This document shows positions 1 to 64,000 of a DNA stretch of 64,000 nucleotides, one piece after another. Position numbers and translations under genes: made by a program. A model generated the notes under the pieces. The model was not told the origin of the DNA. It saw nothing but the letters and a program-made list of their open reading frames with translations, and searched no databases. The first letter of the stretch is position 1; each line of letters opens with the position of its first letter. Source of the stretch: a virus. The stretch is from positions 13,618-77,617 of the IMG/VR virus record IMGVR_UViG_3300014627_000002. The stretch is one strand, 5' to 3'.

Positions 1-2
1 TG

Positions 3-1367
3 TCACAAGATGATCTTGCTGGACTGACCCACTTAGCAAGCTACCGGCGTAATGACAGTATAGAAAGTGATCATAATATTGTCAACACCATGTTCGATGA
101 TGCGAACGCTGATGATGCCGAAGTGCTCAATATGTTCATCATTGCCGAAGGTCAGGTTGCTGAACCGGAAGATGTGCCTGAACCTGCACAGGTGCCAGAG
201 GGCTTTAATCTGGTTAATCCTTCAGATGGTTACTGGCAGCTACGCCGTGAAGGGGTAAACCGCTTTGTAGTCATTATGGGGGACAAGAACGGCTATCAGG
301 CCCAAAGCCAGAGCGCGTCTTCAACCATTGTTAAAAGCTTGGATTCAGCAATTGCTTGGGGCGTTACCTTGTTAAACGACCTTCATCAAGACCTTATGGC
401 CAAGAATGAGCAAGAACAGGATCTTATTAATAACTGGCGTGATCAAATTCCTGCAAATCTTGATAAAGAGCTATTTTTAAAGGCTTTTGATATGGTGAAG
501 GACCATACCGTTAAACATGAATGGAACTGGAATGATGCCACGATCTTTAATTTCTTGGTTAAATCCTTCGAGCGTTTTGAACAGGCTCATGCATCTGTCG
601 GTTTTTTCTTTCAGCTATCAAATGAAATTCTAAATAACGGGGTTAATGAGCTAAGCCGCAAGCTATACGCCTTATATACCAATGGTGATGTGGTATTAGC
701 TGGCCAAAGCCAAAAAGCAGGTAAAGAACGCATGCAGGAATATGCAAAAACCGTCTTTACTCAAGATCAGCTTGATCAGTATGAAGCGGATAAGATTCAA
801 GCTGAAAAAGATGAAATCGAAGCAAAAAAAGCAGCTTTAGAACAGGAATTGCGGGAGTCAGTTAAAGTTATCTGGATGAGTATACCGGCAGGTGATCGGG
901 GGATGATGCAAGGCTGGCTTAACAGTGGTTATGACATGGTTCGGGTGAAAAAGGGCGCAACCTATCGTTATCAATTTACCAATCCAGACGGCAGCGCCTA
1001 CCGGGTCCAAAATCATCCATCTTATAAAAAAGCTGAACAGGCCGCCAAAGCCGCCGATGCTACCTATGGTTCATTGCGTAAAGCCCTGACTGAATTAGGC
1101 ATTATTGAGCTGCCTAAAGCTACTGAGCCAGTAAAAGACCCTATTGAAAAGGAAACTAATGCCAATACAGAAACTTCAAATCCAGAAAATGAAAGCCTGG
1201 CATTCCTTAATTCAGTTATTGCCGGTGAAGTCGATTTAAGTGCTGATTCAATTGGTGAACGTCTGGAAAGTATGGCTGAGAATCTGGACCCATCCTTAGA
1301 ACAATTATTTGAGCAAGCTGCTGATGCCTACGCTCAATTTGCAATTAAAAACGCTCAAAGCGTATAA
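3..1367 (+). CDS. hypothetical protein, probably 5'-truncated by the window edge (member of the virion/polyvalent protein module)
   Basis: The frame of the listed 90..1367 ORF stays open back to nt 3 with no stop. No Shine-Dalgarno precedes the ATG at 90. Composition is acidic and coiled-coil-like, with no catalytic motif recognised. Confidence 0.5.
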   Translation, partial: SQDDLAGLTHLASYRRNDSIESDHNIVNTMFDDANADDAEVLNMFIIAEGQVAEPEDVPEPAQVPEGFNLVNPSDGYWQLRREGVNRFVVIMGDKNGYQAQSQSASSTIVKSLDSAIAWGVTLLNDLHQDLMAKNEQEQDLINNWRDQIPANLDKELFLKAFDMVKDHTVKHEWNWNDATIFNFLVKSFERFEQAHASVGFFFQLSNEILNNGVNELSRKLYALYTNGDVVLAGQSQKAGKERMQEYAKTVFTQDQLDQYEADKIQAEKDEIEAKKAALEQELRESVKVIWMSIPAGDRGMMQGWLNSGYDMVRVKKGATYRYQFTNPDGSAYRVQNHPSYKKAEQAAKAADATYGSLRKALTELGIIELPKATEPVKDPIEKETNANTETSNPENESLAFLNSVIAGEVDLSADSIGERLESMAENLDPSLEQLFEQAADAYAQFAIKNAQSV

Positions 1368-1376
1368 GGTGACGTC

Positions 1377-2684
1377 ATGCTAACAGCAGTACAAAAGATT
1401 AAATTATCGCGTGAGAGCGTTAGCTTGGTGGCTCAATTAGCTGAGCTAAAGGGCATGGCCAAGATTAAAGCAGCTCGCCGCTTAAATGAAATTACTGTAT
1501 TGCTTGGGGGCGGCCAAAAGGCCGACCCATTAACCAAGCAAGGCGCTGATGAATTTCATGAAAATCTGAAAACGGCGATTGGTCAAGATTCAGGGGTGGA
1601 CCTCACGCCATTTGAACGGATTGTTCAGAACAATGAAATCACGATTGAAACACTGACAGGTGCAGTGGCATCAACTAAAGCGCTATTAAATAGCGTAAGT
1701 ACACCGCCTATTTTTTTGGAAGCTGTAAAAACGGTTACAGCCAAGCTAGAAACGGGTGAGCTCTATGACAGTTTAGGCCATGCCGCTGTTAGCTTGGCCA
1801 ATGACATTAATAGCATTATTCAGATGCATGATGTGCTTGCTCAAACGGCCGCAACCAGTGAGTTAAATACAGGGGTAGAACCGACTCAAGAGCAGCTGGA
1901 AGCAAATCAATATCAAGTCGCTCATATCAAGATTGCAGGCATGGATATAGCTATTGAAAATCCAGCCGGAAGTATCCGCCGTGGCGTAGATCAGGATGGC
2001 CATGCTTGGGAAACTACTATGTCAGCCCATTACGGATATTTTGAGAATACTATGGGTGCCGATGGGGATGAACTTGATGTGTTTGTCGTACCAGGTATAG
2101 ATGCAGATTATGATGGCCGTGTATTTGTGGTCCATCAAATTGACAGTAAGGGCAATTTTGATGAGCACAAGATTATCTTGGGTGTAACATCAAAAGCTAC
2201 AGCGCTGGCACTTTACCAGGCGCATTATGATGAACATTTTAATAGTGTCGGCAGTATTCATGAATATAGCCTTGAAGATTTTAAGGCCAAGCTTCAGCAG
2301 CCTACTGCACTATTTGACTCATTGCGGCCAATGTTGCTTGATTCATGGGTGAACGATGGCCGTTTTGACCTGTTGCCCATTAAAAAACTGGACCTGAATG
2401 GCCTAGATGATGGGGCTAAAGAGCCAAAGCCTTCAATTAAAGAGCCTATTGTAGTTTTACTGCACGGTAGCAAGTATCTGGTAATTCATGGCCGAAAACG
2501 TATGGAACTGGCTTTTAAAAATTCTGAGTCATTTATCCCGGCTATTGTGTTTGCTCAAGATCAGGGTTACACCAGAGCTGACGTGCAAAAGGCGATGAAA
2601 CAATGTGGCAATGTGGTGCATGCTGAAGCGCTGGCGGCATTGATTGAACATAATGCTGCCAAAAGACTAGAAGCCGCCATATAA
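1377..2684 (+). CDS. polyvalent-type protein with inorganic-pyrophosphatase-like and ParB/Srx-like domains
   Basis: SD AAGGTGA lies upstream. Residues ~185-300 fit the family-I pyrophosphatase pattern (YGYFENT, exact D-G-D-E-L-D-V signature at nt 2061-2081, DEHKIILGV). Residues ~355-395 (PIVVLLHGSKYLVIHGRKRMELAF..IPAIVF) fit a ParB N-terminal-type domain. Confidence 0.75.
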   Translation: MLTAVQKIKLSRESVSLVAQLAELKGMAKIKAARRLNEITVLLGGGQKADPLTKQGADEFHENLKTAIGQDSGVDLTPFERIVQNNEITIETLTGAVASTKALLNSVSTPPIFLEAVKTVTAKLETGELYDSLGHAAVSLANDINSIIQMHDVLAQTAATSELNTGVEPTQEQLEANQYQVAHIKIAGMDIAIENPAGSIRRGVDQDGHAWETTMSAHYGYFENTMGADGDELDVFVVPGIDADYDGRVFVVHQIDSKGNFDEHKIILGVTSKATALALYQAHYDEHFNSVGSIHEYSLEDFKAKLQQPTALFDSLRPMLLDSWVNDGRFDLLPIKKLDLNGLDDGAKEPKPSIKEPIVVLLHGSKYLVIHGRKRMELAFKNSESFIPAIVFAQDQGYTRADVQKAMKQCGNVVHAEALAALIEHNAAKRLEAAI

Positions 2685-2688
2685 ACAT

Positions 2689-2715
2689 AAAGCCCGCGAA
2701 ATGCGGGCTTTTTTA
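2689..2715. terminator. bidirectional rho-independent terminator
   Basis: AGCCCGC-GAAAT-GCGGGCT stem-loop followed by a T-run and preceded by A-rich sequence. It sits between convergent genes. Confidence 0.75.
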
Positions 2716-2729
2716 TAACTAAAAACTAC

Positions 2730-3044
2730 TCATGCTGGGCGGGTTATAAGATTGTAAGTAGAAAGGTAACTCATATTGGTGTACCCGTTTTTGATGAACA
2801 TATCTTCATGCTTATCGATGAAATACTGTCTTGCCTGAAGGCGTTTTAGCTCGATACTAATATGATTGCGGCTAGATTGTCTTAACTGCTCATCTTGTAA
2901 TTTTGTCTGCAGGTCTTTGATCAGGTTTTTATGATGAGCTCTTATTTTCTCAATAAATGCTTCTCTACTTTCTGGTGTATTAGAACAAACGAGATCCAAG
3001 ATTACCTCATTGCAGATCGTAAAAAATAGTTTTACCTGGTTCAT
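2730..3044 (-). CDS. hypothetical protein (isolated leftward gene, moron-like)
   Basis: 104-aa ORF opposite to the flanking rightward operons. The terminator lies at its 3' end and a GAAC-box array lies upstream of its start. Confidence 0.55.
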   Translation of the reverse strand: MNQVKLFFTICNEVILDLVCSNTPESREAFIEKIRAHHKNLIKDLQTKLQDEQLRQSSRNHISIELKRLQARQYFIDKHEDMFIKNGYTNMSYLSTYNLITRPA

Positions 3045-3082
3045 TTTATTTTCCTGTTATGTCATGCCAATAAATATACAAG

Positions 3083-3120
3083 CAAATGAACAAATGAACA
3101 ATAGAACAAATGAACATTTA
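3083..3120 (+). promoter_or_regulatory. 8-bp-phased GAAC-box array, site A
   Basis: CAAATGAACAAATGAACAATAGAACAAATGAACATTTA contains four AACAnnnG units in 8-bp register. It lies between divergent starts at 3044 (-) and 3204 (+). Confidence 0.6.
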
Positions 3121-3130
3121 TAAAAAAGTT

Positions 3131-3171
3131 TAGGAATATGGAAAAAACTGGAAATTTCTACTTCATAAAAT
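3131..3171 (+). promoter_or_regulatory. late-type promoter candidate (AGGAATA family)
   Basis: TAGGAATATGGAAAAAACTGG, then TAAAAT at motif positions 36-41. It lies 33 nt upstream of the 2117-aa gene. Confidence 0.55.
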
Positions 3172-3203
3172 GGGGGTGGTTCAACCATAAAACAGAGTAG
3201 GCT

Positions 3204-6200
3204 ATGCCATTCAACAATACTGCCCGTGCGGGTTTGCAAGTTTTTTCAGATGCTTTATCAGCACTGAAAAACAAAGTTTCCCCATCTCATGCACCAACTG
3301 GTGTATATGAATTTCAAGATGAGAAAATTACGCCAACCAAGCGCCAGAAGGCAAACAATGCGGCCGTAAGTCTGTTACGGCAATTACAGAATGAATCGGG
3401 GTTAAAGGCGACAGCTGAACAGAAGGTCACTTTATCGCGGTACACCGGTAAAGGGGGAAATTTAGAAGTAGAAGGGGTAAAGGGGAGCCAATATGAATAC
3501 TACACACCGGTCCCTTTAGCTAATGCACTGTGGGACCTCTTAAAAGAACATGGCTTTGACGGCGGCGCCGTACTCGATCCTTGCGCGGGGACTGGTATTT
3601 TTGCAGCTGGCCGACCTGAATCAGTGGTGATGCAGTCCGTAGAGCTTAATGATGTTTCTGGCGGTATTAATGCGTTGGTAAATGACCAGGCAAATCACAA
3701 TGTCATTGTAAGCCCTTTTGAGAAAATCGCTTCTCAGACGCAAGACAATGTTTATGATGCTGTTATTACTAATGTGCCGTTCGGTTCACGTGGAGATCGG
3801 GGCGATAATGCCCGCCATGATATTTATTCAGATGATGATTTAGACTCATACTTTGTTAAACGGTCAATTGACAAATTAAAGCACGGTAAACTGGCCGTAT
3901 TTATTGCTCACCCAAAATTACTTACGGGTGCCGGTCATAAGAAGTTCCGTCAATATATTTCTCTACGTGCTGAACTGGTGGGAGCATACCGCCTGCCTAA
4001 CAAGGTATTCCAAGCTACAGGCGCAGATGTAGTAACTGATGTTCTGGTATTTCGCAAACATACTGAAGAACTGACACAGAAAATTGAAAACCTATATGAC
4101 AATGGTTCACTTCAAGTACTTCAAGATTCCCGCATTCTGGATGCCGATATAATTGACGGTCGATATTACAAGGCTGAAGGTCAAAAAAACGTACTTGGCC
4201 AAAGTACGATAGTCAAACATGCAAAATTTAAAACAGATGTAGAAGCTGTTTTAAGTGATGAAAGCCTGCCGAATATCTTAAAACTGATTCGCCGTTTTCC
4301 AGACAGCCGTATTAATTATGGGATGCTGGAATTAACAGAAATGAAGCCAGTTTTACCGATACAAGAAGGTGATATTCGTGTCATCGGCGGCACTACATTT
4401 GAATATCAGGATGGTAAATGGATTAGCACAGGCCAGACAGCCACTTATAGTAATGCTGAAAGCTTTAGTAAGGCCCTCACAGCTTTTATGTCAGGCATGA
4501 CTTATGTTGATCTGATGGCTTATCAGAGTCATTGTGTGGCATCACATTACAAGTTATCTGCATGGGCTGGCCAGTTAATTGATGTAGTACAAAGCACAGG
4601 TGTAGAAACTTATGCACACTGGCTGGTCCAGTTTGCACTGTATGAAGCTTTACAGGCCGAAGCCTATAACAGCTATGCTCAGAACTATCCTAAGCTTACA
4701 AGTGCTTTAAAGGGCATCGCGGGGCAAGTTGGTAAAAAACCATATAAACATGCTTCAGTTAAGACCCTGGTAACGTTTAACAGTAAGGCTTTCGATAAAA
4801 ATTCAGCTGATGGCCTGTCAGCCTATTGGTATGGCAGCACTATTGAAATTGCACAGGCACTAGATGCCAAAGGCGCTTATGAAAATGCAATTTATATGGG
4901 TCGTGCTAAAGACTTTATGGTATCCGTTGATGAAATCCGGCAGACCGATCCTAATTTTGACCCATTGGCTAATGAAGATTATGCAATTTCAGGGGACGGT
5001 CAGTATGTCACGTTAAATCGGGACTATTACACGGGCAATCACGGCGAATTTTTACAGCAGATTGATGCACAGATTGAAGCCGCAACAGATCCTAAAATAC
5101 GTGCAAAACTGGTCCAGCAACGTAAAAAATCATTTGAGCATGTTGATTATGTCGATGTGGCCAATATTAATTTAGGTTTACGTGCTACCAACATTGATAT
5201 ACAGGTCAAAAGTGATTTTCTAAGCCTGTATGGTGGGGATGCAGTGACAGTCGATGAAGACGGTCGCATTCGCTTAAAAGACAAGCAAGAGCCATTAGAT
5301 CGCATTATCCGCATTATGAAGCGGGACGGGGTGCAAGGTGCTCAACATCGTTGGGTTCAAACGTTCTTCTTAAACCGTATCTTGGATTCAGTTAATAACA
5401 ATGTCCGCCTAACATTGAAGGCGAATAAGGATGAAGTATCTAAGCAGGATCATGACCTGGTATTTAAGGCTTTTTTAGAATATGCAAATGAGCTAGATGC
5501 AACCTTTAGTGCTTATCTAAAAGCCAATATCGGGTTTATGGAAGACCTAGATGCAAAAGTAAATGACCCAATGCATAAAGAAATGCAGAGTGAGCTAGAT
5601 ACTTCACCAGTAGAGGTCAAAGGCTTTGCACCTAAGTTTGCAACATTTAAAGCGATGCAGACTTATCAAAATGCAGAAGTACGCCGTTTAAGTCGCCGTT
5701 TTGAAGGAATTACCGGCTTTGATGTAGGTTTGGGTAAGACACTCACTTCAATTGCAGCTGCACAAAACCTGCATAATATTGGCGTTAAAAAGCGTACCTT
5801 GTTTGTGGTTCCATCACATACGATTTCTAAATGGTATCGTGATATGCAAATGTCGTTAGATGATTACAGTGATGTATTAGTCATCGGCTTAAAGGGCAAT
5901 ACACTAAGTTCGGTCAATAGTAGCCATTACGGTGCTGACTTAAACCTATTGCTTAGTGAACCCTATCGCAAGATCCTGATTACTAGTGATGCTTTCACTA
6001 TGATTCCGCTACGTGACCGCACCATTGAAAAATATTATGAAAGTAAAAAGGCAAAAATCGATTTTTCAAAAGATAAAGACCGAGAAAAATGGAACGCATT
6101 TATTGGCAAGAAAAAAGAACCACTTCAAAAAGATGTAGGCCGCCTACCATTTTTTGAGGACCTGAATATTGATAGCATCATTTTTGATGAAGCGCAGATG

Positions 6201-9200
6201 TTTAAAAATGGCGATGCCAGTGAAGGTTTTGGAAATTTCCAGTCTATTAAGGGCCTTTCATTATTAGCAGAAGCACAGTTATCGGACCGGGCAATTTCGG
6301 CCAAAATCAAGTCTGAATATGTTCGGGGTACTAACCCGCTTAAAGATGGTGTTGTATTGCTAAGTGCTACACCTGTAACCAATAGCCCGTCAGAAATTCT
6401 AACCATGCTGTCACTGGCCATAGGTGAGAAGAAAGCTAAAAATATGCTCGGTGGGGCTGCCATTGATTCTGTAGATGACTTTTTAAGTACTTTTGCTCAT
6501 ACCGAGTCAATTAGTGGGGTGGACCTGCTGGGTGCCGAACGTGCAGATGAAACCTTTACCGGATTTAAGAATGTCGAATTGCTTAAAAACGTTTTGCATA
6601 GTGTTGGAAACATTCAGACAGCGCGGGAAAATGATTTAAAAATTCCGGCTCAAGAAGATGTTAAAACAAATGTCAGTTTAGGTAGTGAAGACCGCCAGAC
6701 GCTTGCTGATCTGAAACGTGCATACAACATTGCCCGTCAAATGGGTAAAGGTGGGCCAGTCCTGGCAGATGAAGACGATATTAAGTTTTTGCATGAAATG
6801 ATGGGGAAACTTGGCGAATCTGAAACTTTGATCGGGCATCCATTTAACCTGATTACCAAAATGCAAGATTTGATCTTGATGGGAAGTGAGTCAGTACTTT
6901 CCCGAGCGATGTATGTCAATTACCTGCCTGAAGATCAAGAAAAGGCTCAAAAGGTTATTGATGACTTTAACAAAAAGCCAGTGAAGGTAACGTCTACTCG
7001 ATCCTTTCCATTGGTTGATAAAGCAGATGTAAAAATCAAAAAACGGGGAAAAACCATAGGTGATGCAGATGAACTTGAGATTACCGTTCGTGCTTTCCTT
7101 GATGAAGAAAATAACCGCATTGGCTTGACTGCAAACGATACAAAGGCAATTGCAGGACTAATGACCCTGGCAGATAAGGCTAAATTAGCCCTTAAACCTA
7201 AGCTGTCATCTAAAATGCAGGCACTTATTGATAATGTAAAAACAGAAATGGCTACGCCTAAACATAATGGTCACGCCAAGCAAATTATTTTCTGTGACAC
7301 ATTGGCCATGCATCACATTATCAAGCAGGCTTTGATTGAATACTGCGGAGTAGAAAAGTCCCGTATTGCAATTTTAAATGCTGCAATCAAGCCAGATGGC
7401 AGTAACGGCGCTGTTAAAAGTGAAGATGTTCAGGATATTCAGGACGGCTTTGCTACTGATAAATACACCATTGTCATTGCTAATAAGAAAGCTGATACCG
7501 GTATTGATCTGCAAAAAGGCACCCAGGCTATTCACCATTTAACAACCGGCTGGACACCTGATAGCTTGCAACAGCGTAATGGCCGTGGTGTACGTCAAGG
7601 TAATGAGCAAGAGCGCGTTAATGTGTATATGTATTCAGCAAATGGCTCATTTGATGAATATAAATTGCATGTGATTAATGGTAAATCAGACTGGATTAAT
7701 CAGTTAATGAATAAGGGAGCTACCGTATCTGGCACGCTGCAGGTATCTAGTGAGCTTACAGATGATGATTATGACCTGATGATTCAGGCAGACAGTGCCG
7801 AAGCCATTGAAGGGCTTTTAAAACAGCGTCAGGAACGCGAGAATCAAGCACGTCATGACCGGGCAGTTAAACATACTGATCTGTTAATCAAAATTGCAAA
7901 AAAAGCAGCGTCACAGGCAGACCGTACAGAGTCTAGTGTTGCTCAGGAAATCATTATTAAGGATTACGAAAAGTACATCACTTTAATGCGCCGTGATGCT
8001 AAGGCAGAGGACGCGGCTGAACGTAACCAGATCCTAGAGCAAAAGCAGGCCATTGTAAGTCAGTATGATAGTTATCTGAAAAATAACAGTGTTGAAAATT
8101 GGGATAGGGGTTTAAAGCGCAAGGCAGAGGAAAAAGGCCAGGCATCACTTTGGTTGTCTTCATTACATCATTCTGGTTTTGAAGTCGCTGCAACAGAGTT
8201 CAGTAAATTAGATGAGCAAGTTTTAAATTCTGATACCTCACTTTCAAGCCGTGCAAAAGCTAGTTTTCAGTCATTAAAACGTATGGCAGACAGTACACGT
8301 GAACAGCTTTTAAAATATGCAGACAGTCCATTTACTGATGAAGAACGGGCCATGTTACTTGATGGTACCGCCGTTCTTGATGAGAACCAGCAAATCTTAA
8401 AGCATGGTGATCTTTTAAAGGCAGAAGGAAGTAACGGCGCTATATACGGTATGCGTGTTATTGCTGAATCTCAAGACTACTATACTTTCACTGAAAGCTT
8501 TGTCCGTAATAGACAACCAATTGAACCGCATGAGCGTGATGCAGCAATTCAAAGCTTTATTGCTTATGAAACACAGTTGCTAAAAAAGAATGAGGTGTTC
8601 AGTTACGGTAGTTTAAATAGCGAAACATTAAACTCAAATAAACGCTTTAGCCGGGTTTATCCAGAGATCCAGACAGCAGTTGAAGAACAGTTGAAGGCAG
8701 AGCATGATAACTGGATTCACCAGAGTAGCGTATACAACAGTCCAGGACTCCAATTGAAGTCCAACCATGCTCTACACTGGCCAGAAATTACCTTTCCTCA
8801 ATTCTTTAAAAATAACTTGCAGCTGGCGACTGTTTTTAATGCGCCATTTTCAGGAATCATTGAAAGTATTGAACTCGGTGATGCAATTGCTCGAGTCAAA
8901 ATTCCTAACACTAAAGCGGACTTGGTGCAGCGTAAATATCCGATGAATCTAACTCGCTTGGCTGAGCAAATTTTTTCAGTAGCTGAAACAGAAAAAATTG
9001 CGGTAGATTTACAACATGCTGAATCTATTATCAATAATGAATTTATGTATTACTTTGCAGAGAAAGTAGATAAAGCTTTATCTGCATACTATAAGGGAAG
9101 TTTAAAGCTGCTTTATCCGCATCATACAGTCTTGACTGATGACCAAAAGGTAGAGATTGCAGAATATATTTTAGAACATGCTTTAAATGGCTTAGTAAGT

Positions 9201-9557
9201 TCTTATACACATCTAATGGAATGGGTACAGGAAAAGTCTGCATTTAAAGGAATTCTAAAGCTATATGCATTAGATGATAATGACCCCGAAGTTATTGTAA
9301 AACAGCATGTAAAACTACACGGCGGCATGGGTAAATTTAAGAATATTAAAATTACTGGTGTAGCTTTCTTGGGTACCGGCAGTTTTGGAGCAGCTTTCAA
9401 GTCAACCTATAAAGATGATATGAAGGCGTATGCTGACTCGATCCGTAAGCGTTGTGCTTGGGACAACCGCAATACCCGTTGGGTAGTTGAACCTGAAGTC
9501 ATGGTATGGATGATGAAACAGGACTGGTTTAATATGAATGAAGTAGAATTTTACTAA
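3204..9557 (+). CDS. giant N6-adenine methyltransferase / SNF2-family helicase fusion (P1 DarB-like anti-restriction protein)
   Basis: 2117-aa ORF. The N-terminus has gamma-class MTase motifs (LDPCAGTGIF, then ITNVPFG). Helicase motifs are GFDVGLGKT (~nt 5727), IIFDEAQ (~nt 6184) and QQRNGRGVRQG (~nt 7569). The architecture matches P1 DarB. Confidence 0.85.
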   Translation: MPFNNTARAGLQVFSDALSALKNKVSPSHAPTGVYEFQDEKITPTKRQKANNAAVSLLRQLQNESGLKATAEQKVTLSRYTGKGGNLEVEGVKGSQYEYYTPVPLANALWDLLKEHGFDGGAVLDPCAGTGIFAAGRPESVVMQSVELNDVSGGINALVNDQANHNVIVSPFEKIASQTQDNVYDAVITNVPFGSRGDRGDNARHDIYSDDDLDSYFVKRSIDKLKHGKLAVFIAHPKLLTGAGHKKFRQYISLRAELVGAYRLPNKVFQATGADVVTDVLVFRKHTEELTQKIENLYDNGSLQVLQDSRILDADIIDGRYYKAEGQKNVLGQSTIVKHAKFKTDVEAVLSDESLPNILKLIRRFPDSRINYGMLELTEMKPVLPIQEGDIRVIGGTTFEYQDGKWISTGQTATYSNAESFSKALTAFMSGMTYVDLMAYQSHCVASHYKLSAWAGQLIDVVQSTGVETYAHWLVQFALYEALQAEAYNSYAQNYPKLTSALKGIAGQVGKKPYKHASVKTLVTFNSKAFDKNSADGLSAYWYGSTIEIAQALDAKGAYENAIYMGRAKDFMVSVDEIRQTDPNFDPLANEDYAISGDGQYVTLNRDYYTGNHGEFLQQIDAQIEAATDPKIRAKLVQQRKKSFEHVDYVDVANINLGLRATNIDIQVKSDFLSLYGGDAVTVDEDGRIRLKDKQEPLDRIIRIMKRDGVQGAQHRWVQTFFLNRILDSVNNNVRLTLKANKDEVSKQDHDLVFKAFLEYANELDATFSAYLKANIGFMEDLDAKVNDPMHKEMQSELDTSPVEVKGFAPKFATFKAMQTYQNAEVRRLSRRFEGITGFDVGLGKTLTSIAAAQNLHNIGVKKRTLFVVPSHTISKWYRDMQMSLDDYSDVLVIGLKGNTLSSVNSSHYGADLNLLLSEPYRKILITSDAFTMIPLRDRTIEKYYESKKAKIDFSKDKDREKWNAFIGKKKEPLQKDVGRLPFFEDLNIDSIIFDEAQMFKNGDASEGFGNFQSIKGLSLLAEAQLSDRAISAKIKSEYVRGTNPLKDGVVLLSATPVTNSPSEILTMLSLAIGEKKAKNMLGGAAIDSVDDFLSTFAHTESISGVDLLGAERADETFTGFKNVELLKNVLHSVGNIQTARENDLKIPAQEDVKTNVSLGSEDRQTLADLKRAYNIARQMGKGGPVLADEDDIKFLHEMMGKLGESETLIGHPFNLITKMQDLILMGSESVLSRAMYVNYLPEDQEKAQKVIDDFNKKPVKVTSTRSFPLVDKADVKIKKRGKTIGDADELEITVRAFLDEENNRIGLTANDTKAIAGLMTLADKAKLALKPKLSSKMQALIDNVKTEMATPKHNGHAKQIIFCDTLAMHHIIKQALIEYCGVEKSRIAILNAAIKPDGSNGAVKSEDVQDIQDGFATDKYTIVIANKKADTGIDLQKGTQAIHHLTTGWTPDSLQQRNGRGVRQGNEQERVNVYMYSANGSFDEYKLHVINGKSDWINQLMNKGATVSGTLQVSSELTDDDYDLMIQADSAEAIEGLLKQRQERENQARHDRAVKHTDLLIKIAKKAASQADRTESSVAQEIIIKDYEKYITLMRRDAKAEDAAERNQILEQKQAIVSQYDSYLKNNSVENWDRGLKRKAEEKGQASLWLSSLHHSGFEVAATEFSKLDEQVLNSDTSLSSRAKASFQSLKRMADSTREQLLKYADSPFTDEERAMLLDGTAVLDENQQILKHGDLLKAEGSNGAIYGMRVIAESQDYYTFTESFVRNRQPIEPHERDAAIQSFIAYETQLLKKNEVFSYGSLNSETLNSNKRFSRVYPEIQTAVEEQLKAEHDNWIHQSSVYNSPGLQLKSNHALHWPEITFPQFFKNNLQLATVFNAPFSGIIESIELGDAIARVKIPNTKADLVQRKYPMNLTRLAEQIFSVAETEKIAVDLQHAESIINNEFMYYFAEKVDKALSAYYKGSLKLLYPHHTVLTDDQKVEIAEYILEHALNGLVSSYTHLMEWVQEKSAFKGILKLYALDDNDPEVIVKQHVKLHGGMGKFKNIKITGVAFLGTGSFGAAFKSTYKDDMKAYADSIRKRCAWDNRNTRWVVEPEVMVWMMKQDWFNMNEVEFY

Positions 9558-9569
9558 GGCGGTACTACA

Positions 9570-10010
9570 ATGATTAATAAATTTTTGCCAGATATTGAAG
9601 GCTTAAAAGATATAACCGCTAATGTGCGTAGCACGCTGGCCAGCCGTGGTATTACTGATGAGATCAGCACGGTAGTTGCAAATATGCAAAAAAATGCAGA
9701 GTTGCAGGCAGTAAAGGGAATAGATACCTGGTTAAGCTACGGTGTTTATTTGCCTGCTGTTGAGCGTGTGATTGCACTTAATTCGGGTGAGTCTGAAGAA
9801 GATTTCTTTGCACGTACGCAATATCCCGTCAATGTAGTGGAAGCCTATACAGTAAAAGAAGATAGTCTGGCGACTTTAATAGCCGCTGATCAATACAGTC
9901 AGCTACATAAAAGTACTATGCCAAAAAATACCGCAGTATGGTGCCTAGATGAAGATGGACAGCACTATATTAACTTGCTTGAATATGAAAACCGTATGAA
10001 AGCAATCTAA
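9570..10010 (+). CDS. hypothetical protein
   Basis: 146-aa ORF 12 nt after the DarB-like stop, on the same strand, followed by a terminator. Confidence 0.6.
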   Translation: MINKFLPDIEGLKDITANVRSTLASRGITDEISTVVANMQKNAELQAVKGIDTWLSYGVYLPAVERVIALNSGESEEDFFARTQYPVNVVEAYTVKEDSLATLIAADQYSQLHKSTMPKNTAVWCLDEDGQHYINLLEYENRMKAI

Positions 10011-10025
10011 TATTAATCTCAGGAA

Positions 10026-10050
10026 AGCCCGTATAACACGGGTCTTCTTT
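10026..10050 (+). terminator. rho-independent terminator
   Basis: GCCCGT-ATAACA-CGGGT hairpin followed by CTTCTTTT. Confidence 0.55.
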
Positions 10051-10053
10051 TAG

Positions 10054-10078
10054 GTTTAAATGAACAAATGAACAAATA
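10054..10078 (+). promoter_or_regulatory. 8-bp-phased GAAC-box array, site B
   Basis: GTTTAAATGAACAAATGAACAAATA, immediately after the terminator. Confidence 0.55.
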
Positions 10079-10195
10079 CTCATTCTAAAGACTGATGGTT
10101 AGATTCTAACAATGTATATTAAATCATCAAGGCAGGGATTACGGCCCTAGACCTTTTATAAGCACTATCTAAGCGCTAGCAGAAAAAGGAAAGGT

Positions 10196-10236
10196 CAGGA
10201 ATAGTAAATTTCTGGCTTTTTTTAATATGTTTAAAT
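10196..10236 (+). promoter_or_regulatory. late-type promoter candidate (weaker AGGAATA family member)
   Basis: CAGGAATAGTAAATTTCTGG, then TTAAAT at positions 36-41. It overlaps array site C. Confidence 0.35.
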
Positions 10237-10268
10237 GTTCAATTGAACAAATGAAGGAATAAACAAAT
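10228..10268 (+). promoter_or_regulatory. 8-bp-phased GAAC-box array, site C
   Basis: TGTTTAAATGTTCAATTGAACAAATGAAGGAATAAACAAAT contains the perfect palindrome TGTTCAATTGAACA (10236-10249) and ends 1 nt before the ATG at 10270. Confidence 0.55.
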
Positions 10269-10269
10269 T

Positions 10270-10554
10270 ATGCGTGAAGCGAAAGATCATCCTAATTTTA
10301 GTGAGATCCTTCAGTATGGCCATACTGTTGAAGCCGACATTGCAATGTTTATGAATGGCGAATTTTGGCAGTATTACAAGCGGGGGGACTTTAGCACTAA
10401 AAACTATTGGTATTGTCTACCAGTACGCAACGGGCAGGCTCTTGGCTGGCGAAATGGCTATGTTGCATGTATGAACCAGCTAAAAGATTTTTATATAAAT
10501 ATGGGTAAAAAAGTTGAGCTTATAGAAATCAGGAATAAGGAAAAAACCTCATAA
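10270..10554 (+). CDS. hypothetical protein
   Basis: 94-aa ORF with AAGGAA upstream, followed by a strong hairpin terminator. Confidence 0.55.
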   Translation: MREAKDHPNFSEILQYGHTVEADIAMFMNGEFWQYYKRGDFSTKNYWYCLPVRNGQALGWRNGYVACMNQLKDFYINMGKKVELIEIRNKEKTS

Positions 10555-10571
10555 GGTAAATAGACAAAAAT

Positions 10572-10598
10572 AGCCCTATAAATTAATAGGGCTTTTTT
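10572..10598 (+). terminator. rho-independent terminator
   Basis: AGCCCTA-TAAATTAA-TAGGGCT followed by TTTTTT. It ends directly at the next ATG. Confidence 0.7.
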
Positions 10599-11372
10599 AT
10601 GGCTTTTATAAAACCGAAGATTGTGAACCAGGCTAAGCCAAGTACACAGTATGAAAATAAAAGCGATTGGGGGAACTTGTCAGATGTATACAAGATGCGC
10701 ATTCGCTTATGTGATAAAGAGGGAAACCTACTTGATCAATACGCTCAGCAAATCGTTGGAGTCGCCGTAGATGGCGATATATCCATAGATAATCAGTACA
10801 GCACACCATTTGAAAATTCAAATCCTGAACATCGATTACCTACTATGATGGGGATGCTGCAATCTGGTGATTGGGTAAATACGCTAGAGATCGGCTTATC
10901 AAATGTATTTGGCATAGAGCTTAGCCAGGATAAGAAAGAATCTATTAACGCATTAGAAGGCCGGAGCAACTTAACTAAGGTTAATTCTACTCAGATATTT
11001 GTTGCAACCCAGCCAATTACAATTTCTACCACACTGTATTTTTCAGCTTGGCGTAGCGCAAAAATAGAAGTCGAACAGCAAGTAGCCTTACTTAAACAGT
11101 GGGCTTTACCCAACAAATTAGCTGACGGCAGCATTTTAGCCAGTGCGCTAGAAGATAAATCATTACTTTCATTATTTCCTTCTGAAGTACCGCCGTATGT
11201 GTCGATCTACTACGGAGGTAAGAAATATACCCCCTTATTAATTCAAAGCGTATCTGAACCATTAGTCGTGCCTATGACTGAAGACGGGGACCGTCTAGCG
11301 CTGCAGGTACCAGTCACATTTGTATCCCGTACAGCCTGGGATAAAGACAATATTTCTAAAATTTATTTATAA
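10599..11372 (+). CDS. hypothetical protein (possibly structural)
   Basis: 257-aa ORF. No motif was recognised with confidence. Confidence 0.6.
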   Translation: MAFIKPKIVNQAKPSTQYENKSDWGNLSDVYKMRIRLCDKEGNLLDQYAQQIVGVAVDGDISIDNQYSTPFENSNPEHRLPTMMGMLQSGDWVNTLEIGLSNVFGIELSQDKKESINALEGRSNLTKVNSTQIFVATQPITISTTLYFSAWRSAKIEVEQQVALLKQWALPNKLADGSILASALEDKSLLSLFPSEVPPYVSIYYGGKKYTPLLIQSVSEPLVVPMTEDGDRLALQVPVTFVSRTAWDKDNISKIYL

Positions 11373-11381
11373 GGTGAATCT

Positions 11382-12098
11382 ATGGCTTTTCCATTATTAA
11401 CAATTGGCAATGAAAAATATCAGCTAAATAATATCCTGTTAATGGACTTATTGGAGCTGGCAAAACTTAACCCCCAACATTATGAACATCAACTTACTCA
11501 GATTTTATCTACAGCTGTGGGGGATATTAAACAAGTCCAATCCATGACTGTGCATGAGCGTTATGCAGTATTTTTAAAATATTTATCAAAGACTGAAAAA
11601 CACAGTTTAGATAGCTCTATTAATATTGATGATTATTTAGTAAAGGATTTATCTGATTTTAATCGAAACCGGGTAACTGGAAAAAATAATGTTAGTGTCC
11701 GTCATTTAACTGGTGTAGATGCAGAAGCTTTAGAAATAGGCTGTGAATATACAGATGATTGGATACTTGGTGAAATGGCTATCACTATTGGTTGCGATTA
11801 TCTGCCTGCCCTAGATATTGAATATTCAGTAGATTATGCAGGAAATATCATACATAACCGCATAGAAAAATTAAAAAAACTAGATATAGATGAGTTTAAT
11901 GAACTCATGGATGATTATTTAGAAGCAAAGGATCAACTTAAAAAACTGGTTAATATTAGTTTTGATGATGGCATTGTTTTAGACAAAATTAATGGGGGTG
12001 CAGATGACGCTCCTGTTCGATTTCGCCCTCATACCGCCCTCTCAGGACACGCAAGAAAGCTTTTATCAATTGCTATTAAAGCGCGCTCAAAATCTTAG
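11382..12098 (+). CDS. hypothetical protein; possible upstream partner of a +1 frameshift pair
   Basis: 238-aa ORF. Its last ~35 codons overlap the next ORF, which is in the +1 frame. Confidence 0.6.
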   Translation: MAFPLLTIGNEKYQLNNILLMDLLELAKLNPQHYEHQLTQILSTAVGDIKQVQSMTVHERYAVFLKYLSKTEKHSLDSSINIDDYLVKDLSDFNRNRVTGKNNVSVRHLTGVDAEALEIGCEYTDDWILGEMAITIGCDYLPALDIEYSVDYAGNIIHNRIEKLKKLDIDEFNELMDDYLEAKDQLKKLVNISFDDGIVLDKINGGADDAPVRFRPHTALSGHARKLLSIAIKARSKS

Positions 12099-12303
12099 TA
12101 TTGATTCTGATATTCCATTAAATGAAGTTTTGAAGATGCCTTTTTGGTTTTTAGATTCATTTTATAAAGATGGAGCTTGGAATATCAAAAAAGTGCATAA
12201 AGAAAATCATGATCAAATCGTGGGTAATGTTTTTCAGTACCTTCAAAATATACAAGGACTACTGAAAAGCGTTTCTATTTCGTTTTCAAGGAAACCGCGA
12301 TGA
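11992..12303 (+). CDS. hypothetical protein or frameshift extension of 11382..12098
   Basis: The +1 frame opens at nt 11983, just before a GGGGG run (11994-11998). There is no convincing SD. Its stop overlaps the next start (ATGA). Confidence 0.4.
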   Translation: MGVQMTLLFDFALIPPSQDTQESFYQLLLKRAQNLSIDSDIPLNEVLKMPFWFLDSFYKDGAWNIKKVHKENHDQIVGNVFQYLQNIQGLLKSVSISFSRKPR

Positions 12304-12809
12304 TTGGTCGTATTAGTTGGATGTATAGTTTGCTGTGGCGGTTACTGTGGTGCGCGTTTCCATTCGTCACTGAATACGCTTCAGCAGCTATAAGCGCGTC
12401 CCATAACACATCTAATGTGAGTATGTTGAGCAATGAAAGTGTGCGCAACATAGCAAGCAATTACAGTGACAGTTTGCTCACCCTGGCATGTATTTTTTTC
12501 TTGGGTATAGGGACTATGGTGGGTTATTTTCACCCTACTCCCAAGTATGGTTTAAAGCCCTACCCCAAGTTCATAAAAGTCCTTATATCCGTAGGTATGG
12601 GGAGCCTTGCTTTTTTATATTATCTCGAAACTAACCAACAAATTACGCCTGCCGTATGCATTTATGTGGCAGGCGTTTCTTTTGTAGGTCCCGCAATTAT
12701 TCACTTAATCCATGCGGCTGCAATTAAGGGCACTAGTCTTAATACTGGTGTAACTGATGAAGACTTGGACCGCATTAATCGAAGCTTTCAAGATGAGGAC
12801 CCAAAATAA
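12300..12809 (+). CDS. holin-like membrane protein
   Basis: 169 aa with three to four hydrophobic helices and a charged C-terminal tail (DEDLDRINRSFQDEDPK). It lies directly upstream of the endolysin. Confidence 0.55.
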   Translation: MIGRISWMYSLLWRLLWCAFPFVTEYASAAISASHNTSNVSMLSNESVRNIASNYSDSLLTLACIFFLGIGTMVGYFHPTPKYGLKPYPKFIKVLISVGMGSLAFLYYLETNQQITPAVCIYVAGVSFVGPAIIHLIHAAAIKGTSLNTGVTDEDLDRINRSFQDEDPK

Positions 12810-13078
12810 TGGAACTCAAAATATTTCTTTGTTTGGCGGTTATGCTTTTCACAGTAATTGCACTCTTTATACCCGATAAGATTATCAATACTGTTTCTTA
12901 TAACCGCAATCTTGCTGCTGTTTTAATCATTCTTGCGTCATCTGCATTCTTAGTAAATATGAATATGACGGGATTTGTATTAACGCTAATCCTGGCATTT
13001 GGATGCTGTATTCACTGGCTTAGTTGTTTTGTTGCTAACACCGGTAAAAGTAAGGAATTTAATCATGACAGACATTAA
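12809..13078 (+). CDS. small membrane protein (second holin/antiholin candidate)
   Basis: 89 aa with three hydrophobic segments. It is coupled to the neighbours by overlapping start and stop codons. Confidence 0.5.
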   Translation: MELKIFLCLAVMLFTVIALFIPDKIINTVSYNRNLAAVLIILASSAFLVNMNMTGFVLTLILAFGCCIHWLSCFVANTGKSKEFNHDRH

Positions 13079-13967
13079 TAAGTCACTTAAAGAAATCCAA
13101 AAACTTTTAGGTTCGATAGGATTATATACGGGAGCAATTGATGGTTTTTGGGGATGGGGTAGCTATAATGCGATTTTAACCCTTTCAGCCCTGTGTAAAC
13201 CTAATTCTAAGTCTTCTAAAATCAAGTCCAGTGATATTAAAAATATTTCTAAAGAGATACAAAAAATATTGGTAGAACATCATCAATATTTTGGTGTTAT
13301 TGATGGAATATTCGGAAAAAACTCAATTGCCGGTTTAAATAATCTTATTCCAGCGCCTAAAGTTACTGAGGAAAGTTTAAAGAAAATCTATAAAAACTGC
13401 TCACCAGGCTTTGCTGATTTTATTAATTCTTTTGCTGCACAGTATCAGTTGAACACTAAAGCGGATCTATGTGCTTTTCTGGCCAATAATATTCATGAGT
13501 CATCTGGCTTTACCAGCTTGCGTGAAAATATGAATTATCGCCCTGCCCGCTTATTAGAAGTTTTCCCGAAGTATTTTAAAACACTGGCAGAAGCGACAGA
13601 CGTAGTAAAACGTGGGCCTATAGCTATTGCTGACGTGGTATACGGTGGCCGCATGGGTAACGGACGTAACAATGGAGATGGATATAAGTACCGTGGTGGC
13701 GGCTGTAATCATTTAACCGGTTTAGATAACTATACCCTTTGCAGTATTGGTATAGGACTAGGTAATCAGCTTGTTGATAATCCGGATCTTATTACCCAGC
13801 CTGAATATGCGGTTAAATCAGCTTACTGGTTCTGGAATAAAAACCGCTGTAGCCGGGTAGCTAATCAAGGTAATTTTGAAGCAGCTTGCAGAATTGTAAA
13901 TGGTGGAACTAACGGTCTGTCTGAACGTCATGCCCTACATATTAAAGCCTGGTCTGTCCTGTTTTAA
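13065..13967 (+). CDS. endolysin: two peptidoglycan-binding repeats plus a GH19 (chitinase-like) catalytic domain
   Basis: The repeats are LKEIQKLLGSIGLYTGAIDGFWG and SKEIQKILVEHHQYFGVIDGIFG. GH19-like blocks are NIHESSGF and YKYRGGGCNHLTGLDNY. The start is placed at ATG 13065 behind SD TAAGGAA. Confidence 0.85.
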   Translation: MTDINKSLKEIQKLLGSIGLYTGAIDGFWGWGSYNAILTLSALCKPNSKSSKIKSSDIKNISKEIQKILVEHHQYFGVIDGIFGKNSIAGLNNLIPAPKVTEESLKKIYKNCSPGFADFINSFAAQYQLNTKADLCAFLANNIHESSGFTSLRENMNYRPARLLEVFPKYFKTLAEATDVVKRGPIAIADVVYGGRMGNGRNNGDGYKYRGGGCNHLTGLDNYTLCSIGIGLGNQLVDNPDLITQPEYAVKSAYWFWNKNRCSRVANQGNFEAACRIVNGGTNGLSERHALHIKAWSVLF

Positions 13968-14007
13968 GTTTCTGAAAGCTAAGATTTATCTGTTTTTTTC
14001 AAATTAG

Positions 14008-14041
14008 ACGTGAACCGACCGGATGGATGGTTCACGTTTTT
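14008..14041 (+). terminator. rho-independent terminator
   Basis: ACGTGAACC..GGTTCACGT stem followed by TTTTT. Confidence 0.75.
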
Positions 14042-14044
14042 AGC

Positions 14045-14063
14045 TTATGCGTATTTGCATAAT
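14045..14063 (+). promoter_or_regulatory. GCATAA/TTATGC palindrome (operator/promoter candidate)
   Basis: TTATGC-GTATTT-GCATAA has perfect 6-bp arms, and CATAAT overlaps the right arm. It lies 70 nt upstream of 14133. Confidence 0.5.
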
Positions 14064-14132
14064 AGAAATATTGATATTCATGTCTTTTTTAAATCAACGA
14101 AACTGCTATAAGTTTCAAGGTAGTTTAGAGCT

Positions 14133-15119
14133 ATGACATACACAACAGAATACTTAGAAAATGAAGCCGGTATACAAAATAACGGTGTCACCATACTGAA
14201 TGATCAAAAAATTGAATTACAAGTTTCTGGCTTGGTCATTGGCCAATTTAAGCGTGGCCGCTTTGACAAACCCATGACAATCACAAGTGCAAATGTACGC
14301 GGTACTCTTGGCCATGATCCACGCAACCCGTGGTACCAAATTATTGTTGATGCCATAGATTCAGGTGTACCAAGTATTGAAGTTTTGCGTATACCAGGTA
14401 ACTACTACAATTATGAAGATGTTGAGCCAGAACCAGAACCAATCTGGCAACCGTGGCAATTTGACCAAGAAATTTCTATTAACAGCAATATGGCGAGATA
14501 TACAGCTTCTAAAACCAACGGTAAGCAATTAGCAAGCAGTTATGCCGAAATAGATTTAATAGCTGCTCTGGTACGCTCATTTTCTGATATAGATATGCAA
14601 CAGTGGCAAGCTGTGAAAGATGCAGCAAATCAATTGACAGGTGTGAATGATTGGGTTTTAGATCCGGCGAATAATCGCGTTAAATATTATGAAAAAGTAA
14701 GTACTGGTAAGTATGGCTGGGTTGAAGTTAATAATGATACTGATCCCAAACACATTTCAGCTACTCTTGCATGTCAATTTTATGCTTCTAAACTAAAAAG
14801 AACGTACGCTCGAACTTATCAATTTTCTGATCGAAATGCGTTTTGTTATGATGTTAAAAATGATCTTTATGTTCAATTAGCTCGTACTCTTCAACCCCCG
14901 ATTGTTGAAGAACAAGAAAGATATTTACCTCTCGATGTTGTAGCGCAAAAAGTCATCTCTAATGCTGAGTCACTGGACCAGGGTATTTCTCTTTTAGCAG
15001 AAACCTATATAGAAACCGTCGCGAAAAGTATTTTTAACAGTGACCAGTCAAAGCAATTTGTGAAACAAGATGATCTGGTATTGCAATTTGAAGAAAACAA
15101 GGTGATTGAAAATTTATAG
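14133..15119 (+). CDS. structural-protein paralogue (N-terminal ~90 aa shared with the gene at 63278)
   Basis: The N-terminus ..LENEAGIQ..GLVIGQFKRGRFDKPMTITSANVRGTLGHDPRNPWY..SGVPSIEVLR aligns with the 63278 product. The C-terminus is unrelated. Terminators flank the gene on both sides. Confidence 0.65.
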   Translation: MTYTTEYLENEAGIQNNGVTILNDQKIELQVSGLVIGQFKRGRFDKPMTITSANVRGTLGHDPRNPWYQIIVDAIDSGVPSIEVLRIPGNYYNYEDVEPEPEPIWQPWQFDQEISINSNMARYTASKTNGKQLASSYAEIDLIAALVRSFSDIDMQQWQAVKDAANQLTGVNDWVLDPANNRVKYYEKVSTGKYGWVEVNNDTDPKHISATLACQFYASKLKRTYARTYQFSDRNAFCYDVKNDLYVQLARTLQPPIVEEQERYLPLDVVAQKVISNAESLDQGISLLAETYIETVAKSIFNSDQSKQFVKQDDLVLQFEENKVIENL

Positions 15120-15134
15120 AAACCTAGAAAGACA

Positions 15135-15166
15135 AAAGCCCTAAATGGCGGTCATTTAGGGCTTTT
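15135..15166. terminator. bidirectional rho-independent terminator
   Basis: AAAGCCCTAAATG-GCGGT-CATTTAGGGCTTT. Confidence 0.75.
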
Positions 15167-15324
15167 GAAGTCTGTATTCAGCGATAAATACAAACCTAAC
15201 AAGACGAGAGAATTTTATCACAGAAAACAAAGATGTAAACGTTATTTTTTGTATGAAGCGACAACAGAAGTCGTACATTTCTAAAAGAGGTTTTAATATT
15301 TCATAGGCTAAAAAAAAACCATTC

Positions 15325-15349
15325 GCATAATCATTATGCATTAATGCAT
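15325..15349. promoter_or_regulatory. overlapping GCATAA-type palindromes
   Basis: GCATAATCATTATGC (15325-15339) overlaps ATGCATTAATGCAT (15336-15349). Confidence 0.45.
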
Positions 15350-15510
15350 AAAAGTAAGAAACCTTTATTTCTATTTTAGCTGCTATTTAATACATGTTAT
15401 TCAAGTTTTAAATTTAAATTTAAAAAAATAATTGGCTTTTAATATAATAATAGCTTTTGTAGTATTTTAAGTCCGCTGTAACCCTTGTGCTGCAAAGCTT
15501 ACAGGATATT

Positions 15511-15606
15511 AAAAGATAGTTTTTCCGAGTTATAAAGATAGTTTTTCCGATGTGGATAACTCATTAAAAGATAGTTTTTCCGAGCAGCAGGATAGTTTGT
15601 AGATTG
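15511..15606 (+). repeat. iterons upstream of rep (3 good copies plus 1 degenerate copy)
   Basis: AAAAGATAGTTTTTCCGAG occurs at 15511 and 15566. TAAAGATAGTTTTTCCGAT occurs at 15533. A degenerate copy CAGGATAGTTTGTAGATTG occurs at 15588. An inverted partial copy follows at 15607. Confidence 0.9.
15551..15559 (-). promoter_or_regulatory. DnaA box
   Basis: TGTGGATAA is the complement of the consensus TTATCCACA. It lies between iterons 2 and 3. Confidence 0.6.
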
Positions 15607-15662
15607 ACTATCTTTCAAGGTTAATTTATAAAGGATCTAAAAATGAAGTACACCGGATAAAA

Positions 15663-16586
15663 ATGAAAATGCAGAGTCGGCTTGTAGTTAAAGATAATGC
15701 ACTGATAGATGCAAGCTTTAACTTAACCCTTATTGAACAGCGTTTAATGCTATTGGCTATTGTTGAAGCCAGGGAACTATCAACACTCACCCCATCTATA
15801 CCCGTAGAAGTCACTGTAAAGAGCTATATTGAACAATATAAAGTAAAAGAGAGCACTGCATACGAAACATTGTTTGATGCGTGTAAAACGCTAAGACGGC
15901 GTGAATTTAGCTATATAGACCGTTATAAGAATAGTGATGCTGTTTCTACTGCAGGTTGGGTGAATAAAGTCACTTATGTAAAGTCTAAGGGCATAGTGGT
16001 TTTATATCTAAGTGAAGAAGTGATCAGCATGATCAGCCGGTTAGAAGAACAATTTACTCGTTACCATTTAGAGCAGGTTTCAGATTTTAATAGTAAATAT
16101 AGCATTCGACTCTATGAAGTGGTTATCAAGTGGTTAGCAGCTGGTAAAACTGGAAAGATTGCTATCAATGATCTACGTGCACGGCTGGGACTGCAAGATA
16201 CTGAATATAAAACCATGAGCCTGTTTAAAACTAATGTGCTTGATAAGGCAGTTGATGAAATTAACGCTAAAACAGACGTGCGGGTAAAGTATGATCAGTA
16301 TAGATCAGGCCGAACAATTAGCCATTTTTCCTTTACGTTGAAAGAGAAACGTGTAATTAAAACAGTTAAGGATGCTAAACAGTATCAGTTTGAATTATCA
16401 GCAAAACAGGTTGATTTTTTTGCAAATAAACTTGCTTCTGACCCTAATTTCGGTAGCCAGTATGCAAAAGTTGGGGAAAGCGTTGAAGACTTTGAGATCC
16501 GAGTAAAAGGACAGTTAGCTCAAAAGACCTATTGTGCTAAGTATTCTGAGCATTTAATTCGTTTAGGTTATATCGAAAAAACTTAA
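15663..16586 (+). CDS. rep: Rep_3-family plasmid replication initiator
   Basis: The N-terminus LVVKDNALIDASFNLTLIEQRLMLLAI.. is typical of Rep_3 initiators. Its own iterons flank the gene on both sides. Confidence 0.9.
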   Translation: MKMQSRLVVKDNALIDASFNLTLIEQRLMLLAIVEARELSTLTPSIPVEVTVKSYIEQYKVKESTAYETLFDACKTLRRREFSYIDRYKNSDAVSTAGWVNKVTYVKSKGIVVLYLSEEVISMISRLEEQFTRYHLEQVSDFNSKYSIRLYEVVIKWLAAGKTGKIAINDLRARLGLQDTEYKTMSLFKTNVLDKAVDEINAKTDVRVKYDQYRSGRTISHFSFTLKEKRVIKTVKDAKQYQFELSAKQVDFFANKLASDPNFGSQYAKVGESVEDFEIRVKGQLAQKTYCAKYSEHLIRLGYIEKT

Positions 16587-16633
16587 ATTAATTTTTGGTT
16601 AAAAATCTTTTTATATCAAAAAGATTGCTTGGT

Positions 16634-16700
16634 AAAAGATAGTTTTTCCGAGTAAATAAAAGATAGTTTTTCCGAGTGAATAAAAGATAGTTTTTCCGAG
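16634..16700 (+). repeat. iterons downstream of rep (3 perfect copies, 24-bp period)
   Basis: AAAAGATAGTTTTTCCGAG occurs at 16634, 16658 and 16682. Confidence 0.9.
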
Positions 16701-16716
16701 TGGATTTAAAGCCGTT

Positions 16717-17406
16717 TTAACTGTCTTTGTTTAGCAGATTTCTATTAAGCACCTGCTTCACTGTTTTTGCATACCAGAGCCCGCCATGCTTGCTTTTAAT
16801 AGCCTGTTTATTCAGTGATGATGCTATTTTTCTATATCCAAAACCCTGTTGTTTAAGCTCAAGCATAAGCGTTATGGTCTGTTGTTCATCCGGGTTCTGC
16901 ACCAGGTTATCTTCTTCTTTGTCATATCCATACGGCACATGCGAGTACACCTTGTCATTTGCACGTAAATAGTCAATAACCAGCTTTGTACGCTCAGATA
17001 TTTGGTCGCGTTCAAACTGGTTGAGTACTGCCAGAATGCTAAATACCATTCTGCCCGTGGCGCCAGTAGTATCAATATTTTCAGATAGGCTAACCATATC
17101 AGCGCCAGTTTTATTGATGTACTCAGCTATTGATAAGGTATCGATAGTATTACGGCTAACCCGGGAAAGGCTATAAAAGACAAATACCATGTCTTTCTCT
17201 AATGAATTTAAGGCTTCTTTTAATTTTGGCCGGTTAATAACTTTCTTTCCTGAAATCCCTTCATCAATAAAAATCTGGACCAATTCATAATTATGAAAAT
17301 TGGCCCATTGTTTGATTTTTTCAGTTTGTGCTTCTAATGAAAGTCCATCTTGTGCCTGTTTCAGTGTGCTCACACGTACATAGCCGATAGCTTTTCTCTT
17401 AATCAC
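16717..17406 (-). CDS. serine recombinase (resolvase/invertase catalytic domain plus the start of a large-serine-recombinase-type recombinase domain)
   Basis: The N-terminus is IGYVRVSTLKQ...GLSLEAQ. The C-terminal part, PYGYDKEEDNLVQNPDEQQTI..GFGYRKIASSLN..GGLWYAKTVKQVLNRN, resembles the beginning of the LSR recombinase domain. The protein then stops at 229 aa. Confidence 0.8.
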   Translation of the reverse strand: MIKRKAIGYVRVSTLKQAQDGLSLEAQTEKIKQWANFHNYELVQIFIDEGISGKKVINRPKLKEALNSLEKDMVFVFYSLSRVSRNTIDTLSIAEYINKTGADMVSLSENIDTTGATGRMVFSILAVLNQFERDQISERTKLVIDYLRANDKVYSHVPYGYDKEEDNLVQNPDEQQTITLMLELKQQGFGYRKIASSLNKQAIKSKHGGLWYAKTVKQVLNRNLLNKDS

Positions 17407-17410
17407 GTCC

Positions 17411-17692
17411 TTACTGTCCCTTATATTTCTCTAATCCATCTTTCAAGAACTGGTTAAGCGCTTCTCTACGAGTCTTAAATTTACGTGAATTAACTACGAA
17501 CAGGTCCAGTTCCTGTTTTGTATCTGCATCACAGTCCCAATTCACACGGACCGTTTCTGCACTAGCTGCGGCCTTTTTACTTGGCGCTGTAGTGTCTTCA
17601 GCAGGGCTATCGTTTTGTGCAAACTCTTTAGCTTCTGCAAAACGGTTTTTAGCACCTGGTTTAGCAATTGCCTGGCGTGGTTTTGTCGTCAT
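17411..17692 (-). CDS. ParG-like ribbon-helix-helix partition/centromere-binding protein
   Basis: 93 aa, directly downstream of parA. It has a disordered basic N-terminus and a C-terminal RHH-like pattern (VRVNWDCDADTKQELDLFVV..TRREALNQFLKDGL). Confidence 0.6.
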   Translation of the reverse strand: MTTKPRQAIAKPGAKNRFAEAKEFAQNDSPAEDTTAPSKKAAASAETVRVNWDCDADTKQELDLFVVNSRKFKTRREALNQFLKDGLEKYKGQ

Positions 17693-17697
17693 GTTTA

Positions 17698-18342
17698 CTA
17701 CCCTTGTTTAAGTGCCTTTAAAACTTCTTTACCAAAGTCTTGAAACTGTTGTTTAGCTTTCTGGTGATTATGAATCAGTGCATGTTTTCCAAGTCCAATG
17801 ACTTCTTCATAAGCTACATAATTTGAGATCGGGACCGGTATTTCTGGATAACCAAAAGTTTCTAATGCTGCTTCACGTATCTCGTTAGATTTAGACGTGT
17901 TTTTAAACCTATTCCAGACAATACGCAAATTAACTTTTTTGTCTTTAGCTTCTAGTGCCTTAGTAATAAGTTCAGCCATATCACTTACTGCCCACAGATC
18001 AGGGGAAGTGGCTGCCATAGGAAGTAATACCAGGTCGCTGATATAAAGGATCGCGTTCATGATTTCAGCCATACGCGGCGGTGAATCAATTACTACATAG
18101 TCATACTTGCCTTCAGCAGCTTCAAGAACCTGCATAAGTTCATCAAGATTACGAGCTGTTTCACAGGTCAGTTTTGGATGCTCAAACATACTGCACCAGG
18201 CAGACAATGTACCTTGCGGTAAGTCGGCATCAACTGCCAGAACTGTCTTTTTCTTTTCAAGAAGGAACCCGCATAGATTCGCTGATAAAGTGGACTTACC
18301 GGCCCCACCCTTTAATTGTAAGAATGAAATATATTGTGTCAT
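17698..18342 (-). CDS. parA: ParA-type partition ATPase (small, type Ib-like)
   Basis: Deviant Walker A LKGGAGKST. The start is placed at ATG 18342 behind AGGGA. The listed longer ORF needs a TTG at 18381 inside the GAAC-box array. Confidence 0.85.
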   Translation of the reverse strand: MTQYISFLQLKGGAGKSTLSANLCGFLLEKKKTVLAVDADLPQGTLSAWCSMFEHPKLTCETARNLDELMQVLEAAEGKYDYVVIDSPPRMAEIMNAILYISDLVLLPMAATSPDLWAVSDMAELITKALEAKDKKVNLRIVWNRFKNTSKSNEIREAALETFGYPEIPVPISNYVAYEEVIGLGKHALIHNHQKAKQQFQDFGKEVLKALKQG

Positions 18343-18357
18343 GGGTTCCCTGTTTAT

Positions 18358-18407
18358 TTGTTTAAATGAAAAAATGTTCAAATGAACTAAAATTCATTTG
18401 AACATTT
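18358..18407 (+). promoter_or_regulatory. 8-bp-phased GAAC-box array, site D (parA promoter / candidate centromere)
   Basis: TTGTTTAAATGAAAAAATGTTCAAATGAACTAAAATTCATTTGAACATTT has direct and inverted GAAC/GTTC boxes in 8-bp register. It starts 16 nt upstream of the parA ATG. Confidence 0.6.
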
Positions 18408-18441
18408 TAGGTGAAAAAAAACGAAATTACAAATTAGGAAA

Positions 18442-19344
18442 TTATATCTTCAAGAACTCCGTAAATTCTTTATAAATTTGAGTAAGTTGAGCGTGTGTTA
18501 AGGTTTCAAATGAAAGATTACGATTCTTCAAAACATCACTCAAACGGTTATTATGCGGTCTCATAAATTCATCGACTTTATTTTTAAAGCTGAGTGAAGC
18601 TAAGCGATTTTCTGATTGTGGCGGCGGTGCATTATGCTGATTGTTCTGTACTTCATTTTCATAATGATCTTGACCATTATCATGAGTTGTTTCAGTTGGA
18701 ATAGAAAATGACTGCAGGTAAAGATACTTTTGAGCCATTGAAGCCGCTTTTGATGTAGCTTTATCGCCACTATCATTAGCTTCACCAGTAAACATGCATT
18801 CAATTCTGGACCCATCTTCAGCTGAGAAAAAAATGAATCGAATTGAAAGGCAGGTTTTAAAAATAATATCACCATACTTGTTCTGGTATTTACTCACTGT
18901 CATTTGCTCAGTATGTGGAATACAAACAAGTTTATGCTCAGCCATAAGTGGCGAAATTACGTTATAAAGATCATCAATACTGCGATAGCTAAAGTCATAT
19001 TTTTTATCATTGCTATTTGACTTTTTAGTACCGTTAGTAGAATTAGTACTCTTAGTAGGATTGGTACTACGGGATTTGCTTACTCCACCCATTTCAATAA
19101 TTTTTTGCTGTATTGCATTAAGTGCAGTTAACACAGCAAAACCCTTTTCAAAAAAGAACTTCGGCGCTTCTGCACTTACCAGTTTAACCATTTCCACAGC
19201 TTCATTTGCATTCAATGTAACTGGCTGAGTTTGATTGTTCTTAGCCTGACTATTTATGGCCGGTTGACTTGATGCCTGTTTTTTTGGAGCTGGAGCATAT
19301 TGCTGGTCGCTAAATGGATCTGGATATTGGTTATAAGCATTCAT
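18442..19344 (-). CDS. erf: ERF-family single-strand annealing recombinase
   Basis: The central block YRSIDDLYNVISPLMAEHKL...GEANDSGDKATSKAASMAQKYLYLQSF matches the ERF pattern. The N-terminus is low-complexity and Q/N/S-rich. Confidence 0.65.
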   Translation of the reverse strand: MNAYNQYPDPFSDQQYAPAPKKQASSQPAINSQAKNNQTQPVTLNANEAVEMVKLVSAEAPKFFFEKGFAVLTALNAIQQKIIEMGGVSKSRSTNPTKSTNSTNGTKKSNSNDKKYDFSYRSIDDLYNVISPLMAEHKLVCIPHTEQMTVSKYQNKYGDIIFKTCLSIRFIFFSAEDGSRIECMFTGEANDSGDKATSKAASMAQKYLYLQSFSIPTETTHDNGQDHYENEVQNNQHNAPPPQSENRLASLSFKNKVDEFMRPHNNRLSDVLKNRNLSFETLTHAQLTQIYKEFTEFLKI

Positions 19345-19358
19345 TATTTTTGATCTCC

Positions 19359-19727
19359 TTATTCAACATCACTTGGAAGTCTTTTTTCTAAAAAAGCTTG
19401 ATGCTGTTCAAGCACCATGTCTTGTGCATCGGCTTCAATATCAATGGCACGGCCAACAAGCATAAATAGAACAACAAAAGTCGCGATGCCTAATGGCACC
19501 AGTGCATAACGGCCAAGCCGTTCTAGTTGTTCTTTAGTAGGGATAACCTGACGGACTAAACACAATGAGTAAACCAAAGCATATAGCAGCACTATGGCTA
19601 AATAAGTTTGAATGTTTTGCGCCCAACGTTTTAAGGCATCACGGCTTGGAGCCGTTTGAATAAAAGCATTCACAAGATTTGCACGAATGGTATTAAGTCT
19701 TAATTTTTCGTTAGTTAAAGTTTTCAT
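19359..19727 (-). CDS. membrane protein, function unknown (first gene of the leftward operon)
   Basis: 122 aa with two hydrophobic helices. A GCATAA palindrome lies 33 nt upstream. Confidence 0.55.
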   Translation of the reverse strand: MKTLTNEKLRLNTIRANLVNAFIQTAPSRDALKRWAQNIQTYLAIVLLYALVYSLCLVRQVIPTKEQLERLGRYALVPLGIATFVVLFMLVGRAIDIEADAQDMVLEQHQAFLEKRLPSDVE

Positions 19728-19759
19728 AACAACCGCCTATATTTTGTCTTGTAACAACA

Positions 19760-19777
19760 TTATGCGCAAACGCATAA
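19760..19777. promoter_or_regulatory. GCATAA/TTATGC palindrome (operator candidate for the leftward erf-par operon)
   Basis: TTATGCG-CAAA-CGCATAA has perfect 7-bp arms. Extra half-sites TATGCAATAGCGCATAAAAT follow. Confidence 0.55.
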
Positions 19778-19837
19778 AAATATGCAATAGCGCATAAAAT
19801 ATTTTATATAAGCTGGTTTATAAGAATAATTCGCATT

Positions 19838-19869
19838 AAAAAAGGACGGTTAAAAAACCGTCCTTTTTT
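19838..19869. terminator. bidirectional rho-independent terminator
   Basis: AAAAAAGGACGGT-TAAAAA-ACCGTCCTTTTTT, downstream of the leftward repressor gene. Confidence 0.8.
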
Positions 19870-19892
19870 GTAAATTTATGTACTTTGCTTTA

Positions 19893-20678
19893 TCAATACT
19901 TATTCGTAACGAATAGAACACGCCCTAAAATCTGGAAAGTTGGGTCATTTTCAGTATTGACAGTGTATTCAGGAAAATTTTCCTGTTTGGCTCTTACTCG
20001 AATGCTGCCATCAGGTTCAAGAAATAAAGTACGCACATATTTATTTTTACCATGCTTAATTACAAAGTAATCACCATTGGTACTCGGTGTAACTTCTTCC
20101 TCCTTCAAGTTAAAAGTGACAGCTGCGCCGGGTGTAATTTCGGGTGCATTTGCACGATCTTCAGAATAGACAAATCGTAGATCGTTATGTGAAATATTAT
20201 CGCTTACTAGCTGAGCCGCTATCATAATTGTTGAATCTCTACCCGCGTTTTTATCTTTGAGTGCATTAGGATTATTCGCATCCTCATACATGCGCACAAG
20301 AATAAAATTTTCGTCAGATATGCGCAAGGTATTATCTTGAACTTTTACAATAATGTCTTGCTGTTCAAGTCCTGCAAGCCACTCACTATTTAATCCGAGG
20401 GCTTTTGCGATATTGGGAATGAAGCGGGATTTCTTGGTTTTCCCCATAATGATACGGCTAATTGTGGCTTGTTCTACATCGGCTAATTTTGCTAATTCAT
20501 CCTGCGTAAGCCCCGATTCATCAAGGGCAAGTTCTAATCTGACTGAGGACAATGGACGATCCGTATTGAGTTGCCCAAACCCCTTTTTAACATAGTCAAT
20601 AGTCTTGTCATCTTTAATATTTATTCGAGATGACAGAGAAGCCTCATCAACCGGATTCGGCTGTACGTTAATATCCAT
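19893..20678 (-). CDS. CI-like repressor (XRE helix-turn-helix plus a LexA/S24-like C-terminal domain that appears to lack the Ser/Lys dyad)
   Basis: HTH is LTQDELAKLADVEQATISRIIMGK. The C-terminal beta-rich domain, ..PGAAVTFN..GDYFVIKHGKNKYVRTLFLEPDGSIRVRA..ILGRVLF, resembles the S24 fold. It is divergent from a Cro-like gene. Confidence 0.75.
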   Translation of the reverse strand: MDINVQPNPVDEASLSSRINIKDDKTIDYVKKGFGQLNTDRPLSSVRLELALDESGLTQDELAKLADVEQATISRIIMGKTKKSRFIPNIAKALGLNSEWLAGLEQQDIIVKVQDNTLRISDENFILVRMYEDANNPNALKDKNAGRDSTIMIAAQLVSDNISHNDLRFVYSEDRANAPEITPGAAVTFNLKEEEVTPSTNGDYFVIKHGKNKYVRTLFLEPDGSIRVRAKQENFPEYTVNTENDPTFQILGRVLFVTNKY

Positions 20679-20743
20679 TCTTATTTAAACCTCAAAAACC
20701 CATACGCAAAAGATTAAAAGCCATGTCATTTCAGGCTTTCTTT

Positions 20744-20856
20744 CATAATTATGCAATAAAAAAATGAAAGTTCAATTAAGCCAAGAACTACGTCAAGCAT
20801 CAAAGTGCTTGCTAAAATATTCGCTTGCGCATAATATTTATGCTAATGAGCATAAT
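20744..20856. promoter_or_regulatory. cI/cro intergenic switch region with palindromic operators
   Basis: It contains CATAATTATG (20744-20753), CAAGCA-TCAAAG-TGCTTG (20794-20811), GCATAA-TAT-TTATGC (20829-20843) and GCATAAT (20850-20856). Confidence 0.6.
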
Positions 20857-20870
20857 TTAATGATAAGTTA

Positions 20871-21197
20871 ATGTTTTTAGATAGAGGAAATATGCGAAAG
20901 CGAATTTATGAAATTATTCCGGACATTGGAAAGGCAAAAGTTGATGCCTTCTGTGCCGCTTATAATATTTACTTTAGAAATCAAAAAGATGCAGGCGATA
21001 TTTTAAAAGTTGGTCAAGCCACTATTAGCCGGTACTTAGAGGGATCTATTTTGGTACCGATGGAGGTCGCCGTGCGATTTGAAAAACACACGAATGGCTT
21101 GGTCAGTACAGACTCAATTTTCTTTGATTACAAAGAATACAAATATGATTTAAAGCAAAAGGAGAGAGAAATACAAAACCACAAGAAAAGCGCTTAA
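20871..21197 (+). CDS. Cro/YdaS-like helix-turn-helix regulator
   Basis: LKVGQATISRYLEGSILVPMEVAVRFEKHTNG resembles Cro/YdaS-type HTH proteins. It is divergent from the repressor. Confidence 0.6.
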   Translation: MFLDRGNMRKRIYEIIPDIGKAKVDAFCAAYNIYFRNQKDAGDILKVGQATISRYLEGSILVPMEVAVRFEKHTNGLVSTDSIFFDYKEYKYDLKQKEREIQNHKKSA

Positions 21198-21263
21198 CAA
21201 GATTACCTGTTAAGTACAGGTTGCAACACAAGAAACAAGACAGTTACACAGCGGAAATACAAC

Positions 21264-22301
21264 ATGACAAGTTTAGCGATAGGCGACATTTTAGGTATGT
21301 CGTCAGAACCTTATGCAGCCGATAGTAGACCTAAAAATATTACAAGGGCACTGCATAACCGGGAAAACCCCTATACCTTGCTTTCAAATAAGTTATTGCG
21401 TGATACATCGATCCGTCATTCGGACCGTGGACTGATGGCGCAATTACTATCTTGGTCCGATTATCACAATGTTTGCATTCAAGCCTTGGTCAAAAAAAGT
21501 GTAGAAGGCCGTGATGCTATTCGCGGAATGATAGATCGGCTAATCACTGCAGGTTACATACGCATGCAACAAACAAAAAGTGAAGATGGCCGCTTTGACA
21601 AAGTGGTGTATCAGCTTTTTGAAGAATCTACTGGTGCGATAGTGGCTAACCTGGATTTAACTGGAATAGAAGAAAATCAGGATGATCCAGCGGCGGCACA
21701 ATTAGATTTATTTGAATGCGAGTTAGTAATGATGGAAAACCAGGATAAAACCGGTAATGTGAACCAGTCCGCAAACGGAAAAGCCGTAAACGGAAAACAC
21801 GACACTAATAATAACTATGATTCAAGAAATACTAATTTTAATAGTAATAAGCATGAATCTGGATTTGTTGAAAAGAAAAGTGAAAAGGAAACCAAAGAGA
21901 GTCTATTAAACAAATGGCCGTTAGATATTAAAAATTCACAGGTAGTGGCCCGTTTAGGTATGGCAGGTTTGAACTCTTTTGTTCCTGATCAAGAAACATT
22001 GAATCGTTACTTGATTGACTTCAATCAACAGCATGAAAAATATAAAGCTTTAAGTGATTCACAACGTCTGAATAACTTCACTTCATATTTGGTTCGTATT
22101 AAGCACACGCCAGTTGAATACACAAAACATTTAGCTCGGCTTCGTGCTCTTGGCTTTGATGTTCAAATGCCTGTCCGCAAGACTGAAAGAAAAGCATCGC
22201 AAAGAGTCCAGACTAATCAGGCCAATGTAAATCCATTTCCGGTGAGTTCTAACCAGGCGATTGTTCCCCCAGCTGCACATATCTCTTTTGAGGGATTTTA
22301 A
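21264..22301 (+). CDS. phage replication initiator/organiser-like protein (winged helix)
   Basis: The N-terminal region NPYTLLSNKLLRD..LMAQLLSW...GRDAIRGMIDRLITAGYIR resembles replication protein winged-helix domains. It lies directly upstream of a DnaC-like loader. Confidence 0.5.
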   Translation: MTSLAIGDILGMSSEPYAADSRPKNITRALHNRENPYTLLSNKLLRDTSIRHSDRGLMAQLLSWSDYHNVCIQALVKKSVEGRDAIRGMIDRLITAGYIRMQQTKSEDGRFDKVVYQLFEESTGAIVANLDLTGIEENQDDPAAAQLDLFECELVMMENQDKTGNVNQSANGKAVNGKHDTNNNYDSRNTNFNSNKHESGFVEKKSEKETKESLLNKWPLDIKNSQVVARLGMAGLNSFVPDQETLNRYLIDFNQQHEKYKALSDSQRLNNFTSYLVRIKHTPVEYTKHLARLRALGFDVQMPVRKTERKASQRVQTNQANVNPFPVSSNQAIVPPAAHISFEGF

Positions 22302-22302
22302 G

Positions 22303-23277
22303 ATGGGAGTATCACTTATGAAAACATTGGAATTGAAATGTGAGCTTCACGGTGAATACCAAAAATATATCACTGATGCAGATAAAGCTTGTCCGCATTG
22401 TAGAAGTGAAATGGCTCAAAAACAGCAAGATCAATATATTGAGAATACCAAGCCGTTAAATGGCCTTTTTCTTGATCTCACGATTGCTTGTGATGTGCAT
22501 GGTCCACAGATCGTACAGGTGCCAAAGTTTCTTGCTGACAAGCTAAGCCATTGTCCTAAATGCGTTCAAGCCAAACGTGAGCAGAAGCTTCAGAAGAAAA
22601 TTGAAAAACGAGCAAGTGAAATCATCGAGCAGGCGGGAATACCGTTAAACAGTATTGGCCATACTTTTTCCCAAGCTGACCGTAGCAAAAGTATTAAACA
22701 AACAGCAATTATTGAACGCCTGATTACCTATATTCAGGATATTACTGCCAGAGGTGATAGTACTGGTGCCAAGAATATTATGCTGAGTGGCAACATGGGT
22801 ACCGGAAAGACTTATTTTGCTTCAATACTTCTGCAAAATATTATTGTTCGGGCATGTGAAAAAGCATTGAGTGATGAATCGAATATCAGATTTAAAGGCG
22901 GCTTGGCTATTCAATTTATTAGTGAACAAGCATTGCAATCGGCCATTACTGCAACTTGGTCAGACAAGTCTGAAACAACCAAACAACTTTATGAGCGCCT
23001 TTCAAGTAAAGCCATTCTATGTATTGACGATGTAGGTACCGTTAGCAGTACTCAGACGCACTTGCTTGATGCATACGCTGCAATTCTTGATGAACGTTAC
23101 AAACGTAACCTGCCGACCATTATCACCTCAAATATGACTCATGAGGGCCTAAAGCTGGCTATTGGGGCCCGAGCAGCTGACCGCTTTTTAGAAAAGAACA
23201 GGGTAATCGTTGCTAACTTTGATTGGCACGGGTACCGGACGGCGCAAGAAGGCACAAACGAAATCGAATTTTTTTAA
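22303..23277 (+). CDS. DnaC/IstB-like AAA+ helicase loader with an N-terminal double zinc ribbon
   Basis: Walker A is SGNMGTGKTY and Walker B is LCIDDVG. N-terminal pairs are CELH..CPHC and CDVH..CPKC. The start ATG 22303 sits behind GAGGGA, right after the upstream stop. Confidence 0.8.
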   Translation: MGVSLMKTLELKCELHGEYQKYITDADKACPHCRSEMAQKQQDQYIENTKPLNGLFLDLTIACDVHGPQIVQVPKFLADKLSHCPKCVQAKREQKLQKKIEKRASEIIEQAGIPLNSIGHTFSQADRSKSIKQTAIIERLITYIQDITARGDSTGAKNIMLSGNMGTGKTYFASILLQNIIVRACEKALSDESNIRFKGGLAIQFISEQALQSAITATWSDKSETTKQLYERLSSKAILCIDDVGTVSSTQTHLLDAYAAILDERYKRNLPTIITSNMTHEGLKLAIGARAADRFLEKNRVIVANFDWHGYRTAQEGTNEIEFF

Positions 23278-23291
23278 ATAAGGGCTAAATC

Positions 23292-24212
23292 ATGAGTAAT
23301 TCTTTAAGAAATGAAAAGATTCAAAAGTGGACATTAGCCCGTAAAGGCCGCATGTCGTTACTTGCTTCACTTTTAGAAATGGACAAGCAACTGCTATATC
23401 GCATGGTTACAGACTTTCGCCTATCAACTCATTTGATTAATGAGATTGAAAAAAAGCAAAAGGAAGTAGAAGGTCTGGAAGTTGAATGTATTCGCGAGTT
23501 TGACTATCTCAAGCGTTTTGCTGCTAAAGGACATGGCAGGATTGCAAAGCTGGCGCAAAAGATGGGTGAACCGACTCATAGAATGTATGGACTGGTTAAA
23601 GCAACGGGTGATTCACGTTATCTGCTAATCCAGTACGGTACACAGCAGGTTATGAAAGCTGTCACTGAAATCGAACGTGAGTTTAAAGGCCGTTATAACA
23701 AAGGTCAGATAAATATAAAGGATTTTCTAACTAAAGAGGTACGCGGTAAAAACTACACATTAAAGGAAATTGAGTGTCTAGCTGGAAAATTTAAAGAACA
23801 CGCCGACTTTGCCAATCATGATGCAGCGGTTATTTGTCAGAAAATAGGTGAAGACAAATACAAGGTCCTATCAATGGGCTTTGATACTCAGCTGCCGGAA
23901 CTATGTCAATCACATATATGCGAAAAGGAAAATCCGCATATTCATGCATTAACAATGGCTGTATTAAACCTGCATCGGGAGCCAGTTAAAGAAACAGGGG
24001 AGCTTATAGCATTTGGCCATAGTGCGCCGTGTCCGTCTTGTGCCAAGCGTCTTAATAAAAGGGGCATTGCTCAAGTCTATTGCTATTTTGAACCTGAATT
24101 ACTTGATGGGCTTGTTCTTTTGGCTAAAAACCGAGTCCCCGTTATCAAAATAAACCTAGTAAATTCAACATTTAAACAGATTAACAAGGAACTGTTACAT
24201 GATGCTGCTTAG
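23292..24212 (+). CDS. hypothetical protein with a C-terminal deaminase-like zinc motif (Glu replaced)
   Basis: H-A-L is followed, 26 residues later, by PCPSC..RGIAQVYCY. This mimics the HAE..PCxxC cytidine/deoxycytidylate deaminase signature without the catalytic Glu. Confidence 0.6.
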   Translation: MSNSLRNEKIQKWTLARKGRMSLLASLLEMDKQLLYRMVTDFRLSTHLINEIEKKQKEVEGLEVECIREFDYLKRFAAKGHGRIAKLAQKMGEPTHRMYGLVKATGDSRYLLIQYGTQQVMKAVTEIEREFKGRYNKGQINIKDFLTKEVRGKNYTLKEIECLAGKFKEHADFANHDAAVICQKIGEDKYKVLSMGFDTQLPELCQSHICEKENPHIHALTMAVLNLHREPVKETGELIAFGHSAPCPSCAKRLNKRGIAQVYCYFEPELLDGLVLLAKNRVPVIKINLVNSTFKQINKELLHDAA

Positions 24213-24221
24213 GAGAAAGCA

Positions 24222-24527
24222 ATGTTTGATTGTTATTTACGCGGGATTTACAAGGATGCCCTTCACCGGCAACTTGTCGCACTTTGTGAAGGCATAGAGT
24301 CAGCTGAAACAATTGTATTTAACAGTGAGAAAAATTCACGTTATTACGATTTAGAAAATGGCCGTTATGTGTATGCAGTGGATGGTGTGGACCAATATGG
24401 AGTAACTGTAGTGAGTTACATCAAGAAAGGTTTAGTAAGAAAAGAGGAAAGAATTTTCCCTAACTTGATTGATCTTCACTCATTAAAGGCAGCGATTAGC
24501 TCATTTAGATTGGCTAAGCGTAAATAA
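24222..24527 (+). CDS. hypothetical protein
   Basis: 101-aa ORF with GGAGAAAG SD. Confidence 0.6.
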   Translation: MFDCYLRGIYKDALHRQLVALCEGIESAETIVFNSEKNSRYYDLENGRYVYAVDGVDQYGVTVVSYIKKGLVRKEERIFPNLIDLHSLKAAISSFRLAKRK

Positions 24528-24554
24528 CCTCTAACGGTTTTTTTATGTCCGTAT

Positions 24555-24592
24555 GTTATGCGAATTAGTATAATTTTAACAATTCGCATAAC
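24555..24592 (+). promoter_or_regulatory. early-type promoter with flanking operator arms
   Basis: GTTATGCGAATT-AGTATAATTTTAAC-AATTCGCATAAC has perfect 12-bp inverted arms around a consensus TATAAT (24569-24574). Confidence 0.65.
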
Positions 24593-24669
24593 AATGGGGA
24601 TAAAATTAAAGATATACACAAATTATTTACATAATTTTGCATAAAAACAGTTTTATTAGGGGCTTTTAA

Positions 24670-25458
24670 GTGGAACTGGAAAAGGAAAATTTTACTTTAA
24701 TGCATGGTGATTGTCTGGAATTGCTCAAGACCTTGCCAAGTGAAAGTATTGATATGATCTTGTGTGATTTGCCGTATGGAACGACCTGTTGCAGCTGGGA
24801 CGTTATTATACCGCTAGAGCCATTATGGGCCGAATATGAGCGTGTAATTAAACCGAATGGGGCAATTGTACTTTTTGCTGCCCAGCCCTTTACCTCTATA
24901 TTAGCCTGTTCAAATTTAAAATTATTTCGCTATGAGTGGATTTACGAAAAGCCAGCAGCTACAGGCTTTATGAATGCTAAAAAGCAGCCAATGCGTGCTC
25001 ATGAAAATATCCTGGTATTTTATAAACGTCAGCCTACCTATAACCCTATTAAAACGCATGGCCACAAACGCCAGACAGCGAAACGTAGGGATATTGGTTC
25101 AGAACATTATGGAAAGCAGCTAAAGATCCAGGCATACGACTCAACTGAACGCTATCCGAGATCGGTCCAGATATTTAGTTCTGATAAGCAAAAACAGGCA
25201 TTTCACCCTACCCAAAAACCCGTCGCTATCTGTGAATACCTTATTCGCACCTATACAAATCCAGGTGAAACAGTACTTGATAATACGATGGGCAGCGGTA
25301 CCACTGGTGTAGCGTGTGTAAACACTGGACGTAAGTTCATTGGTATGGAGCAAAAGCAGGAATATTTTGATATAGCCCATGAACGCTTAACAGCTGCAAT
25401 TGTTGAGCGAGATATAGTTCAGCAGCCGGATCTGTTTGGAGAATCAGCAGTCGCATGA
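24670..25458 (+). CDS. DNA methyltransferase (N6A/N4C, beta class)
   Basis: ILCDLPYGT (DPPY-type motif IV) precedes TQKP and LDNTMGSGTTGVAC (motif I). GTG start. Confidence 0.85.
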   Translation: MELEKENFTLMHGDCLELLKTLPSESIDMILCDLPYGTTCCSWDVIIPLEPLWAEYERVIKPNGAIVLFAAQPFTSILACSNLKLFRYEWIYEKPAATGFMNAKKQPMRAHENILVFYKRQPTYNPIKTHGHKRQTAKRRDIGSEHYGKQLKIQAYDSTERYPRSVQIFSSDKQKQAFHPTQKPVAICEYLIRTYTNPGETVLDNTMGSGTTGVACVNTGRKFIGMEQKQEYFDIAHERLTAAIVERDIVQQPDLFGESAVA

Positions 25459-25913
25459 ATATGTCCAATCATCAATTATTCGGTATGGCAGAAAGCCGTA
25501 CTGATATATGGGCTACACCGCAAGACTTCTTTGATAAGCTAAATAAGGTTTTCAGCTTTAATTTAGATGTATGTGCTTTACCAGAAAATGCTAAGTGTGC
25601 ACGCTTTTTTAGTCCGGCTGAAGATGGTTTAAAACAGGAATGGACTGGCATTTGCTGGATGAATCCGCCGTATGGACGTGAAATCATTGAATGGATTCAG
25701 AAGGCTGCACATACTGCCAAGCAAGGGCATACAGTCGTTGCACTGGTACCAGTTCGGACAGATGCAAGATGGTGGCAAGACTACTGTTTAAATCGAGAGA
25801 TACATTTTATCCGGGGCCGTTTAAAGTTTGGTGGTTCAACTTCTAATGCGCCGTTTGGGTGTGCAGTTGTAGTCTTTAGGCCCTGTTTAGATGATGTTGA
25901 TTGGACCAAATGA
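25455..25913 (+). CDS. phage Dam-type N6-adenine DNA methyltransferase
   Basis: DIWATPQDFFDKLNKVFSFNLDVCA...WMNPPYG...ALVPVRTDARWW...GRLKF is the typical phage N-6-adenine-methyltransferase family pattern. It has an ATGA overlap with the upstream MTase. Confidence 0.85.
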   Translation: MNMSNHQLFGMAESRTDIWATPQDFFDKLNKVFSFNLDVCALPENAKCARFFSPAEDGLKQEWTGICWMNPPYGREIIEWIQKAAHTAKQGHTVVALVPVRTDARWWQDYCLNREIHFIRGRLKFGGSTSNAPFGCAVVVFRPCLDDVDWTK

Positions 25914-25940
25914 AAAGCCCGCATTACGCGGGCTCTTTCT
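25913..25940. terminator. bidirectional rho-independent terminator
   Basis: AAAAGCCCGC-ATTAC-GCGGGCTCTTTCT between convergent genes. Confidence 0.75.
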
Positions 25941-26329
25941 TACTTATATGAACATACTACATACGCCAGTTGATCATATCTAGATCCTGGTTCGGTATCT
26001 AACCAGCCTGTAGATTGTTCCATTCTTTTGAGGACCTTATCTGTAGAGCTAAAAATAGTAAATTTATCCACTCTAAAGCGGTCATTTTCACAGTCAAAGC
26101 TATTCAGTGAAAGCATATACTGCCCTTTTTTCATTATTTCAGAATCTTGTTCAGCTTTTATCACAAACCAAGCTTGACGCTTGGTGTGCCTGCCGTCTAA
26201 GTATTTCATGTCTTTTAAATTGACAGAATAGTTACTTTCGCCGTCTGAGCCTATTTCCTCCCAGGCATACGCCTGTAATGAAACAAAGCAGAGAACCCCC
26301 ACAAAAATCTTAATTAAAGTTTTATTCAT
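25940..26329 (-). CDS. secreted/periplasmic protein, function unknown (moron-like)
   Basis: It has the signal peptide MNKTLIKIFVGVLCFVSLQAYA. It is an isolated leftward gene with its own upstream region. Confidence 0.6.
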   Translation of the reverse strand: MNKTLIKIFVGVLCFVSLQAYAWEEIGSDGESNYSVNLKDMKYLDGRHTKRQAWFVIKAEQDSEIMKKGQYMLSLNSFDCENDRFRVDKFTIFSSTDKVLKRMEQSTGWLDTEPGSRYDQLAYVVCSYK

Positions 26330-26399
26330 TCGTTTTAGCTATGTCGTTAAAAGCATGAATATGATACTTGGTTAAAAATTAATTAAAAAATTCTATTGC

Positions 26400-26411
26400 G
26401 CATAAATATGC
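26400..26411. promoter_or_regulatory. GCATAA-type palindrome
   Basis: GCATA-AA-TATGC, with an extra half-site CGCATAAG at 26429-26436. It lies in the divergent region between 26329 (-) and 26605 (+). Confidence 0.45.
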
Positions 26412-26548
26412 ATTTAAATATACTCTTTCGCATAAGTTTCTAGGAGTTTATGATAATTAGATTATTTGTAATTTTTTATATGTCCTAATACTTACAGTTC
26501 ACTATTTAATTAGATTAAACAAAACACCGGATATTCTAATTAACTCAA

Positions 26549-26590
26549 ATGTTTAAATGAACAAAAGAACATTTAAACAAATAAACAAAC
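26549..26590 (+). promoter_or_regulatory. 8-bp-phased GAAC-box array, site E
   Basis: ATGTTTAAATGAACAAAAGAACATTTAAACAAATAAACAAAC. Confidence 0.55.
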
Positions 26591-26604
26591 TTAATGAGAT
26601 AAGT

Positions 26605-26832
26605 ATGAATCAAGTAGCCGTTTTTTTTCATCATCAATCAAATTTGAATAACGCCCTTCAGGAAAACAATGGCGATGCATATCGCAAGATTATGATGCAG
26701 GCTGAAAAGCCAGTAATTGAACATACTTTGGTTATTTGTCGTGGCAACCAGACCAAAGCTGCTGAAATGCTGGGCTTAAACCGTGGCACGCTTCGTAAAA
26801 AAATGAAAGAACACGGCTTTATGAAGGCTTGA
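26605..26832 (+). CDS. Fis-family DNA-binding protein
   Basis: The C-terminus GNQTKAAEMLGLNRGTLRKKMKEHGF is nearly the Fis HTH consensus. The start is placed at the in-frame ATG 26605 because the listed ATG 26557 lies inside the repeat array and has no SD. Confidence 0.75.
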   Translation: MNQVAVFFHHQSNLNNALQENNGDAYRKIMMQAEKPVIEHTLVICRGNQTKAAEMLGLNRGTLRKKMKEHGFMKA

Positions 26833-26836
26833 ACTT

Positions 26837-27778
26837 ATGTCAATACAGATCAGTGAAGAAGACTATAAACAGGCGGTTGATGTAATTCGCCAAACTGGTA
26901 GCGGCAGCGTGTCCAACCTGCAGCGTCACTTGAATTGGGGTTATGCCCGTGCAGCAGCCTGCGTTGAGCGTATGCAGGATGAATACATTGTTAGTGAAAT
27001 GAGTACTCAAGGCCGCCGTGAAGTTTATCCTGAAGAATTACACGGGTTATGGCAGGAAAACCAGCAATTAAAACAGGAATTAACTGGCTTAAAAGATCGG
27101 TTGTCTGAACAAGAAAGGACTCAAGAGGGTTCAGAATGGATTTCAGTTAAGCACTATTTACCGCCAGAAGGTGCAGAAGTATTAATTCACGATTTTGGTC
27201 AAGTACGACAAGCGACCCGTGCTTCTAATTTTGCAGGTGGCTTTAAAGAGAGGAATTGCCGTGGTTGGCAAGCAAGCTATAGGGTATCTCATTGGATGCC
27301 TAAAAGCATAAGACTCCCTGAAGAATTTCATTTTTATTATGAAAATGATGAACGGGGAGAAGTCATAGATCATGAAAAAGAGATCAAAGCATACGTTATA
27401 TCGCTAATTAGACGCGGAGTTATATCAGAAGCTGAAATAGGTTTTTCCTTTAATCCTGTATTAAATGCTTTTGAATCAAAACACTTATCTGACTGGTTCA
27501 TTAGACAAATAAATTTTGGCTGGCATGTTTGGAAAAGTGCAAAAGCAGAATATAGCTTGGTGCTTGAACTCGAAAAAGGACGCTTCATTGAATGCGATCT
27601 GAAAGAGCTTTTATTTTCTTCTCTTAAATCATCAAAGATTTTAAAAACCAAACAAAATTGGGTGCACGTCATGCACATGCTTGCTAAGGGTTCAATTGCT
27701 TCACAGCGAATTTGCACGGCATTAAATGTAAATCCAGAAGGTACAAAATTTGAAGCTGAGAGCCCAGCAAATGACTGA
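26837..27778 (+). CDS. FtsK-gamma-like winged-helix protein with a DUF551-like segment
   Basis: YKQAVDVIRQTGSGSVSNLQRHLNWGYARAAACVERMQDEYIVSE..GRREVYP closely follows the FtsK gamma domain pattern. WISVKHYLPPEGAEVLI resembles DUF551. Confidence 0.75.
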   Translation: MSIQISEEDYKQAVDVIRQTGSGSVSNLQRHLNWGYARAAACVERMQDEYIVSEMSTQGRREVYPEELHGLWQENQQLKQELTGLKDRLSEQERTQEGSEWISVKHYLPPEGAEVLIHDFGQVRQATRASNFAGGFKERNCRGWQASYRVSHWMPKSIRLPEEFHFYYENDERGEVIDHEKEIKAYVISLIRRGVISEAEIGFSFNPVLNAFESKHLSDWFIRQINFGWHVWKSAKAEYSLVLELEKGRFIECDLKELLFSSLKSSKILKTKQNWVHVMHMLAKGSIASQRICTALNVNPEGTKFEAESPAND

Positions 27779-28142
27779 ACTTGAATTAAAGCTTTTAAAA
27801 CTAAGCGAAGGGAAATCTGTTGAGTTCGCTTCAGAGTACGGCCTTTTGATACCTGAAATTATTAAAACGCTGAATGTGCACAGTGCTCCGGAAAAATTTG
27901 CCCTGGTGCCTATAGAAATGACCAGACCTATGAAGGATGCACTTGGTTTTATGTGCTTTCAACTGATAGGCGTGGCAAATCTTTACCGTAATTGTGGACA
28001 CGAAATTGCCCGTAAAGCTGAAGAAGAACAAGCATTTTTCTTGTTTAAGTTCTTATTGCTGGCTGTCGAGCATGGAGAGAAATGGCGCCAGGTACTTGAT
28101 GAAGAAATTAAGGGCATGCTTGATGATCATAAAGATCAGTAA
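27771..28142 (+). CDS. hypothetical protein
   Basis: ATG 27771 overlaps the upstream stop (ATGACTGA). The listed longer ORF needs a TTG start. Confidence 0.55.
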   Translation: MTELELKLLKLSEGKSVEFASEYGLLIPEIIKTLNVHSAPEKFALVPIEMTRPMKDALGFMCFQLIGVANLYRNCGHEIARKAEEEQAFFLFKFLLLAVEHGEKWRQVLDEEIKGMLDDHKDQ

Positions 28143-28175
28143 GCCTTAATAAACCTATATATAGTGGAATATAGA

Positions 28176-28658
28176 ATGAATATTGAAGAAAGTATTAAAC
28201 AGTTAGATAGTGAAATAGACTCATTAAAAGCAGCTTTTGAAGCAGCACATTACCTTACTAATACTGAGGTAGAAGAACTGGAAGAAATTATTGATAAAGC
28301 TATAAAGCTTGGTGAGCTGTATTCAAAAAATGCTGTCGGACAAAACGGTAATGCAAAATTCTTCAGCCATGATTTTAACGGTGATGGATTTAAATATCAC
28401 GATTCACTAGATGAAGCTAAGGCTGATGCAGAAGCAGGTATTGAGCATTACCGTGATCAAGTCGCTGATGGCCGGCATATTGCAGAAATGGGCGAGTTTA
28501 ATGAGCTGTGTTATGGCGTGGTAATAGAAAAATCATACTGGACCGTTAGTGATGTTGTGAATAAAGAACATCATGCGGCTGATCAATACACTAAATACGA
28601 AACGGGCACTGAAATTTTAGAGCTAGGTTTAGCCGCACCAGTGGAGTCTGAAAAATGA
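28176..28658 (+). CDS. hypothetical protein
   Basis: In-frame ATG 28176; an alternative GTG start is at 28164. The product is acidic. Confidence 0.55.
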   Translation: MNIEESIKQLDSEIDSLKAAFEAAHYLTNTEVEELEEIIDKAIKLGELYSKNAVGQNGNAKFFSHDFNGDGFKYHDSLDEAKADAEAGIEHYRDQVADGRHIAEMGEFNELCYGVVIEKSYWTVSDVVNKEHHAADQYTKYETGTEILELGLAAPVESEK

Positions 28659-29116
28659 TGAGTAAAGAAGCTGATAGCGCTATTGCAATACCTGATTTCT
28701 TAAAAAAGATGAAAGGACCGGAACGCTGGGAATGGTTTGAGCATCAAAAAGATATTATGGCTAAAACTGTTTTATTAGATGGAAGTCTTGAGCTTTGGGG
28801 AGAGCTCTTACAGGGCTTTGTTTATATGTTGCGGCTTGATGAATTAAGGCATTGTGAATATATCACTATGCATCATAACGCCGTGGTAGTGGCTACTTGT
28901 GCTGTTATTGAAAAAGATAATGATGCTTCTAAGAGCTGGCTTTTAGAAATGCTTAACCGAGCTGATTCTTATAGTTGGCAGATATATGAGAATGCTCAAG
29001 AATTTTTCGACAAAAGATATTTACCTCACGCTTCAAGCCAAGCTGAACATCGAGAAAATATAAAGAAGCTCAACTTAATTGAGCAAGAAGATGCGTTGAA
29101 ATTTGATGAGTCCTAA
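28655..29116 (+). CDS. hypothetical protein
   Basis: ATGA overlap with the upstream gene. 153 aa. Confidence 0.6.
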   Translation: MMSKEADSAIAIPDFLKKMKGPERWEWFEHQKDIMAKTVLLDGSLELWGELLQGFVYMLRLDELRHCEYITMHHNAVVVATCAVIEKDNDASKSWLLEMLNRADSYSWQIYENAQEFFDKRYLPHASSQAEHRENIKKLNLIEQEDALKFDES

Positions 29117-29120
29117 AAGC

Positions 29121-29264
29121 ATGTTTAATTTACTCCCGCATGAATTGGTGATTGATAATTTTACTGGCGGTGGCGGCACCAGTACCGGGCTAGAGCTTGC
29201 GCTTAACCGCCCGGTAGATATTGCAATCAACCATGACCCTAAAGCATTGGCTAGTGCAAGCTAA
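29121..29264 (+). pseudogene. remnant of a cytosine-5 DNA methyltransferase (N-terminal 47 codons only)
   Basis: MFNLLPHELVIDNFTGGGGTSTGLELALNRPVDIAINHDPKALASAS* carries the motif I pattern (F-x-G-x-G-G) and the following ..A.E/N.D..A block of C5-MTases, then stops. No downstream motifs (PC, ENV) are present. Confidence 0.55.
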
Positions 29265-29321
29265 CTTCATGCATGAAGCTGCATTCATGGGCGCTGCCTA
29301 GAAAAAACCCTTAACGACATA

Positions 29322-29380
29322 TTGTTCATTTAAATAATCTATGTTTAAATGAACAAATGTTCAAATGAACAAATAAACAT
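29322..29380 (+). promoter_or_regulatory. 8-bp-phased GAAC-box array, site F (longest)
   Basis: TTGTTCATTTAAATAATCTATGTTTAAATGAACAAATGTTCAAATGAACAAATAAACAT ends 14 nt before the ATG at 29395. Confidence 0.6.
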
Positions 29381-29394
29381 AACAGGGGGTTAGA

Positions 29395-29712
29395 ATGTTT
29401 AATATTGATGAAATGCTGGAATTTGAAAGAAATAACTTTACCCGGGCGCTTTATACCTTGCCTGTTTTGAACGATGGCCAGCTATTTCTTTGTGGTAGTT
29501 GCGATATTCGTAACGATGTAAAACCGGTGCCTTTCAAGCACGTGTACCAGCGCTCTATAGACCCAAGCACAGGGCAGGGGGGTGAGAAGTTTGAAACCGT
29601 GTATGTATCTGAATGCTGTAAAGGCGATCTGGTGGTATGGGATGCGTATGTTTGTGACTTTGTAGATATTGCACCAGAACATTATGTGAGTGACCAGGCG
29701 GGTGAGGGCTAA
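29395..29712 (+). CDS. hypothetical protein
   Basis: 105-aa ORF behind SD AGGGGG. Confidence 0.6.
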   Translation: MFNIDEMLEFERNNFTRALYTLPVLNDGQLFLCGSCDIRNDVKPVPFKHVYQRSIDPSTGQGGEKFETVYVSECCKGDLVVWDAYVCDFVDIAPEHYVSDQAGEG

Positions 29713-29715
29713 AGG

Positions 29716-29922
29716 ATGAAAACTATCTATGCCTTGATCTGTGTAATTAGTGTTTTGCTCGCTGTAAACAAATTTACTGCTGGCCAGTTAATTGCACCCG
29801 GTTATCACGATTTTAGTAATGCGCATTCTTATGAGCCAAAAAGTAAAGGCTTGATGGCTTATGAATGCAATGAAAAGGTTGGTCAGCTTCTTATGAAGTT
29901 ACAACCTGCCAATACAGTTTAA
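29716..29922 (+). CDS. small membrane/secreted protein
   Basis: 68 aa with a hydrophobic N-terminus (IYALICVISVLLAV). Confidence 0.5.
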   Translation: MKTIYALICVISVLLAVNKFTAGQLIAPGYHDFSNAHSYEPKSKGLMAYECNEKVGQLLMKLQPANTV

Positions 29923-29931
29923 GAGGTATTT

Positions 29932-30303
29932 ATGACTGCTAAATATCTGGCACTGAAATTGAATAAAAACCTGAAGTCGGTTCAGGTCAGTGGCCAATGG
30001 CTAATCATGGACGGCGACAAGGAAGTGGCTAAGTCTTATTCGCCACAATCCGCATGGAATGATGCCTATAACAAACTTGCTGAAAAGCAGTTTAAAACGG
30101 GTGATCTGGTCGTAATGGAAAACTGCCTTGAAGCATCGCGTTATGTGGATAAGGTTTGGAAATGTCGATCTGATAGTTTTAAGGCCGCCAGCGGTGATTT
30201 CGCCGTATTTCTTGAGAATTTTGGTGGCTATTTTTGTTGTGAGTTTCTACGGCCAGCAACCAGTCTGGAACAGCACAATTTTTTAAATGGTGGTGAAGCA
30301 TGA
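29932..30303 (+). CDS. hypothetical protein
   Basis: 123-aa ORF with an ATGA overlap to the next gene. Confidence 0.6.
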   Translation: MTAKYLALKLNKNLKSVQVSGQWLIMDGDKEVAKSYSPQSAWNDAYNKLAEKQFKTGDLVVMENCLEASRYVDKVWKCRSDSFKAASGDFAVFLENFGGYFCCEFLRPATSLEQHNFLNGGEA

Positions 30304-30689
30304 GGCATGGGACCGTAAGTGGTTATAAATATCATCGTTGCAGATGTTCATTGTGTCTAAAAGCGGTATATGACTATAACAAAAAGCTCAAAGTAGACAG
30401 AAAAAGTAAGCCTAAGTTTGTTTATCCAAAGCCTTTAGCTCATGGTACGGCAAATGCTTATAGCTACCATAATTGCCGTTGTGAGTTATGCCAGGCATTT
30501 ATACGGGGTTATCGAATGGGGCTGAAAATCAGAAATGCAGAGCCTTCTACTGCTACACCTACGGAACCTGAATACTTTCAGCTCAAACATGAATGCGGGA
30601 CAGCAAGCGCTTACTCATTTGGCTGTAAATGTGAGCTTTGTTTAACCCAGGGACGTGAACTCTACCTGCAGTCGGTGAAAGCAGCATGA
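30300..30689 (+). CDS. triple (H/C)GT-x3-Y-x3-4-C-x-C-x2-C repeat protein (putative triple zinc module), paralogue of 46602..47015
   Basis: Three repeats are present: HGTVSGYKYHRCRCSLC, HGTANAYSYHNCRCELC and CGTASAYSFGCKCELC. Confidence 0.7.
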   Translation: MRHGTVSGYKYHRCRCSLCLKAVYDYNKKLKVDRKSKPKFVYPKPLAHGTANAYSYHNCRCELCQAFIRGYRMGLKIRNAEPSTATPTEPEYFQLKHECGTASAYSFGCKCELCLTQGRELYLQSVKAA

Positions 30690-31339
30690 AAAACAGATTT
30701 TACTTAACGTCATCACATGGCTACTTAGGATCTAACGTGGTGTGGCACCGTCATAATGAACAGGGTTACACCACGGATATTGACCAGGCCCATGTATATA
30801 CCAGAGAAGAAGCACAACAGGCATGGTCTGAATCTTGGGGTGAGTCAGAAGCAATTTCAGCCGATCATGTTGATGCTCTTGCTGTCTGGAAGGTGGATTG
30901 CCAATACATTCCAAAAGTAACACAGCCATTTACTGATATTCATAACACCTATGTTGCTTTTGAAAAGGGGAAATGGGATGGCAACGATGTTCACTGGGTA
31001 ATTTCAGAAAGACTAAGTACTTCTACTGACTTTGATCTGGCTTATGTCATGGGTGTGGACCGTGCTAAAGAGCTTGGCAGCAACTTTATTGTTATTCCTT
31101 TCAGTATGGCAGATAACGTAAAACGCCGTACTTTTGATCATATAAAAATAAATAGGCGTGTAATGGTCCAGGGTGCGGGGTTAAAAGCATGTCACAAAAT
31201 TAAGCAGGACCGGCGACGTAAAGAAAACCCAATGACCCGTTTTCATTGTCCTGCATGCGGTCGTATCAGCTGGCAGCATAATCCTTATGATTTTGATGGT
31301 TGTAAGAACGTTCATTGTAGTGAGTGGTCTACCTTATGA
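30686..31339 (+). CDS. hypothetical protein with a C-terminal zinc ribbon
   Basis: 217 aa, with CPACGRISW..CKNVHC at the C-terminus. ATGA overlap upstream. Confidence 0.6.
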   Translation: MKNRFYLTSSHGYLGSNVVWHRHNEQGYTTDIDQAHVYTREEAQQAWSESWGESEAISADHVDALAVWKVDCQYIPKVTQPFTDIHNTYVAFEKGKWDGNDVHWVISERLSTSTDFDLAYVMGVDRAKELGSNFIVIPFSMADNVKRRTFDHIKINRRVMVQGAGLKACHKIKQDRRRKENPMTRFHCPACGRISWQHNPYDFDGCKNVHCSEWSTL

Positions 31340-32049
31340 GCTCTAAAAAACGTAATAAGAAGTATGACCCGAATAAAGGGAAACGGTTGGAGCAGGCTAA
31401 GGCACGTAAGAATCAGATTGAAGCCAATGAAATATATGAGCTGGAACAAGAATACGTTTCACATGCAGTAAAGGCTTACATAGAAGCCAAAGAAATTGAA
31501 GAACAGGATCTTATTTCCCGTTACCCGAATGCTACGACCTGTCCTTATCACATAACTATTGGTGCTTATAGTTATCAGTCCTTAGCAATTGCAATCATAT
31601 TGCAAAGTATTCAGGACCCGATTGCTTATGAAATGGCTGCTGATGTGCACCTTATTCATACCTATAAGGAAGGTGATGAAATAAAAACGGGTGAGTTAAA
31701 AACAGTTGAGTTTCGCCGTGATGTACCTGGTATGAGTTACTTGGAATTTCACAAGGGTAAAGCTGATGCAATTATTCCTTTAGGGCATGGATTAAAGAAA
31801 AAGGGCTGGAAAGGGCTAGATGCCGAAATTGCTGCCGAAATTGAAAGTAGGCCGGATTTGACTGACGAATATTCTATAGAAATGATTCAGTCTTATATGA
31901 AAGCTGAAGCACGTTTTTTAAGTGTAGAGCGTTATCTGGAATTTAAGGAAGTACTTGAATGGGTTGAGCGAGGAACCGCCGAACAAAACCTACGGTCACT
32001 GTGGATAGCAGAACAAGAAGCTATAGAGAAGCAAAACCATGACAAATAA
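31336..32049 (+). CDS. hypothetical protein
   Basis: ATG 31336 overlaps the upstream stop (ATGA). The listed ORF uses an upstream GTG. Confidence 0.6.
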   Translation: MSSKKRNKKYDPNKGKRLEQAKARKNQIEANEIYELEQEYVSHAVKAYIEAKEIEEQDLISRYPNATTCPYHITIGAYSYQSLAIAIILQSIQDPIAYEMAADVHLIHTYKEGDEIKTGELKTVEFRRDVPGMSYLEFHKGKADAIIPLGHGLKKKGWKGLDAEIAAEIESRPDLTDEYSIEMIQSYMKAEARFLSVERYLEFKEVLEWVERGTAEQNLRSLWIAEQEAIEKQNHDK

Positions 32050-32227
32050 CAATCACCAGGTAAATAAGACCAGTTTATTGAAGGTTAAGCGTATACCGCG
32101 GCATGGAATAGCGGCCAGACGTCTTTTAAGAAATGGCGTTAAATGGCCTTGCTGTCCGTTCTGTGGCAGTGACATTCATAGTTCGGAAATCGGGTTAAAA
32201 GGGGAGTGCAAGCATGTCAGTGAATAA
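32039..32227 (+). CDS. small zinc-ribbon protein
   Basis: 62 aa with CCPFCGS..C.H. It overlaps both neighbours. Confidence 0.45.
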   Translation: MTNNNHQVNKTSLLKVKRIPRHGIAARRLLRNGVKWPCCPFCGSDIHSSEIGLKGECKHVSE

Positions 32228-33098
32228 GCAGCGGACGGGTCTTGAAGCAATTGGCTGGAATGGACAAGTAATTACGGCACTTGATGTATGTGTTTGTGTG
32301 GATACTGAACGCGGATCTGGTAATGATTTCTTAATCTATCCAATGTTCTTTTTTGATTCAAATCATCCTGAATATAAGAAGAATACTTTTGCCCGCTGTG
32401 TGCAGCCACAAATTAGCTTGTATCCGGGGACATATAACGCAGATATATTGAGGAAAGCTGAACCTGAAGAACTGGCCATAGGGCGCCGTATTTATAAAAA
32501 CGCTGATGATTTAAAAAAGGCTGCTGGCGTACAGGCTGAATCGGTACATATAGATTGTGATTTTGAAAAGTTGAACGCCTTTTTTGAAATCTATAAAGAC
32601 TCTTTGCATTACCAGGCACGTAAAGAAAAACGGCCAGATTGGACGGATATAGCTTTATTTGGTTATTGCCCGGACTCTGATGATTTTGTAGACCCTAGAG
32701 CCAGTGACGCTTATATGGTGTTTAAGGCGCAACAAGAAAAATTAGACTGGTTATTAGGTGGAATCGAAATGGCTATACACCAGGCAAAGTCAATTGAGCG
32801 CAATGGGGATATAAGCATAAATAGCTATAGAACTATTAAATCTAAGATGCGTTTATATGATTTCTTAATAACACTTCGTAAGACCCCAAAAAGGCATAAG
32901 AGTAAGTTTGCTGATCTGGTTAGAAGAACTTTAGTTTTAGAAGGTGAAGCGAGAAAAGTACAAACTATTCGAGATAAGCTTTACGAGCTAATTTGCCAGT
33001 TTGAAAGCTTTGGTATTACCGGGATTAGTGCTGATACCCGTAGTGCTTATTTTGATGCCAAGCATAAAGTTCAAGAACTTCAAGAAATCTTATTTTAG
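32214..33098 (+). CDS. hypothetical protein
   Basis: 294-aa ORF. Confidence 0.6.
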   Translation: MSVNKQRTGLEAIGWNGQVITALDVCVCVDTERGSGNDFLIYPMFFFDSNHPEYKKNTFARCVQPQISLYPGTYNADILRKAEPEELAIGRRIYKNADDLKKAAGVQAESVHIDCDFEKLNAFFEIYKDSLHYQARKEKRPDWTDIALFGYCPDSDDFVDPRASDAYMVFKAQQEKLDWLLGGIEMAIHQAKSIERNGDISINSYRTIKSKMRLYDFLITLRKTPKRHKSKFADLVRRTLVLEGEARKVQTIRDKLYELICQFESFGITGISADTRSAYFDAKHKVQELQEILF

Positions 33099-33110
33099 AG
33101 GGTACGCTGT

Positions 33111-33746
33111 ATGAATCAATTTCAGCCTGGCGATGTGGTTGCTCATAAAGATTCTCCTGGTGAAGAATGGGTAGTTACTGGTTTTTCAAACAATCATGTT
33201 GCGTTTAAGTCTAATGCACAAGGTTATCCGCCCCCGTGTTCATTTTGGACCATATATTCACCTTCAAAAGATTTGAGCCTGATTAGAAAAGCAGAAGGAA
33301 GTGATCCAGTTGTATTAAGTGAGGAAAATCAGCCGCGGCCTATTGATCAGCAGTTAAGTACATTCCGTGCATGGTTTTTAAAAAAGTATCCCTATAGCGA
33401 AGATTACTTTCAGCTCACTTATTTTAATCATGAGCTCGGTTTTTTTTGTACGGATCAGAAAAATAACCCGGATGCTACAGATGCAGCTTGGGTCCTTAGA
33501 GCTTCGTTTGAGGTATGGCAATATTTGCAATCAGAAATACAAAGCTTAAAAGAGCAGGCTAAAGAAAGAGAGCATGTTATTGACCGAACGTTAGATCATG
33601 TCACAAGACAAATTGAAAACTTTAAGCAGCTCAAGGAACAAGAATCTAATATGCACATCAGGAATTGGTGGCAAGCGAAAGTGCTGCAGGTATTAAGACC
33701 AGTGAAACGAATGCTTGAGAATACCCTTGGAGGTGATCATGTGTAA
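33111..33746 (+). CDS. hypothetical protein
   Basis: 211-aa ORF behind GAGGGTA. Confidence 0.6.
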   Translation: MNQFQPGDVVAHKDSPGEEWVVTGFSNNHVAFKSNAQGYPPPCSFWTIYSPSKDLSLIRKAEGSDPVVLSEENQPRPIDQQLSTFRAWFLKKYPYSEDYFQLTYFNHELGFFCTDQKNNPDATDAAWVLRASFEVWQYLQSEIQSLKEQAKEREHVIDRTLDHVTRQIENFKQLKEQESNMHIRNWWQAKVLQVLRPVKRMLENTLGGDHV

Positions 33747-33843
33747 GCTTTGCGGAAGGTCAAAAGGCGGTCATTGTTGTGGCTATTGCGGTTGGTGTCC
33801 AGGTAGAGGAATTAAGTATGAACAATCCTTTCTCAGTCGGTGA
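33739..33843 (+). CDS. unlisted 34-aa cysteine-rich peptide
   Basis: MCKLCGRSKGGHCCGYCGWCPGRGIKYEQSFLSR has 8 Cys. A strong SD, GGAGGTGA, lies 4-5 nt upstream. The start overlaps the upstream stop (ATGTGTAA). Confidence 0.4.
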   Translation: MCKLCGRSKGGHCCGYCGWCPGRGIKYEQSFLSR

Positions 33844-34015
33844 TCTGGTAAAGCATGAAGTAGATATTTGGCCAGAACCTCACGGTTCCCTTAAAGTAAT
33901 CCATATCAAGAATGATGTATTAGCCGCCGTAGACAGTAGAGGACAAAAGTTTATAGGCAGTTCCAGTTGCTTTAAATTTATTGGAAAATTTACAACGCCC
34001 CGAGTGTTGGGCTAA
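33818..34015 (+). CDS. hypothetical protein
   Basis: ATG 33818 sits behind AGAGGA. The listed ORF starts at an upstream GTG. Confidence 0.5.
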   Translation: MNNPFSVGDLVKHEVDIWPEPHGSLKVIHIKNDVLAAVDSRGQKFIGSSSCFKFIGKFTTPRVLG

Positions 34016-34103
34016 CTGATTATTAAATAGCCTAAGCTTAGATTTTATCCTAGAAAATAAAGCCGCAACCAGCGATAAAAACTTGAATATTTCACCTAAG
34101 AAA

Positions 34104-34130
34104 AGACCCGCTATCATGGCGGGTTTTTAT
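34104..34130 (+). terminator. rho-independent terminator
   Basis: ACCCGC-TATCATG-GCGGGT followed by TTTTAT. Confidence 0.7.
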
Positions 34131-34137
34131 TACCTAA

Positions 34138-34165
34138 CGCATTAAAATATGCGAATTAGCATAAT
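34138..34165 (+). promoter_or_regulatory. early-type promoter/operator
   Basis: CGCAT-TAAAAT-ATGCG palindrome runs into ATGCGAATTAGCATAAT. This is the same box as at 24558 and 44297. Confidence 0.55.
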
Positions 34166-34303
34166 ATGTAGGTTATAACCTCTATATTATGCATATTGAT
34201 TAACAAATAGACTACTAAAAGCCTGAATATAGTAAATAAGAATATACAGAATCGCATAAATTAATTAACATTTATACATAAAAGCATAAAACTAGGGTAA
34301 TGC

Positions 34304-34756
34304 ATGCGAAGCAAGCGCCGTTGGAGTTCAAAGGACTTAACCTCTAAACCAAGTCAAGCGAAAAAGGCTACTTTAAATACGGCGGAATATGCCAGAGCTA
34401 CAGTGAAAGAAACAAAAATTCAGCAGGGCTTAATTGAGGAATTGGCTTTCCATAAGTACAACGGCAATCCACTGCTTAATTATATTTATGCAATACCCAA
34501 CGGTGATAAGCGTGCAATTTCAGTGGCCAAACGTTTAAAGGCTGAAGGCGTTAAACCAGGTGTACCAGACCTGCATTGTTTTGTGGCTAAGCCGCCATAT
34601 CACAGTCTTTATATTGAAATGAAAACCGAAGTAGGGGACCTGTCACCAGAACAGAAAGAAGTTATTCCAATGTTGCGTGCAGAAGGCCATAAAGTTGTGG
34701 TTTGTCGTAGTGCAGAGCAAGCAAAAATCGAACTCTTTAAATATTTGGGTATATAA
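34304..34756 (+). CDS. VRR-NUC domain nuclease
   Basis: GVPDLHCFVA...LYIEMKTEVGDLSPEQKEVIPMLRAEGHKVVVCRS matches the VRR-NUC pattern. Confidence 0.75.
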   Translation: MRSKRRWSSKDLTSKPSQAKKATLNTAEYARATVKETKIQQGLIEELAFHKYNGNPLLNYIYAIPNGDKRAISVAKRLKAEGVKPGVPDLHCFVAKPPYHSLYIEMKTEVGDLSPEQKEVIPMLRAEGHKVVVCRSAEQAKIELFKYLGI

Positions 34757-34758
34757 CG

Positions 34759-35427
34759 ATGAATATGCAGACTGAAGACAAAGAAGCTTTTTTTGATGAA
34801 AAAAGACTGATCACAGTCGTTGGCATCAATTGTTTACGTGCACGGGAAATTGCTGGCTTAACCCGTAAAGAAGCCCAGGCACGTATTTTTAGATATAAAA
34901 ACCCGGATATGTTTGCTAACCGGATATGCGAGATCGAAACCGGCAACAAGAAAATTGATCTTAAAATTCTATATCGCATGTGCGTTGAGTACTCATGCAG
35001 TGCTGACTATCTGTTGGGCCTAAGCAATGACTTTGAGCGTAACCTGGCATCGTCTTATTCAGGTATGGTTTTTAATTCGGTCCGTGGTAGCGTTTTGGAA
35101 ATGACTGAGCGTGTTTGTACGCAAATGTCAGAGATCGTGCGCTTTCTGCCGCCGTTTCAGGGGGAATTATTAAAAAACAGTGCCAAGAATACAGTAGATA
35201 CTATAGATCAGCATTTGCATGATCTGGCGTTTAAGGGCTCTTATCCGGATATTGTTGATGCTTATAATGATTTAAAGGCGAAGGTTCAGATGTTTGATAC
35301 CTTCTTTGCTAAGCAGATGCGGATTATGGAGTTAAATATGCTGGACCAGTTAAATCATAAGGATGATGAACTTTCTAGCCGTACTATGACCGACTATACT
35401 GCATTGCCTGTACCTGAGAAGTGTTAA
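34759..35427 (+). CDS. XRE-family helix-turn-helix regulator
   Basis: LRAREIAGLTRKEAQARIF...ICEIETGNKKIDLKILYRMCVEYSCSADYLLGLSND is a typical XRE HTH with the LLGLS tail. Confidence 0.65.
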   Translation: MNMQTEDKEAFFDEKRLITVVGINCLRAREIAGLTRKEAQARIFRYKNPDMFANRICEIETGNKKIDLKILYRMCVEYSCSADYLLGLSNDFERNLASSYSGMVFNSVRGSVLEMTERVCTQMSEIVRFLPPFQGELLKNSAKNTVDTIDQHLHDLAFKGSYPDIVDAYNDLKAKVQMFDTFFAKQMRIMELNMLDQLNHKDDELSSRTMTDYTALPVPEKC

Positions 35428-35431
35428 TTGA

Positions 35432-36553
35432 ATGGCCAAGACTCAAGAACCGGATGCGATTAGCAAACGCCATGACACTGATCTATGGCGTGAAATACGC
35501 AAGCTTTATGAGTCAAAGACTAAACCTACTTATGACAAAATTAAGGCAATTCTGGTTGCTGAGTTCCAGTTAGAAAAATTCCCATCAAAAAGCACAGTTG
35601 AACGCCGTGTGAAAGATGAGGGCTGGAAACGTGCCAGAGTCGGCACAGATCCATTATCAAATCGCTTTGATGAAACCTTCTGGAAGTGTGTTAAAACCAT
35701 TTATGAAAGCAATCCTAAGCTGTCATATAAGCAGCTGCGGGACATGGTTCAAAATGAACTTCAATGCTCCGAGTTCCCATCTGCCCAGGCTATTACCGCC
35801 AAAGCCAAGAGAGAAGACTGGAAGTATCTGAATAATCTGGTAAAAATAGCTGACACAGACTTAAAAAAAATCAAAACCATCGTCAAAAATCAGATAATTC
35901 AGGACCGTGAAGATGACGGCGAAGATGATGAAAATTATGATGAAGATCAAGAGTTTAATATCTTCACTGACCCTAAAGCGATTGAAGCCAGAAAAATAGC
36001 CGAATTTGAAAAAGACAAACTCAAAAACCTCACAATGGCGGCGAATGATAAGCGCCAGAAACTTGCTGATGTAATCCTGATTTCACGGAAACGCATGCGC
36101 ACGATGAACTATGTAGGGGATATGTTTTCTGATCGTCTGCTAGAACTGTATGTCATGCAGAACAGCGATGCATTTAAAGAAGTTTGCCCGCCTGAACTAA
36201 TGGACCAGATTAGCCGGGACCAAAAAAAACTAAGCGGCTTACTGGCTGCATATAACGAGCTGTCATTTAACCGCCGTGAAAGTATCAAGTTTGAGCTGTC
36301 TTTATACGGCGTACAGATGGATGACCTGCGCGATGCTGACAATGAAGGCCGGATAAAGAACCTTGAAGATAACAGCGCGTATGAAGCCCAACGTCAGCGC
36401 CTACGTGATGAAGAAAAGGAAATTGCTGAACGTATAGCACGCATTGAATCTGGTGCCCTTGAGCATGAGATTAATGAACGTATTCAAAAACAGATGGATG
36501 AAATGAATGAAGAAGAAGAAATTATAGAAGCTGAATTTCAAGAAATGGAATAA
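35432..36553 (+). CDS. protein with a tandem duplicated HTH-like N-terminal module and an acidic coiled-coil C-terminus (DNA-binding; possible small-terminase-like or regulator)
   Basis: There is an internal repeat: LWREIRKLYESKTKPTYDKIKAIL..EKFPSKSTVERRVKDEGWKR versus FWKCVKTIYESNPKLSYKQLRDMV..SEFPSAQAITAKAKREDWKY. Confidence 0.6.
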   Translation: MAKTQEPDAISKRHDTDLWREIRKLYESKTKPTYDKIKAILVAEFQLEKFPSKSTVERRVKDEGWKRARVGTDPLSNRFDETFWKCVKTIYESNPKLSYKQLRDMVQNELQCSEFPSAQAITAKAKREDWKYLNNLVKIADTDLKKIKTIVKNQIIQDREDDGEDDENYDEDQEFNIFTDPKAIEARKIAEFEKDKLKNLTMAANDKRQKLADVILISRKRMRTMNYVGDMFSDRLLELYVMQNSDAFKEVCPPELMDQISRDQKKLSGLLAAYNELSFNRRESIKFELSLYGVQMDDLRDADNEGRIKNLEDNSAYEAQRQRLRDEEKEIAERIARIESGALEHEINERIQKQMDEMNEEEEIIEAEFQEME

Positions 36554-36566
36554 GTTTTGTGAGTTT

Positions 36567-36601
36567 GGCCTAGTTACCTGCAGTGACTAGGCTTTTTTTT
36601 A
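36567..36601 (+). terminator. rho-independent terminator
   Basis: GCCTAGT..ACTAGGC stem followed by TTTTTTTT. Confidence 0.75.
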
Positions 36602-36672
36602 TGGAATAACGAAAAAAGCCAGTGGACCGCACCGCTGATAATTGGCTCAAGCATACTGAATGAGCTGATTTT

Positions 36673-38778
36673 ATGGCACTTAACTCCAATGAAAGCGGGT
36701 TCCTGATCGGGCAACGGCGTTTAAAAGAAATGTCTGAGGGTATTAGTCAGACAAAAGACAATACCAAACAGATCCTTGATGTATTACTGGCCAGCCTGAA
36801 TGAGCTAAAGGAAACACTAAAGCAGAACAATGCCAGCACAGAGCGCAATCTATCCAGAAATAAACGGCGTAAGGCCCGTGATGCATCTGGTGAAGATGAA
36901 CCGGGAGTACCGCGTAGACCAGCACGTAATTCCGAGCAGCCAAGTCCTGAGCCAGCCACTCCACGGCGCCGTGCTATTGATTCCACTGAACCTGTTGAAA
37001 TAGATCATCGCCAGCCTGCTAGAGAAGCAGATCAGGATAGTGGTACACGTCCGGGCAATTCTTATAGAGATAATCCTAATAGCGTACAGAATCGGGCAGC
37101 AGCGGCCCGTGAGCGCGATTCAAGAGGTCGCTTTATCGGGGCAAACGGTGAAGAAAAAAGTACCGTTATAAAATCCTTAAAGGACCTGCTTGGTAATGTG
37201 TCGGGTGGCGGGGACTTTAGTGGTATCGATCCAACTCTGGATGCCCTGGGTGAATTAAAAAGTGTGGTATCCCCGATAGGGAATGTATTTTCCCGTATGA
37301 GTGCCAAAGCCATAGGCGTGTTTGCTGGTCGTGCACGTAGACGCCGTAATGATGAGGTATTACCGGCAGAGCAGGTAAGAGCTAATACAGAACAGAGAAG
37401 GGGAGATACGCGCCGTAACAAGCTGCTAGAGCGCTTAATTGATGCGGTACGGCGTAATGGTGGCGGCCGGCTAGGTAATCTGGTCGGTGGCCGTGGCATG
37501 TTGGGTATGCTGCTGGGTGGTGGCAAGGCACTCCTTAAACGATTGCCGTTTATAGGTGCCCTGCTAGGTGGTGGCATGCTTGCTAAGGATTGGGGCAAGT
37601 TAGATAGCGGTGAGAAAGGAAAAGGCTTAGGCAAGCTGGTAGGCACTATTGCTGGGGGTATGCTGGGTTCATTGCTCGGTCCGGCCGGTACTTTTGCTGG
37701 GGGTATGCTGGGGAATTATCTCGGCGGCATTTTTGGTGAAAAAGTCGGGGAGTGGACTGATAGCCTGCAAAATATAGATTTTGCTAAAATTTTTAAAGAT
37801 GCATTAAAAAGTATAGGGGATTTAAAGGAAAAAGCTGCAAATAGTCCTTTCATGATTCCGTTCCGTGCGGCTGGTCAGATGTATGACGGCGCTAAAGGTT
37901 ATTTGTCTGAAAAGTTTGGTGGTAATGCAGGCAGCCAGGATATGACCGCCGTATCAGGTAAACAAAAAGAACGACAACTGGCCATGTATAAGGCTTTGCG
38001 AAATGCTGGTTTTAGTCATGAGCAGTCATTGGCTATTGGCGGCGAGATCGGCCGTGAAAATGACTATAGCGATAAGATGTTTAGTACCCATACTGACCCG
38101 GCTAAAGATAGAAATGGAAAAAGCATTAAGAACGGCGGTGTATTGAGCTGGAATAGAGAGCGTTATGCCAAGTTCTCAAAATTCATGCGGGACCGTGGAT
38201 TAATGGATGCCAATGGCAAGATGCCTGAAACCCAAGCAACGCTAAACGCTCAAGCCGAATTTATTAAGCAGGAAATGGGTTCTAAGGAATATAGCAAGGT
38301 CATGAAAGACTTTCTGAATAATCCGAACCAAGACCCTAAGAAGGCTGCTGAAGACCTGGCAAAGTATATCGGCTGGGCCCGTGGACAGACCACAATTCAG
38401 GGTGAGCATGGACGTGTACCATTTAATTCCGCCGTACATGAGCGCAAGATCAATGGTTATATCGACTTGGGTGCAGAGATCGTTAAAAAGGACCAAGCCA
38501 AAACCGCAAGTATTGTTGCGCCTACTGGTCAAGCGGTCCCAGCTAAGCAGCTGCCTGCTGCTAAACAGCCAGCCCAATCACCACAAATTTTTAAACCTGG
38601 CGCCAATCGGCCCGCACCTGTCAAGGTTCCCGCAGTAACACCCGAGCTTACTAAAATCGGCAACCAGTTTAAGTCAGTGTCTACGGTTCCTGCTGCAAGT
38701 GACGTAAATATCAGTCAAAACGTATCAGACCGCGGAATGGCACATATTTTAAGCGGTGGTTTAGGTTTTGGGGAGTAA
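36673..38778 (+). CDS. large virion-associated protein candidate: basic disordered N-terminus, glycine-zipper membrane region, C-terminal lysozyme-like segment (tape-measure/injection-type)
   Basis: 701 aa. The N-terminus is R/P/S-rich. The middle has GGMLGSLLGPAGTFAGGMLGNYLGGIFG glycine zippers. The C-terminal part (LAMYKALRNAGFSHEQSLAIGGEIGRE..VLSWNRERY..AQAEFIKQEM) resembles phage tail lysozyme-type domains. Confidence 0.55.
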   Translation: MALNSNESGFLIGQRRLKEMSEGISQTKDNTKQILDVLLASLNELKETLKQNNASTERNLSRNKRRKARDASGEDEPGVPRRPARNSEQPSPEPATPRRRAIDSTEPVEIDHRQPAREADQDSGTRPGNSYRDNPNSVQNRAAAARERDSRGRFIGANGEEKSTVIKSLKDLLGNVSGGGDFSGIDPTLDALGELKSVVSPIGNVFSRMSAKAIGVFAGRARRRRNDEVLPAEQVRANTEQRRGDTRRNKLLERLIDAVRRNGGGRLGNLVGGRGMLGMLLGGGKALLKRLPFIGALLGGGMLAKDWGKLDSGEKGKGLGKLVGTIAGGMLGSLLGPAGTFAGGMLGNYLGGIFGEKVGEWTDSLQNIDFAKIFKDALKSIGDLKEKAANSPFMIPFRAAGQMYDGAKGYLSEKFGGNAGSQDMTAVSGKQKERQLAMYKALRNAGFSHEQSLAIGGEIGRENDYSDKMFSTHTDPAKDRNGKSIKNGGVLSWNRERYAKFSKFMRDRGLMDANGKMPETQATLNAQAEFIKQEMGSKEYSKVMKDFLNNPNQDPKKAAEDLAKYIGWARGQTTIQGEHGRVPFNSAVHERKINGYIDLGAEIVKKDQAKTASIVAPTGQAVPAKQLPAAKQPAQSPQIFKPGANRPAPVKVPAVTPELTKIGNQFKSVSTVPAASDVNISQNVSDRGMAHILSGGLGFGE

Positions 38779-38811
38779 AAGTATAAAACTTAGCATACAA
38801 TATACACAAAC

Positions 38812-38836
38812 GCATATTTAACCATTATAAATATGC
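38812..38836 (+). promoter_or_regulatory. GCATA-type palindrome (operator/promoter candidate)
   Basis: GCATATTTA-ACCATTA-TAAATATGC has 9-bp arms. TATAAA lies inside. Confidence 0.5.
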
Positions 38837-38852
38837 TAAAAGGTATATTAGT

Positions 38853-39092
38853 ATGAGTGATGAAATTGTTTTTAGTGGCTATGCGCGGTGTAAGCACTGC
38901 CTTAACTACAAGATGACTTACCTAGTCAAAGGCGGTTGCGAGCAATGTAACCGCCGTGAACTGGAATATGGTGTAGTGCATAAAGGAGATTTTATTCATT
39001 ACAGTGAATTGCTTCACAGGATAGAGAATGGCGAAGCGTTTATTGACGGCTCTAATTACAGCCTTCCCATAACTAAAAGAAGTTTTGATTAA
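38853..39092 (+). CDS. small zinc-ribbon protein
   Basis: 79 aa with CKHC...CEQC. Confidence 0.55.
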   Translation: MSDEIVFSGYARCKHCLNYKMTYLVKGGCEQCNRRELEYGVVHKGDFIHYSELLHRIENGEAFIDGSNYSLPITKRSFD

Positions 39093-39140
39093 GGTCCATG
39101 ACGGACCTTGAGTAAGTAAAAAAACAAGCAGAGATCATTC

Positions 39141-39482
39141 ATGAAAAAAGCAGCAGTTGAAGTTAGTTTGAAAGATACCCCTGAAAATACAGCTTTATCA
39201 GTATTTGAGGGCATTATCGCACCACTCATAAAGTCAAAAGTTGCAGCAAGCGGACAAGAGCAAGGTACTGAATTATTCCATGATTTGTTTTATGTCCTTG
39301 CCCGTTTCTATTTAGACACGAATGGTGCTGAAAGTGCACAGGATCTACACCAGGTCATTGCAAATGCTACTGACGATTTACCAGCCGATGATGGTGCTCA
39401 GCCAAGCGAAGAACCGCAGATGACAGATGAAGTTCAATCTGATGAAGATTTTCATGAGCCCGAGCAAAACAAAGCAAATTAA
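39141..39482 (+). CDS. acidic hypothetical protein
   Basis: 113 aa with a strongly acidic C-terminal third. Confidence 0.55.
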   Translation: MKKAAVEVSLKDTPENTALSVFEGIIAPLIKSKVAASGQEQGTELFHDLFYVLARFYLDTNGAESAQDLHQVIANATDDLPADDGAQPSEEPQMTDEVQSDEDFHEPEQNKAN

Positions 39483-39533
39483 TGATTCATCCCAAAGATC
39501 AATTTACGCAAGATTGGGTAGAGGAAATAACCG

Positions 39534-40019
39534 GTGAAAGATACCAATACATTGACCTGCAGCGTGGAACGCATGCTGATCGAGCTTCACAGTCCAGTGA
39601 AGATAGCGGCTTTGCTCAAGCAAATGCCGCCAAACGCAAACTATATCGCCGTAAATCGGTACAAATGCGGCTCAATTTTTTATCAAGTCATTGCTAACAG
39701 CATCTTGGTTGATCATCTGAATGGCGCCGGCTGGGGTGTGACTAATCAGAAAACAATTGATGAGCTCGATAGTGTGCTTCAGAAGATTGGTTTTTTCCTG
39801 GTCCATATTCCTTTACTCGAAAAAGAACTTTCACTGGTCAATATAGAAAGTAATTTGAAAATCGATAAGTTTTATCTTCTTGAGCAGCAAGTTGCTACCC
39901 GTATCGAAACTGTGAGCTTACGCCGTGATGATGAACGTGAGTGTCAAGAATACTGGCGCGGACAGGTTGATGCATTTGAAATCACAAAACACATGATTAA
40001 AAGCGCAATGGCCAGTTAA
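39534..40019 (+). CDS. hypothetical protein
   Basis: GTG start 7 nt after SD GAGGAA. 161 aa. Confidence 0.55.
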   Translation: MKDTNTLTCSVERMLIELHSPVKIAALLKQMPPNANYIAVNRYKCGSIFYQVIANSILVDHLNGAGWGVTNQKTIDELDSVLQKIGFFLVHIPLLEKELSLVNIESNLKIDKFYLLEQQVATRIETVSLRRDDERECQEYWRGQVDAFEITKHMIKSAMAS

Positions 40020-40039
40020 GGCCGTACAGGGGTTATAAG

Positions 40040-41077
40040 ATGGGATATTCAGTATATGATCAGAAAATTAACGGCGTAGAGCGTGATGCCGGTTATGGTG
40101 TACCAGCATATTGTGATCATCCGGGATGCTTTGAGGTCATCGACCGTGGTATGGGTTATGCTTGTTGCGGTGATCCATTGCATACGGCGAGTTGTGGGGG
40201 CTTCTACTGTAAAGAACATAGATACCAATTAGTCTATCAAGATGATCTTCAAGAAATGAGTGATGAAGATCTTAAACGCTTAGGTATCGATTCACGTGAA
40301 GAACGAGCACATGATGAAGATGACGGCATTATCCGCTGTATTCACCAGCCAATTGAACTTAAAACAACTAAAGAGTGGGCTGACCATATCGAACAGGATG
40401 AATCATGGCAGACATGGCGCAACAAGTTCCCTGAAGATTTTAAAAAGCTGCAAGCTGATGCTGCTTTCTGGCATGCAAAGGCACAAGAACAGCATGATAA
40501 TGACGCCGTAGACCTTTTTGCCACAAAAATGAAGGAGAAGTTAGCCCAAGCACGGGCTAAGGGTCGCAGCGGATGGCAAACATGCGAGAAGGACCTTTTC
40601 TCAACCATGTTTGTAGAGCATCTATTTAAAAATAATGAAAACAACTTGTTTGACCTGGCTAATCTTTTGATGTTCTACGAACACCTGAACGGCGATACAC
40701 AAGGGCTACTTGAAGAAATCTGTAAGTGTATTCAAGCCATAGCAGCAGAAAAGCCAGCAAAGGCACTTATCTTTAATGTTGACCACGGAAATATGTCAAT
40801 TGGGTTCCGTACTTCTTTTAATGAGCATATAGAGAAAATAGCCCAAATCCTTAAAGAAAAAATTGGTGTAGATGCCGTTCTGGTGAATAACAATGCCGGC
40901 ATATTTCAAATAAATGAAACGGCAGTTTTGTCCAAACATAATAATGTTTTTCAAAAGAAGGGAGAGCCTTGTAAACACTATTCCACAGAAATGTTTCTTA
41001 ACGGCCAAGCCAGATGTTTTAACTGTGACTGCATAGTGAATGAGAAGCGCGAGATCATCCGGGGTGAGCATGGATAG
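40040..41077 (+). CDS. hypothetical protein with an N-terminal Cys/His cluster
   Basis: 345 aa with CDHPGC..CCGDPLHTASCGGFYCKEH. Confidence 0.6.
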   Translation: MGYSVYDQKINGVERDAGYGVPAYCDHPGCFEVIDRGMGYACCGDPLHTASCGGFYCKEHRYQLVYQDDLQEMSDEDLKRLGIDSREERAHDEDDGIIRCIHQPIELKTTKEWADHIEQDESWQTWRNKFPEDFKKLQADAAFWHAKAQEQHDNDAVDLFATKMKEKLAQARAKGRSGWQTCEKDLFSTMFVEHLFKNNENNLFDLANLLMFYEHLNGDTQGLLEEICKCIQAIAAEKPAKALIFNVDHGNMSIGFRTSFNEHIEKIAQILKEKIGVDAVLVNNNAGIFQINETAVLSKHNNVFQKKGEPCKHYSTEMFLNGQARCFNCDCIVNEKREIIRGEHG

Positions 41078-41183
41078 TATTTATGATGCATGTATTTTGG
41101 CTATTGTCTTGGTGCTTATTATAGCGTTTGGCATGGGCTTTCTTGCTTGCTGGATTATGTTTGCTTACGGGCTTATGTGAGGG
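41070..41183 (+). CDS. unlisted 37-aa hydrophobic peptide
   Basis: MDSIYDACILAIVLVLIIAFGMGFLACWIMFAYGLM. SD is GGGGTGAG. It overlaps the upstream stop and ends just before the next start. Confidence 0.4.
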
Positions 41184-41188
41184 TGAGC

Positions 41189-41725
41189 ATGAATAAAGAT
41201 GCATTCATAGCTAAAGTTCTAGCAGTTACTCCAGACCACTTAATTCTTAATGTTATGAAAGGGTATGCAGAGCAAATTGTAGATGATAGCAATTATTGGA
41301 ATTTGCTAGGCACAGCTTGGAAAGTAAGTGGTTCGTTTGAACATCAAGACCAGTGGATTGAACTGTTTCAAAGTAAACGGCGTAACCGTCAAAAAATCAT
41401 GAAAACCAGCGAACGTAGAGAGTTCTCAAGACTTCCTAATATTGTAACGGCCTATCGTGCCTACACACATGCAGATGAGTTAAAGCATTCAATCTGCTGG
41501 TCACTGGATCTGGCATTCGTAAAGCAATATGCCGAAAAAACAGGGCGTAAAGTTGCGGTAATGCAATTCAATAAGGCGAATATTTTTGCATATTTTAATC
41601 GCCGTAAAGAGTCTGAAATTCTGGTATGGCGTGGTATCGATGACTCATTTCCAGGTACACGTCAGAAAGCAGAAGAACATATAAACAATGGTGCCAGATT
41701 GACTAAGCATCAAATAACCTTGTGA
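41189..41725 (+). CDS. hypothetical protein
   Basis: ATG 41189 sits behind GAGGGTGAG. The listed ORF begins further upstream in hydrophobic-looking sequence that belongs to the other frame. Confidence 0.6.
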   Translation: MNKDAFIAKVLAVTPDHLILNVMKGYAEQIVDDSNYWNLLGTAWKVSGSFEHQDQWIELFQSKRRNRQKIMKTSERREFSRLPNIVTAYRAYTHADELKHSICWSLDLAFVKQYAEKTGRKVAVMQFNKANIFAYFNRRKESEILVWRGIDDSFPGTRQKAEEHINNGARLTKHQITL

Positions 41726-41743
41726 AAAATAGGAAAAGTAGTA

Positions 41744-42271
41744 ATGGCATATTTTCAAATAGTAGACGCGGATCTTATGCAGCAAGTAGAAGCCCAGCTC
41801 GCAGAACGTGATGCACTTCAGGAGCGAATTGAGAAATTCGCCAAGTTGATTGGTGTAAAAAGTTACAACATGGAAAATTCGCTATTTTCAGGTTTGTACC
41901 TTGTCGCTGTTGGTGTAAAGCGTTGTGATGAAAAGGACATAGATTTAACAAAGTGGCGCAAATTGAAAACCAAAAATCCAGATTACTTCAAACTGGTACC
42001 GCGTAAATCGAATAAAGAGTTTGCCAAACTTTATGAAGACAATTTTCCTGAAGAACAATTTTCATATTGGCCAATGCTCAAAATGATCTTAAAGAATAAT
42101 GATTACTGTCCATTTACCAAAGGTGGCATAGGGTTATTTCATGCACCTGGTAAATACGTGATTCTCGATACAACGGCGCCGTATGGGTTTGCACCTGGTA
42201 TAAAAGAAATTACTGAGAGTGAGTATTTTTCTATTCGTGCTGAAGTGAGTAAGGAACCGGAAAATGGCTGA
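41744..42271 (+). CDS. hypothetical protein
   Basis: 175-aa ORF. Confidence 0.6.
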   Translation: MAYFQIVDADLMQQVEAQLAERDALQERIEKFAKLIGVKSYNMENSLFSGLYLVAVGVKRCDEKDIDLTKWRKLKTKNPDYFKLVPRKSNKEFAKLYEDNFPEEQFSYWPMLKMILKNNDYCPFTKGGIGLFHAPGKYVILDTTAPYGFAPGIKEITESEYFSIRAEVSKEPENG

Positions 42272-42419
42272 ATATATGGCCTTATGGTTCATAGTTGTAG
42301 GTACTCTGGCCGCTTTCAGTATCCAAACAGATAAGTCAGGTTATTTCAACTCTTTACTGGTGACATTAACCGCCATATGTTTTGGCTTTGCTACTTATAT
42401 TGGGAGCATCCAGGGATGA
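42264..42419 (+). CDS. unlisted 51-aa two-helix membrane peptide
   Basis: MAEYMALWFIVVGTLAAFSIQTDKSGYFNSLLVTLTAICFGFATYIGSIQG. SD is AAGGAA. It overlaps the upstream stop. Confidence 0.4.
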   Translation: MAEYMALWFIVVGTLAAFSIQTDKSGYFNSLLVTLTAICFGFATYIGSIQG

Positions 42420-42619
42420 GTATGTCTGAGTGGACAGTAATTAAAGTAGTCTGTGTGAAGTGTGGCCACTATTTAACGGGATGCTATTGTGATCATTTTG
42501 GTAAGGATTGTATGCACTTAAATGTTGGTGAGTATGGGAGTAATGGACTGGCTGAGTGCTTTAATTGCAAGAAATGGATAAATAAAGATAGAGAGGCTGT
42601 GAAAGATTTCGATGATTGA
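42416..42619 (+). CDS. small zinc-ribbon protein
   Basis: MSMSEW..CVKCGH..CFNC. ATG 42416 forms an ATGA overlap with the preceding small ORF. The listed start is 42377. Confidence 0.5.
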   Translation: MSMSEWTVIKVVCVKCGHYLTGCYCDHFGKDCMHLNVGEYGSNGLAECFNCKKWINKDREAVKDFDD

Positions 42620-42866
42620 ACTCCTTATTCAATTAGCTTTGATTCTGTTTCTAGTAATTGCTTATATTCTAGTTGGGCTATATTTCAATTACCTTAGAAA
42701 AGATAAAGTTTTAAGCGCATTTACATGGATTATCTTCATGGGGGTAATTGGAGGTTATACCCAAACTTTTTCAATTACGGCGCTCACTGATTGGAATGAT
42801 TTGTGGTGCATCTTTGCATTTAGTTATTTATTTATTTATGAAGCACCTGATTGGGTAAAGTCGTGA
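42612..42866 (+). CDS. small membrane protein
   Basis: 84 aa with three hydrophobic helices. Confidence 0.55.
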   Translation: MIELLIQLALILFLVIAYILVGLYFNYLRKDKVLSAFTWIIFMGVIGGYTQTFSITALTDWNDLWCIFAFSYLFIYEAPDWVKS

Positions 42867-43105
42867 TGCCAAGTAAAGTAAGAACCTTAAATCAAGAAGA
42901 TTGGAAACGTACACAGCTAAGAATGCCACAAGAGCAATATCAGACAGTGGCTGGTTACGCTGAGAAAAACAATCTTTCCCTTAATTCAGCAATCTTAGAG
43001 CTGCTGGAAAAAGCTGTAGATTTAGACAGTGATGTGAGTGTAAGCGACTCATCTATTACAAAAATAGCCGATAAGGTTATCGAGCGTATAAGGGGCCATA
43101 ACTAA
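42866..43105 (+). CDS. Arc/MetJ-type ribbon-helix-helix DNA-binding protein
   Basis: RTQLRMPQEQYQTVAGYAEKNNLSLNSAILELLEKAV is an Arc-like pattern. ATG 42866 overlaps the upstream stop (TGATG). Confidence 0.65.
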   Translation: MPSKVRTLNQEDWKRTQLRMPQEQYQTVAGYAEKNNLSLNSAILELLEKAVDLDSDVSVSDSSITKIADKVIERIRGHN

Positions 43106-43128
43106 AATCTGTAAAGAAAGATTGAAAT

Positions 43129-43157
43129 AGGGCCAGTAGAAATACTGGCCCTTTAAT
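43129..43157 (+). terminator. rho-independent terminator
   Basis: AGGGCCAGTA-GAAA-TACTGGCCCT followed by TT. Confidence 0.65.
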
Positions 43158-43159
43158 TT

Positions 43160-43200
43160 TAGGAATAGAAAAAAAACTGATTTTTCAGCTTCACCAAAAT
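43160..43200 (+). promoter_or_regulatory. late-type promoter candidate (AGGAATA family)
   Basis: TAGGAATAGAAAAAAAACTGA, then CAAAAT at positions 36-41. Confidence 0.55.
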
Positions 43201-43244
43201 AAGCCTTTTAGAAGTCAAAGACGCAAAACTAAAAGGGCTATTTT

Positions 43245-43955
43245 ATGACTGGTATATTGATTGTGATTGGATTCTTCTTTGCTTTATTTATTGGGAGCCG
43301 GTTAGGTAAACGTAGCGTTGCGCACGATTGCCAAGATTACGGCGGTTTTACTTATGGCGATTATTTTTATGAGTGTATAGTCCGTCCGATTGACGAGCCA
43401 GAATACGGCCTACCAGACGCTATAGCTGAACACTCAAAAGCAGATATAAACCCATTTGCAGAAAACACACTGGATAAAGTGAAATTCTTAAAACAGAGTA
43501 CTAAAGATAGTCTGGCCAAAGGTGAATCATCCGGTTTGGCCATATTTCCTGATGGTATGTTTACTGATCAAAAAGAAGAACATGATTGTTTACACTGTCA
43601 GAGTGATGCTAATGAGCTATCACGCCGTATGATTCTATGTAAGGACTGTGGCAATAAACGCTGTCCAAAGGCTCAGAATCATCGTTTTAATTGCACTGGT
43701 AGCAATGTTACGGGCCAGATCGGTAATGTGGATTCTACGGCGGACCAGAAGCGCTTAGACGGCTCTAGTATTGTTCATCAAACTGTACTTCACGATATTG
43801 GTGCAAGTTCATACCAGGCGAATACATTTAAATCCGATTCAACTTATAAAGATGAACCACGTTGTTCAGGTCCATCTGTTGATTCAGGTTCAAACAGTTC
43901 TAGTGATTCATATAGTTCGTGTGACTCAAGCAGTTCCAGCAGTTATAGCGATTAA
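43245..43955 (+). CDS. membrane-anchored Cys-rich protein with a poly-Ser C-terminus
   Basis: N-terminal TM is GILIVIGFFFALFIG. Several CxxC pairs are present. The C-terminus is SGSNSSSDSYSSCDSSSSSSYSD. Confidence 0.55.
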   Translation: MTGILIVIGFFFALFIGSRLGKRSVAHDCQDYGGFTYGDYFYECIVRPIDEPEYGLPDAIAEHSKADINPFAENTLDKVKFLKQSTKDSLAKGESSGLAIFPDGMFTDQKEEHDCLHCQSDANELSRRMILCKDCGNKRCPKAQNHRFNCTGSNVTGQIGNVDSTADQKRLDGSSIVHQTVLHDIGASSYQANTFKSDSTYKDEPRCSGPSVDSGSNSSSDSYSSCDSSSSSSYSD

Positions 43956-43981
43956 TCTTACTATTTAATGAATGGACCCTT

Positions 43982-44164
43982 ATGGCTAATACATCAATCA
44001 TGCGGCCTACTGATGCAAGTCACTTCTTTACAGCATTAAGTGGCCAGACTCGCTACTTCAAAATAGAAGACGGTAAGCTGATGTGCTGGTATGAAGAACT
44101 TCAAGAATGGAAATATCCAATAGCAGCAAACTACCTGATGAAAAACATACAGTTAATCAAGTAG
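43982..44164 (+). CDS. hypothetical protein
   Basis: 60-aa ORF followed by a terminator. Confidence 0.45.
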   Translation: MANTSIMRPTDASHFFTALSGQTRYFKIEDGKLMCWYEELQEWKYPIAANYLMKNIQLIK

Positions 44165-44187
44165 TCAGTTAAAATCCAGATCAATAT

Positions 44188-44211
44188 GACCCGCCGTGTG
44201 CGGGTTTTATT
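44188..44211 (+). terminator. rho-independent terminator
   Basis: ACCCGC-CGTGT-GCGGGT followed by TTTATTT. Confidence 0.7.
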
Positions 44212-44213
44212 TC

Positions 44214-44250
44214 ATGTTTAAATGAACAAATAAACAAATGAACAATAAAA
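44214..44250 (+). promoter_or_regulatory. 8-bp-phased GAAC-box array, site G
   Basis: ATGTTTAAATGAACAAATAAACAAATGAACAATAAAA. Confidence 0.55.
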
Positions 44251-44294
44251 TCTATTTGATATAAATATTCTTTATCGTATTATTCTATGTAATA

Positions 44295-44315
44295 TTATGC
44301 GCATTAGTATAAAAT
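44295..44315 (+). promoter_or_regulatory. early-type promoter/operator
   Basis: TTATGCGCATTAGTATAAAAT is the same box as at 24558 and 34149. ATGCGCAT is palindromic. Confidence 0.55.
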
Positions 44316-44379
44316 AAGACATATTTTATAATTTAATGCATTATTTTTGCCGTTCTAACGGCGCAATGGAAACAAGACA

Positions 44380-45072
44380 ATGAAACAGCAATTTATTGCA
44401 GCAATGCAAAGCTTGGCAGATGGAGAAACTATTTTTCCTGCTAATAGTGAATTTTGGGAAAAGATTTTTAATGAAATCGATAGCGGCAAATTAAACAATA
44501 TTCAACGAGAATGGGATTTGGTGTACCGCACTATTGCTTTTCTTAATCGCACTCACTATGTAGCTGCTAAAGATTCAGCACTTGAACCCTATTCAGGCCG
44601 AAAACCGGTTGAAAATCTTGAAGTAGCCATAAGCCGTATGCTTTTAACGGCTATTGAGTACCGGCTACAACAAAAGAGCGTGGCAGTTATTTGTGATTCT
44701 CATGAAGAAAAACGCCGTTTTCAGCAGAAGTATGAAAACCTTCTTTTAAAAATAGGTTCACAAGAATTAGAAGAATATAGGGATGTGAATATTTTAGATG
44801 CAAAAGGTGGCATTGACTTTCTGGTCTATCAAGATTCTTTGAAATTTGACTGGCAGCAGATGCGTATACAGGGTTCTTACTGCACCTGTCTGGTATCGCC
44901 GTTTTTGATTCGTAACCGTTTTTCAAGCCAATTCCACGCTTATAACCGTTTTATGCATTGGCAGGCTCTCAGTCCTTTCGTAATGAAAGCAATGTGGTGG
45001 GAACACAATCCAAGTATATCTTTAGCTCGTCTTAATAAGACTGATCTGCCTAAAAACGGCGGTGAGGTATGA
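44380..45072 (+). CDS. hypothetical protein
   Basis: 230-aa ORF. Confidence 0.6.
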   Translation: MKQQFIAAMQSLADGETIFPANSEFWEKIFNEIDSGKLNNIQREWDLVYRTIAFLNRTHYVAAKDSALEPYSGRKPVENLEVAISRMLLTAIEYRLQQKSVAVICDSHEEKRRFQQKYENLLLKIGSQELEEYRDVNILDAKGGIDFLVYQDSLKFDWQQMRIQGSYCTCLVSPFLIRNRFSSQFHAYNRFMHWQALSPFVMKAMWWEHNPSISLARLNKTDLPKNGGEV

Positions 45073-45281
45073 AATATCAGATTGACGATAAGGTTGTTTT
45101 TAAAAGTAAAAGAAGGACTCCAAAAATCTGGACTGTAAAAGGAGATACAAACTGGCGGCCTAATCATATCTTGTTGAGCAATTCAGAAGACGGGTTGCTT
45201 CATCCCCACCATGAGGACGAAGTACGTCTAATCACAGATGAGGAGCAGAAAGCAGGTAGGCGGTTAGGAGGTAAGGTGTGA
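45069..45281 (+). CDS. hypothetical protein
   Basis: 70 aa with an ATGA overlap. Confidence 0.55.
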   Translation: MKYQIDDKVVFKSKRRTPKIWTVKGDTNWRPNHILLSNSEDGLLHPHHEDEVRLITDEEQKAGRRLGGKV

Positions 45282-45541
45282 ATCTAATTGAAAAATGCGG
45301 TGGACAAGGCCCAGCCGAAATAATTGCCGCTTTAGTGCTCTCAACTGTTGCATGCCCTGAAGGATATTTCCCTCAATTACAAAAATACTTTTCTGTAGTT
45401 GATGGCCATGTGTACCTCTACCACGAGAAAGAACGTCAATTTCTACCATATATGGATTTAGATAAGGTTTATCTCGACTACGTGTGGCTGAAAGATCTTA
45501 AAGCAGAACTCGAAGCATGTATGCAGGACGGTGCGGCATGA
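45278..45541 (+). CDS. hypothetical protein
   Basis: 87 aa with a GTG start overlapping the upstream stop. Confidence 0.5.
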   Translation: MNLIEKCGGQGPAEIIAALVLSTVACPEGYFPQLQKYFSVVDGHVYLYHEKERQFLPYMDLDKVYLDYVWLKDLKAELEACMQDGAA

Positions 45542-46605
45542 ATAAGATTTTATTTGGTGATTGCCGTGAAGTTATGGCCCGGCTGATTGATCAAGATATA
45601 AAGATTCAGACCTGTATTACTTCGCCGCCGTATTATGGCTTGCGTGATTATGGTGTAGATGGGCAGCTTGGACTCGAAGCCAGTGTAGATGAATACGTTC
45701 AGAATATGGTTGAAGTATTCCGGCTGGTACGTGAGCTGCTGCATGATGATGGCACACTTTGGTTAAATCTTGGTGACAGTTATGCAGGTTCCGGACGTGG
45801 TATGTCGAAAAAGGGGCTTAATGATGGAAAAAACCTTAAAACTAAGGGCTTGATATTACCTAGACAGAATATAGCGGAATCAAATTTAAAGCCGAAGGAC
45901 TTAATTGGTATTCCGTGGCGAGTCGCTTTTGCTTTACAGGCAGATGGCTGGTTTTTGCGACAAGATATAATTTGGCATAAACCTAACCCAATGCCAGAAA
46001 GCGTAACTGATCGCTGTGTTAAAGCACATGAATATATATTTCTTTTTAGCAAAGCTCGTAAATATTTCTTTGATCATGAGTCTATTAAAGAACCCCTAGC
46101 CGAAAGTTCACTAAAACGTATATCTCAAGATATTGAAAAACAGGCGGGGAGTAGTCGCGTTCCAGGTAAAACTAATGGACCAATGAAAGCAGTATTTAGA
46201 AGTAGTGGTAACAAGGCTCGCCGTTCCGGGACTGATCGTGGCTGTCCAGAGAATACAGGAAGTAATGTATGTGGCTCAATTCCCTGGGAGGGCATAACCA
46301 GAAATAAACGTAGTGTATGGACTGTCTCCAAAAAACCTTATAGCGGTGCGCATTTTGCAACATTTCCAATAGATTTAATTGAACCATGTGTTCTTGCAGG
46401 ATCTCGAGAGAATGATCTTGTACTTGATCCGTTTATGGGGTCTGGAACCACGGCGGCAGCGGCATTAAAACATGGGCGTAAATATGTCGGCTGTGAGTTA
46501 AATGAGCTGTACGGTCAGCTACAACAGGAACGTTTAAAAAAGTTGAATGAGGAAATTAAGTCTATTTCAAAACAACAAGACTTATTAGGTGGCATCACTT
46601 TATGA
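45538..46605 (+). CDS. DNA methyltransferase (N4C/N6A beta class, SPPY motif)
   Basis: CITSPPYYGLRDYG is motif IV. Also present are HKPNPMPESV and LVLDPFMGSGTTAAAA (motif I). ATG 45538 forms an ATGA overlap with the upstream gene. Confidence 0.85.
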   Translation: MNKILFGDCREVMARLIDQDIKIQTCITSPPYYGLRDYGVDGQLGLEASVDEYVQNMVEVFRLVRELLHDDGTLWLNLGDSYAGSGRGMSKKGLNDGKNLKTKGLILPRQNIAESNLKPKDLIGIPWRVAFALQADGWFLRQDIIWHKPNPMPESVTDRCVKAHEYIFLFSKARKYFFDHESIKEPLAESSLKRISQDIEKQAGSSRVPGKTNGPMKAVFRSSGNKARRSGTDRGCPENTGSNVCGSIPWEGITRNKRSVWTVSKKPYSGAHFATFPIDLIEPCVLAGSRENDLVLDPFMGSGTTAAAALKHGRKYVGCELNELYGQLQQERLKKLNEEIKSISKQQDLLGGITL

Positions 46606-47015
46606 GAAACCAGAATTTAAGGAAAGAAGTTAGGCACGGGATATTGAGTGGTTATCAACATTATGGCTGCCGTTGTGATCTTTGTAAAAAAGCAAAAAAA
46701 GAATATGAAAAGCAACGTGTCTTGAAGAAAGTGCCAGAACTGGTTGGACCTAAACCTATAAAACACGGGACAGGTACGGCGTACTCATATCACGGTTGTC
46801 GTTGTGAGGTTTGTTGCGCATATCACAGGGGCTATCAACGGTATTTGTATTTACAGAGGAAATCTCATGAAAACCTGCCAGATGAAAAGTTGCTGGAACC
46901 CTTAAATGAAATCAATAACCCATGTGGAACTGCTGAAAGTTATTCATTCGGATGCTCATGCAATCAGTGTTTAACAGAAGGTCGTCAATTATGGTTAAAA
47001 CAGGCGGTAATGTAA
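46602..47015 (+). CDS. triple (H/C)GT-x3-Y-x3-4-C-x-C-x2-C repeat protein, paralogue of 30300..30689
   Basis: The repeats are HGILSGYQHYGCRCDLC, HGTGTAYSYHGCRCEVC and CGTAESYSFGCSCNQC. It has an ATGA overlap with the methyltransferase stop. Confidence 0.7.
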   Translation: MRNQNLRKEVRHGILSGYQHYGCRCDLCKKAKKEYEKQRVLKKVPELVGPKPIKHGTGTAYSYHGCRCEVCCAYHRGYQRYLYLQRKSHENLPDEKLLEPLNEINNPCGTAESYSFGCSCNQCLTEGRQLWLKQAVM

Positions 47016-47551
47016 TGGATTTTCAGAAAGAAACAGAAGCGTTTTTAAGCAAACAACCGAAGGAAATAGCTCGAATATTTTCATTAATTGAGTTTTGCGA
47101 AAGTTTGAATATTTTTCGTTTTAAAGAAGCCAACACTAAATTGGACTTAGGCGTGGATTTACATATTCTTAATTACGGTTGGAGTATGTGGCAAGCCAGA
47201 GCCCAACCAGAACCGACTCTTTTAGAAAATGACTGCATGATTGATCAGGTATGGTTTATGAAGGGTACGCCAGTAATAAATTTAATTAAACATGCTGAAG
47301 GCGTTTATCAGGCTGAAGTAGCTACTCAAAACTCAAAAATTGAGTTTGGTACTGATGATAATAAAATTTGGTGGGCGCATGACGTTCCTTTCTACGGTCG
47401 GGTACAGCTAGAGCGTTTTGAAGAACACGGCATGACCGAGTGGGATATTCACTTCAACGAATGTTGGCAGGGACCATTTGACTCTAAGGCCAAAGCCATA
47501 GAGCACTTAGAGACGTGCATTGCAGAACAGCGCCAGGAACAGGGGGCTTAA
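47015..47551 (+). CDS. hypothetical protein
   Basis: ATG 47015 overlaps the upstream TAA by one base (TAATG). Confidence 0.6.
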   Translation: MDFQKETEAFLSKQPKEIARIFSLIEFCESLNIFRFKEANTKLDLGVDLHILNYGWSMWQARAQPEPTLLENDCMIDQVWFMKGTPVINLIKHAEGVYQAEVATQNSKIEFGTDDNKIWWAHDVPFYGRVQLERFEEHGMTEWDIHFNECWQGPFDSKAKAIEHLETCIAEQRQEQGA

Positions 47552-47553
47552 TA

Positions 47554-47862
47554 ATGAAAGCGACTGAGTTTGTTAAGGAATTTGGGTGGGAACGTGCGAA
47601 AAGAGAAGTTGCATTGATTGGAACGATTGCAGTTATTACAGGTGATCGAAACTGGTTGTCTGACTTAAAACGCCTTGTCGAGAGTCATGAGCTTGTCATT
47701 GTTTGGCGAATGCCTGAAGCCTGGAGCGGGGATTACGATGGGGATGTGAATGGCTTAGAGGGCGCAAATATGTACTTGGAAATGTACGGTAATTATGAGT
47801 TGGTGGGGGAAGAATTGGAGCGATTTAAACAAGCCATCGCAGACGTGGAGGCATGCCAATGA
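47554..47862 (+). CDS. hypothetical protein
   Basis: ATG 47554 lies 3 nt after the upstream stop. Confidence 0.55.
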   Translation: MKATEFVKEFGWERAKREVALIGTIAVITGDRNWLSDLKRLVESHELVIVWRMPEAWSGDYDGDVNGLEGANMYLEMYGNYELVGEELERFKQAIADVEACQ

Positions 47863-48302
47863 TTAAACAATTAGAACCAGCAGAAATTATCCGTGATCAA
47901 TACGGTTTTTGGATTCATCCAGTATTCAGTGAATATTTGAATCGTGTAATTGGTGATACTGAGTGTATGACAGGCGAACAGCATGAAGAATTAAAACGTT
48001 ATTTTAATGTTGAATTTTCAAAGGTTGAAATGGAGTTTGATGCTCCAGAAGAAATCGCTAGTCGTTATTGGGATCATGAAGAACTTGAAGCAGTCGCTTG
48101 CTGGAATCCAAATAAACCTAAAGGAGATTGTGATTGGTTTTTAGTGTCAATCAACGACACAGAGGATGGCCCCGTAGCTTGGTGGGCTAAACCTAAAAAC
48201 ACTATAGATAGCTTTATTAATGACGGCGGTTTTGACCAAGCATTTAAAGATGTATTTGATTTGCCTGACTCAGTTAAGCAAAGTTTGAAGGAAGTATCAT
48301 GA
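47853..48302 (+). CDS. hypothetical protein
   Basis: A strong SD, GGAGG, precedes ATG 47853. 149 aa, acidic. Confidence 0.6.
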   Translation: MPMIKQLEPAEIIRDQYGFWIHPVFSEYLNRVIGDTECMTGEQHEELKRYFNVEFSKVEMEFDAPEEIASRYWDHEELEAVACWNPNKPKGDCDWFLVSINDTEDGPVAWWAKPKNTIDSFINDGGFDQAFKDVFDLPDSVKQSLKEVS

Positions 48303-48524
48303 ATCTGATTGAGCAATTGGGTGGATATGATTTTGTTAAGGTAGCCATGTTCTGCACAGTAAGGATGAAAACATCCTATAACTTATTAAAGTAAGTTGCT
48401 AACCATCCCAACCTTCATAAGCTTTGAGGGTTGGCACAGATATATGAGATTGAGCTTTGTAGTTCATTAGCGTATGTCTTATAAGATATACAGCAGTATA
48501 TTATAAAAAAATAAAATTTCTTAA

Positions 48525-48782
48525 TTAATAAGTATGCTTTTCTAATGTACTAATTCGTTTAATTAATGACTCTTTAGAAACTTCTAGCTTAGCTACTATC
48601 TCTTCAAGATTGGATATCCTGTTTATTAAACTATTGGACTGATCATTATCTTGAAAAGTTGTTTCAAGCCGCAGAATAAGCTCAGTAGTTAATGTTCTCC
48701 CATTTTCCTTAGCGGCTTGATCCAGCTTATCTTTTAATTCGGCAGGGATTCTAAAATTAACTTGGGGGTCGGTGCGTGCCAT
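48525..48782 (-). CDS. Arc/MetJ-type ribbon-helix-helix protein with a C-terminal coiled coil
   Basis: PQVNFRIPAELKDKLDQAAKENGRTLTTELILRLE is an Arc-like pattern. It is an isolated leftward gene between rightward operons. Confidence 0.65.
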   Translation of the reverse strand: MARTDPQVNFRIPAELKDKLDQAAKENGRTLTTELILRLETTFQDNDQSNSLINRISNLEEIVAKLEVSKESLIKRISTLEKHTY

Positions 48783-48875
48783 ATATAAGTTCTAAAAAAA
48801 TATAAATAGAATATAATGTGCTATAAAGAAATAGTCAAAAATAAATGTGCACCAAGAATAAACAATTCAAAAAAT

Positions 48876-48916
48876 CAGGAATAGCTTTTAAACGCCGTTT
48901 TTATCTTGGCCAGAAT
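48876..48916 (+). promoter_or_regulatory. late-type promoter candidate (AGGAATA family, weaker A-run)
   Basis: CAGGAATAGCTTTTAAACG, then CAGAAT at positions 36-41. It lies upstream of the spanin genes. Confidence 0.4.
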
Positions 48917-48933
48917 ATAGTCATCCCATACAG

Positions 48934-49458
48934 GTGATGACTATGTTTAACGTAATCAAGAATCTTAAAGACTCAATAACCCTTATTTTGGTGCTGGTCC
49001 TGATTGGGCTTGTAGTGATTTCAATGACTACATGCTCACATTACAGGGACGCCGTAGCTGATCTTGAAGCTATAGCAAAACAGCAGATTGAACAAAATAA
49101 AGTATTGAAACTTCAATACCAGGCAGAAGCTTTACTTAAAGAGCTGGCTTGGAAAGAAAAGGAACGGCAAGCTTATGAAAAATTCACTCAAGAACTTCAG
49201 ACTATCAGCGCTTACTACACTGGTAATAAGCAGCTTCTTGATCGGTTGCAGTACAACACCACAGAAACCATCAAATATCTGTCCACAATGGAACCACAAG
49301 CCCGTGAGGACTACGTTAAGGCCCAATCAGACGGCGCTATCGAAGGTACAGCCTTACTTGTTGAAGCAGATCGAATTGCAAGAGAGTACGATGCAGAAAT
49401 CGAAAGAATAATTAAGAGCTGTTCAAGTGGTGAAGACCCGCCACAAGATCAGGAATAG
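48934..49458 (+). CDS. i-spanin (Rz-like)
   Basis: It has an N-terminal TM (ITLILVLVLIGLVVISM) followed by a long coiled-coil periplasmic domain. A lipoprotein ORF is embedded in its +1 frame. Confidence 0.65.
   Translation: MMTMFNVIKNLKDSITLILVLVLIGLVVISMTTCSHYRDAVADLEAIAKQQIEQNKVLKLQYQAEALLKELAWKEKERQAYEKFTQELQTISAYYTGNKQLLDRLQYNTTETIKYLSTMEPQAREDYVKAQSDGAIEGTALLVEADRIAREYDAEIERIIKSCSSGEDPPQDQE
49175..49411 (+). CDS. o-spanin (Rz1-like lipoprotein) embedded in the i-spanin gene
   Basis: It has a signal sequence with lipobox LIGC (..LVISSFLIGCSTTP) and a Pro-rich mature part. It lies wholly inside 48934..49458 in the +1 frame. Confidence 0.6.
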   Translation: MKNSLKNFRLSALTTLVISSFLIGCSTTPQKPSNICPQWNHKPVRTTLRPNQTALSKVQPYLLKQIELQESTMQKSKE

Positions 49459-49490
49459 AAAAAAAAGCGATTTTCTGTATCAACCACAAT
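49450..49490 (+). promoter_or_regulatory. late-type promoter candidate (AGGAATA family)
   Basis: CAGGAATAGAAAAAAAAGCGA, then CACAAT at positions 36-41. The motif contains the spanin stop codon. Confidence 0.5.
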
Positions 49491-49523
49491 AGCCCTAGAT
49501 AGAAATTATTTAGGGCTATTTTC

Positions 49524-50384
49524 ATGGCTGGACGTAAAACAAAACCGATTACTTTTAATCTCGCTGATCGTGGTCGCCAGTACACCGGTCAGGACCGTAG
49601 TAACGTAAGCCTGAAAGCATGGATTGATGTGTTCAATTCCAATGAAACACAGGAAATGATTGAAACAGGCAGTATGCTCGGCTATTACGGTCATCAAGTC
49701 CGTATGCTGTTCGGCCTGACACCGCCAGAAACCGTACTGGTAGATGGCAAGTTGATTACCATTAGTCCCGCCGTGCGCACGATTGAATTACATGCTGATC
49801 AGGACGGCAATGTTACCCATCGTGAAGAATTTTTAGATACGCCAGAGGGTGAATATGCACTACAAAAATATAAGGCTCGGGTAGGTGGTTTTAGCTTTGC
49901 GCATGATTATGTAGGCAGGGGTGGAGTAGTTATCCCGACATCATGCGGGGGCGCTGACTATGTTTTACAGCCCAACTATGCCGGCAATATCGGTGACGGC
50001 GTATTACTGGATGGAGTGCTTAAAGAAGGCTCTATACGCAATCTGATGGAGCTGGACCTGCTTCAGATGTATGACAGTATCCATGAAACTAATTTTGCAT
50101 TGCATTTAGCAGATAGCAATATGATGCGTGCAATCGAAAGTGAGAACAAACTTCTTGAATTTCAGGAAAATGAAAAGCGCCGCAAACAGTTAGTAGGGCA
50201 AAAAGAACAGAACCTACTTGATTCAGCTTTATGTCAAACAGTAAGTCTTGATGAATACATGCAGCATGGTAAAGCCTTCATTGCAGACGGCGTAAATGTC
50301 GTAACGAGTATTGAACCGAAGGAGAGTGAACCACACGACAGTAAGTTCAAGATCCGGACTGGCATTTTCGGTATGTTCGGATAA
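49524..50384 (+). CDS. virion morphogenesis protein (possible prohead protease/scaffold; uncertain)
   Basis: 286-aa first gene of a late-type operon that leads to the terminase. No catalytic motif was assigned with confidence. Confidence 0.55.
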   Translation: MAGRKTKPITFNLADRGRQYTGQDRSNVSLKAWIDVFNSNETQEMIETGSMLGYYGHQVRMLFGLTPPETVLVDGKLITISPAVRTIELHADQDGNVTHREEFLDTPEGEYALQKYKARVGGFSFAHDYVGRGGVVIPTSCGGADYVLQPNYAGNIGDGVLLDGVLKEGSIRNLMELDLLQMYDSIHETNFALHLADSNMMRAIESENKLLEFQENEKRRKQLVGQKEQNLLDSALCQTVSLDEYMQHGKAFIADGVNVVTSIEPKESEPHDSKFKIRTGIFGMFG

Positions 50385-50394
50385 GGGGCGCAAT

Positions 50395-51258
50395 ATGACT
50401 AGAGTATTGACGCCGCGTGAATCCGCTGCTCAGGCAATCGGAAAGCTTATTTTAGACTTTCGCTACTGGTTAGTACCTGAAACTAGCCTTCTAGCACGTT
50501 GGAAAACCCAGCAATTTGCTTATTTAGTCGCTGAAGGCCGCATGATTGACGATGCTAAGGCGCTAATAGACAGCATGCGTAAAGCTGAAATGACGGTCCC
50601 AGCCCTTATTTTTGCAATCAAGCATGTAGCTGCCCCGCCCGATCTGTCACAAGTGGTAGGTGTACCGTTTGAGCGAAAAGTAATACTCCCGTCTGACCCG
50701 TTAAAGCGTCAGGTATTACTACGCACAGAGCCAAGAACCTATCACATACAGTTCATGTTCTTGTGTAATGACCCGGATAGTGCAAATGCTTTTTCAAGCC
50801 AGTTTGCGTCTTATATTCGCTTAATAGAAAAACGCCGTATTCATGTCGAATACTTTTTGTCGCCTGATGTAAAACAGGCATGGCACCTCACCATTTTTGA
50901 TAATTCGATTTATCCAGACGAAATTGCTATTGAGGAAACCAATTTAACCGGTGCACTGATTGATTTTGATATGTCCGGACTGGTACCGCGTGCAATTAAA
51001 GGATTACCGCCGTTATATCCTGAAGATTTCGGACCGGGCAGTAATGTCGGGGGTGACGCAAATAATCCGAATAATCCAGGGAACGGCGGCAATAACCCGG
51101 GAGAAGGTAATGGTGAACCGCCAAAGCCGGGTACCGGTGCCGGATGGGGCAAAGTACTTGAAGCCAATATTCATACTGAGCCAGCACATCGTTTTATTCG
51201 TGTGAAACAAGATCCAGTAACCGGCCTGGTTACTGAAGAACTTCTTACAGAACTATAG
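50395..51258 (+). CDS. hypothetical virion-module protein with a Gly/Pro/Asn-rich C-terminal segment
   Basis: ATG 50395 sits behind AAGGGG. The low-complexity segment is PGSNVGGDANNPNNPGNGGNNPGEGNGEPPKPGTGAGWG. Confidence 0.6.
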   Translation: MTRVLTPRESAAQAIGKLILDFRYWLVPETSLLARWKTQQFAYLVAEGRMIDDAKALIDSMRKAEMTVPALIFAIKHVAAPPDLSQVVGVPFERKVILPSDPLKRQVLLRTEPRTYHIQFMFLCNDPDSANAFSSQFASYIRLIEKRRIHVEYFLSPDVKQAWHLTIFDNSIYPDEIAIEETNLTGALIDFDMSGLVPRAIKGLPPLYPEDFGPGSNVGGDANNPNNPGNGGNNPGEGNGEPPKPGTGAGWGKVLEANIHTEPAHRFIRVKQDPVTGLVTEELLTEL

Positions 51259-51267
51259 GCGGGAATT

Positions 51268-51810
51268 ATGAAGAATATATTCATTGATTGCCGTGTGGGT
51301 ATGTATGCAGAGAATGCAGTGCGTGTACTGGCCACTGTAGATGTTCAGAATGACACAGTAACCATTTCTCAGATTATGCCGTATTACCCGCCGGCAGACC
51401 CATTTAAGGATAAAACACCTCAACAAGTCGAAATAATCAAGATGATTAATAAGAACTCTGTAGTGGTGGTAGACAATCCTGACGCATTCAACAATTGGGA
51501 CCTAAGATTTATAGAAGAACAGCATTTGGGAGAAGCTGTTCAAGCCTATTACCTGCTGGAAAATACCAAGTCCTTAGTCCTGGATAAAGCCCTGACAAAT
51601 TTTAATCCTAGAAACATTTTAGAAACTCGAAAAATGGACATGAAGGGTAATGTTTATGAGCTTAACAGTGATGAAATCAATAACACCTATATGGTGGTGC
51701 TGATTGTATGCTGGGCTGCCGTTAAAGCACGTAATACGCACTCTATTACGGTGAATGAGTCACCTACTCAGGAAGATACAGACGAGTTTTTTGTACCTTT
51801 TTCAGTGTAG
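51268..51810 (+). CDS. hypothetical protein; small-terminase candidate by position only
   Basis: 180-aa ORF directly upstream of terL. Confidence 0.5.
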   Translation: MKNIFIDCRVGMYAENAVRVLATVDVQNDTVTISQIMPYYPPADPFKDKTPQQVEIIKMINKNSVVVVDNPDAFNNWDLRFIEEQHLGEAVQAYYLLENTKSLVLDKALTNFNPRNILETRKMDMKGNVYELNSDEINNTYMVVLIVCWAAVKARNTHSITVNESPTQEDTDEFFVPFSV

Positions 51811-51821
51811 TGGGGGCTTAA

Positions 51822-53804
51822 ATGGCTTTAAAGAGTTTAGAAAGCCTGCCCGAATGGAAAAGGGCTAGTCATCGGTATCGCTATGATATTAGCCGTTTTG
51901 CGATTGAAGGCTGCGGCATGGACTATACCGTTCAGCAAGAGCAGCTGTTTAATTCAGTAGCGCAAGACGGGAGCCGGACCAGTGTTTCATCTGGTCACGG
52001 CTGCTTTGCCAAAGGCACCCCCGTTATGTTGGATACAGGGGAAATCATACCTGTTGAAGATGTAACGATTAATCATTTCTTAAAAGGTGATGATGGCCAG
52101 AGCCGCCGTGAGGTGCTGTACCTGGAGCGCGGCCGTGAAGAAATGTTCAAGTTTACTTATGCCGATGGAACCGGGCATACGTTTAACAAATCACATATTC
52201 TGGTTTTACGCCATCTGGATACTCTTGAGGACCGTGAAATAACGGTAGGCTCATGGCTGAATTTAAAGCCCGTAGAGCGCTATAGATATGCTGTTTTGCG
52301 CCGTTGTTTGGGTGGTGTGTACCTTATTCCGATTCAGAGCGCTGAATCACTTGGGATAGGGGACTATTACGGCTTTCTGGTTGATGGAAATTACAAGTTC
52401 TTAGCTGGTGACGGCACTATATTCCACAATACCGGTAAAACTCGTTCAGCGGGCATTGTGGCGCTATGGCACCTATGTTTTTTCCCGCATTCAGTCATGA
52501 TGTTTTCAGCGCCACAGATCGAGCAGCTGAGAAAACTTGTATGGAAAGAAATTGAAATCTGTCTGAGCTTGATGCGTAACGGTCGGCTGGCTTGGCTGGC
52601 TGATTATGTGCAAGTACTGGCAGAAAGCGTCTATATCAAGGGTCATCAAAAGACCTGGCATGTTTATGCTAAAACCGCACCCAAAGGGAACCCACAAGCA
52701 CTGGCAGGGAACCACGGCGATTATTTAACAATATGGGTTGATGAAGCTGCCGCCGTAGACAATGGGGTATTTGATGTATTAACCGGTGCATTAACCCATC
52801 CAGATAACCGGATGGTTTTGACGTCACAGCCTGCAAAACCGGCAGGATTCTTTTTTGACACCCATCACAAGCTATCTAAGGCAAACGGCGGTGTATGGAA
52901 TGCCCTAACGTTTAGCTCAGAAAAGACCAGGCTGGTTGCATGGTCCAAGATCATAGAAGCCAGATTGCAATATGGCTCACGTGATGACCCGCAATACATG
53001 ATTCGTATTCTTGGAGAGTTTCCGGATCTTGCAGGCGAGTTTCTGGTTACACAGCGCATGGCTGAGAAGGCTTTTCAGGGTACGGCCATTCCTAAAAAGT
53101 ATAAAGGTTATGGTTATTTTATTCTGGTGGACGTCGGTGGGGGCGTAGGTCGTGATGATTCAACCATTACCATTGCTAAAGTATGGGGTTCGGCACAATG
53201 GGGTACACAGGCCCGCCGTGCTGATGTAATCCGTATTCCGCTATGTAAAAATAATGATGATATTCATGAACTCACAGCAAAAATCAATGAATGCTTGATT
53301 GAATACCCGAATGCTACGTTATTGGTTGATGCGAACGGCGCCGGATCTGGCTTGGCACAGAACCTCACCAGCTTGGGCATTTATTATAAAAAGATTCATT
53401 GGGGTGGCCAGTGCTTTAGTAATAAAAGCCGGAAGGAATATGTCAATAAACGTGCACAAGCATATGTATGTTTGAGCCGTGCTATTCAGCAGGACCGGTT
53501 CAAGGTGCGTACAGCCTTCTTGAAGTCAAAGGTAACAGAGCAGCTTACACGTATACCGTACACATTTGATGAGCAAGCCCGGTTCAAAATTCTGTCTAAA
53601 GAAGAAATGCGCCGCAAAGGAATTACCTCACCAGACGTTGTAGATACTTTTGCGTTTATTTTCTTGGAGGGCATGAACTATACGCCGTATGAAGAAGTCG
53701 GGACCGTTAATCCGGATACTTATGACACAGAAGGCCAAAAGTCACAGACAGAACCAGCAACGGCGGTTGATAGTGTCAATCAAATGGCCGCATTAATGAG
53801 TTAG
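51822..53804 (+). CDS. terL: terminase large subunit, interrupted by a mini-intein in the Walker A loop
   Basis: Removing residues 61-203 joins ..SVSSGHG to TGKTRSAG, giving a GKT P-loop. A Walker B-like YLTIWVDEAA is present. The C-terminal RNase H-like nuclease has LVDVGGG, LLVDANGAG and PDVVDTF. Confidence 0.85.
   Translation: MALKSLESLPEWKRASHRYRYDISRFAIEGCGMDYTVQQEQLFNSVAQDGSRTSVSSGHGCFAKGTPVMLDTGEIIPVEDVTINHFLKGDDGQSRREVLYLERGREEMFKFTYADGTGHTFNKSHILVLRHLDTLEDREITVGSWLNLKPVERYRYAVLRRCLGGVYLIPIQSAESLGIGDYYGFLVDGNYKFLAGDGTIFHNTGKTRSAGIVALWHLCFFPHSVMMFSAPQIEQLRKLVWKEIEICLSLMRNGRLAWLADYVQVLAESVYIKGHQKTWHVYAKTAPKGNPQALAGNHGDYLTIWVDEAAAVDNGVFDVLTGALTHPDNRMVLTSQPAKPAGFFFDTHHKLSKANGGVWNALTFSSEKTRLVAWSKIIEARLQYGSRDDPQYMIRILGEFPDLAGEFLVTQRMAEKAFQGTAIPKKYKGYGYFILVDVGGGVGRDDSTITIAKVWGSAQWGTQARRADVIRIPLCKNNDDIHELTAKINECLIEYPNATLLVDANGAGSGLAQNLTSLGIYYKKIHWGGQCFSNKSRKEYVNKRAQAYVCLSRAIQQDRFKVRTAFLKSKVTEQLTRIPYTFDEQARFKILSKEEMRRKGITSPDVVDTFAFIFLEGMNYTPYEEVGTVNPDTYDTEGQKSQTEPATAVDSVNQMAALMS
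52002..52430 (+). mobile_element. class-1 mini-intein (143 aa, no homing endonuclease domain)
   Basis: It starts CFAKGTPVMLDTGEIIPVEDV (Cys1). The internal His block is ..NKSHILVL. It ends GDYYGFLVDGNYKFLAGDGTIFHN and is followed by Thr+1. The insertion is exactly inside the ATPase P-loop. Confidence 0.85.
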
Positions 53805-53843
53805 GAATAGATAAAAAAGCAGATCAGGTAAAACCGCTATAAC
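53802..53843 (+). promoter_or_regulatory. late-type promoter candidate (AGGAATA family)
   Basis: TAGGAATAGATAAAAAAGCAG, then TATAAC near positions 37-42. The motif starts with the terL stop codon. Confidence 0.45.
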
Positions 53844-53871
53844 TCACTTATCAAATTATTGAGTTATAGCC

Positions 53872-54615
53872 ATGCTGAAATCATTAAAAAATTTCGCTTT
53901 TTCATCGCTTAGAGTCCAAGGCAACGTTATTTTAAATAAGCTAAGTAAAAAACTGGCAGGGGAGTGCTTAGTTAGTCCAAAACACGCTCAAAGCATCTTT
54001 AATGGTTCAGCTATCCAGCCAGAAAATAAAAATAGCGGTTATTTGATTCTTGTTCATGTAGGGAGTGACAGCCTTCACCAACACTCAGTCATTACAGTTG
54101 CTCAGGTGTGGGGTGAAACTTCATGGCCAAATCAAACTCGCCGTGCTGATGTAATCCGCATTTCATCATCTAAAAATAATGATATTCATGAGCTCATAGC
54201 AACGATTAATGAATGCCTGGCTGATTACCCGAATGCTACGGTATTAATCAATGCTTATGGCGCCGGATCTGGCTTGGCGCAGAATCTCACCAGCTTGGGA
54301 ATTTACTATAAAGAAATTCATTGGGGCGGGCCTTGTTTTGTACGCCTGAATAAAAATGAATATGTAAATCGTCGTAGCCAAGCTTATCTAGGCTTGGATG
54401 GTGCAATAAGACAGGGCAGATTCAAAATTAAAGCCAATATCGATCAGCAAAGTGTCATTAAAGAGTTATGCCAGATTCACTATAAATTCGATAAAGAAAA
54501 TCGCTGGAATGTACTGTCAATTGCAGATCATAAAGAAAAAGGAATCTGTATAACCGGGCTTATTGAAACATTCGCATATATCTATTTGGAAGGTATTTCA
54601 TATTTAACTGTTTAG
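53872..54615 (+). CDS. stand-alone paralogue of the terminase nuclease domain with substituted acidic residues
   Basis: Residues ~33-245 align with TerL residues ~405-640, with shared blocks RRADVIRI, NECL.DYPNAT, GAGSGLAQNLTSLGIYYK.IHWGG and ETFAYIYLEG. The two genes share 20-nt identical DNA runs. Confidence 0.75.
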   Translation: MLKSLKNFAFSSLRVQGNVILNKLSKKLAGECLVSPKHAQSIFNGSAIQPENKNSGYLILVHVGSDSLHQHSVITVAQVWGETSWPNQTRRADVIRISSSKNNDIHELIATINECLADYPNATVLINAYGAGSGLAQNLTSLGIYYKEIHWGGPCFVRLNKNEYVNRRSQAYLGLDGAIRQGRFKIKANIDQQSVIKELCQIHYKFDKENRWNVLSIADHKEKGICITGLIETFAYIYLEGISYLTV

Positions 54616-54685
54616 TCTGGCATATCAAAAAAAGGCAAAACAGCAAACGAGTTACAAAGCACTAAATAGCTTAGAGAATCAGCAC

Positions 54686-56353
54686 ATGAGTAAGACGATT
54701 CAGTTAAAACTAACAAATATCGGTATTTCACACTGTCTAAATGCAGAAACCAGCGGAATTAAACTTGAGCTGGACCGCATTGTTTTTAGTTCAGATAATT
54801 TTGAATCCGTTGATTATGATCCACATACAGAAATTAAAAATATTATTCATGAAGCTCCAATCGCTGTCGGTGGGAAGTCTGAGGACCAGCGCAGCTTACG
54901 CTTCGTTTCTTATATAAATTCACCCACAGAACTAGAAATTCGTTCACTCGGGATTTATACAAAAGATAATGTTTTATTCGCCGTTGCAAGCGTAGCCGCA
55001 GGAAACTTATTCAAAGTTTATAGTGGCGTTAGCTTTGTCGCAGCTTTTGGAATGAGCATTGCACCCGCATTTGCAAATGTTATTGAAATCAAAACTGATC
55101 AAAACGCAGCGCTTGCTTTGGTTATGATGAATGATCATGAAAGGCATGCTAATCCCCATCCTCAGTACGCGCAGCAGCTCAACAATTTAGTAAAGGCGCT
55201 CTATCACGTAAATTCATGGCATGGTACTAACAGTGCTGAATATGATCCGGCAATCGCATTATTTCCCCTGTTTGGCTATGAAACAACGTGGACATTATGG
55301 CCCTATGTCCCGAAAGGTGTAGGGACCATTCAAGACCCTATAGGCGCTGTATCGGGAATAAGCTCAGGTGCCAATGTTCAAATAGCCTCTACCCGTATTT
55401 GGCAGCGTTTAGAAGACGGCGCAACGGGTCCCACTTACTCACTGACGGTTGATAAAAATTCTGTAAATGAAGGGGATAGTCTGGAATTTACTTTGCAGAC
55501 GACAGGTTTAGCTGCAGGTACTCCCGTAGACTGGACTATAACCGGTGTTCAGGCTAGTGATATTTTACCAGCTGCATTAACAGGTCAGTTTGTAATTGAT
55601 GCTACGGGTAAAGCCAAGTTAAGCGTCCAGGTGGTTGAAGACAATAAAACTGACGGCAATAAAACGCTCATACTGGCGCTGACTTACATCAAAAATAAGC
55701 AGGTGTCTGTATTTATAAATGACACAAGCAAATATCCTGAAGGCCAAGAAGTATATTATCAGGGCACACATTCAATAAACGTAGAACCTAATCAAATCAT
55801 TGTCATTGATATGTATGCCCCGGGCGGCGGTGGCGGTGGTTCAATTTATTCTGGCAGTTCACAAAATCCTGTAGGAAAAGATGGCGGTAATAACATTCTT
55901 GCGCTTGGTGAAGTTCAATTTATTGCCGGTGGTGGTAAAGCTGGTACCGGTGGCGTTTGGGGTAATGGTTCATCATTCACTAATGGTGAAGCTGGCACAG
56001 GCGGCATTAATACGATTGCAGATAACCCGCAATTTATTATTCTGGAAAATAAAAAGGGTAATTCTGCTGTAATCGGTTCACGTTGGAGCCGTCAACCAGG
56101 TGGTGCCGGTATATTATCTAGCATCGGGACATTAAATGGTGGCGGTGCTGGGGGCTGGGGTATTGGGGATGAAAAATGGTCATACGGCGGTGGCGGTGGC
56201 GGTGGTGGCCGCTTAAAAGTCCAGTTTACTAATACAAATGAGGAACCTATAACTTTAAATCTAGTCATAGGTGCATTTGGCGCTGGTTGGAAAGGTGCAG
56301 GTAACGCTGGGGATGATGGTGGTATTGGTTTTGCGATAGTCAATACACTGTAA
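54686..56353 (+). CDS. tail fibre protein (tail-collar-type N-terminus, Calx-beta-like middle, glycine-rich C-terminal domain)
   Basis: The N-terminus IQLKLTNIGISHCLNAETSGIKLELDRIVFSSDNF resembles P2 gpH-type fibre N-termini. The middle segment is NEGDSLEFTLQTTG..GTPVDWTITG. The C-terminus is rich in GGGGG runs. Confidence 0.65.
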   Translation: MSKTIQLKLTNIGISHCLNAETSGIKLELDRIVFSSDNFESVDYDPHTEIKNIIHEAPIAVGGKSEDQRSLRFVSYINSPTELEIRSLGIYTKDNVLFAVASVAAGNLFKVYSGVSFVAAFGMSIAPAFANVIEIKTDQNAALALVMMNDHERHANPHPQYAQQLNNLVKALYHVNSWHGTNSAEYDPAIALFPLFGYETTWTLWPYVPKGVGTIQDPIGAVSGISSGANVQIASTRIWQRLEDGATGPTYSLTVDKNSVNEGDSLEFTLQTTGLAAGTPVDWTITGVQASDILPAALTGQFVIDATGKAKLSVQVVEDNKTDGNKTLILALTYIKNKQVSVFINDTSKYPEGQEVYYQGTHSINVEPNQIIVIDMYAPGGGGGGSIYSGSSQNPVGKDGGNNILALGEVQFIAGGGKAGTGGVWGNGSSFTNGEAGTGGINTIADNPQFIILENKKGNSAVIGSRWSRQPGGAGILSSIGTLNGGGAGGWGIGDEKWSYGGGGGGGGRLKVQFTNTNEEPITLNLVIGAFGAGWKGAGNAGDDGGIGFAIVNTL

Positions 56354-56357
56354 AGAA

Positions 56358-56398
56358 CAGGAATACCGAAAAATCCAGTTTAGGGACTAAATCATAAT
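56358..56398 (+). promoter_or_regulatory. late-type promoter candidate (AGGAATA family) overlapping a terminator hairpin
   Basis: CAGGAATACCGAAAAATCCAG, then CATAAT at positions 36-41. The -10 lies in the loop of the 56384-56417 hairpin. Confidence 0.4.
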
Positions 56399-56417
56399 AG
56401 GTTTAGTCCTTTTTTTT
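56384..56417 (+). terminator. rho-independent terminator after the tail fibre gene
   Basis: GGACTAAA..TTTAGTCC stem followed by TTTTTTTT. Confidence 0.65.
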
Positions 56418-56427
56418 GCGCAAAGCC

Positions 56428-56712
56428 ATGTTAAATGAATACCACAATGCAGTACGGCGCTATATAGAGTCTAACCGCAAGAAAGCTGAGTTTGGTGCTC
56501 GTTTATTTCATTACCAGATTGGTGAGGATGAAGTAAATGATCCGTCATTAGCAAGTTATCGAGCATATAACACCAATGCACATACCGATATTATTGTGCT
56601 GGCCAGCGGCAATTCTTTTTCATTTCAGCCCTTACCTCTCAAGATTATCACCTTGCCGGATTTGAGCATTTTAATTCAGTTGCAGAAGCGATACGGGGTA
56701 AACAATGGTTGA
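56428..56712 (+). CDS. hypothetical protein
   Basis: ATG 56428 (the listed ORF uses TTG 56416). No clear SD. Confidence 0.4.
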   Translation: MLNEYHNAVRRYIESNRKKAEFGARLFHYQIGEDEVNDPSLASYRAYNTNAHTDIIVLASGNSFSFQPLPLKIITLPDLSILIQLQKRYGVNNG

Positions 56713-57766
56713 TCAATTACCTGCAGATCGCTTTAGAGAAGCCTTACTAAAAGGTGGGCTTGAAAATGAGTTTAAAACCCGTCAGCGTGCGGCCAAAGGT
56801 CAGCGCCGTATAGCTGAAGAAGAACGTGAAAGCAGTCAGGATAAAAAAGGCAGTAAACCGACTTTTCTACGCCCTTCTGATATAGCTGGCGATTATGATT
56901 TTAAACGCGCCTTGCAGACGACTTTAGGCATGCCAGAGGGTGTGACCCGCCCATTGACTAAAGAGGACCTGGCGGCATTTGCTGACAATATCGAGCAAAT
57001 GAAAAAAGCCTATAAAGGGGGCATTACCGTATCGCAAGTTATTTCACTCAGCCGGCAAGAGGATATTGACCGGGCCAATGAGCAGATTAAGTATGCGGTG
57101 CCATCTGCCCGAAAAAATGGTGTATTTCGCTTTACTACAAATTCAGGACCAGGGAGTGATGTACCTTTTCATTATGTCCAAGTTGAATTTTTGGCTTTCA
57201 ATGAACTGGTATTTCATCCAGACCGTGTGAAAGCTACAACTATTCAAAATCGTTTGGCCAATGGCCGGGTTAAGTTTGAGTGTGATTGTGGTCGCTTTAA
57301 TTTCTGGTTCAGATATTTAAATACAGTCGCAGGTACCGTGCTCGGTCGTAAAGAAGGCGGCTTTCCAAAGATCAGGAACCCAAGTACAACAGGTATTGCA
57401 TGTAAGCACATTATCCGGGTTATGCACTGGCTTAAATCTGCTTCAGGGCGTCAGTTCTTGAGCCAGGCACTTGATAAAGAGCGTACTAAGCAAGTCGGCT
57501 CTAAATATAAAACTGGCAAAAAGCTGATGATTCAGCACTTGACTGAACAAGTGGCCAAAGAACATAGCAAACGTAATCACATTAAATCCAACTTGCAAAA
57601 AGAAGTAGCCCGGTTAGAAGCCAGGGCAAAACGAGAAGCACAAAACTTGATTCGCAAGCAACGTGAAACTGAAACAAAGCATCAAGCCGCCCTAAAACTT
57701 AAAAACCTGTTTGAGCAAGGCATTCTCAATGAAGCTGAATATCAGTTGCTTACTAAACGTCTATAG
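56705..57766 (+). CDS. SWIM zinc-finger protein
   Basis: CDCGRFNFW...TTGIACKHIIRV fits the SWIM CxC..CxH signature. The C-terminus is a basic coiled coil. Confidence 0.65.
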   Translation: MVDQLPADRFREALLKGGLENEFKTRQRAAKGQRRIAEEERESSQDKKGSKPTFLRPSDIAGDYDFKRALQTTLGMPEGVTRPLTKEDLAAFADNIEQMKKAYKGGITVSQVISLSRQEDIDRANEQIKYAVPSARKNGVFRFTTNSGPGSDVPFHYVQVEFLAFNELVFHPDRVKATTIQNRLANGRVKFECDCGRFNFWFRYLNTVAGTVLGRKEGGFPKIRNPSTTGIACKHIIRVMHWLKSASGRQFLSQALDKERTKQVGSKYKTGKKLMIQHLTEQVAKEHSKRNHIKSNLQKEVARLEARAKREAQNLIRKQRETETKHQAALKLKNLFEQGILNEAEYQLLTKRL

Positions 57767-57773
57767 GTGATCT

Positions 57774-58352
57774 ATGTTAAGTCCCATTAATCCAATTGCT
57801 AATCGCGTGGCAGAAGGACGGCGCTTTGCATCCCGTTCTATTGTCCTTACTAATCTTTCATCAATATCGTGCTTTGCCTTTCGCCGTAAAGTTATACCTG
57901 CAGTAGAAGGGGAAACACGGGCTGAATCTATTTATCCGGGTGGTTTTGTACTCAGCAGTAGTGAAGAACATGCAACAGAGTATGAGGATCTAGGCTATGC
58001 CATGTTATTACTCAATAAATTCTCGGGTGGATCGATGCATAACGATGGGGATGATATTAATTTTGGTGAAGCTGTTTTTTATGCACAAATTGAGCCCGTG
58101 AATAAGGCCGATTATGGCAAACGCACTGAAATGTTAAAAAATATCCCCGATTGGCAACCCAAGAAGGGTGATGTACTGGCAATGGTGATTTCAGAAGACA
58201 TTATTAAATGGGTAGAGGTAACTGGTGTGACTGGCCAGACCCTAAACTCACAGCATGGCGTTGAATATGTCTTAAATGTACGCGATAAGCTCATGCATCT
58301 GGACCCTTTTAAGCAAGAAGATGATTTACTTGAACCAGATGACAGCCCTTAA
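57774..58352 (+). CDS. hypothetical virion-module protein
   Basis: 192-aa ORF. Confidence 0.55.
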   Translation: MLSPINPIANRVAEGRRFASRSIVLTNLSSISCFAFRRKVIPAVEGETRAESIYPGGFVLSSSEEHATEYEDLGYAMLLLNKFSGGSMHNDGDDINFGEAVFYAQIEPVNKADYGKRTEMLKNIPDWQPKKGDVLAMVISEDIIKWVEVTGVTGQTLNSQHGVEYVLNVRDKLMHLDPFKQEDDLLEPDDSP

Positions 58353-58409
58353 AAAATCTAAAAAAACTGATTTTCAATTAAAGTCCTGATTTTTCAGGAC
58401 TTTCAATTT

Positions 58410-58450
58410 TAGGAATATAAAAAAACAGGGGTTTTTTTTATTGCCAGAAT
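58410..58450 (+). promoter_or_regulatory. late-type promoter candidate (AGGAATA family)
   Basis: TAGGAATATAAAAAAACAGGG, then CAGAAT at positions 36-41. It lies 43 nt upstream of the capsid-like gene. Confidence 0.55.
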
Positions 58451-58492
58451 AGGCGTATCGGTGATGCCAATAACGGCAATGAGGATACATCT

Positions 58493-60448
58493 ATGTTTGA
58501 TCGTAATAAGTTAGCAGAAGAAGTAAAACTACAGACTCAACAGGTCGCAGTCACTTCAAAATTTATGGGTTTAATTGGCTTTGGTCAAAAAACTGAACCA
58601 GGGGCTTCTAGTTTTGGGGCTATTTATGACAGCCTGGTAGCTAATGCGGCAAAAGATAATATTTCAAAAGCAGCGTTTATCCCACAAGCTTTACTGGATC
58701 TTGAAGAAAAAGTCGGTAAAGCCGGTATGAGTCATATTTTTGACTCTATTGATACTGGTGTAAAAGCTTATCGTAACCGTCACGGCGGGGCTATGCCTGA
58801 TGCTGCTTTGGTAGCGTCTGCCATAAATGCGGGCTCATTATTACATACCGGTTTAGATCGTAGTAAAACCGGTGGCATTTATGACTCAGCCAGTGATGCG
58901 TTTGGTGGTCCAGCAGTTCAGCAGTTCTATGATAGCTTGAGCAAAAGCGGCTCTACTCATACCGCTGAAGTGCCAAGTCTGGCAATGGTTACGATTGCTA
59001 TGACTATTGCTAATGCTATGCCGGTTGTAAGTTATTTACCGAACCCGAAAGGCACTAATACCGTACCTTTAGTTTATGTCCGTCAGGTGGCTGCTAATAC
59101 CTATGGACAGATTGAACAAGAAGACTTCTTGGACGGCTTAAAAGCGGCTAATCAGTATTTTGATGCGGTACACCGCTTTGAAATGAACCCAAGTGCTGAC
59201 CGCAAAACCTTTACTATTACTACAAAACGTTGTGTAGATCCTAAAACATTAAAACCTGTTGAGGATGCTGGACGCTTACCATTTGTTTTAGGTGGTACGG
59301 CGATTACCGTTGGTGGTGTATTCGTCGCGCATGATGAACAAAGCAATCAGTCAGGTGGTAGCACTGCCGGGACATTTAATATTTATCCTCACAATGTGAA
59401 TGGCTTCACGACTAAAGGTGGAAAGAATCAGGTTGCTTCAGGCCGAGTTGACCTAAGCAATGATCAAATTACTGTTATCTTTGAAAAGGCCATTCCTGAA
59501 GGGGTAAGCGTTAAAGCCAGCGTATATGCTAACTTTGAAGCAAAAGACAATAACGGCAACTACATTTTACAGGCACCAAGCGTTGATACACGTAACGAAT
59601 ATGGTGAAGTAAGTGCTTATGCAATTCGTGCGAAGTATACCGCCACTATCGATTCAATTACGCAGATGCAGAATGAATTAGGCGTAGATGTACGTGCTGC
59701 ATTTGTTGCAGTGGTAATCGGTAAAGTAATGTTTGAACAGACATGCCGATTGCTTAAAGAAGCACGTGAGCTGGCTGAAGGAAGTTTTAGCGCTGATGGC
59801 AAACTTACCCTTGTACGTGAGTTAGATTTAAGTCGCGGTAATGACCTGACACAAGCATTCAACAAATCGGCCGATATTATCGCTGAGGTTATTCCAGCAC
59901 TTGAGGATATGAAACGCCGTATTACTGAGCACACAAACCATAGTCCAGATGGTTACGATGTCTATGTCACTGGCTCTCTATCTACTTTGGTTCGCTCACT
60001 GGCTGATGACACCAACTTCATTCCAACTGGCCTGACATTAGGTGTACCGAACAATATTACCCGTATGGGCTCACGTGGTACCGATAACTTCTATTATGTG
60101 CCGTCTTCAGCTGGTGTTTTAAACGATGGTGAAATGAAACTGGTAATCGGTGTAGATGATACCGATCCGGCTAATCCTAAGCAGATTACTGAAGACGTTA
60201 CCTTTGGTGAAATGCTAATTGTTGCGCGTAACTCGGTTGCTGCTAAATCAGTATTTATCGGCCATATCGCAGTACCCGTTATTACTGAAGATGTTCGTGA
60301 AAAGGCTTTTGAGCAGGGTGTAACGGTCTATACCCGCCAAGCGGCACAGAAAAACCGTAATACACGTTTTGGTAGTCAAGTAGGTCTATTACGTGTAATC
60401 AAACTGGTTAAGGCTGTGACAACTGAACTGTCTGAAAAAGCTGCTTAA
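58493..60448 (+). CDS. major capsid protein candidate (large, gp23/HK97-fold-like)
   Basis: 651 aa. It is a mono-cistronic unit between a late-type promoter and a strong terminator. The segment AIRAKYTATIDSITQMQNELGVDVRAAFVAVVIGKVMFEQTCRLLKEA resembles the spine-helix region of T4 gp23-like capsid proteins. Confidence 0.5.
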   Translation: MFDRNKLAEEVKLQTQQVAVTSKFMGLIGFGQKTEPGASSFGAIYDSLVANAAKDNISKAAFIPQALLDLEEKVGKAGMSHIFDSIDTGVKAYRNRHGGAMPDAALVASAINAGSLLHTGLDRSKTGGIYDSASDAFGGPAVQQFYDSLSKSGSTHTAEVPSLAMVTIAMTIANAMPVVSYLPNPKGTNTVPLVYVRQVAANTYGQIEQEDFLDGLKAANQYFDAVHRFEMNPSADRKTFTITTKRCVDPKTLKPVEDAGRLPFVLGGTAITVGGVFVAHDEQSNQSGGSTAGTFNIYPHNVNGFTTKGGKNQVASGRVDLSNDQITVIFEKAIPEGVSVKASVYANFEAKDNNGNYILQAPSVDTRNEYGEVSAYAIRAKYTATIDSITQMQNELGVDVRAAFVAVVIGKVMFEQTCRLLKEARELAEGSFSADGKLTLVRELDLSRGNDLTQAFNKSADIIAEVIPALEDMKRRITEHTNHSPDGYDVYVTGSLSTLVRSLADDTNFIPTGLTLGVPNNITRMGSRGTDNFYYVPSSAGVLNDGEMKLVIGVDDTDPANPKQITEDVTFGEMLIVARNSVAAKSVFIGHIAVPVITEDVREKAFEQGVTVYTRQAAQKNRNTRFGSQVGLLRVIKLVKAVTTELSEKAA

Positions 60449-60462
60449 TCATCCGATACAGA

Positions 60463-60488
60463 ACGGCGTGTAAATCGCGCCGTTTTAT
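60463..60488 (+). terminator. rho-independent terminator
   Basis: ACGGCG-TGTAAATCG-CGCCGT followed by TTTATT. Confidence 0.7.
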
Positions 60489-60519
60489 TCAGTCAGTCAA
60501 TATAAATAGGCACAATGTC

Positions 60520-61077
60520 ATGACCGAACAAGTAGAAAAGCCGGTATCTGATGTAGAGCAAGAAAAGCCAAAGCGTAGCCGTAAAAAGGCAGCTACAGAC
60601 GAGGTAGTTGCTCCGCAGTCTAATGATGCCAATGAAAGCGTGAAAGATGCTGAATCTGACGCACAAACCCAGCCTGAAAGCACTGGTGACGGTGAAAAGG
60701 GTCCTGAACCTGCTGCTGATGCTCAAACCCAGCCTGAAAGCACTGGTGACAGTGAAAAAGGTCCTGAATCTGCTGCTGATCAGCAAAAACCAACAGATAT
60801 TTCAAACTTCTTCAAATTGCCAGTTTTTGAGCAAAGCACTGATACAGAGCAAACTGACAACGCAGAAGAAGTTAAACCAGCTTTAGCAGCTAACCAGCTT
60901 TGTATTTTGAATAAAGGTCCGGCTTCTTTTTGTCGTATTAGCGGCAAAAAGTTACCAACTAATATGCCGAGTCTAATTAATTTTGCTTCAACGGCGCAGA
61001 AACAGCGTGCTTTAAGTAACTTTAAGCAATTGAATAACCTGGCTGGCTACGAGCGTTACATTGTGGAGGGTTCATAA
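60520..61077 (+). CDS. acidic protein with a 20-aa tandem repeat (scaffold/decoration-type candidate)
   Basis: It contains DAQTQPESTGDGEKGPEPAA followed by DAQTQPESTGDSEKGPESAA. Confidence 0.6.
   Translation: MTEQVEKPVSDVEQEKPKRSRKKAATDEVVAPQSNDANESVKDAESDAQTQPESTGDGEKGPEPAADAQTQPESTGDSEKGPESAADQQKPTDISNFFKLPVFEQSTDTEQTDNAEEVKPALAANQLCILNKGPASFCRISGKKLPTNMPSLINFASTAQKQRALSNFKQLNNLAGYERYIVEGS
60658..60777 (+). repeat. 60-bp tandem duplication (2 copies) inside a coding region
   Basis: Units 60658-60717 and 60718-60777 differ at only a few positions. Confidence 0.9.
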
Positions 61078-62384
61078 TGAGCTTATACCGTTTAGCAGCT
61101 TCATTCGGAATACTTGCCGCTTCAGTCGTTACTGATGCAGCCACTACAGGTGATTTCTTTGATCTGTATTTTGAACCACACAATATTTTTGATGAGAATA
61201 TTGCTGTTCGTGCGCAAATTTCACAGATTTCAGATGATTTTGATTTAGAAAGTCTAAAACTGAAAATTACCTTTTTTGATGACACCACAGACGATGAGCT
61301 TTACAGCTTCGTCGGCGGCTTAGGTGATGCAAGTAAGAGCAATTCACTTGTTGCAGTCATGGAAGCGAGTCAAGAATTTGCTGATGTTCAGTTAAAACTA
61401 AATATTCAACCGGATGCAGACCTTAAAACAAGCCTGGTGAATTGTCCTTACTTCAATGGCCTGAATGAGCTAGGCCGTAAAGTAACTATCGTGCCCCTAC
61501 CAGCAGGTTCTACAACTCAGAAATTTGATTTATTTGAAACTATTACTGAGCTAGACAATCCACCAACTACGCTTTATATGCAGTTTTACGACAACGTAAA
61601 AGACTATACAGATATGTTGCGTGCAGTTGCTAAGTTGAATTGCCGGATGTGGGTAGAACTGGACCCTACCTTAACCGTAGACCAGGCTATTCAAGTTGCA
61701 GAAGACTTGTTGCCAATGGACCATCGTGTACGTTTCCTATGGTCCCCAATTGTGGCCCGTCCGAAAGGTGCGGTCGGCTTATCGGGAAAGAAAGTCCCGC
61801 GCTTAGCCGGGGGTTTTGTCATTGCTAAGCACATGCTACGTGATGCTGCTACAAACTCACAAGGCATTCCGCCGTTGCATCGGCCAATTGCGAACTATGA
61901 CTATCCAATCCCATTTATCGGAATTGAACAGCGCAATGATGTAAAGCTAACTGACCCGGTGCGTAAACGTCTGGCCAATGCCTGTATCAACGTGGTCCAG
62001 CGGATTAAGTTTGATACCGGTATTCGCTTTGTAATTGGTGATGTTTTAACGGCTGAGGGTGATAACAACAGCATTTTGAAGCTGACCAATGCAAGCGATA
62101 TTTCAATGTATATCGATAATCGCCTGAAACAGATTGTTAAACGTCATCTGACCAAATCCGATGAAGATTTTATCGGTGATGCATTGAAGGAATGTAAGCG
62201 CTTTATGGATGCATGTACGACAAAAGAACGCAAATTGTTGGTACAGCCCGAAGAATTTAGCGGGCTTTATCAGCTAAGTATCGTACCACGTCAAGACCGT
62301 CCTGACGCCGTTGATATAAAAGCCCGGTATCGTCCGCACGGCGCAAAACGTGCCGCATTCTTTAATTCTGAAGTAGTTAAATAA
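61077..62384 (+). CDS. virion structural protein with tail-sheath-like features
   Basis: 435 aa with SD GGAGGG and a TAATG overlap. The C-terminal half (VPRLAGGFVIAKHMLRD..; LANACINVVQRIKFDTGIRFVIGDVLTA..ISMYIDNRLKQIV) resembles sheath C-terminal domains. The call is tentative. Confidence 0.55.
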   Translation: MSLYRLAASFGILAASVVTDAATTGDFFDLYFEPHNIFDENIAVRAQISQISDDFDLESLKLKITFFDDTTDDELYSFVGGLGDASKSNSLVAVMEASQEFADVQLKLNIQPDADLKTSLVNCPYFNGLNELGRKVTIVPLPAGSTTQKFDLFETITELDNPPTTLYMQFYDNVKDYTDMLRAVAKLNCRMWVELDPTLTVDQAIQVAEDLLPMDHRVRFLWSPIVARPKGAVGLSGKKVPRLAGGFVIAKHMLRDAATNSQGIPPLHRPIANYDYPIPFIGIEQRNDVKLTDPVRKRLANACINVVQRIKFDTGIRFVIGDVLTAEGDNNSILKLTNASDISMYIDNRLKQIVKRHLTKSDEDFIGDALKECKRFMDACTTKERKLLVQPEEFSGLYQLSIVPRQDRPDAVDIKARYRPHGAKRAAFFNSEVVK

Positions 62385-62396
62385 GGAATAAAAATC

Positions 62397-63149
62397 ATGA
62401 TGCAAATGTTTGATAGCTTAAACCCACTCAATAAACCGATGGTAGATAGCGCAGCTGCTAATGCAGTGTCACAGATTGAAGAAACTGGCCTTGATGTTGC
62501 TGCTCTTAATTCTGAAGTTCAGAATATGCGTAAAGCAGCGTTGGTCGTGGTTTTCTTACTTACTCAGGCGATTATTGATAAAGAGCTTGATGAGGATGAA
62601 CTACCTTCAGATCGCTTGGGTGCATTAATTGCAGGTTTTGCGGCTAATGATGAAACTGATGATGAAATTGAGGTTGATCAGTCTACAGTAGATATTTTCA
62701 CAGCAAACGTACAAGATGCCCTTGAAACGCTGGGTGTGAGTCAGAACGTCATCAAAACCATGTTTGGTGAGGGTGAAGAAGCAGAAGATGCAATCGAAGT
62801 TGCTGCTGAAACTGTAGAATCCAACACGCCGCAAGGCGATGATCTGGATAGCCTGATTGATCTCTTTGCCTATGGTGAGCCAGAAGAAGATGAAGGTCAC
62901 ATGCTGGACGGCGTATCACTTGGTAAAACTACTACCAAAAGCGGAAAATTTGGCAAGGTAATCTATAAAGCGATTAAAGCTATTCGTAACGGAAAAGTTT
63001 CAATCGTGAATAAGCGTATTTCTGGCAAAGTCAAATTGAGTGCAAAACAACGTGCGGCGCTAAATAAAGCCCGTAAAAAAGCCACTAGCAGCCCATCACT
63101 GAAAAAGCGTGCTCGCTCTATGGCGAAGCATAAACAAATGAATATTTAA
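62397..63149 (+). CDS. acidic protein with a basic C-terminal tail
   Basis: 250 aa with SD AAGGAA. The C-terminus is K/R-rich. Confidence 0.6.
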   Translation: MMQMFDSLNPLNKPMVDSAAANAVSQIEETGLDVAALNSEVQNMRKAALVVVFLLTQAIIDKELDEDELPSDRLGALIAGFAANDETDDEIEVDQSTVDIFTANVQDALETLGVSQNVIKTMFGEGEEAEDAIEVAAETVESNTPQGDDLDSLIDLFAYGEPEEDEGHMLDGVSLGKTTTKSGKFGKVIYKAIKAIRNGKVSIVNKRISGKVKLSAKQRAALNKARKKATSSPSLKKRARSMAKHKQMNI

Positions 63150-63176
63150 ATATTTAAACACTGTTTAAGCCATAAT

Positions 63177-63200
63177 AAAGCCTGCTTTTGCAGGCTTTAT
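63177..63200 (+). terminator. rho-independent terminator
   Basis: AAAGCCTGC-TTTT-GCAGGCTTT followed by ATTT. Confidence 0.7.
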
Positions 63201-63205
63201 TTAGT

Positions 63206-63247
63206 TAGGAATAGTGAAAAAACTGGTAGTTAAAAATATAGAAAAAT
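63206..63247 (+). promoter_or_regulatory. late-type promoter candidate (AGGAATA family)
   Basis: TAGGAATAGTGAAAAAACTGG, then AAAAAT at positions 37-42. Confidence 0.5.
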
Positions 63248-63277
63248 AGCTGTATTAACTTCTCTTGAGTCACTGTT

Positions 63278-64000
63278 ATGCCACATGAAACTACTATTTT
63301 AGAAAATGAAGTCGGTATTCAATACCAGGGCGTTAAAAATTCGAGCAGTATCCCTAGACAGGCTTCAATGGGTGGCTTGATGATCGGTACATTTAAACGT
63401 GGGCGCTTAGATCGGCCGATGACTATTACTAATGAAAATATCCGTGGTGAACTTGGTCATGACCCTGAAAACCCGCATTACATCGCCGTTCAGGATGCTC
63501 TAGCATCTGGTATACCCAGTATTCAGGTTTTGCGAACACCAAACACCAAAGATATTGATACAGGCGGGGGAGTGGTTGATGGGGAAATTAGCTGTGCGGG
63601 TGCAACGCAAGTCATGAGTATGTTTATGGTCATGAGATCAGAACTTTCACAAGAAGACATAGCCCCTGTTTTAATGGCCGCTAAAGTAATCATTAATGAT
63701 GTTAGTTATAAGTTTATGGATATGCAGACGGATGCTTTCAGCCATTTGCTAATACCTGAAATGGACCAGACCAGCACAACAAATATACCTGCAGGTTATG
63801 TCGGCGGTCCTGGTATGTTCAAAAATATAAGTAGCAATAGTCTACGCATAAAATTTGATTTTACTGAAAATAATGAAAATCATGATGCGCTTATATTACC
63901 TCCTACCAATATCCCTACCAATAATCCGACATATTATCAGGGCGCTGATAAACGTGTACTCACTGTCTGTCTTGCACCTTCAGATGGCCTTACATGCGCT
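63278..64000 (+). CDS. structural protein, 3'-truncated by the window edge; N-terminal paralogue of 14133..15119
   Basis: The frame is open from ATG 63278 to the last base (241 codons, no stop). The N-terminus is ..LENEVGIQ..GLMIGTFKRGRLDRPMTITNENIRGELGHDPENPHY..SGIPSIQVLR. Confidence 0.7.
   Translation, partial: MPHETTILENEVGIQYQGVKNSSSIPRQASMGGLMIGTFKRGRLDRPMTITNENIRGELGHDPENPHYIAVQDALASGIPSIQVLRTPNTKDIDTGGGVVDGEISCAGATQVMSMFMVMRSELSQEDIAPVLMAAKVIINDVSYKFMDMQTDAFSHLLIPEMDQTSTTNIPAGYVGGPGMFKNISSNSLRIKFDFTENNENHDALILPPTNIPTNNPTYYQGADKRVLTVCLAPSDGLTCA

Follow-up and report, generated by a model that had tools for sequence, protein, structure and literature searches.

In mycobacteriophage L5 and in the Streptomyces phage phiC31, one repressor (gp71 with its 'stoperators', and the c repressor, respectively) acts at many sites of the early region. 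The L5 sites are asymmetric and orientation-dependent and block elongation, and the conserved inverted repeats of phiC31 are palindromic and lie at a group of early promoters that resemble one another. In the phage-plasmid N15, the lambda-type repressor CB additionally controls the promoter from which the gene for plasmid replication is transcribed, and partition sites occur dispersed across the genome. The phage-plasmid P1 encodes the C1 repressor and carries 22 dispersed operators, which are asymmetric 17-mers (ATTGCTCTAATAAATTT) (PMC8546580). In the operators of phage 434, conserved outer blocks flank a centre that is not contacted (PMC1636474).

We analyzed a window of 64,000 nt from the record of a ~76 kb Acinetobacter phage-plasmid (a plasmid-like prophage), which has a Rep_3 initiator with iterons, ParA, a resolvase and ERF. 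Most of its early proteins lack a family assignment, and our literature search found no operator analysis of this family of phage-plasmids. A preliminary description of this DNA had proposed that dispersed palindromes built from GCATAA/TTATGC are operators of the element's own CI-like and/or Cro-like proteins, spread over the genome as the C1 operators of P1 are. Our results show that the motif is a single 18-bp palindrome, which is likely bound by a 434-type CI repressor.

Results

We searched the window for TTATGC-Nx-GCATAA at all spacings from N0 to N15 and observed enrichment at N6 only, every other spacing yielding zero exact copies. The resulting 18-bp palindrome, whose fuller consensus is TTATGCGAA/TTCGCATAA, is present in 4 exact copies, 9 copies with at most one mismatch and 19 copies with at most two, relative to a shuffle expectation of 0.47 ± 0.66 at one mismatch or less (shuffle maximum, 2). 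The copies with at most one mismatch all lie in intergenic DNA, which represents 7.7% of the window, and fall within positions 14045-44312, the early and maintenance half of the phage-plasmid. The half-site GCATAA/TTATGC itself occurs 70 times in the window, and its 22 intergenic occurrences compare with 5.2 ± 2.2 in dinucleotide shuffles of intergenic DNA; for the 7-mer CGCATAA/TTATGCG, 12 of 15 are intergenic. A similar density of the motif in coding DNA, which the preliminary description had named as fatal to its proposal, is not observed. A matrix built from relatives only retrieved the same sites as the window's own motif, with 13 matches of at least 14 bits (0.44 expected), 12 of them intergenic.

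With an intergenic GC-content of only 32%, such palindromes might be thought to arise by chance from AT-rich composition, but shuffles of intergenic DNA alone yielded 0.04 copies with at most one mismatch versus 8 observed, a single spacing is enriched, and relatives keep the motif. We consider this explanation vanishingly improbable and rejected it based on the spacing scan, the shuffles and the relatives-only matrix. These results confirm that the palindrome is a real feature, and a stronger one than first stated.

We identified a total of ~16 sites across nine intergenic regions, on early promoters (Table 1). Those with three mismatches (20890, 26388, 38800 and 38831) are defined by matrix score and helical phasing only. 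Similarity among the sites stops at an 18-21-mer and their flanking DNA is not conserved; therefore, these sites are not duplicated cassettes. Neighbouring sites are located two or three helical turns apart: across eight elements, the separation of adjacent sites is 20-21 or 30-33 bp in 22 of 30 cases.

Table 1. Coordinates of the putative operators and of the repressor region in the window
Feature	Coordinates	Strand	Sequence or evidence	Context
Operator, perfect	14045..14062	+	TTATGC-GTATTT-GCATAA; 19.9 bits, relatives-only matrix	Right half plus T is the -10 box CATAAT, 70 nt upstream of ATG at 14133
Operator, perfect	15334..15351	.	TTATGC-ATTAAT-GCATAA; spacing and mismatch scans, relatives-only matrix	311 nt upstream of rep, just ahead of the rep iterons
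Operator, perfect	19760..19777	-	Minus strand TTATGC-GTTTGC-GCATAAT	-10 box 32 nt upstream of leftward gene 19359-19727, then the erf operon; flagged terminator-like
Partner operator	19780..19797	-	ATATGC-AATAGC-GCATAA	20 bp from site 19760
CI-like repressor, 261 aa	19893..20678	-	N-terminal extension, 434-type HTH_3, S24-like C-terminal domain	
Candidate cI promoter	20748..20775	-	TTGAAC-16-CATAAT	-10 box is a lone half-site
Operator, 2 mismatches	20817..20834	+	ATATTC-GCTTGC-GCATAA	21 bp upstream of site 20838
Operator, perfect	20838..20855	+	TTATGC-TAATGA-GCATAA	Overlaps CATAAT, the -10 box of the rightward promoter of cro
Weaker operator	20890..20907	+	ATATGC-GAAAGC-GAATTT; 17.4 bits, window-trained matrix, less certain	Spans the cro Shine-Dalgarno and start codon (ATG, 20892); distance to site 20838, 52 bp
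Cro-like protein, 101 aa	20892..21197	+	Helix-turn-helix DAGDILKVGQATISRYLEG	Alternative ORF start 20871
Operator	24556..24573	+	TTATGC-GAATTA-GTATAA	Overlaps a perfect TATAAT, upstream of N6/N4 methyltransferase and Dam genes; extra half-site 24586-24591
Pair of weaker operators	26388-26405, 26418-26435	+		30 bp apart; precede the small HTH_8 gene and that for FtsK-gamma
Operator	34147..34164	+	ATATGC-GAATTA-GCATAA	Overlaps CATAAT; directly 3' of terminator 34106-34124, upstream of the VRR-NUC operon
Two more operators	34242-34259, 34272-34289	+		30 bp apart in the VRR-NUC operon leader, 44 and 14 nt from its ATG
Pair of weaker operators	38800-38817, 38831-38848	+	Matrix scores	31 bp apart; directly ahead of the gene at 38853
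Operator	44295..44312	+	TTATGC-GCATTA-GTATAA	Precedes the gene at 44380; weak flanking sites 44265 and 44326 (30 and 31 bp off); terminator 44188-44206

All twelve strings quoted in the preliminary description are present where it placed them, and its three near-identical 19-mers (24556, 34147 and 44295) proved to be a subset of the general 18-mer site. It had also reported a variable arm spacing, unusual for one dimeric HTH protein, and this did not hold: the spacing is fixed at N6. The odd spacings appeared because the half-sites were read across the junctions of adjacent sites. Indeed, GCATAA-N3-TTATGC at 20829 is the junction between sites 20817 and 20838, and the repeats at 26400, 34138 and 38812 are junctions within site pairs 20-31 bp apart. 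The repeat at 15325 is an orphan half-site, GCATAA, 3 bp left of the perfect site 15334, the one at 44297 falls within site 44295, and the one at 24555 is a full site plus an extra half-site. A second protein of another geometry, which the variable spacing had suggested, is not needed, although the sharing of the half-site by two proteins remains probable in the form of CI and Cro.

The protein encoded by cI carries a 45-aa N-terminal extension followed by a domain that matches Pfam HTH_3 (E = 2.5e-7) and the 434 repressor in PDB (E = 1.3e-7); the confident part of its structural model superposes on both 434 Cro and 434 repressor with a TM-score of 0.89 (Foldseek). Its C-terminal S24-like domain has a partial Pfam S24 match below the cutoff and a low-confidence model, and hhalign against LexA, UmuD and lambda CI gave E = 3e-4 and a probability of 38%. 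In this weak alignment, the Ser position is variable (R/N/K/S/T) and the Lys position is an invariant Arg, so that the domain seems to be without a Ser/Lys pair. The divergently encoded Cro-like protein has a helix-turn-helix-like segment, no Pfam match and a weak match to a PHROG 'transcriptional regulator' (E = 9e-5). The recognition helices of the two proteins are nearly identical (EQATISRI in CI and GQATISRY in Cro, with QATISR in common), and CI and Cro probably share the predicted operators. Three sites (20817, 20838 and 20890) occupy the cI/cro region, between the genes and across the start of cro. We detected no full operator over the candidate cI promoter, unlike the autoregulated PRM of lambda.

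The gene-proximal half-site and the base that follows it (GCATAAT or GTATAAT) form the -10 box of at least six candidate promoters, at which we found no recognizable -35 box. A repressor bound there would therefore exclude RNA polymerase. Alternatively, the motif could be a promoter element rather than an operator, i.e., a -10 box with an upstream block at a fixed distance, recognized by RNA polymerase together with a specificity factor of the phage or the host. This would account for the missing -35 box. Such a promoter element seems improbable given that the motif presents a dyad symmetry that is retained when its core changes, that tandem sites lie at two to three helical turns and that none of the scanned proteins was sigma-like. 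In addition, some sites are located 4-14 nt from start codons, a position that does not suit a promoter. The operator reading has points against it as well: sites 34272 and 38831 are too near the start codon for promoter overlap, the candidate promoters lack a recognizable -35 box, and the candidate cI promoter carries no full operator.

We further compared the sites with those of related elements. In the relatives, palindromes occupy orthologous positions, namely the cI/cro interval and the DNA upstream of VRR-NUC and of rep. Relatives also present twin sites that follow cI at a mutual distance of 20-21 bp, and the 19760/19780 arrangement is kept in all of them. The core varies: the window and the A. 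soli plasmid contain TATGC only, and the WCHA55 and A. defluvii plasmids contain TATTC only. Dyad symmetry persists despite this change (TATTC...GAATA in WCHA55 and A. defluvii), and asymmetric sites (TATTC...GCATA) occur in L018 and L019.

Core variants that are exclusive to each element argue against a host factor. Site 15325 (ATAATCATTAT) resembles part of a Fur box and site 19760 has a terminator-like appearance, so that a host transcription-factor site (e.g., Fur-like), an RNA hairpin, a sequence for recombination or a module boundary could be envisioned. We regard these explanations as highly improbable: the asymmetric sites of L018 and L019 would break RNA pairing, most sites are not followed by a T-run, the Rfam scan returned no family matching the motif, and the similarity stops at the 18-21-mer.

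Besides CI and Cro, the early region codes for further small DNA-binding proteins. It is conceivable, but unlikely, that another dimeric regulator of the element binds the palindrome and that CI recognizes something else. Such a regulator could be Cro alone, the small HTH_8 protein encoded at 26557 or a 222-aa protein encoded at 34759 (its counterpart in WCHA55 carries the annotation of a helix-turn-helix regulator). These DNA-binding proteins lend this alternative some credit, as does the recognition helix, in which no CI residue tracks the G-type and T-type operators: A. soli (TTQSTISKI) and A. defluvii (TKQSTISKI) are one residue apart, yet their operator variants differ. Against it, every relative has sites over the cro promoter in its cI/cro region, the site geometry suits a 434-like domain, and our de novo scan of the cI/cro intergenic region revealed no other enriched palindrome.

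We also noted a second dispersed motif, which may represent ParG-type partition or operator repeats scattered over the early and late regions.

Discussion

Our results suggest that the sites are likely 18-bp operators bound by a dimer of the element's own 434-type CI and, most likely, by Cro as well. The proposal of the preliminary description is supported computationally by the placement of sites in the cI/cro region, the 434-like domain of CI, the common recognition helix, the positions kept in relatives and the element-specific variants. A CI dimer on the 18-mer would exclude RNA polymerase from the promoter, extra sites two or three helical turns away would permit cooperativity mediated by the C-terminal domain, and those extra sites that lie in leaders may act as additional blocks. 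Each early transcription unit begins after a terminator and carries its own putative operator. Silencing of the prophage would thereby proceed one unit at a time, as in P1, and not by way of a single antitermination cascade of the lambda type.

A wider reading of these data is possible but rather doubtful: two independent dispersed-site systems might coexist on one replicon. The first would be a 434-type CI/Cro system whose operators are the -10 boxes of promoters without -35, and the second the ParG-type partition or operator repeats. The conserved operator before the Rep_3 origin could then couple lysogeny to plasmid copy control, and, with the self-cleavage dyad lost, the prophage would be induced independently of RecA-mediated cleavage. 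The G-type and T-type variants would represent immunity groups that are one base pair per half-site apart.

These predictions provide a testable regulatory map (an 18-bp consensus, ~16 sites and nine controlled units) for an uncharacterised family of Acinetobacter phage-plasmids, and the sites mark early promoters in an element whose genes are mostly of unknown function. The natural TATGC/TATTC variants constitute a simple system for the evolution of immunity specificity, and the sites might be used as repressor-controlled expression parts for Acinetobacter.

Our best reading is a familiar kind of phage control circuit, in which this family appears to join lambda/434-type proteins with the P1-like layout of unit-by-unit silencing. 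The spread of sites likened earlier to that of the C1 operators is indeed found, many early transcription units carrying sites. Like P1, the element is a plasmid prophage with one putative repressor and many scattered operators at separate operons; iterons flank rep, and its terminase is distantly related to PacB (~35% identity). It differs by its 18-bp palindrome and its HTH_3 and S24-like repressor, as opposed to an asymmetric 17-bp operator and a C1 that is not known to be an HTH_3/S24 protein. Accessory components of P1-type immunity are a Coi or Lxc partner and a c4 antisense RNA with an antirepressor; we found no match to a c4-type antisense RNA in the Rfam scan. The dispersed partition sites of N15 parallel the second, putatively ParG-type motif, but N15 is linear, with a telomere resolvase, a different replicon and far fewer repressor sites. 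The proteins and hosts of the L5 and phiC31 systems are unrelated to those of this element.

The likeness to 434 includes the HTH_3 fold of the repressor and, putatively, of Cro, with similar recognition helices, palindromic operators with conserved outer blocks flanking a 6-bp centre, and divergent cI and cro with several operators over the cro promoter and neighbours in helical phase. In contrast, the operator is 16-18 bp long with TATGC blocks (14 bp with ACAA blocks in 434), ~16 sites occupy nine regions instead of the two clusters OL and OR, and the promoter of the repressor carries no full operator. Finally, CI possesses the 45-aa N-terminal extension and an S24-like domain apparently devoid, in a weak alignment, of the Ser/Lys pair.

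Fixed Spacing of the Palindromic Sites

The half-site GCATAA/TTATGC is present in 70 copies in the window. Of these, 22 lie in intergenic DNA, which makes up 7.7% of the window, whereas dinucleotide shuffles of this intergenic DNA give 5.2 ± 2.2. This enrichment is in line with the preliminary description, whose quoted strings were all found in place. When arm spacings of 0 to 15 were scanned, TTATGC-N6-GCATAA alone stood out: the window contains four exact copies, nine sites when one mismatch is tolerated and 19 when two are, and no exact copy was found in the same orientation at any other spacing in this range. The shuffles of the search tool itself yielded 0.47 sites with at most one mismatch (maximum 2), and in intergenic DNA alone 8 sites were observed against 0.04 expected. 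All nine sites with at most one mismatch fall within 14045-44312, and only the one at 15334 is located inside an ORF. This ORF of 61 aa has its start codon within the perfect operator and is probably spurious since gene callers omit it in all identical relatives.

Variable arm spacing had been reported previously, together with the idea that two proteins share the half-site. We observed instead that the odd spacings arise where sites adjoin one another: GCATAA-N3-TTATGC at 20829 spans the junction between the neighbouring sites 20817 and 20838, the repeats at 26400, 34138 and 38812 are also junctions of site pairs, 15325 is an orphan half-site adjoining the perfect site at 15334, and 44297 is internal to the site at 44295. 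With the spacing fixed at N6, a second protein of different geometry is not needed, although CI and Cro probably share the sites. Three sites had also been singled out as near-identical promoters; they do share a similar centre (GAATTA, GAATTA and GCATTA) but are ordinary members of the family.

Conservation among Related Elements

Contigs of 75-77.6 kb carry the same repressor, and three circular plasmids of Acinetobacter (WCHA55 p1_010055, A. soli pGFJ2 and A. defluvii p1_010030) are syntenic with the element, which indicates that it is a phage-plasmid. Its family is distinct from the AB group of Pfeifer et al. (Acinetobacter phage-plasmids of about 110 kb; PMC7969092), and membership of that group was set aside because size and gene content differ. 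Megablast of positions 14000-27000 returned no match in the phage collection and only a 1% match among plasmids, and no relative was found with the repressor as query against genome contigs.

A matrix refined on the window identified 16 sites that score 16 bits or more, spread over nine regions, with the consensus TTATGCGAA followed by TTCGCATAA. Because this matrix is partly circular, having been trained on the window itself, we built a second one from relatives only (the A. soli plasmid and two related loci, L011 and L017). The same sites were recovered, with 13 matches scoring 14 bits or more (0.44 expected), 12 of them intergenic. The least certain sites are those with three mismatches (20890, 26388, 38800 and 38831).

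A de novo palindrome scan ranked the same geometry at or near the top in every relative: TATTC-N6-GAATA in WCHA55 (8 copies vs 0.15 expected) and A. defluvii (7 vs 0.25), TATGC-N6-GCATA in A. soli (5 vs 0.09), and mixtures of TATTC and TATGC in two further related loci, L018 and L019. Sites occupy orthologous positions in the cI/cro intergenic region and upstream of both the VRR-NUC operon and the rep gene; another such position, between the cI terminator and the erf operon, holds a twin pair spaced by 20-21 bp. TATTC sites are essentially absent from the window and A. soli, and TATGC sites are absent from WCHA55 and A. defluvii; such element-exclusive variants argue for a binder encoded by the element rather than a host factor. 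The sites could alternatively represent RNA hairpins, but the asymmetric sites (TATTC...GCATA) of L018 and L019 speak against this reading. Of 30 distances from one site to the next in eight elements, 22 measure 20-21 or 30-33 bp. This corresponds to two or three turns of the helix, the spacing expected if binding is cooperative along one DNA face.

Candidate Binding Proteins

The DNA-binding domain of CI resembles that of 434 repressor by sequence (E = 1.3e-7), and the confident N-terminal part of its AlphaFold model (pLDDT 80-92) superimposes on 434 Cro and 434 repressor with a TM-score of 0.89. In 434 operators, the outer blocks are contacted and conserved and the centre is uncontacted (PMC1636474), a layout that matches that of the present sites. 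The Cro-like protein contains a helix-turn-helix-like segment, DAGDILKVGQATISRYLEG, whose recognition helix is almost identical to EQATISRI of CI; judged from the sequences, this would be the signature of a CI/Cro pair with common operators. Three of the sites lie over the promoter and the start of cro.

A word-index search with the Cro-like protein retrieved no homologue besides the protein itself, its single-sequence AlphaFold model was unusable (pLDDT 45), and BLASTP of CI against LexA was uninformative. Among the few distinct immunity types compared, no recognition-helix residue of CI or Cro tracks the TATGC or TATTC variant. These types were too few for an analysis of residue-by-operator covariation, as a metagenome search with the O-like initiator gained only WCHA55-type copies and a single fragment similar to the A. 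soli plasmid.

CI also carries a 45-aa N-terminal extension with predicted beta-strands ahead of the helix-turn-helix domain. Its residues at about 173-216 align weakly with a profile of LexA, UmuD and lambda CI (E = 3e-4, probability 38%), with a variable residue (R/N/K/S/T) at the catalytic Ser position and an invariant Arg at the Lys position. The S24-like C-terminal domain thus seems not to have a catalytic Ser/Lys pair, which makes RecA-stimulated self-cleavage doubtful. Among 20 further early proteins, 19 had no Pfam family and the remaining one matched DUF1319 with a score under the curated cutoff; this set yielded no antirepressor, nor was a c4-type RNA identified.

Candidate Promoters and Organization of the Early Region

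Each site was oriented toward its downstream gene. At 14045, 19760 (minus strand), 20817, 20838, 24556 and 34147, the gene-proximal half-site and the next base read GCATAAT or GTATAAT, a near-consensus candidate -10 box, which the distal half-site seldom yields. A sigma-70 promoter scan found no acceptable -35 box paired with these -10 boxes, and the DNA upstream of them is not conserved. On inspection, a sigma-54 promoter (no GG/GC elements) and a MerR-type spacer site (the palindrome overlaps the -10 box) were rejected.

Terminators, among them the hairpin that follows cI, lie directly before several modules (table), so that the early region would consist of separate units that each have an operator-promoter of their own. 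The sites at 34272 and 38831 are too near the start codon for promoter overlap (14 and 4 nt, respectively) and might act as auxiliary sites or roadblocks. The candidate cI promoter contains a lone half-site only, and lambda-style autoregulation is therefore not evident.

Coordinates of features in the window
Feature	Coordinates	Strand	Remarks
Second dispersed motif	3087-3116, 10061-10074, 10236-10249, 18375-18404, 26550-26563, 29323-29371, 44215-44244
2117-aa ORF	3204-9557		Counterparts in relatives annotated N-6 DNA methylase and SNF2-related protein
61-aa ORF	15156-15341	minus
Iterons	15508-15592, 16631-16708		3+3 direct repeats of AAAAGATAGTTTTTCCGAG
Rep_3 initiator	15663-16586		Flanked by the iterons
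ParG-like protein	17411-17692		93 aa
ParA	17698-18381	minus
Hairpin with flanking A and T runs	19844-19863		After cI
CI repressor	19893-20678	minus	261 aa; HTH_3 and S24-like domains
Candidate cI promoter	20748-20775		TTGAAC-16-CATAAT
Cro-like protein	20892-21197	plus
cro-operon replication module	21264-23277		O-like initiator, DnaC-like helicase loader
Strong terminator	25916-25934		Precedes Adhesin_E gene
Adhesin_E gene	25940-26329	minus	Pfam match recorded at the identical locus L007
Terminator	34106-34124		Directly before module
Terminator	44188-44206		Directly before module

Partition, Replication and Other Gene Content

A second dispersed motif, TGTT[C/T]AAATGAACA, consists of TGAACAAA units in 8-bp phase, with six matches of at most one mismatch against 0.24 expected. 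In the window and in six relatives, its repeats are found directly upstream of parA. The A. defluvii plasmid has TATGA/TCATA in its place, both upstream of parA and in the dispersed copies. This suggests that the motif represents operator or centromere sites of the small ParG-like protein, whose putative target sequence is TGTTCAAATGAACA, across the early and late regions. The partition sites of N15 are likewise scattered over early and late regions.

The 14-48 kb region also encodes a serine recombinase and ERF, and an O-like initiator and a DnaC-like helicase loader follow rightward from the divergent cro-like gene. The element carries two replication modules, one in the operator-controlled cro operon and the other a Rep_3/iteron plasmid replicon that is preceded, at about 310 bp, by a conserved operator; the placement of iterons to either side of rep recalls P1 incC/incA. 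The lone leftward Adhesin_E gene, which has a rightward operator-controlled unit on either side, may serve in lysogenic conversion. The remainder of the window consists of late genes, including a terminase that shares 54% identity with its counterpart in Acinetobacter phage vB_AbaM_ABMM1 and about 35% with P1 PacB. Along with this terminase, the 2117-aa ORF, which may encode a DarB-like protein, hints at a distant P1-like ancestry.

Comparison with Known Systems

The core of the preliminary description, that CI/Cro operators are dispersed as in P1, is supported computationally, and the idea of variable spacing with two proteins can be dispensed with: the sites are predicted to be operators of the element's own CI/Cro that co-regulate the early units. 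P1 possesses 22 dispersed C1 operators (PMC8546580), and the resemblance to P1 is a functional one, that of dispersed repressor sites. However, the element is not of the P1 family, given that P1 has an asymmetric operator and that an HTH_3 protein of the 434 type serves as repressor here. Proteins and site geometry are those of the 434/lambda switch, but here, without an evident autoregulatory operator, the sites are distributed over nine loci.

Follow-up and report, generated by a model that had tools for sequence, protein, structure and literature searches.

The gene for the large terminase subunit (TerL) in the window analysed here, a stretch of 64,000 nucleotides of phage DNA, is interrupted by a class-1 mini-intein that very probably excises itself from the protein and restores its P-loop. 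The open reading frame (ORF; 51822..53804, on the plus strand as are all features below) encodes 660 amino acids and was assigned to a P1 PacB-type TerL of an Acinetobacter-type phage. The insert occupies TerL residues 61-203, between Gly60 and Thr204, as an in-frame segment of 429 bp (52002..52430) that encodes 143 amino acids (16.3 kDa) with a Hint domain of the PI-SceI/Prp8 type and no endonuclease. Its coordinates and sequence agreed to the base with the original prediction. Removal of the insert fuses ...SRTSVSSGHG to TGKTRSAG.

The two exteins together had the parts of a large terminase, namely an N-terminal ASCE ATPase with Walker A and Walker B motifs and a C-terminal RNase H-like nuclease. 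In the N-extein (residues 1-60; 51822..52001), the last four residues, S57-G-H-G60 (51990-52001), make up the first half of Walker A. The C-extein (52431..53804, stop codon included) begins with the second half, T-G-K-T (52431-52442), and carries the rest of the ATPase domain and the nuclease domain. A Walker B-type motif, L-T-I-W-V-D-E-A (precursor residues 302-309; 52725..52748), formed strand 159-164 in a model of the spliced protein. Among TerL homologues, the Walker A sequence SGHGTGKT (with S57, G58, H59 and G60) and the Walker B sequence WVDEA (with W305, D307, E308 and A309) were invariant.

P1 PacB matched the C-extein with 34% identity (2e-58, tblastn), and so did the terminase large subunit family phrog_2 (2.3e-34). 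In a Foldseek search, the model of spliced TerL matched the solved large terminases Sf6 gp2 (3e-21) and T4 gp17 (1e-16); matches to single domains, that is, isolated ATPase or nuclease domains, had target-normalised TM scores of 0.53-0.72. A phmmer search of the spliced protein against the PDB was uninformative. Pfam terminase models stayed below their cut-offs: Terminase_6N scored 13.8 bits with the precursor and 17.2 bits with the protein spliced in silico (cut-off 22), and Terminase_3 scored 15.3 against 23.2. The TerL assignment was therefore based on PacB homology, PHROGs and fold. After splicing in silico, the Pfam alignments spanned the joined P-loop with a score higher than that of the precursor. 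This TerL family is too divergent for the Pfam terminase models. When 20-24 kb around terL were compared with phage and plasmid collections by megablast, there were zero matches; with no close sequenced relative in these collections, the genome was identified by protein-level matches.

The insert starts with CFAKGTPVML, contains FNKSHILVL and finishes with GDYYGFLVDGNYKFLAGDGTIFHN. All the class-1 features proposed earlier, Cys1, a block-B His, a terminal His-Asn and Thr at the +1 position, were found in it and at its junction. Cys1, the N-terminal splicing nucleophile of block A (TGC, 52002-52004), was invariant in 97 of 97 distinct mini-inteins, as were N62, S64 and H65 of block B (N62-K-S64-H65, 52185..52196). 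The NxxH form of block B is a variant of TxxH and is found also in Sce VMA1; the equivalence of N76 is given in the Prp8 intein paper. In block F, with the core G120-D-Y-Y-G-F125 (52359..52376) aligned to DYYGI of PI-SceI, Y122 and G124 were invariant and G120, Y123 and F125 were at least 93% conserved. Conservation of the block-F Asp, D121, reached only 72% in the family, but the window's copy has this residue. Block G consists of His142-Asn143 (CAC AAT, 52425..52430), with N143 invariant and H142 96% conserved over the same mini-inteins; the terminal Asn of an intein cyclises to release it. The C-extein nucleophile, Thr+1 (ACC, 52431..52433), is also the residue preceding GKT of Walker A. 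It was invariant in 120 of 120 homologues, with or without an intein, and replaced by Ser in one distant intein-less relative. No ORF of at least 60 amino acids overlapped the intein on the opposite strand. A class-3 intein, which has no nucleophile at position 1 and uses a Trp-Cys-Thr triad with a block-F Cys nucleophile, was ruled out by the presence and invariance of Cys1 and by a block F (GDYYGF) without Cys.

The intein assignment lies well outside what chance could produce, and profile searches bore it out. Pfam PF05203 (Hom_end_hint) matched the insert at 46.8 bits (E=4.6e-12), above its curated cut-off of 32.1. The models for the N- and C-terminal splicing regions, by which the original prediction was to be checked, did not follow: both TIGRFAM models were below threshold (TIGR01445, intein_Nterm, 12.8 bits against 24.5), and NCBIfam gave no usable match. 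In a single-sequence phmmer search against the PDB, PI-SceI was found at 1e-6 in an alignment that covered the N-terminal as well as the C-terminal blocks, and a family profile found PI-SceI at 1e-17 and Prp8 inteins at 3e-17. The AlphaFold (AF2) model of the intein (pLDDT 96.8, pTM 0.89) had the horseshoe Hint fold. In Foldseek, it matched Prp8 inteins with TM scores of 0.91-0.93 and domain I of PI-SceI with a TMq of 0.90, and the best 50 matches (best TM 0.9) were inteins or other Hint-fold domains (Hedgehog, BIL).

Both the structural model and the homologues without the insert placed it within Walker A, as had been claimed. In the model of spliced TerL, residues 52-57 formed a strand, 58-62 a loop and 63-77 a helix, so that the junction G60|T61 lies in the middle of the P-loop. 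The point of insertion was the same throughout 120 database homologues. Seven of these had no intein and a continuous SGHG|TGKT, and 16 of 31 GTDB loci had SGHG|[TS]GK[TS] without an insert. This comparison had been set in advance as a test that could refute the intein, and its outcome favoured the intein: homologues lacking the 143 residues had an intact P-loop.

Other relatives carried a full-length intein of 343-348 amino acids at the same site, with both LAGLIDADG motifs kept and with the Hom_end/LAGLIDADG domains PF05204 and PF14528. The window's intein was about 200 amino acids shorter than these alleles in the alignment. A Pfam search of its 143 amino acids found no match to PF14528, PF05204, LAGLIDADG, Hom_end or HNH, in agreement with the claim that its length leaves no room for a homing endonuclease. 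A search for a free-standing endonuclease adjoining terL also found none. Gene order was alike for the empty, full-length and mini alleles. All three forms of the site co-circulate in a family of Moraxellaceae phages. The mini form might be taken for a full-length intein with its endonuclease simply deleted. This proved too simple for closely related pairs, in which the central segment was replaced rather than merely shortened.

Since Hint folds occur also in BIL and Hog proteins, which appeared lower in the Foldseek list, the insert could in principle be a Hint module of the cleavage-only BIL or Hedgehog type, or a permanent extra domain of the terminase. We regard this as hardly conceivable. 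The insert is polymorphic for presence and absence at one exact peptide bond of a catalytic loop, has allelic forms with a LAGLIDADG endonuclease, and ends in His-Asn before a conserved +1 nucleophile; the top matches in structure and sequence were bona fide splicing inteins. Moreover, a module that only cleaves would leave the P-loop in two parts and without function.

A class-1 mini-intein that restores the P-loop is thus the explanation that we favour for the observations as a whole. Translation of terL would yield a 74-kDa precursor, its ATP-binding loop broken by a 16-kDa Hint domain. Splicing would start with an N-S acyl shift at Cys1, followed by transesterification onto the hydroxyl of Thr+1, cyclisation of Asn143 assisted by His142, and an O-N acyl shift. 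The predicted products are the free intein and a TerL of 58 kDa in which the P-loop has its native sequence, SGHGTGKT, and only the spliced TerL would hydrolyse ATP and package DNA. We infer that the window's intein splices and that its precursor is inactive, and DNA packaging can soundly be inferred to depend on splicing.

Support for splicing comes from Acinetobacter phage vB_AbaM_ABMM1 (OQ471969; Mardiana et al. 2023, PMC10345192). This phage forms plaques, and its TerL, an ortholog with 54% identity, has a 149-amino-acid mini-intein at the identical site and in the same gene order, so splicing must work in this family. The ABMM1 intein (P0058 cluster) is about 42% identical to the window's. 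The published description of ABMM1 is silent on any intein (PMC10345192).

The evidence for splicing of the window's own intein is indirect. One might therefore suppose that the prophage is decaying, that the intein has degenerated to a Hint remnant unable to splice and that terL is effectively a pseudogene, especially as the phage has no homing endonuclease and a degenerate ORF resembling a TerL fragment adjoins terL. Several results make this very improbable. The ORF is intact, and its catalytic residues are all present and invariant in the family. Near-identical copies were found on contigs of 76-78 kb from several samples, the same arrangement occurs in the viable phage ABMM1, and the window is densely coding phage DNA throughout. 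In a comparison with a relative from A. indicus, in which dS was saturated, the intein had a dN/dS of 0.09 and the extein one of 0.04. The intein is therefore under purifying selection.

The mini-intein belongs to a clade (P0002-P0026) that contains mini-inteins only, with identities of 58-78%. Recent acquisition marked by a compositional signature was rejected, as GC and GC3 of the intein (0.459 and 0.455) match those of the C-extein (0.461 and 0.437). Divergence of intein and extein was correlated (Mantel r=0.81). The deep mini-only clade and the composition matching that of the host gene support the conclusion that the element is old and immobile; with the saturated synonymous sites and the co-divergence, they uphold the view in the original prediction of an old, endonuclease-free intein. 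Without a homing endonuclease, the intein would be unable to invade empty alleles and would be inherited vertically with terL. It may persist because any deletion that is not exact would ruin an essential motif.

A refinement of this explanation, which shares the intein assignment itself, is a conditional switch, in which splicing, and hence packaging, would be gated at Cys1 by a cellular cue such as temperature, metals or redox state. We consider this unlikely. The intein lies inside an essential catalytic loop, so that unspliced TerL is expected to be inert; splicing controlled through catalytic cysteines is documented for other inteins, one of them in the P-loop of DnaB; and the Prp8 intein, the closest in structure, is inhibited by Cu and Zn (Prp8 intein paper). 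Long retention and purifying selection also fit a switch, but purifying selection is to be expected just as much of an element that is purely selfish and sits in an essential site. The sequence indicates no sensor, and Thr+1 excludes a disulfide between Cys1 and Cys+1. A second Cys, C102, is not conserved, and the Cys68 common in the family is Val in the window's intein. Furthermore, natural intein-less alleles in syntenic phages argue that the intein is dispensable. That it has been kept as a post-translational gate on packaging, for example under metal or redox stress on Cys1, is speculation and in our view quite improbable. If it were true, the terminase would be active only under permissive conditions of the cell.

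Apart from ABMM1, the closest known systems are the TerL1-a and TerL1-b inteins of mycobacteriophages, likewise in the Walker A loop of the TerL ATPase (Kelley et al. 2016, mBio, PMC5050341). They too include both mini forms and forms with an endonuclease, and splicing was demonstrated for several (PMC5050341). The present intein differs from them in terminase family (P1 PacB-like instead of Terminase_1), in host clade (Moraxellaceae instead of Actinobacteria) and in Hint subfamily (PI-SceI type). The peptide bond is also different: insertion is at G|TGKT, three residues upstream of the classic GK|T, and the Thr before GKT is the +1 residue.

Among solved structures, the best match in sequence was the VMA1 intein of S. 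cerevisiae (PI-SceI; PDB 1GPP, 1VDE, 1DFA), which has in common with the window's intein PF05203, the NxxH block B and the DYYG block F. However, PI-SceI has 454 amino acids that include a DNA-recognition region and an endonuclease, and its host is a subunit of the eukaryotic V-ATPase with Cys at +1. To our knowledge, its insertion site is not a P-loop. The closest structures were the Cryptococcus Prp8 mini-inteins (PDB 6MWY, 6MX6; rmsd 1.6-1.9 A, 27-28% identity). They are endonuclease-free class-1 inteins of similar size, like the window's, but are nuclear inteins of a eukaryote in a spliceosomal protein, with exteins unrelated to TerL. We rejected any special meaning of this likeness to fungal VMA1 and Prp8. 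The 7,836 cluster representatives recovered by a profile search came from a wide range of host proteins, among them RNA polymerase, AAA ATPases, helicases, DnaB and Toprim proteins; the Hint subfamily is large and specific neither to TerL nor to fungi.

Just downstream of terL (53872-54615), the C-terminal domain of the terminase is present a second time as a nuclease-dead copy. Such a copy is recurrent; tblastn found analogues in other loci, and ABMM1 has none. This copy is more unusual than the intein.

Terminase ATPase sites are indeed recurrent homes of inteins (Kelley et al. 2016, PMC5050341; Novikova et al. 2016, PMC4760082). With terminase P-loop inteins so well documented, the present case is real but ordinary, a selfish element of a well-known kind. 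It leaves the current understanding of inteins unchanged, and its value is mainly for annotation. Several such proteins carry the RefSeq label 'Hint domain-containing homing endonuclease', which hides their identity as large terminases and is wrong for endonuclease-free forms. For TerL phylogeny or prediction of packaging strategy in Acinetobacter phages, residues 61-203 should be excised beforehand. The family of Moraxellaceae phages, with its empty, full-length and mini alleles and recombinant inteins, is a compact natural system for the homing cycle. Since it has 143 amino acids, its junction carries Thr+1 and a relative can be cultivated, the intein lends itself readily to the question whether P-loop inteins regulate packaging.

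The terL open reading frame (ORF) encodes 660 amino acids (aa) on the + strand (51822..53804). Re-reading of the DNA showed that a 143-residue insert within it starts at a Cys codon (TGC, 52002-52004), ends at His-Asn codons (CAC-AAT, 52425-52430) and is directly followed by a Thr codon (ACC, 52431-52433), all on the same strand. The insert begins with CFAKGTPVML, contains FNKSHILVL and ends with GDYYGFLVDGNYKFLAGDGTIFHN, in exact agreement with the boundaries and sequence of the original prediction. Its excision in silico joined SRTSVSSGHG to TGKTRSAG. The opposite strand of the insert has no overlapping ORF of at least 60 aa.

The expectation that intein profiles would recognize the insert was borne out for Pfam Hom_end_hint (PF05203; E=4.6e-12, 46.8 bits against a curated cut-off of 32.1 bits) but not for the TIGRFAM intein N-terminal model, which remained below threshold. 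The Pfam scan of the insert detected no endonuclease families. A phmmer search of PDB sequences with the insert matched PI-SceI, the yeast VMA1 intein, at 1e-6, with the N-terminal (CFAKGT..) and C-terminal (DYYG...HN) blocks both aligned. When a family profile of 25 members was used against PDB, PI-SceI (1e-17) and the Cryptococcus Prp8 inteins (3e-17) ranked first, and the next intein, gp41-1, reached only 0.02. An AlphaFold2 model built from the alignment of this family was very confident (pLDDT 96.8, pTM 0.89). In Foldseek it was matched by the Prp8 inteins 6MWY and 6MX6 (TM 0.91-0.93, rmsd 1.6-1.9 A) and by domain I of PI-SceI (TMq 0.90), followed by dozens more solved inteins and Hint-fold domains. 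The TerL insert is an intein, with a Hint domain of the PI-SceI/Prp8 subfamily (PF05203).

This subfamily extends beyond fungal nuclear genes. When 1.84 billion cluster representatives were searched with an intein profile (E 1e-3 or better), 7,836 members were returned from metagenomes, and all of the best 46 of these matched PF05203. Their host proteins included RNA polymerase Rpb1, AAA ATPases, SF2 helicases, Pif1, DnaB, Toprim proteins and terminase. Similarity to the fungal nuclear inteins is therefore a property of this large and widespread subfamily rather than of the locus itself.

The host protein is a large terminase. In tblastn, TerL showed 54% identity to the annotated large terminase of a cultured relative, Acinetobacter phage vB_AbaM_ABMM1 (ABMM1; OQ471969), and ~34% identity (2e-58) to PacB of P1 and P7, the latter alignment starting at TerL residue 202, right past the insert. 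PHROGs assigned TerL to phrog_2, terminase large subunit (2.3e-34). The Pfam terminase models were sub-threshold for the precursor and the spliced protein alike; in-silico splicing nevertheless lengthened their alignments across the rejoined P-loop and raised the score, as for Terminase_6N (from 13.8 to 17.2 bits, with the alignment now starting at residue 58). An AlphaFold2 model of the spliced 517-aa TerL (pLDDT 86.7) matched Sf6 gp2 (3e-21), T4 gp17 (1e-16) and D6E TerL in Foldseek, and isolated ATPase and nuclease domains matched it with target-normalised TM of 0.53-0.72. The model has a strand at 52-57 (RTSVSS), a loop at 58-62 (GHGTG) and a helix at 63-77 (KTRSAG...). With residues 58-62 as the loop, the junction G60|T61 sits at the centre of a P-loop NTPase strand-loop-helix, and the intein site is the Walker A loop of TerL. 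Within the TerL family, S57-G-H-G-T-G-K63 was invariant, as were the residues W-x-D-E-A of Walker B.

Inteins at phage terminase ATPase motifs, P-loop included, are well documented. The 'classic' P-loop site, found in mycobacteriophage TerL1-a and many cellular ATPases, is between Lys and Thr/Ser, GK|T (Kelley et al. 2016, PMC5050341; Novikova et al. 2016, PMC4760082). The insertion studied here is three residues upstream, with the Thr that precedes GKT as its +1 residue (the first residue after the intein). A TerL intein reported in the Acinetobacter myovirus TaPaz is also different from this one. The intein identification is thus correct, and P-loop terminase inteins are already known as a type. 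The RefSeq/PGAP name 'Hint domain-containing homing endonuclease', carried by five homologues (P0002, P0044, P0051, P0059 and P0066), is misleading, as these are large terminases without an endonuclease domain.

Of 298 database homologues, we dissected the best 120 by regular expression and alignment, and found three allele states at one identical peptide bond. The site was empty in 7 of the 120 (509-534 aa), with ...SGHGTGKT... unbroken, as anticipated for intein-less homologues. A mini-intein (138-158 aa) was present in 100 and a full-length intein (343-348 aa) in 13; the latter kept both LAGLIDADG motifs (LGDG, DTDG) and matched Pfam Hom_end and LAGLIDADG_3. All inserts began with CF and ended with Asn followed by Thr. 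The residue before the terminal Asn was His in all but a few, which had Ser or Glu. By these alignments, the insert is a clean insertion in a terminase.

When one genome per species was surveyed in GTDB, all 32 loci found (L009-L040) were in Moraxellaceae, and this PacB-like terminase family was found nowhere else. Among the 31 loci with a readable junction, 13 carried a mini-intein (Acinetobacter spp., Alkanindiges and one MAG), two a full-length intein (A. boissieri and Faucicola mancuniensis) and 16 an empty site (Psychrobacter, Moraxella, Agitococcus and three Acinetobacter). Intein-bearing alleles were concentrated in Acinetobacter and Alkanindiges, and the alleles of Psychrobacter, Moraxella and Agitococcus were all empty. 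Synteny around terL was identical in the three states: two ~280-aa ORFs, a ~180-aa ORF, terL, a tail fibre gene, a ~92-aa ORF and a ~353-aa ORF. The 180-aa ORF of the window (51268-51810, + strand; phrog_4179, unknown function) is conserved, directly precedes terL in all relatives and, from its position, is a small terminase candidate; family searches gave no supporting match.

Conservation, selection and a viable relative agree that the window intein probably splices. C1, F2, T6, N62, S64, H65, L67, G118, Y122, G124, F133 and N143 were invariant in 97 distinct mini-inteins, and H142 was conserved in 96% of them; these are the catalytic and the structural positions in blocks A, B, F and G. Asn replaces the usual Thr in block B, as it does in the VMA1 intein. 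In comparison with an A. indicus relative (L002), whose intein is 78% identical in protein sequence, synonymous sites were saturated (dS ~1.9-2.9) and dN/dS was 0.09 for the intein and 0.04 for the exteins. For two closer relatives (dS ~0.1), dN was 0 in intein and extein alike. The myovirus ABMM1 has been isolated, is temperate and forms plaques, with headful packaging predicted (Mardiana et al. 2023, PMC10345192); an intein of 149 aa interrupts its TerL at the same bond and goes unmentioned in the genome paper. Since packaging would be impossible with an interrupted P-loop, we infer that splicing must occur in ABMM1.

Splicing might also be regulated and serve as a conditional control on packaging. 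Conditional protein splicing is known in other inteins, including the Prp8 intein, the closest structure to this one, but we consider such control here very improbable. With Thr at +1, a disulfide between Cys1 and Cys+1 is not possible. Cys102, the only other Cys, is not conserved, Cys68, frequent in the family, is Val here, and syntenic phages manage without the intein. Nothing in the present evidence argues for conditional splicing.

The whole window is phage DNA with coding on one strand, including methyltransferase, tail fibre, tail and sheath genes. Three samples held near-identical copies, on contigs of 76-77.6 kb, and the nearest named relative was on a 78-kb contig of A. indicus; a nucleotide-level search of phage and plasmid collections gave no match. 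A DarB-like, antirestriction-type methyltransferase-helicase ORF (2,117 aa; 3204-9557, + strand), a replication-initiator-like ORF (21264-22301, + strand), the PacB-type terminase and the genome-sized contigs of ~76-78 kb hint at a distant P1-like lifestyle, possibly that of a phage-plasmid.

Immediately downstream of terL, a 247-aa ORF (53872-54615, + strand), with a lower GC of 0.384, was 54% identical to the nuclease domain of TerL (residues 403-620). The family-invariant acidic residues were replaced in it (VDVGGGVGRDDS to VHVGSDSLHQHS, D503 to N, and SPDVVD to ITGLIE). Five of the 32 GTDB loci have an analogous intact ORF of 235-282 aa in that position (L010, 3510-4355; L014, 3550-4326; L016, 3592-4371; L018, 2239-2943; L020, 3553-4386), with 38-49% identity to the C-terminal domain of the window TerL and the first acidic motif deleted or mutated. 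No such paralogue was present in ABMM1 or in several close relatives. These ORFs look like a recurrent, maintained, nuclease-dead paralogue of the TerL C-terminus. They are probably functional because they are open, diverged and recurrent, possibly as a terminase regulator, a decoy for terminase-sensing defence, or in exclusion.

The intein had been predicted to be old and endonuclease-free, and its history accords with this. In a neighbour-joining tree of Hint cores it fell in a clade (P0002-P0026) exclusively of mini-inteins of 143-151 aa with 58-78% identity to it. All full-length inteins grouped in a single clade nested elsewhere. Intein and extein distances were strongly correlated (Mantel r=0.81; none of 999 permutations as high), with the intein somewhat faster (mean distance 0.49 vs 0.37). 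GC and GC3 were 0.459 and 0.455 in the intein and 0.461 and 0.437 in the C-extein. Taken together, the all-mini clade, correlated distances and matched GC/GC3 support long vertical inheritance after mobility loss.

Elsewhere in the TerL family, the intein cycle is still active. Terminases with 96-99% identical exteins differed in carrying a full-length or a mini-intein (P0043 vs P0039 and P0040; P0046 vs P0041), and a 91%-identical pair in carrying a mini-intein or none (P0099 vs P0034). Within these full/mini pairs, the inteins were identical over their first 69 residues and the same, or almost the same, in the C-terminal blocks F and G; their central segment was unrelated in sequence, not merely shortened. 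A differing centre between identical ends points to recombination between intein alleles, so that endonuclease loss in these pairs looks like recombinational module replacement and not simple deletion.

Follow-up and report, generated by a model that had tools for sequence, protein, structure and literature searches.

The nuclease domains of phage large terminases (TerL), such as those of E217 (8dkr), Sf6 gp2, G20c/P74-26, T4/RB49 gp17 and SPP1 G2P, have an RNase H/RuvC-like fold in which the metal-coordinating carboxylates are D294, D347 and D429 in G20c and D244, D296 and D444 in Sf6. Departures from the canonical arrangement, where this domain is active and fused to an ATPase, are of several kinds. 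The packaging ATPase gp16 of phi29 reportedly carries a vestigial C-terminal nuclease domain, which is said to have a terminase-type RNase H-like fold, to have lost its catalytic residues and to act by binding. In HSV-1, UL15.5 is a separate product that is colinear with the C-terminal nuclease part of the terminase subunit UL15, the nuclease portion being made on its own besides the full-length enzyme. Finally, T4 has a separate gene, vs.8, that is paralogous to the ATPase domain of TerL and keeps Walker A and B (bioRxiv 10.64898/2026.04.30.721860).

A further arrangement was found in the window, a 64,000-nt stretch of DNA from an Acinetobacter-type phage (IMG/VR record IMGVR_UViG_3300014627_000002, positions 13,618 to 77,617), in which a short gene similar to the nuclease domain of TerL, designated here the copy, lies next to terL. 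Like T4 vs.8, it arose from a single domain of the large terminase and exists as a gene of its own in certain phage taxa only, but it duplicates the nuclease domain, has lost the catalytic residues and shows neither homology to the TerL ATPase domain nor Walker A/B motifs, a distinction from vs.8 that is drawn from the description of that gene and not from its sequence. UL15.5 is read in frame from the gene that encodes UL15 and, its sequence being identical, keeps an intact active site, whereas the copy is a diverged and apparently inactivated paralog. In phi29, the single domain of this type in the genome belongs to the ATPase polypeptide, whereas here such a domain is encoded by an extra gene beside a fully equipped TerL. 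The features of the locus are listed in Table 1.

Table 1. Location of the copy, of terL and of associated features in the window.
Feature	Position	Strand	Description
terL	51822..53804	+	660 aa, PacB-type large terminase; carboxylates D437/D503/D608 intact
Nuclease-domain-coding part of terL	53028..53681	+	residues 403-620, paralogous template
Partner of the conversion tract in terL	53211..53408	+	codons 464-529
Promoter-like motif AGGAATA-N3-AAAA	53803..53816	+	overlaps the terL stop codon
Inverted repeat, GCTATAACTCA / TGAGTTATAGC	53836..53870	+	11 bp, 13-nt loop; fold -15.1 kcal/mol
-10-like hexamer TATAAC	53838..53843	+	starts 28 nt past the end of AGGAATA; from cross-locus sequence comparison
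Copy, stand-alone TerL-nuclease-like gene	53872..54615	+	247 aa; analysed by BLASTP, AF2 and Foldseek
Copy, residues 1-27			leader, unaligned to TerL; predicted helix, low confidence
Copy, residues 28-244			RNase H/RuvC-like domain, paralogous to TerL 403-620
Copy, codon 62	54055..54057	+	CAT (His); column of the first catalytic Asp, TerL D437
Conversion tract in the copy	54136..54330	+	codons 89-153; ~83% nt identity to terL 53211-53408
Copy, codon 127	54250..54252	+	AAT (Asn); second catalytic Asp, TerL D503 = G20c D347 = Sf6 D296
Copy, codon 232	54565..54567	+	GAA (Glu); third catalytic Asp, TerL D608 = Sf6 D444
Tail-collar fibre gene	54686..56353	+	70-nt gap after the copy

By BLASTP, the domain of the copy and its counterpart in TerL are identical at 117 of 218 positions (54%, one 1-residue gap, E=1e-79) and no ATPase-like segment is present, which bears out the original prediction that the nuclease domain of TerL has a separate paralog here. 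That prediction had placed the alignment at TerL residues ~405-640; the homology is confirmed but this C-terminal limit was too long, the last ~40 residues of TerL (the C-terminal tail) being absent from the copy. The copy also matches the PacB terminases of ABMM1, Rb1 and D6 (tblastn), the closest in sequence being the ABMM1 enzyme, a P1/D6 PacB-type TerL from an Acinetobacter phage. A near-identity DNA search with positions 51000-56500 gave no match in phage and plasmid collections. The reading frame of the copy is shifted relative to that of terL; it opens at 53863, just 9 nt before the ATG, leaving a single possible start. A TerL-copy fusion arising by readthrough or frameshifting was considered and rejected, the frame being closed 9 nt before the ATG and the terL stop lying 67 nt away. 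The terL gene of the window was also found to carry a mini-intein in its P-loop.

Structure prediction gave a confident model of the copy (AF2; pLDDT 89.2, pTM 0.85), with TerL nuclease domains as its top Foldseek matches, namely 8dkr, Sf6 gp2, G20c and RB49/T4 gp17 (E=4e-9 to 1e-5), the best being 8dkr of E217 TerL (E=4e-9, TM 0.63). The model has the fold of the TerL nuclease domain, RNase H-like and superposable on the solved structures. It differs from these domains in that the copy is not fused to an ATPase, has no C-terminal tail and has replacements of the carboxylates and of the lysine equivalent to Sf6 K428. Searches of the copy against Pfam returned only a sub-threshold hit to DUF7452 (E=0.032, 15 bits for a cut-off of 28.2 bits) and those against PHROGs returned no match, so that no terminase model of either collection scored above threshold.

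The second and third catalytic columns were mapped via D296 and D444 of Sf6 gp2, and the second also via D347 of G20c, by means of weak local matches from a PDB sequence search that were used solely to map these two columns; the first column (D437/H62) was assigned by TerL invariance and strand position only. The replacements D437 to H62, D503 to N127 and D608 to E232, which had been noticed from the sequence of the window, are all present at aligned positions. That they affect metal-binding carboxylates is backed by the alignment to Sf6 and G20c and by the invariance of the three columns, which are occupied by D in 25 of the 25 TerLs compared. Among 15 copies, by comparison, the first Asp is replaced in every case (by H, N, S, K or V) and the second in 14 (by N, S, I or M), L033 being the only copy to retain it, while the third column holds D in nine and E in six. 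The DD445-446 pair and K593, the equivalent of Sf6 K428, are also mostly gone from the copies, and the active-site loop DVGGGVGRDD, part of the lining of the DNA groove, has degenerated or been deleted. The copy of the window does not retain the set of three metal-coordinating carboxylates of the large-terminase nuclease domain and, judging from its sequence, is most probably unable to cut DNA.

It is very improbable that the copy is still a nuclease that works via other residues such as H62, D66, E232 or D207. E232 is a conservative replacement of the third Asp, metal could in principle be bound by the His of the first column and the nearby D66, and D207 is conserved across the copy family. 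H62 and D66, however, are not conserved in other copies, and a conserved alternative active site is incompatible with first and second catalytic columns that vary freely among copies. Moreover, Asp-to-Asn mutants of G20c are the least active, with D347N among the lowest (PMC5389553), which weighs against activity with Asn at an equivalent position. No residue is conserved specifically in the copies compared, and hence nothing points to a newly formed active or binding site.

A second reading would make the copy a DNA-binding factor that recognises the pac site or a fresh DNA end and protects or marks it without cutting. The fold is kept, as are the basic or polar residues N166, R168, K185 and R211 which are common to copies and TerL, and a late gene adjoining terL would be suitably placed. 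We nevertheless regard this reading as quite improbable. In published work, an isolated TerL nuclease domain showed neither binding nor cleavage of DNA, the DNA grip residing in the ATPase domain (PMC5389665), which makes direct DNA binding by the copy less likely; in addition, the groove-lining loop is the part that has degenerated, and the gene is dispensable in near-identical phages (see below).

At the DNA level, the similarity of the copy to terL had been described as patchy, with two shared 20-mers. Both are real: CGCCGTGCTGATGTAATCCG occurs at 53214 in terL and at 54139 in the copy, and GGCGCCGGATCTGGCTTGGC at 53337 and 54259, respectively. The patchiness is structured, with a tract and its flanks. 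Between TerL codons 464-529 and codons 89-153 of the copy there are 33 mismatches over 195 nt (pS 0.42, dS 0.61), while the flanks show ca. 50% identity, a third-position identity of ca. 0.27 and a dS of at least 2.6, that is, saturation. Gene conversion, already suspected in the original prediction, is indicated by this central tract of ca. 195 nt that has remained close to terL between saturated flanks. Within it, the catalytic patch stays divergent, as 8 mismatches fall in an 18-nt island at codon 127 whose two sides match terL exactly over 15 and 20 nt (P=0.006). The omega of the tract (copy versus terL) is 0.17. Its dS largely exceeds that of the haplotype split (0.05-0.09), from which the conversion must be far older than the split, and the frame has survived nonetheless. 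Each copy tracks its cognate TerL. Conversion may simply follow mechanically from tandem homology, without mimicry being selected.

Stand-alone homologs of 205-277 aa occur directly 3' of terL in a number of distantly related phage or prophage contigs of Acinetobacter. The family was defined as separate ORFs of ca. 200-280 aa directly after terL that are homologous to the TerL nuclease domain and have the first and second Asp replaced. It comprises the window ORF, P0009, P0012-15, P0018, P0019, P0025 and P0041, as well as the copies at loci L011, L013, L018, L030, L032, L033 (which keeps the second Asp), L038 and L041. The family was recovered by exhaustive phmmer search only: a word-indexed protein search returned just the 90% cluster of the ORF itself and, with the family profile, four proteins. 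Adjacency to terL, with the copy downstream, was observed in L011, L013, L017, L018, L026, L030, L032, L033, L038, L039 and L041, the synteny set excluding P0013, P0014 and P0019; P0015 lies on a short contig with no called upstream gene. One lineage (L017/L026) encodes larger, circularly permuted proteins of 567-573 aa that associate a dead nuclease-like domain with an ATPase-like part having degenerate Walker motifs. Occurrence at the same place in several distant relatives indicates a real but optional gene family and not a one-off scar. The family is unnamed, being absent from Pfam and PHROGs, with no describing paper found; literature searches for inactive terminase paralogs or pseudonucleases returned nothing relevant. 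An NJ tree has weak deep support and fits equally a single origin and repeated duplication followed by conversion.

The survey of relatives gave a mixed picture in that intact homologs follow terL in distant lineages but many relatives are without the gene, which is absent from ca. two thirds of related loci and therefore cannot be a core packaging component. Cultivable carriers include the elements in Acinetobacter sp. ANC 3813 and CFCC 10889, and relatives without the copy include ABMM1 and the A. lwoffii BE44 element. L013 and L014 have flanks that are ca. 99% identical and differ by the copy cassette, which shows that the copy is dispensable.

Such losses raise the question of whether the copy is a decaying duplicate, that is, a functionless partial remnant of terL which is transcribed between a late promoter and the fibre gene and is open by chance. 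Several observations are in line with decay. In the window clade, 30 N and 13 S segregating sites are spread evenly over codon positions (17/10/16), as under neutrality, with an omega of ca. 0.64 that is not significantly below 1 (p = 0.16-0.5), and the chance of zero stops among 43 random substitutions is 0.10-0.17. One haplotype has the radical changes W85C and R90C at positions where the TerL of the window has W and R (R466 is conserved in at least 90% of the TerLs compared). The GC content is 38% in the copy versus 46% in terL, loss is frequent in relatives, including the background with ca. 99% identical flanks, and residues conserved specifically in copies are lacking.

Other data argue against decay. 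The ORF was predicted to be retained intact, and it is so in 9 of 9 close loci (five haplotypes, 247 aa) as well as in every distant lineage that carries it; no stop or frameshift was found in any of these despite hundreds of substitutions. The lineages agree in start codon, leader and length, and the frame is still open long after the conversion event. In two independent lineage pairs, omega is 0.19 (L017 versus L026, nuclease-like part) and 0.23 (L030 versus L032), values close to that of the conversion tract, while it is 0.01-0.04 for the cognate terL, the copy protein evolving ca. 10 times faster than TerL. A dN/dS near 1 had been set out beforehand as counting against the original interpretation: the distant pairs, at ca. 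0.2, depart from it, whereas the window clade taken alone is indistinguishable from 1. Across deep divergence, moderate purifying selection thus keeps the frame of the copy open, and we consider decay doubtful. The copies very probably form a real, non-catalytic and selectively maintained family of paralogs.

The gene had also been assigned its own late-type promoter. The AGGAATA motif is real, starting at 53803, but it is not private to the copy and serves the fibre operon. AGGAATA-N3-AAAA occurs nine times in the window, always on the plus strand, compared to 0.12 occurrences expected by chance, and the one upstream of the copy is 100% conserved in the five haplotypes. Its spacing to the TATAAC hexamer, a putative -10 element, is equal in relatives. 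The inverted repeat ends 1 nt before the ATG of the copy and is invariant in all haplotypes; as a possible RNA leader hairpin it may be largely untranscribed, since the left arm of the repeat runs into the -10-like hexamer. Sequence comparison indicates that in relatives lacking the copy the AGGAATA motif, located after the terL stop, directly drives the tail-fibre gene, which makes the copy the first gene of the fibre operon. The gap that separates it from the fibre gene contains no promoter motif, and the two genes are probably co-transcribed.

The explanation proposed here, to which we would give an even chance, is that the copy, a separate paralog of the nuclease domain found in the PacB-type TerL of the same phage, is catalytically inactive and belongs to an unnamed family present in a subset of Acinetobacter phages or phage-plasmids. 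Its most likely mode of action is binding, as a mimic of the TerL nuclease domain that is itself non-catalytic. The copy would be made late in infection together with TerL and, by binding and not cutting, would occupy a site normally used by the nuclease domain that it mimics. Such a site could belong to the terminase/portal assembly or to a factor by which TerL is targeted, and its occupancy would temper or shield terminase cutting or assembly. As a specific mechanism, this modulation of packaging is put forward tentatively.

Alternatively, the copy could be a gene of conflict, serving as a decoy or sponge for factors that target the terminase (of the Avs1-3 or Upx type, or involved in satellite interference) or as a poison subunit directed against the motors of rivals. 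It is distributed in patches, as a moron would be, and has recently been gained or lost, its protein evolves much faster than TerL, and its tracking of the cognate TerL would also suit this role. The larger proteins of the L017/L026 lineage, with their dead nuclease-like and degenerate ATPase-like domains, resemble a possible poison or decoy subunit. Several defence sensors are known to target the terminase, and some Avs2 proteins need no more than its nuclease domain to respond (bioRxiv 10.64898/2026.04.30.721860). The trigger of EcAvs2, on the other hand, is the ATPase domain and not the nuclease domain, and SeAvs3 is reported to read 'immutable' active-site residues of the terminase (bioRxiv 10.64898/2026.04.30.721860); these are missing from the copy, which would make it a poor decoy for SeAvs3 and disfavours a decoy of the Avs3 type. 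A nuclease-like domain able to bind a sensor could also trigger that sensor instead of blocking it, and a late-type promoter poorly suits exclusion encoded by a prophage. Differences between haplotypes A and B (21 N and 4 S) are not significantly above neutral and give no signal of positive selection. Conflict is, overall, an unlikely reading. The same holds for its most extended form, in which a family of dead mimics would be deployed late as decoys or poison subunits, either shielding TerL from host sensors and satellite interference or sabotaging the motor of a co-infecting relative, with conversion updating the mimic and selection keeping its active site dead.

Large terminases, which rank with the most conserved and most thoroughly studied enzymes of phages, are a prime target of immune sensing in bacteria. 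The locus cleanly illustrates gene conversion between tandem paralogs in which the patch of an inactivated active site is spared. The role of the copy is directly testable, since L013 and L014 form a natural presence/absence pair and cultured Acinetobacter relatives exist. Should the copy modulate cutting or assembly, headful packaging would have an accessory factor of a new type, namely a pseudoenzyme regulator; should it act as decoy or poison subunit, it would open a new class of phage conflict genes.

The copy, a 247-aa ORF located immediately downstream of the terminase gene (see the table below), starts 67 nt past the stop of a 660-aa ORF that is, judging from its database matches, the large terminase (TerL). 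The latter matches PHROG 2 ('terminase large subunit'), displays a weak Terminase_6N match together with a Hint (intein) domain, and, among cultured phages, is closest by tblastn to the terminases of Acinetobacter phage vB_AbaM_ABMM1, Xanthomonas phage Rb1 and P1-like phage D6 (PacB). BLASTP aligned TerL 403-620 with residues 28-244 of the copy (117/218 identities, 54%; E=1e-79), which bears out the paralogy to the TerL nuclease domain put forward in the original prediction, and both identical 20-mers that it named were found. The proposed range held as to homology but not at its TerL end (~640), since the copy stops at a point corresponding to TerL ~620, the last ~40 residues being absent. 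The GC content is 46% for terL, 38% for the copy and 41% on average for the window, the low value of the copy being consistent with relaxed constraint or AT drift. TerL also carries a mini-intein (Cys61 ... His-Asn203, then Thr) that matches Pfam Hom_end_hint and splits the Walker A motif (GHG/C...HN/TGKT); an intein-less homolog (P0011) reads GHGTGKT, and most relatives, ABMM1 included, have a TerL of the same length as that of the window.

Coordinates of the features discussed (window positions unless another locus is named)
Feature	Position	Strand	Length
terL	51822-53804	+	660 aa
TerL mini-intein (TerL residues 61-203)	52002-52430		143 aa
20-mers identical in terL/copy	53214/54139; 53337/54259		20 nt
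Copy	53872-54615	+	247 aa
Tail-collar fibre gene	54686-56353	+	
AGGAATA-N3-AAAA, intergenic	3132, 10531, 43161, 49451, 53803, 56359, 58411, 63207	+	
AGGAATA-N3-AAAA, intragenic	736	+	
Related motif, poorer fit	48877		
Stretch identical in all haplotypes (motif, inverted repeat, ATG)	53790-53880		91 nt
Inverted repeat before the copy ATG	53836-53846 and 53860-53870		11 bp
Inverted repeats/hairpins after promoter-like motifs	10560-10598, 43190-43244, 49470-49520, 53836-53870, 56362-56392, 58430-58470		
ORF with methyltransferase and helicase domains	3204-9557		2117 aa
ORF with InPase match	1377-2684		435 aa
Second gene after terL, L017	6876-8597		567-573 aa (L017 and L026)
Second gene after terL, L026	6876-8579		
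Copy-bearing segment, L013	7987-8847		~860 nt
Corresponding segment, L014	1373-1425		53 nt

An AlphaFold2 model of the copy, built from a 46-sequence alignment, was confident (mean pLDDT 89.2, pTM 0.85), its sole poorly defined part being the N-terminal ~28 residues, a predicted helix. Top Foldseek matches in the PDB were all TerL nuclease domains, in the order E217 8dkr (E=4e-9), Sf6 gp2, G20c and RB49/T4 gp17, then HCMV UL89 and SPP1 G2P; those in BFVD were mostly proteins of full-length-terminase size, the named ones being annotated as terminases. The substitutions first read at three acidic positions (TerL D437, D503 and D608 to H62, N127 and E232 in the copy) were recovered in the alignment, and the assignment of these positions as catalytic is sound because their columns are invariant in TerLs and the second and third map to residues of G20c and/or Sf6. 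Invariant among 25 aligned TerL nuclease domains of the clade are D437, D445-D446, D503, D605 and D608. In profile/sequence matches to PDB chains, D503 aligns to G20c 'VVAD' and Sf6 'YLWD' (D347 and D296, respectively, in chain numbering) and D608 to Sf6 'SPNLAD' (D444), the first position (D437/H62) being placed by invariance and strand position rather than by direct structural superposition. The G20c mutants D294N, D347N and D429N have the lowest nuclease activity and these residues were termed indispensable (PMC5389553). None of 15 aligned copies keeps the first Asp, in place of which stands H, N, S, K or V, and 14 have exchanged the second, in most cases for N; the DD pair has gone too, and the third position is D in nine and E in six. 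At least 90% of TerLs, vs 38% of copies, conserve K593, the counterpart of Sf6 K428 in the alignment; the copy of the window has I217 there. Core or scaffold positions are conserved in both (W151, G152, C155, F156, N166, R168, A171, K185, D207 and R211), and the TerL-vs-copy alignment revealed no residue conserved in copies only, one Ile/Leu column excepted.

A word-indexed search with the copy returned only its own cluster of four variants, each of 247 aa and 91-98% identical, whereas phmmer, run exhaustively against 1.84 billion representatives, gave 82 matches. Among full-length terminases, these include short proteins aligning end to end with the copy (P0009, 256 aa; P0012/13, 234 aa; P0014, 297 aa; P0015, 205 aa; P0018, 242 aa; P0019, 261 aa; P0025 and P0041, 254 aa). 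Wherever genomic context was readable, the short homolog lies directly 3' of terL and, where enough downstream sequence exists, is followed by the next late (tail-fibre) gene; the terL upstream is of intein-bearing length in every contig that has it whole. Carriers include Acinetobacter sp. ANC 3813 (L011), Acinetobacter sp. CFCC 10889 (L017), metagenome contigs (L013, L041), IMG/VR contigs (L026, L030, L032, L033), a MAG (L018) and loci L038 and L039; named hosts are Acinetobacter species only, and contigs other than short fragments are mostly of 70-88 kb. The copy matched no PHROG family and, in Pfam, one sub-threshold DUF only; the single named database member of the family is labelled 'hypothetical protein', and literature searches found no description of a stand-alone TerL-nuclease-like family. 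The copy is thus not a one-off but belongs to a conserved family of TerL nuclease-domain paralogs stripped of their catalytic residues, which is optional and taxonomically narrow.

Elsewhere in the window, the 2117-aa ORF combines an N6-adenine methyltransferase domain with a SNF2/helicase domain, an architecture that we take to be that of the P1 DarB anti-restriction protein; taken together with the PacB-type TerL, this ORF suggests an Acinetobacter phage or phage-plasmid distantly akin to P1. The 435-aa ORF strongly matches Pfam InPase (inorganic pyrophosphatase, PF18823; E=7e-46), a function uncommon among phage genes.

The product of the second gene after terL in loci L017 and L026 starts with a leader, followed by a nuclease-like domain that is likewise dead (32% to cognate TerL 404-625) and by an ATPase-like domain (28% to TerL 178-400), an order permuted when compared to TerL. 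The ATPase-like part reads TSKG vs TGKT at Walker A and DV vs DE at Walker B, and the product is, on its motifs, a permuted pseudo-terminase with both domains predicted to be dead.

About two thirds of the related terL loci are without a second copy within the fetched flanks, and the whole genomes of ABMM1, Rb1 and D6 each gave one match only. Loci L013 and L014 are 99.0% identical in terL (1372 nt) and 98.9% in the fibre gene (1049 nt) and differ by the segment that carries the copy in L013. The L013 copy is only 73% nt-identical to the corresponding terL region (read from the ~99%-identical terL of L014) and therefore is no fresh duplicate. Overall, the copy gene is an exchangeable, non-essential cassette, and in L013 and L014 experiments would have a naturally occurring pair that differs by its deletion or insertion.

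The copy is homogenised with terL. Codons 464-529 of TerL and 89-153 of the copy differ at 33 of 195 nt, with a third-position identity of 0.67-0.80 over most of this tract; outside it, identity drops to about 50% and third positions are at random level. Each copy is closest, or nearly so, to its cognate TerL and much more distant from other copies (own TerL vs mean of all TerLs: 53.5% vs 43% in the window, 66% vs 52% in L013, 62% vs 49% in L018), and an NJ tree recovered no supported copy clade, a pattern that fits either duplication on several occasions or conversion recurring from the neighbouring terL. Within the tract, perfect matches of 15 and 20 nt enclose 18 nt around the D503/N127 codon of which 8 are mismatched (binomial P=0.006, uncorrected for the choice of this 18-nt stretch), which is only suggestive of a dead active site kept despite homogenisation.

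The original prediction made dN/dS a test of retention, and the answer depends on depth. Nine collinear loci of the window's phage represent five haplotypes, among which 43 sites of the copy segregate (codon positions 17/10/16; 30 N : 13 S), with a pairwise omega of 0 to 1.1. Neighbouring genes have omega 0-0.1 (maximum 0.19, orf286), and five of them pooled (orf287, orf180, terL, fibre555, orf94) give 17 N : 91 S, a ratio strongly different from that of the copy (Fisher p=3e-10), which is not significantly below neutral expectation (p=0.16-0.5). With a probability of 0.10-0.17 that 43 random substitutions leave no stop codon, neutral drift in this clade is compatible with the data on the close-relative time scale. 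At greater depth, omega is 0.17 in the window conversion tract (dS 0.61; flanks synonymously saturated, dN about 0.5), 0.23 between the L030 and L032 copies (dS 0.67) and 0.19 for the nuclease-like part of L017/L026 (dS 0.37; ATPase-like part 0.51), vs 0.01-0.04 for the terL genes of the last two pairs. Because deeper omega is about 0.2 and the ORF is unbroken in every copy-bearing lineage, always of similar length and equipped with a start and leader of its own, the family appears to be under moderate purifying selection. It evolves at about ten times the rate of TerL, and constraint may have relaxed recently in the clade of the window; functionless decay of the copy within the window's own lineage is quite unlikely. 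The copy haplotypes are also mosaic, L007 having L008/L010 alleles to about 54246 and window alleles from about 54285; the two main blocks differ by 21 N : 4 S, the remaining sites by 9 N : 9 S (Fisher p=0.02).

The copy is positioned for late expression. AGGAATA-N3-AAAA occurs nine times vs 0.12 expected, always on the + strand and in eight cases in intergenic regions ahead of gene blocks, usually with an A/T-rich -10-like hexamer about 27 nt further on; a TATAAC-like hexamer whose first base lies 27-28 nt past the AGGAATA end is present at the copy and, in relatives, after terL. This motif is probably the late promoter or activator site of the phage. The late-type promoter predicted for the copy is thus supported by enrichment but is not private: in copy-less loci (L015, L023-25, L028, L031, L035) the element follows the terL stop and the fibre gene starts about 70 nt later, and in the window the copy separates the element from the fibre gene, while the 70 nt between copy and fibre gene contain no further motif, so that the copy most plausibly opens the late fibre operon. 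The 91-nt stretch leading into the copy is invariant among haplotypes vs 5.8% variable sites in the coding sequence. A strong inverted repeat (-12 to -18 kcal/mol), different in sequence at each site, precedes the first gene after each of six motifs, at a distance from the ATG that ranges from a few to about 35 nt; none of these six genes has a clear Shine-Dalgarno, and the hairpins could be either RNA leaders or DNA operators.

The copy has the fold of the TerL nuclease domain without its defining carboxylate set, and would act by binding rather than cutting. The vestigial nuclease domain of phi29 gp16 is likewise dead, yet fused to an ATPase, whereas the copy stands alone; HSV UL15.5 also ranks among its closest known counterparts. 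T4 vs.8, another of these, is a stand-alone paralog of unknown role, but of the ATPase domain rather than the nuclease domain (bioRxiv 10.64898/2026.04.30.721860). Because the isolated P74-26 nuclease domain neither binds nor cleaves DNA detectably (PMC5389665), a protein partner seems more likely than DNA, candidates being the TerL ATPase ring, the portal, TerS or a TerL-targeting factor. A role in conflict, for instance as a decoy, comes next to the reading favoured here but is unlikely. Published work weakens the decoy version in particular: although nuclease domains do elicit a response from some Avs2 proteins, it is the active-site residues of terminase that SeAvs3 reads, and the trigger of EcAvs2 is the ATPase domain (bioRxiv 10.64898/2026.04.30.721860). 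Tentatively, we favour a TerL-mimic that may modulate terminase cutting or assembly, as a possibility rather than a probable role. The observation of the copy itself is solid and generalises to the family.
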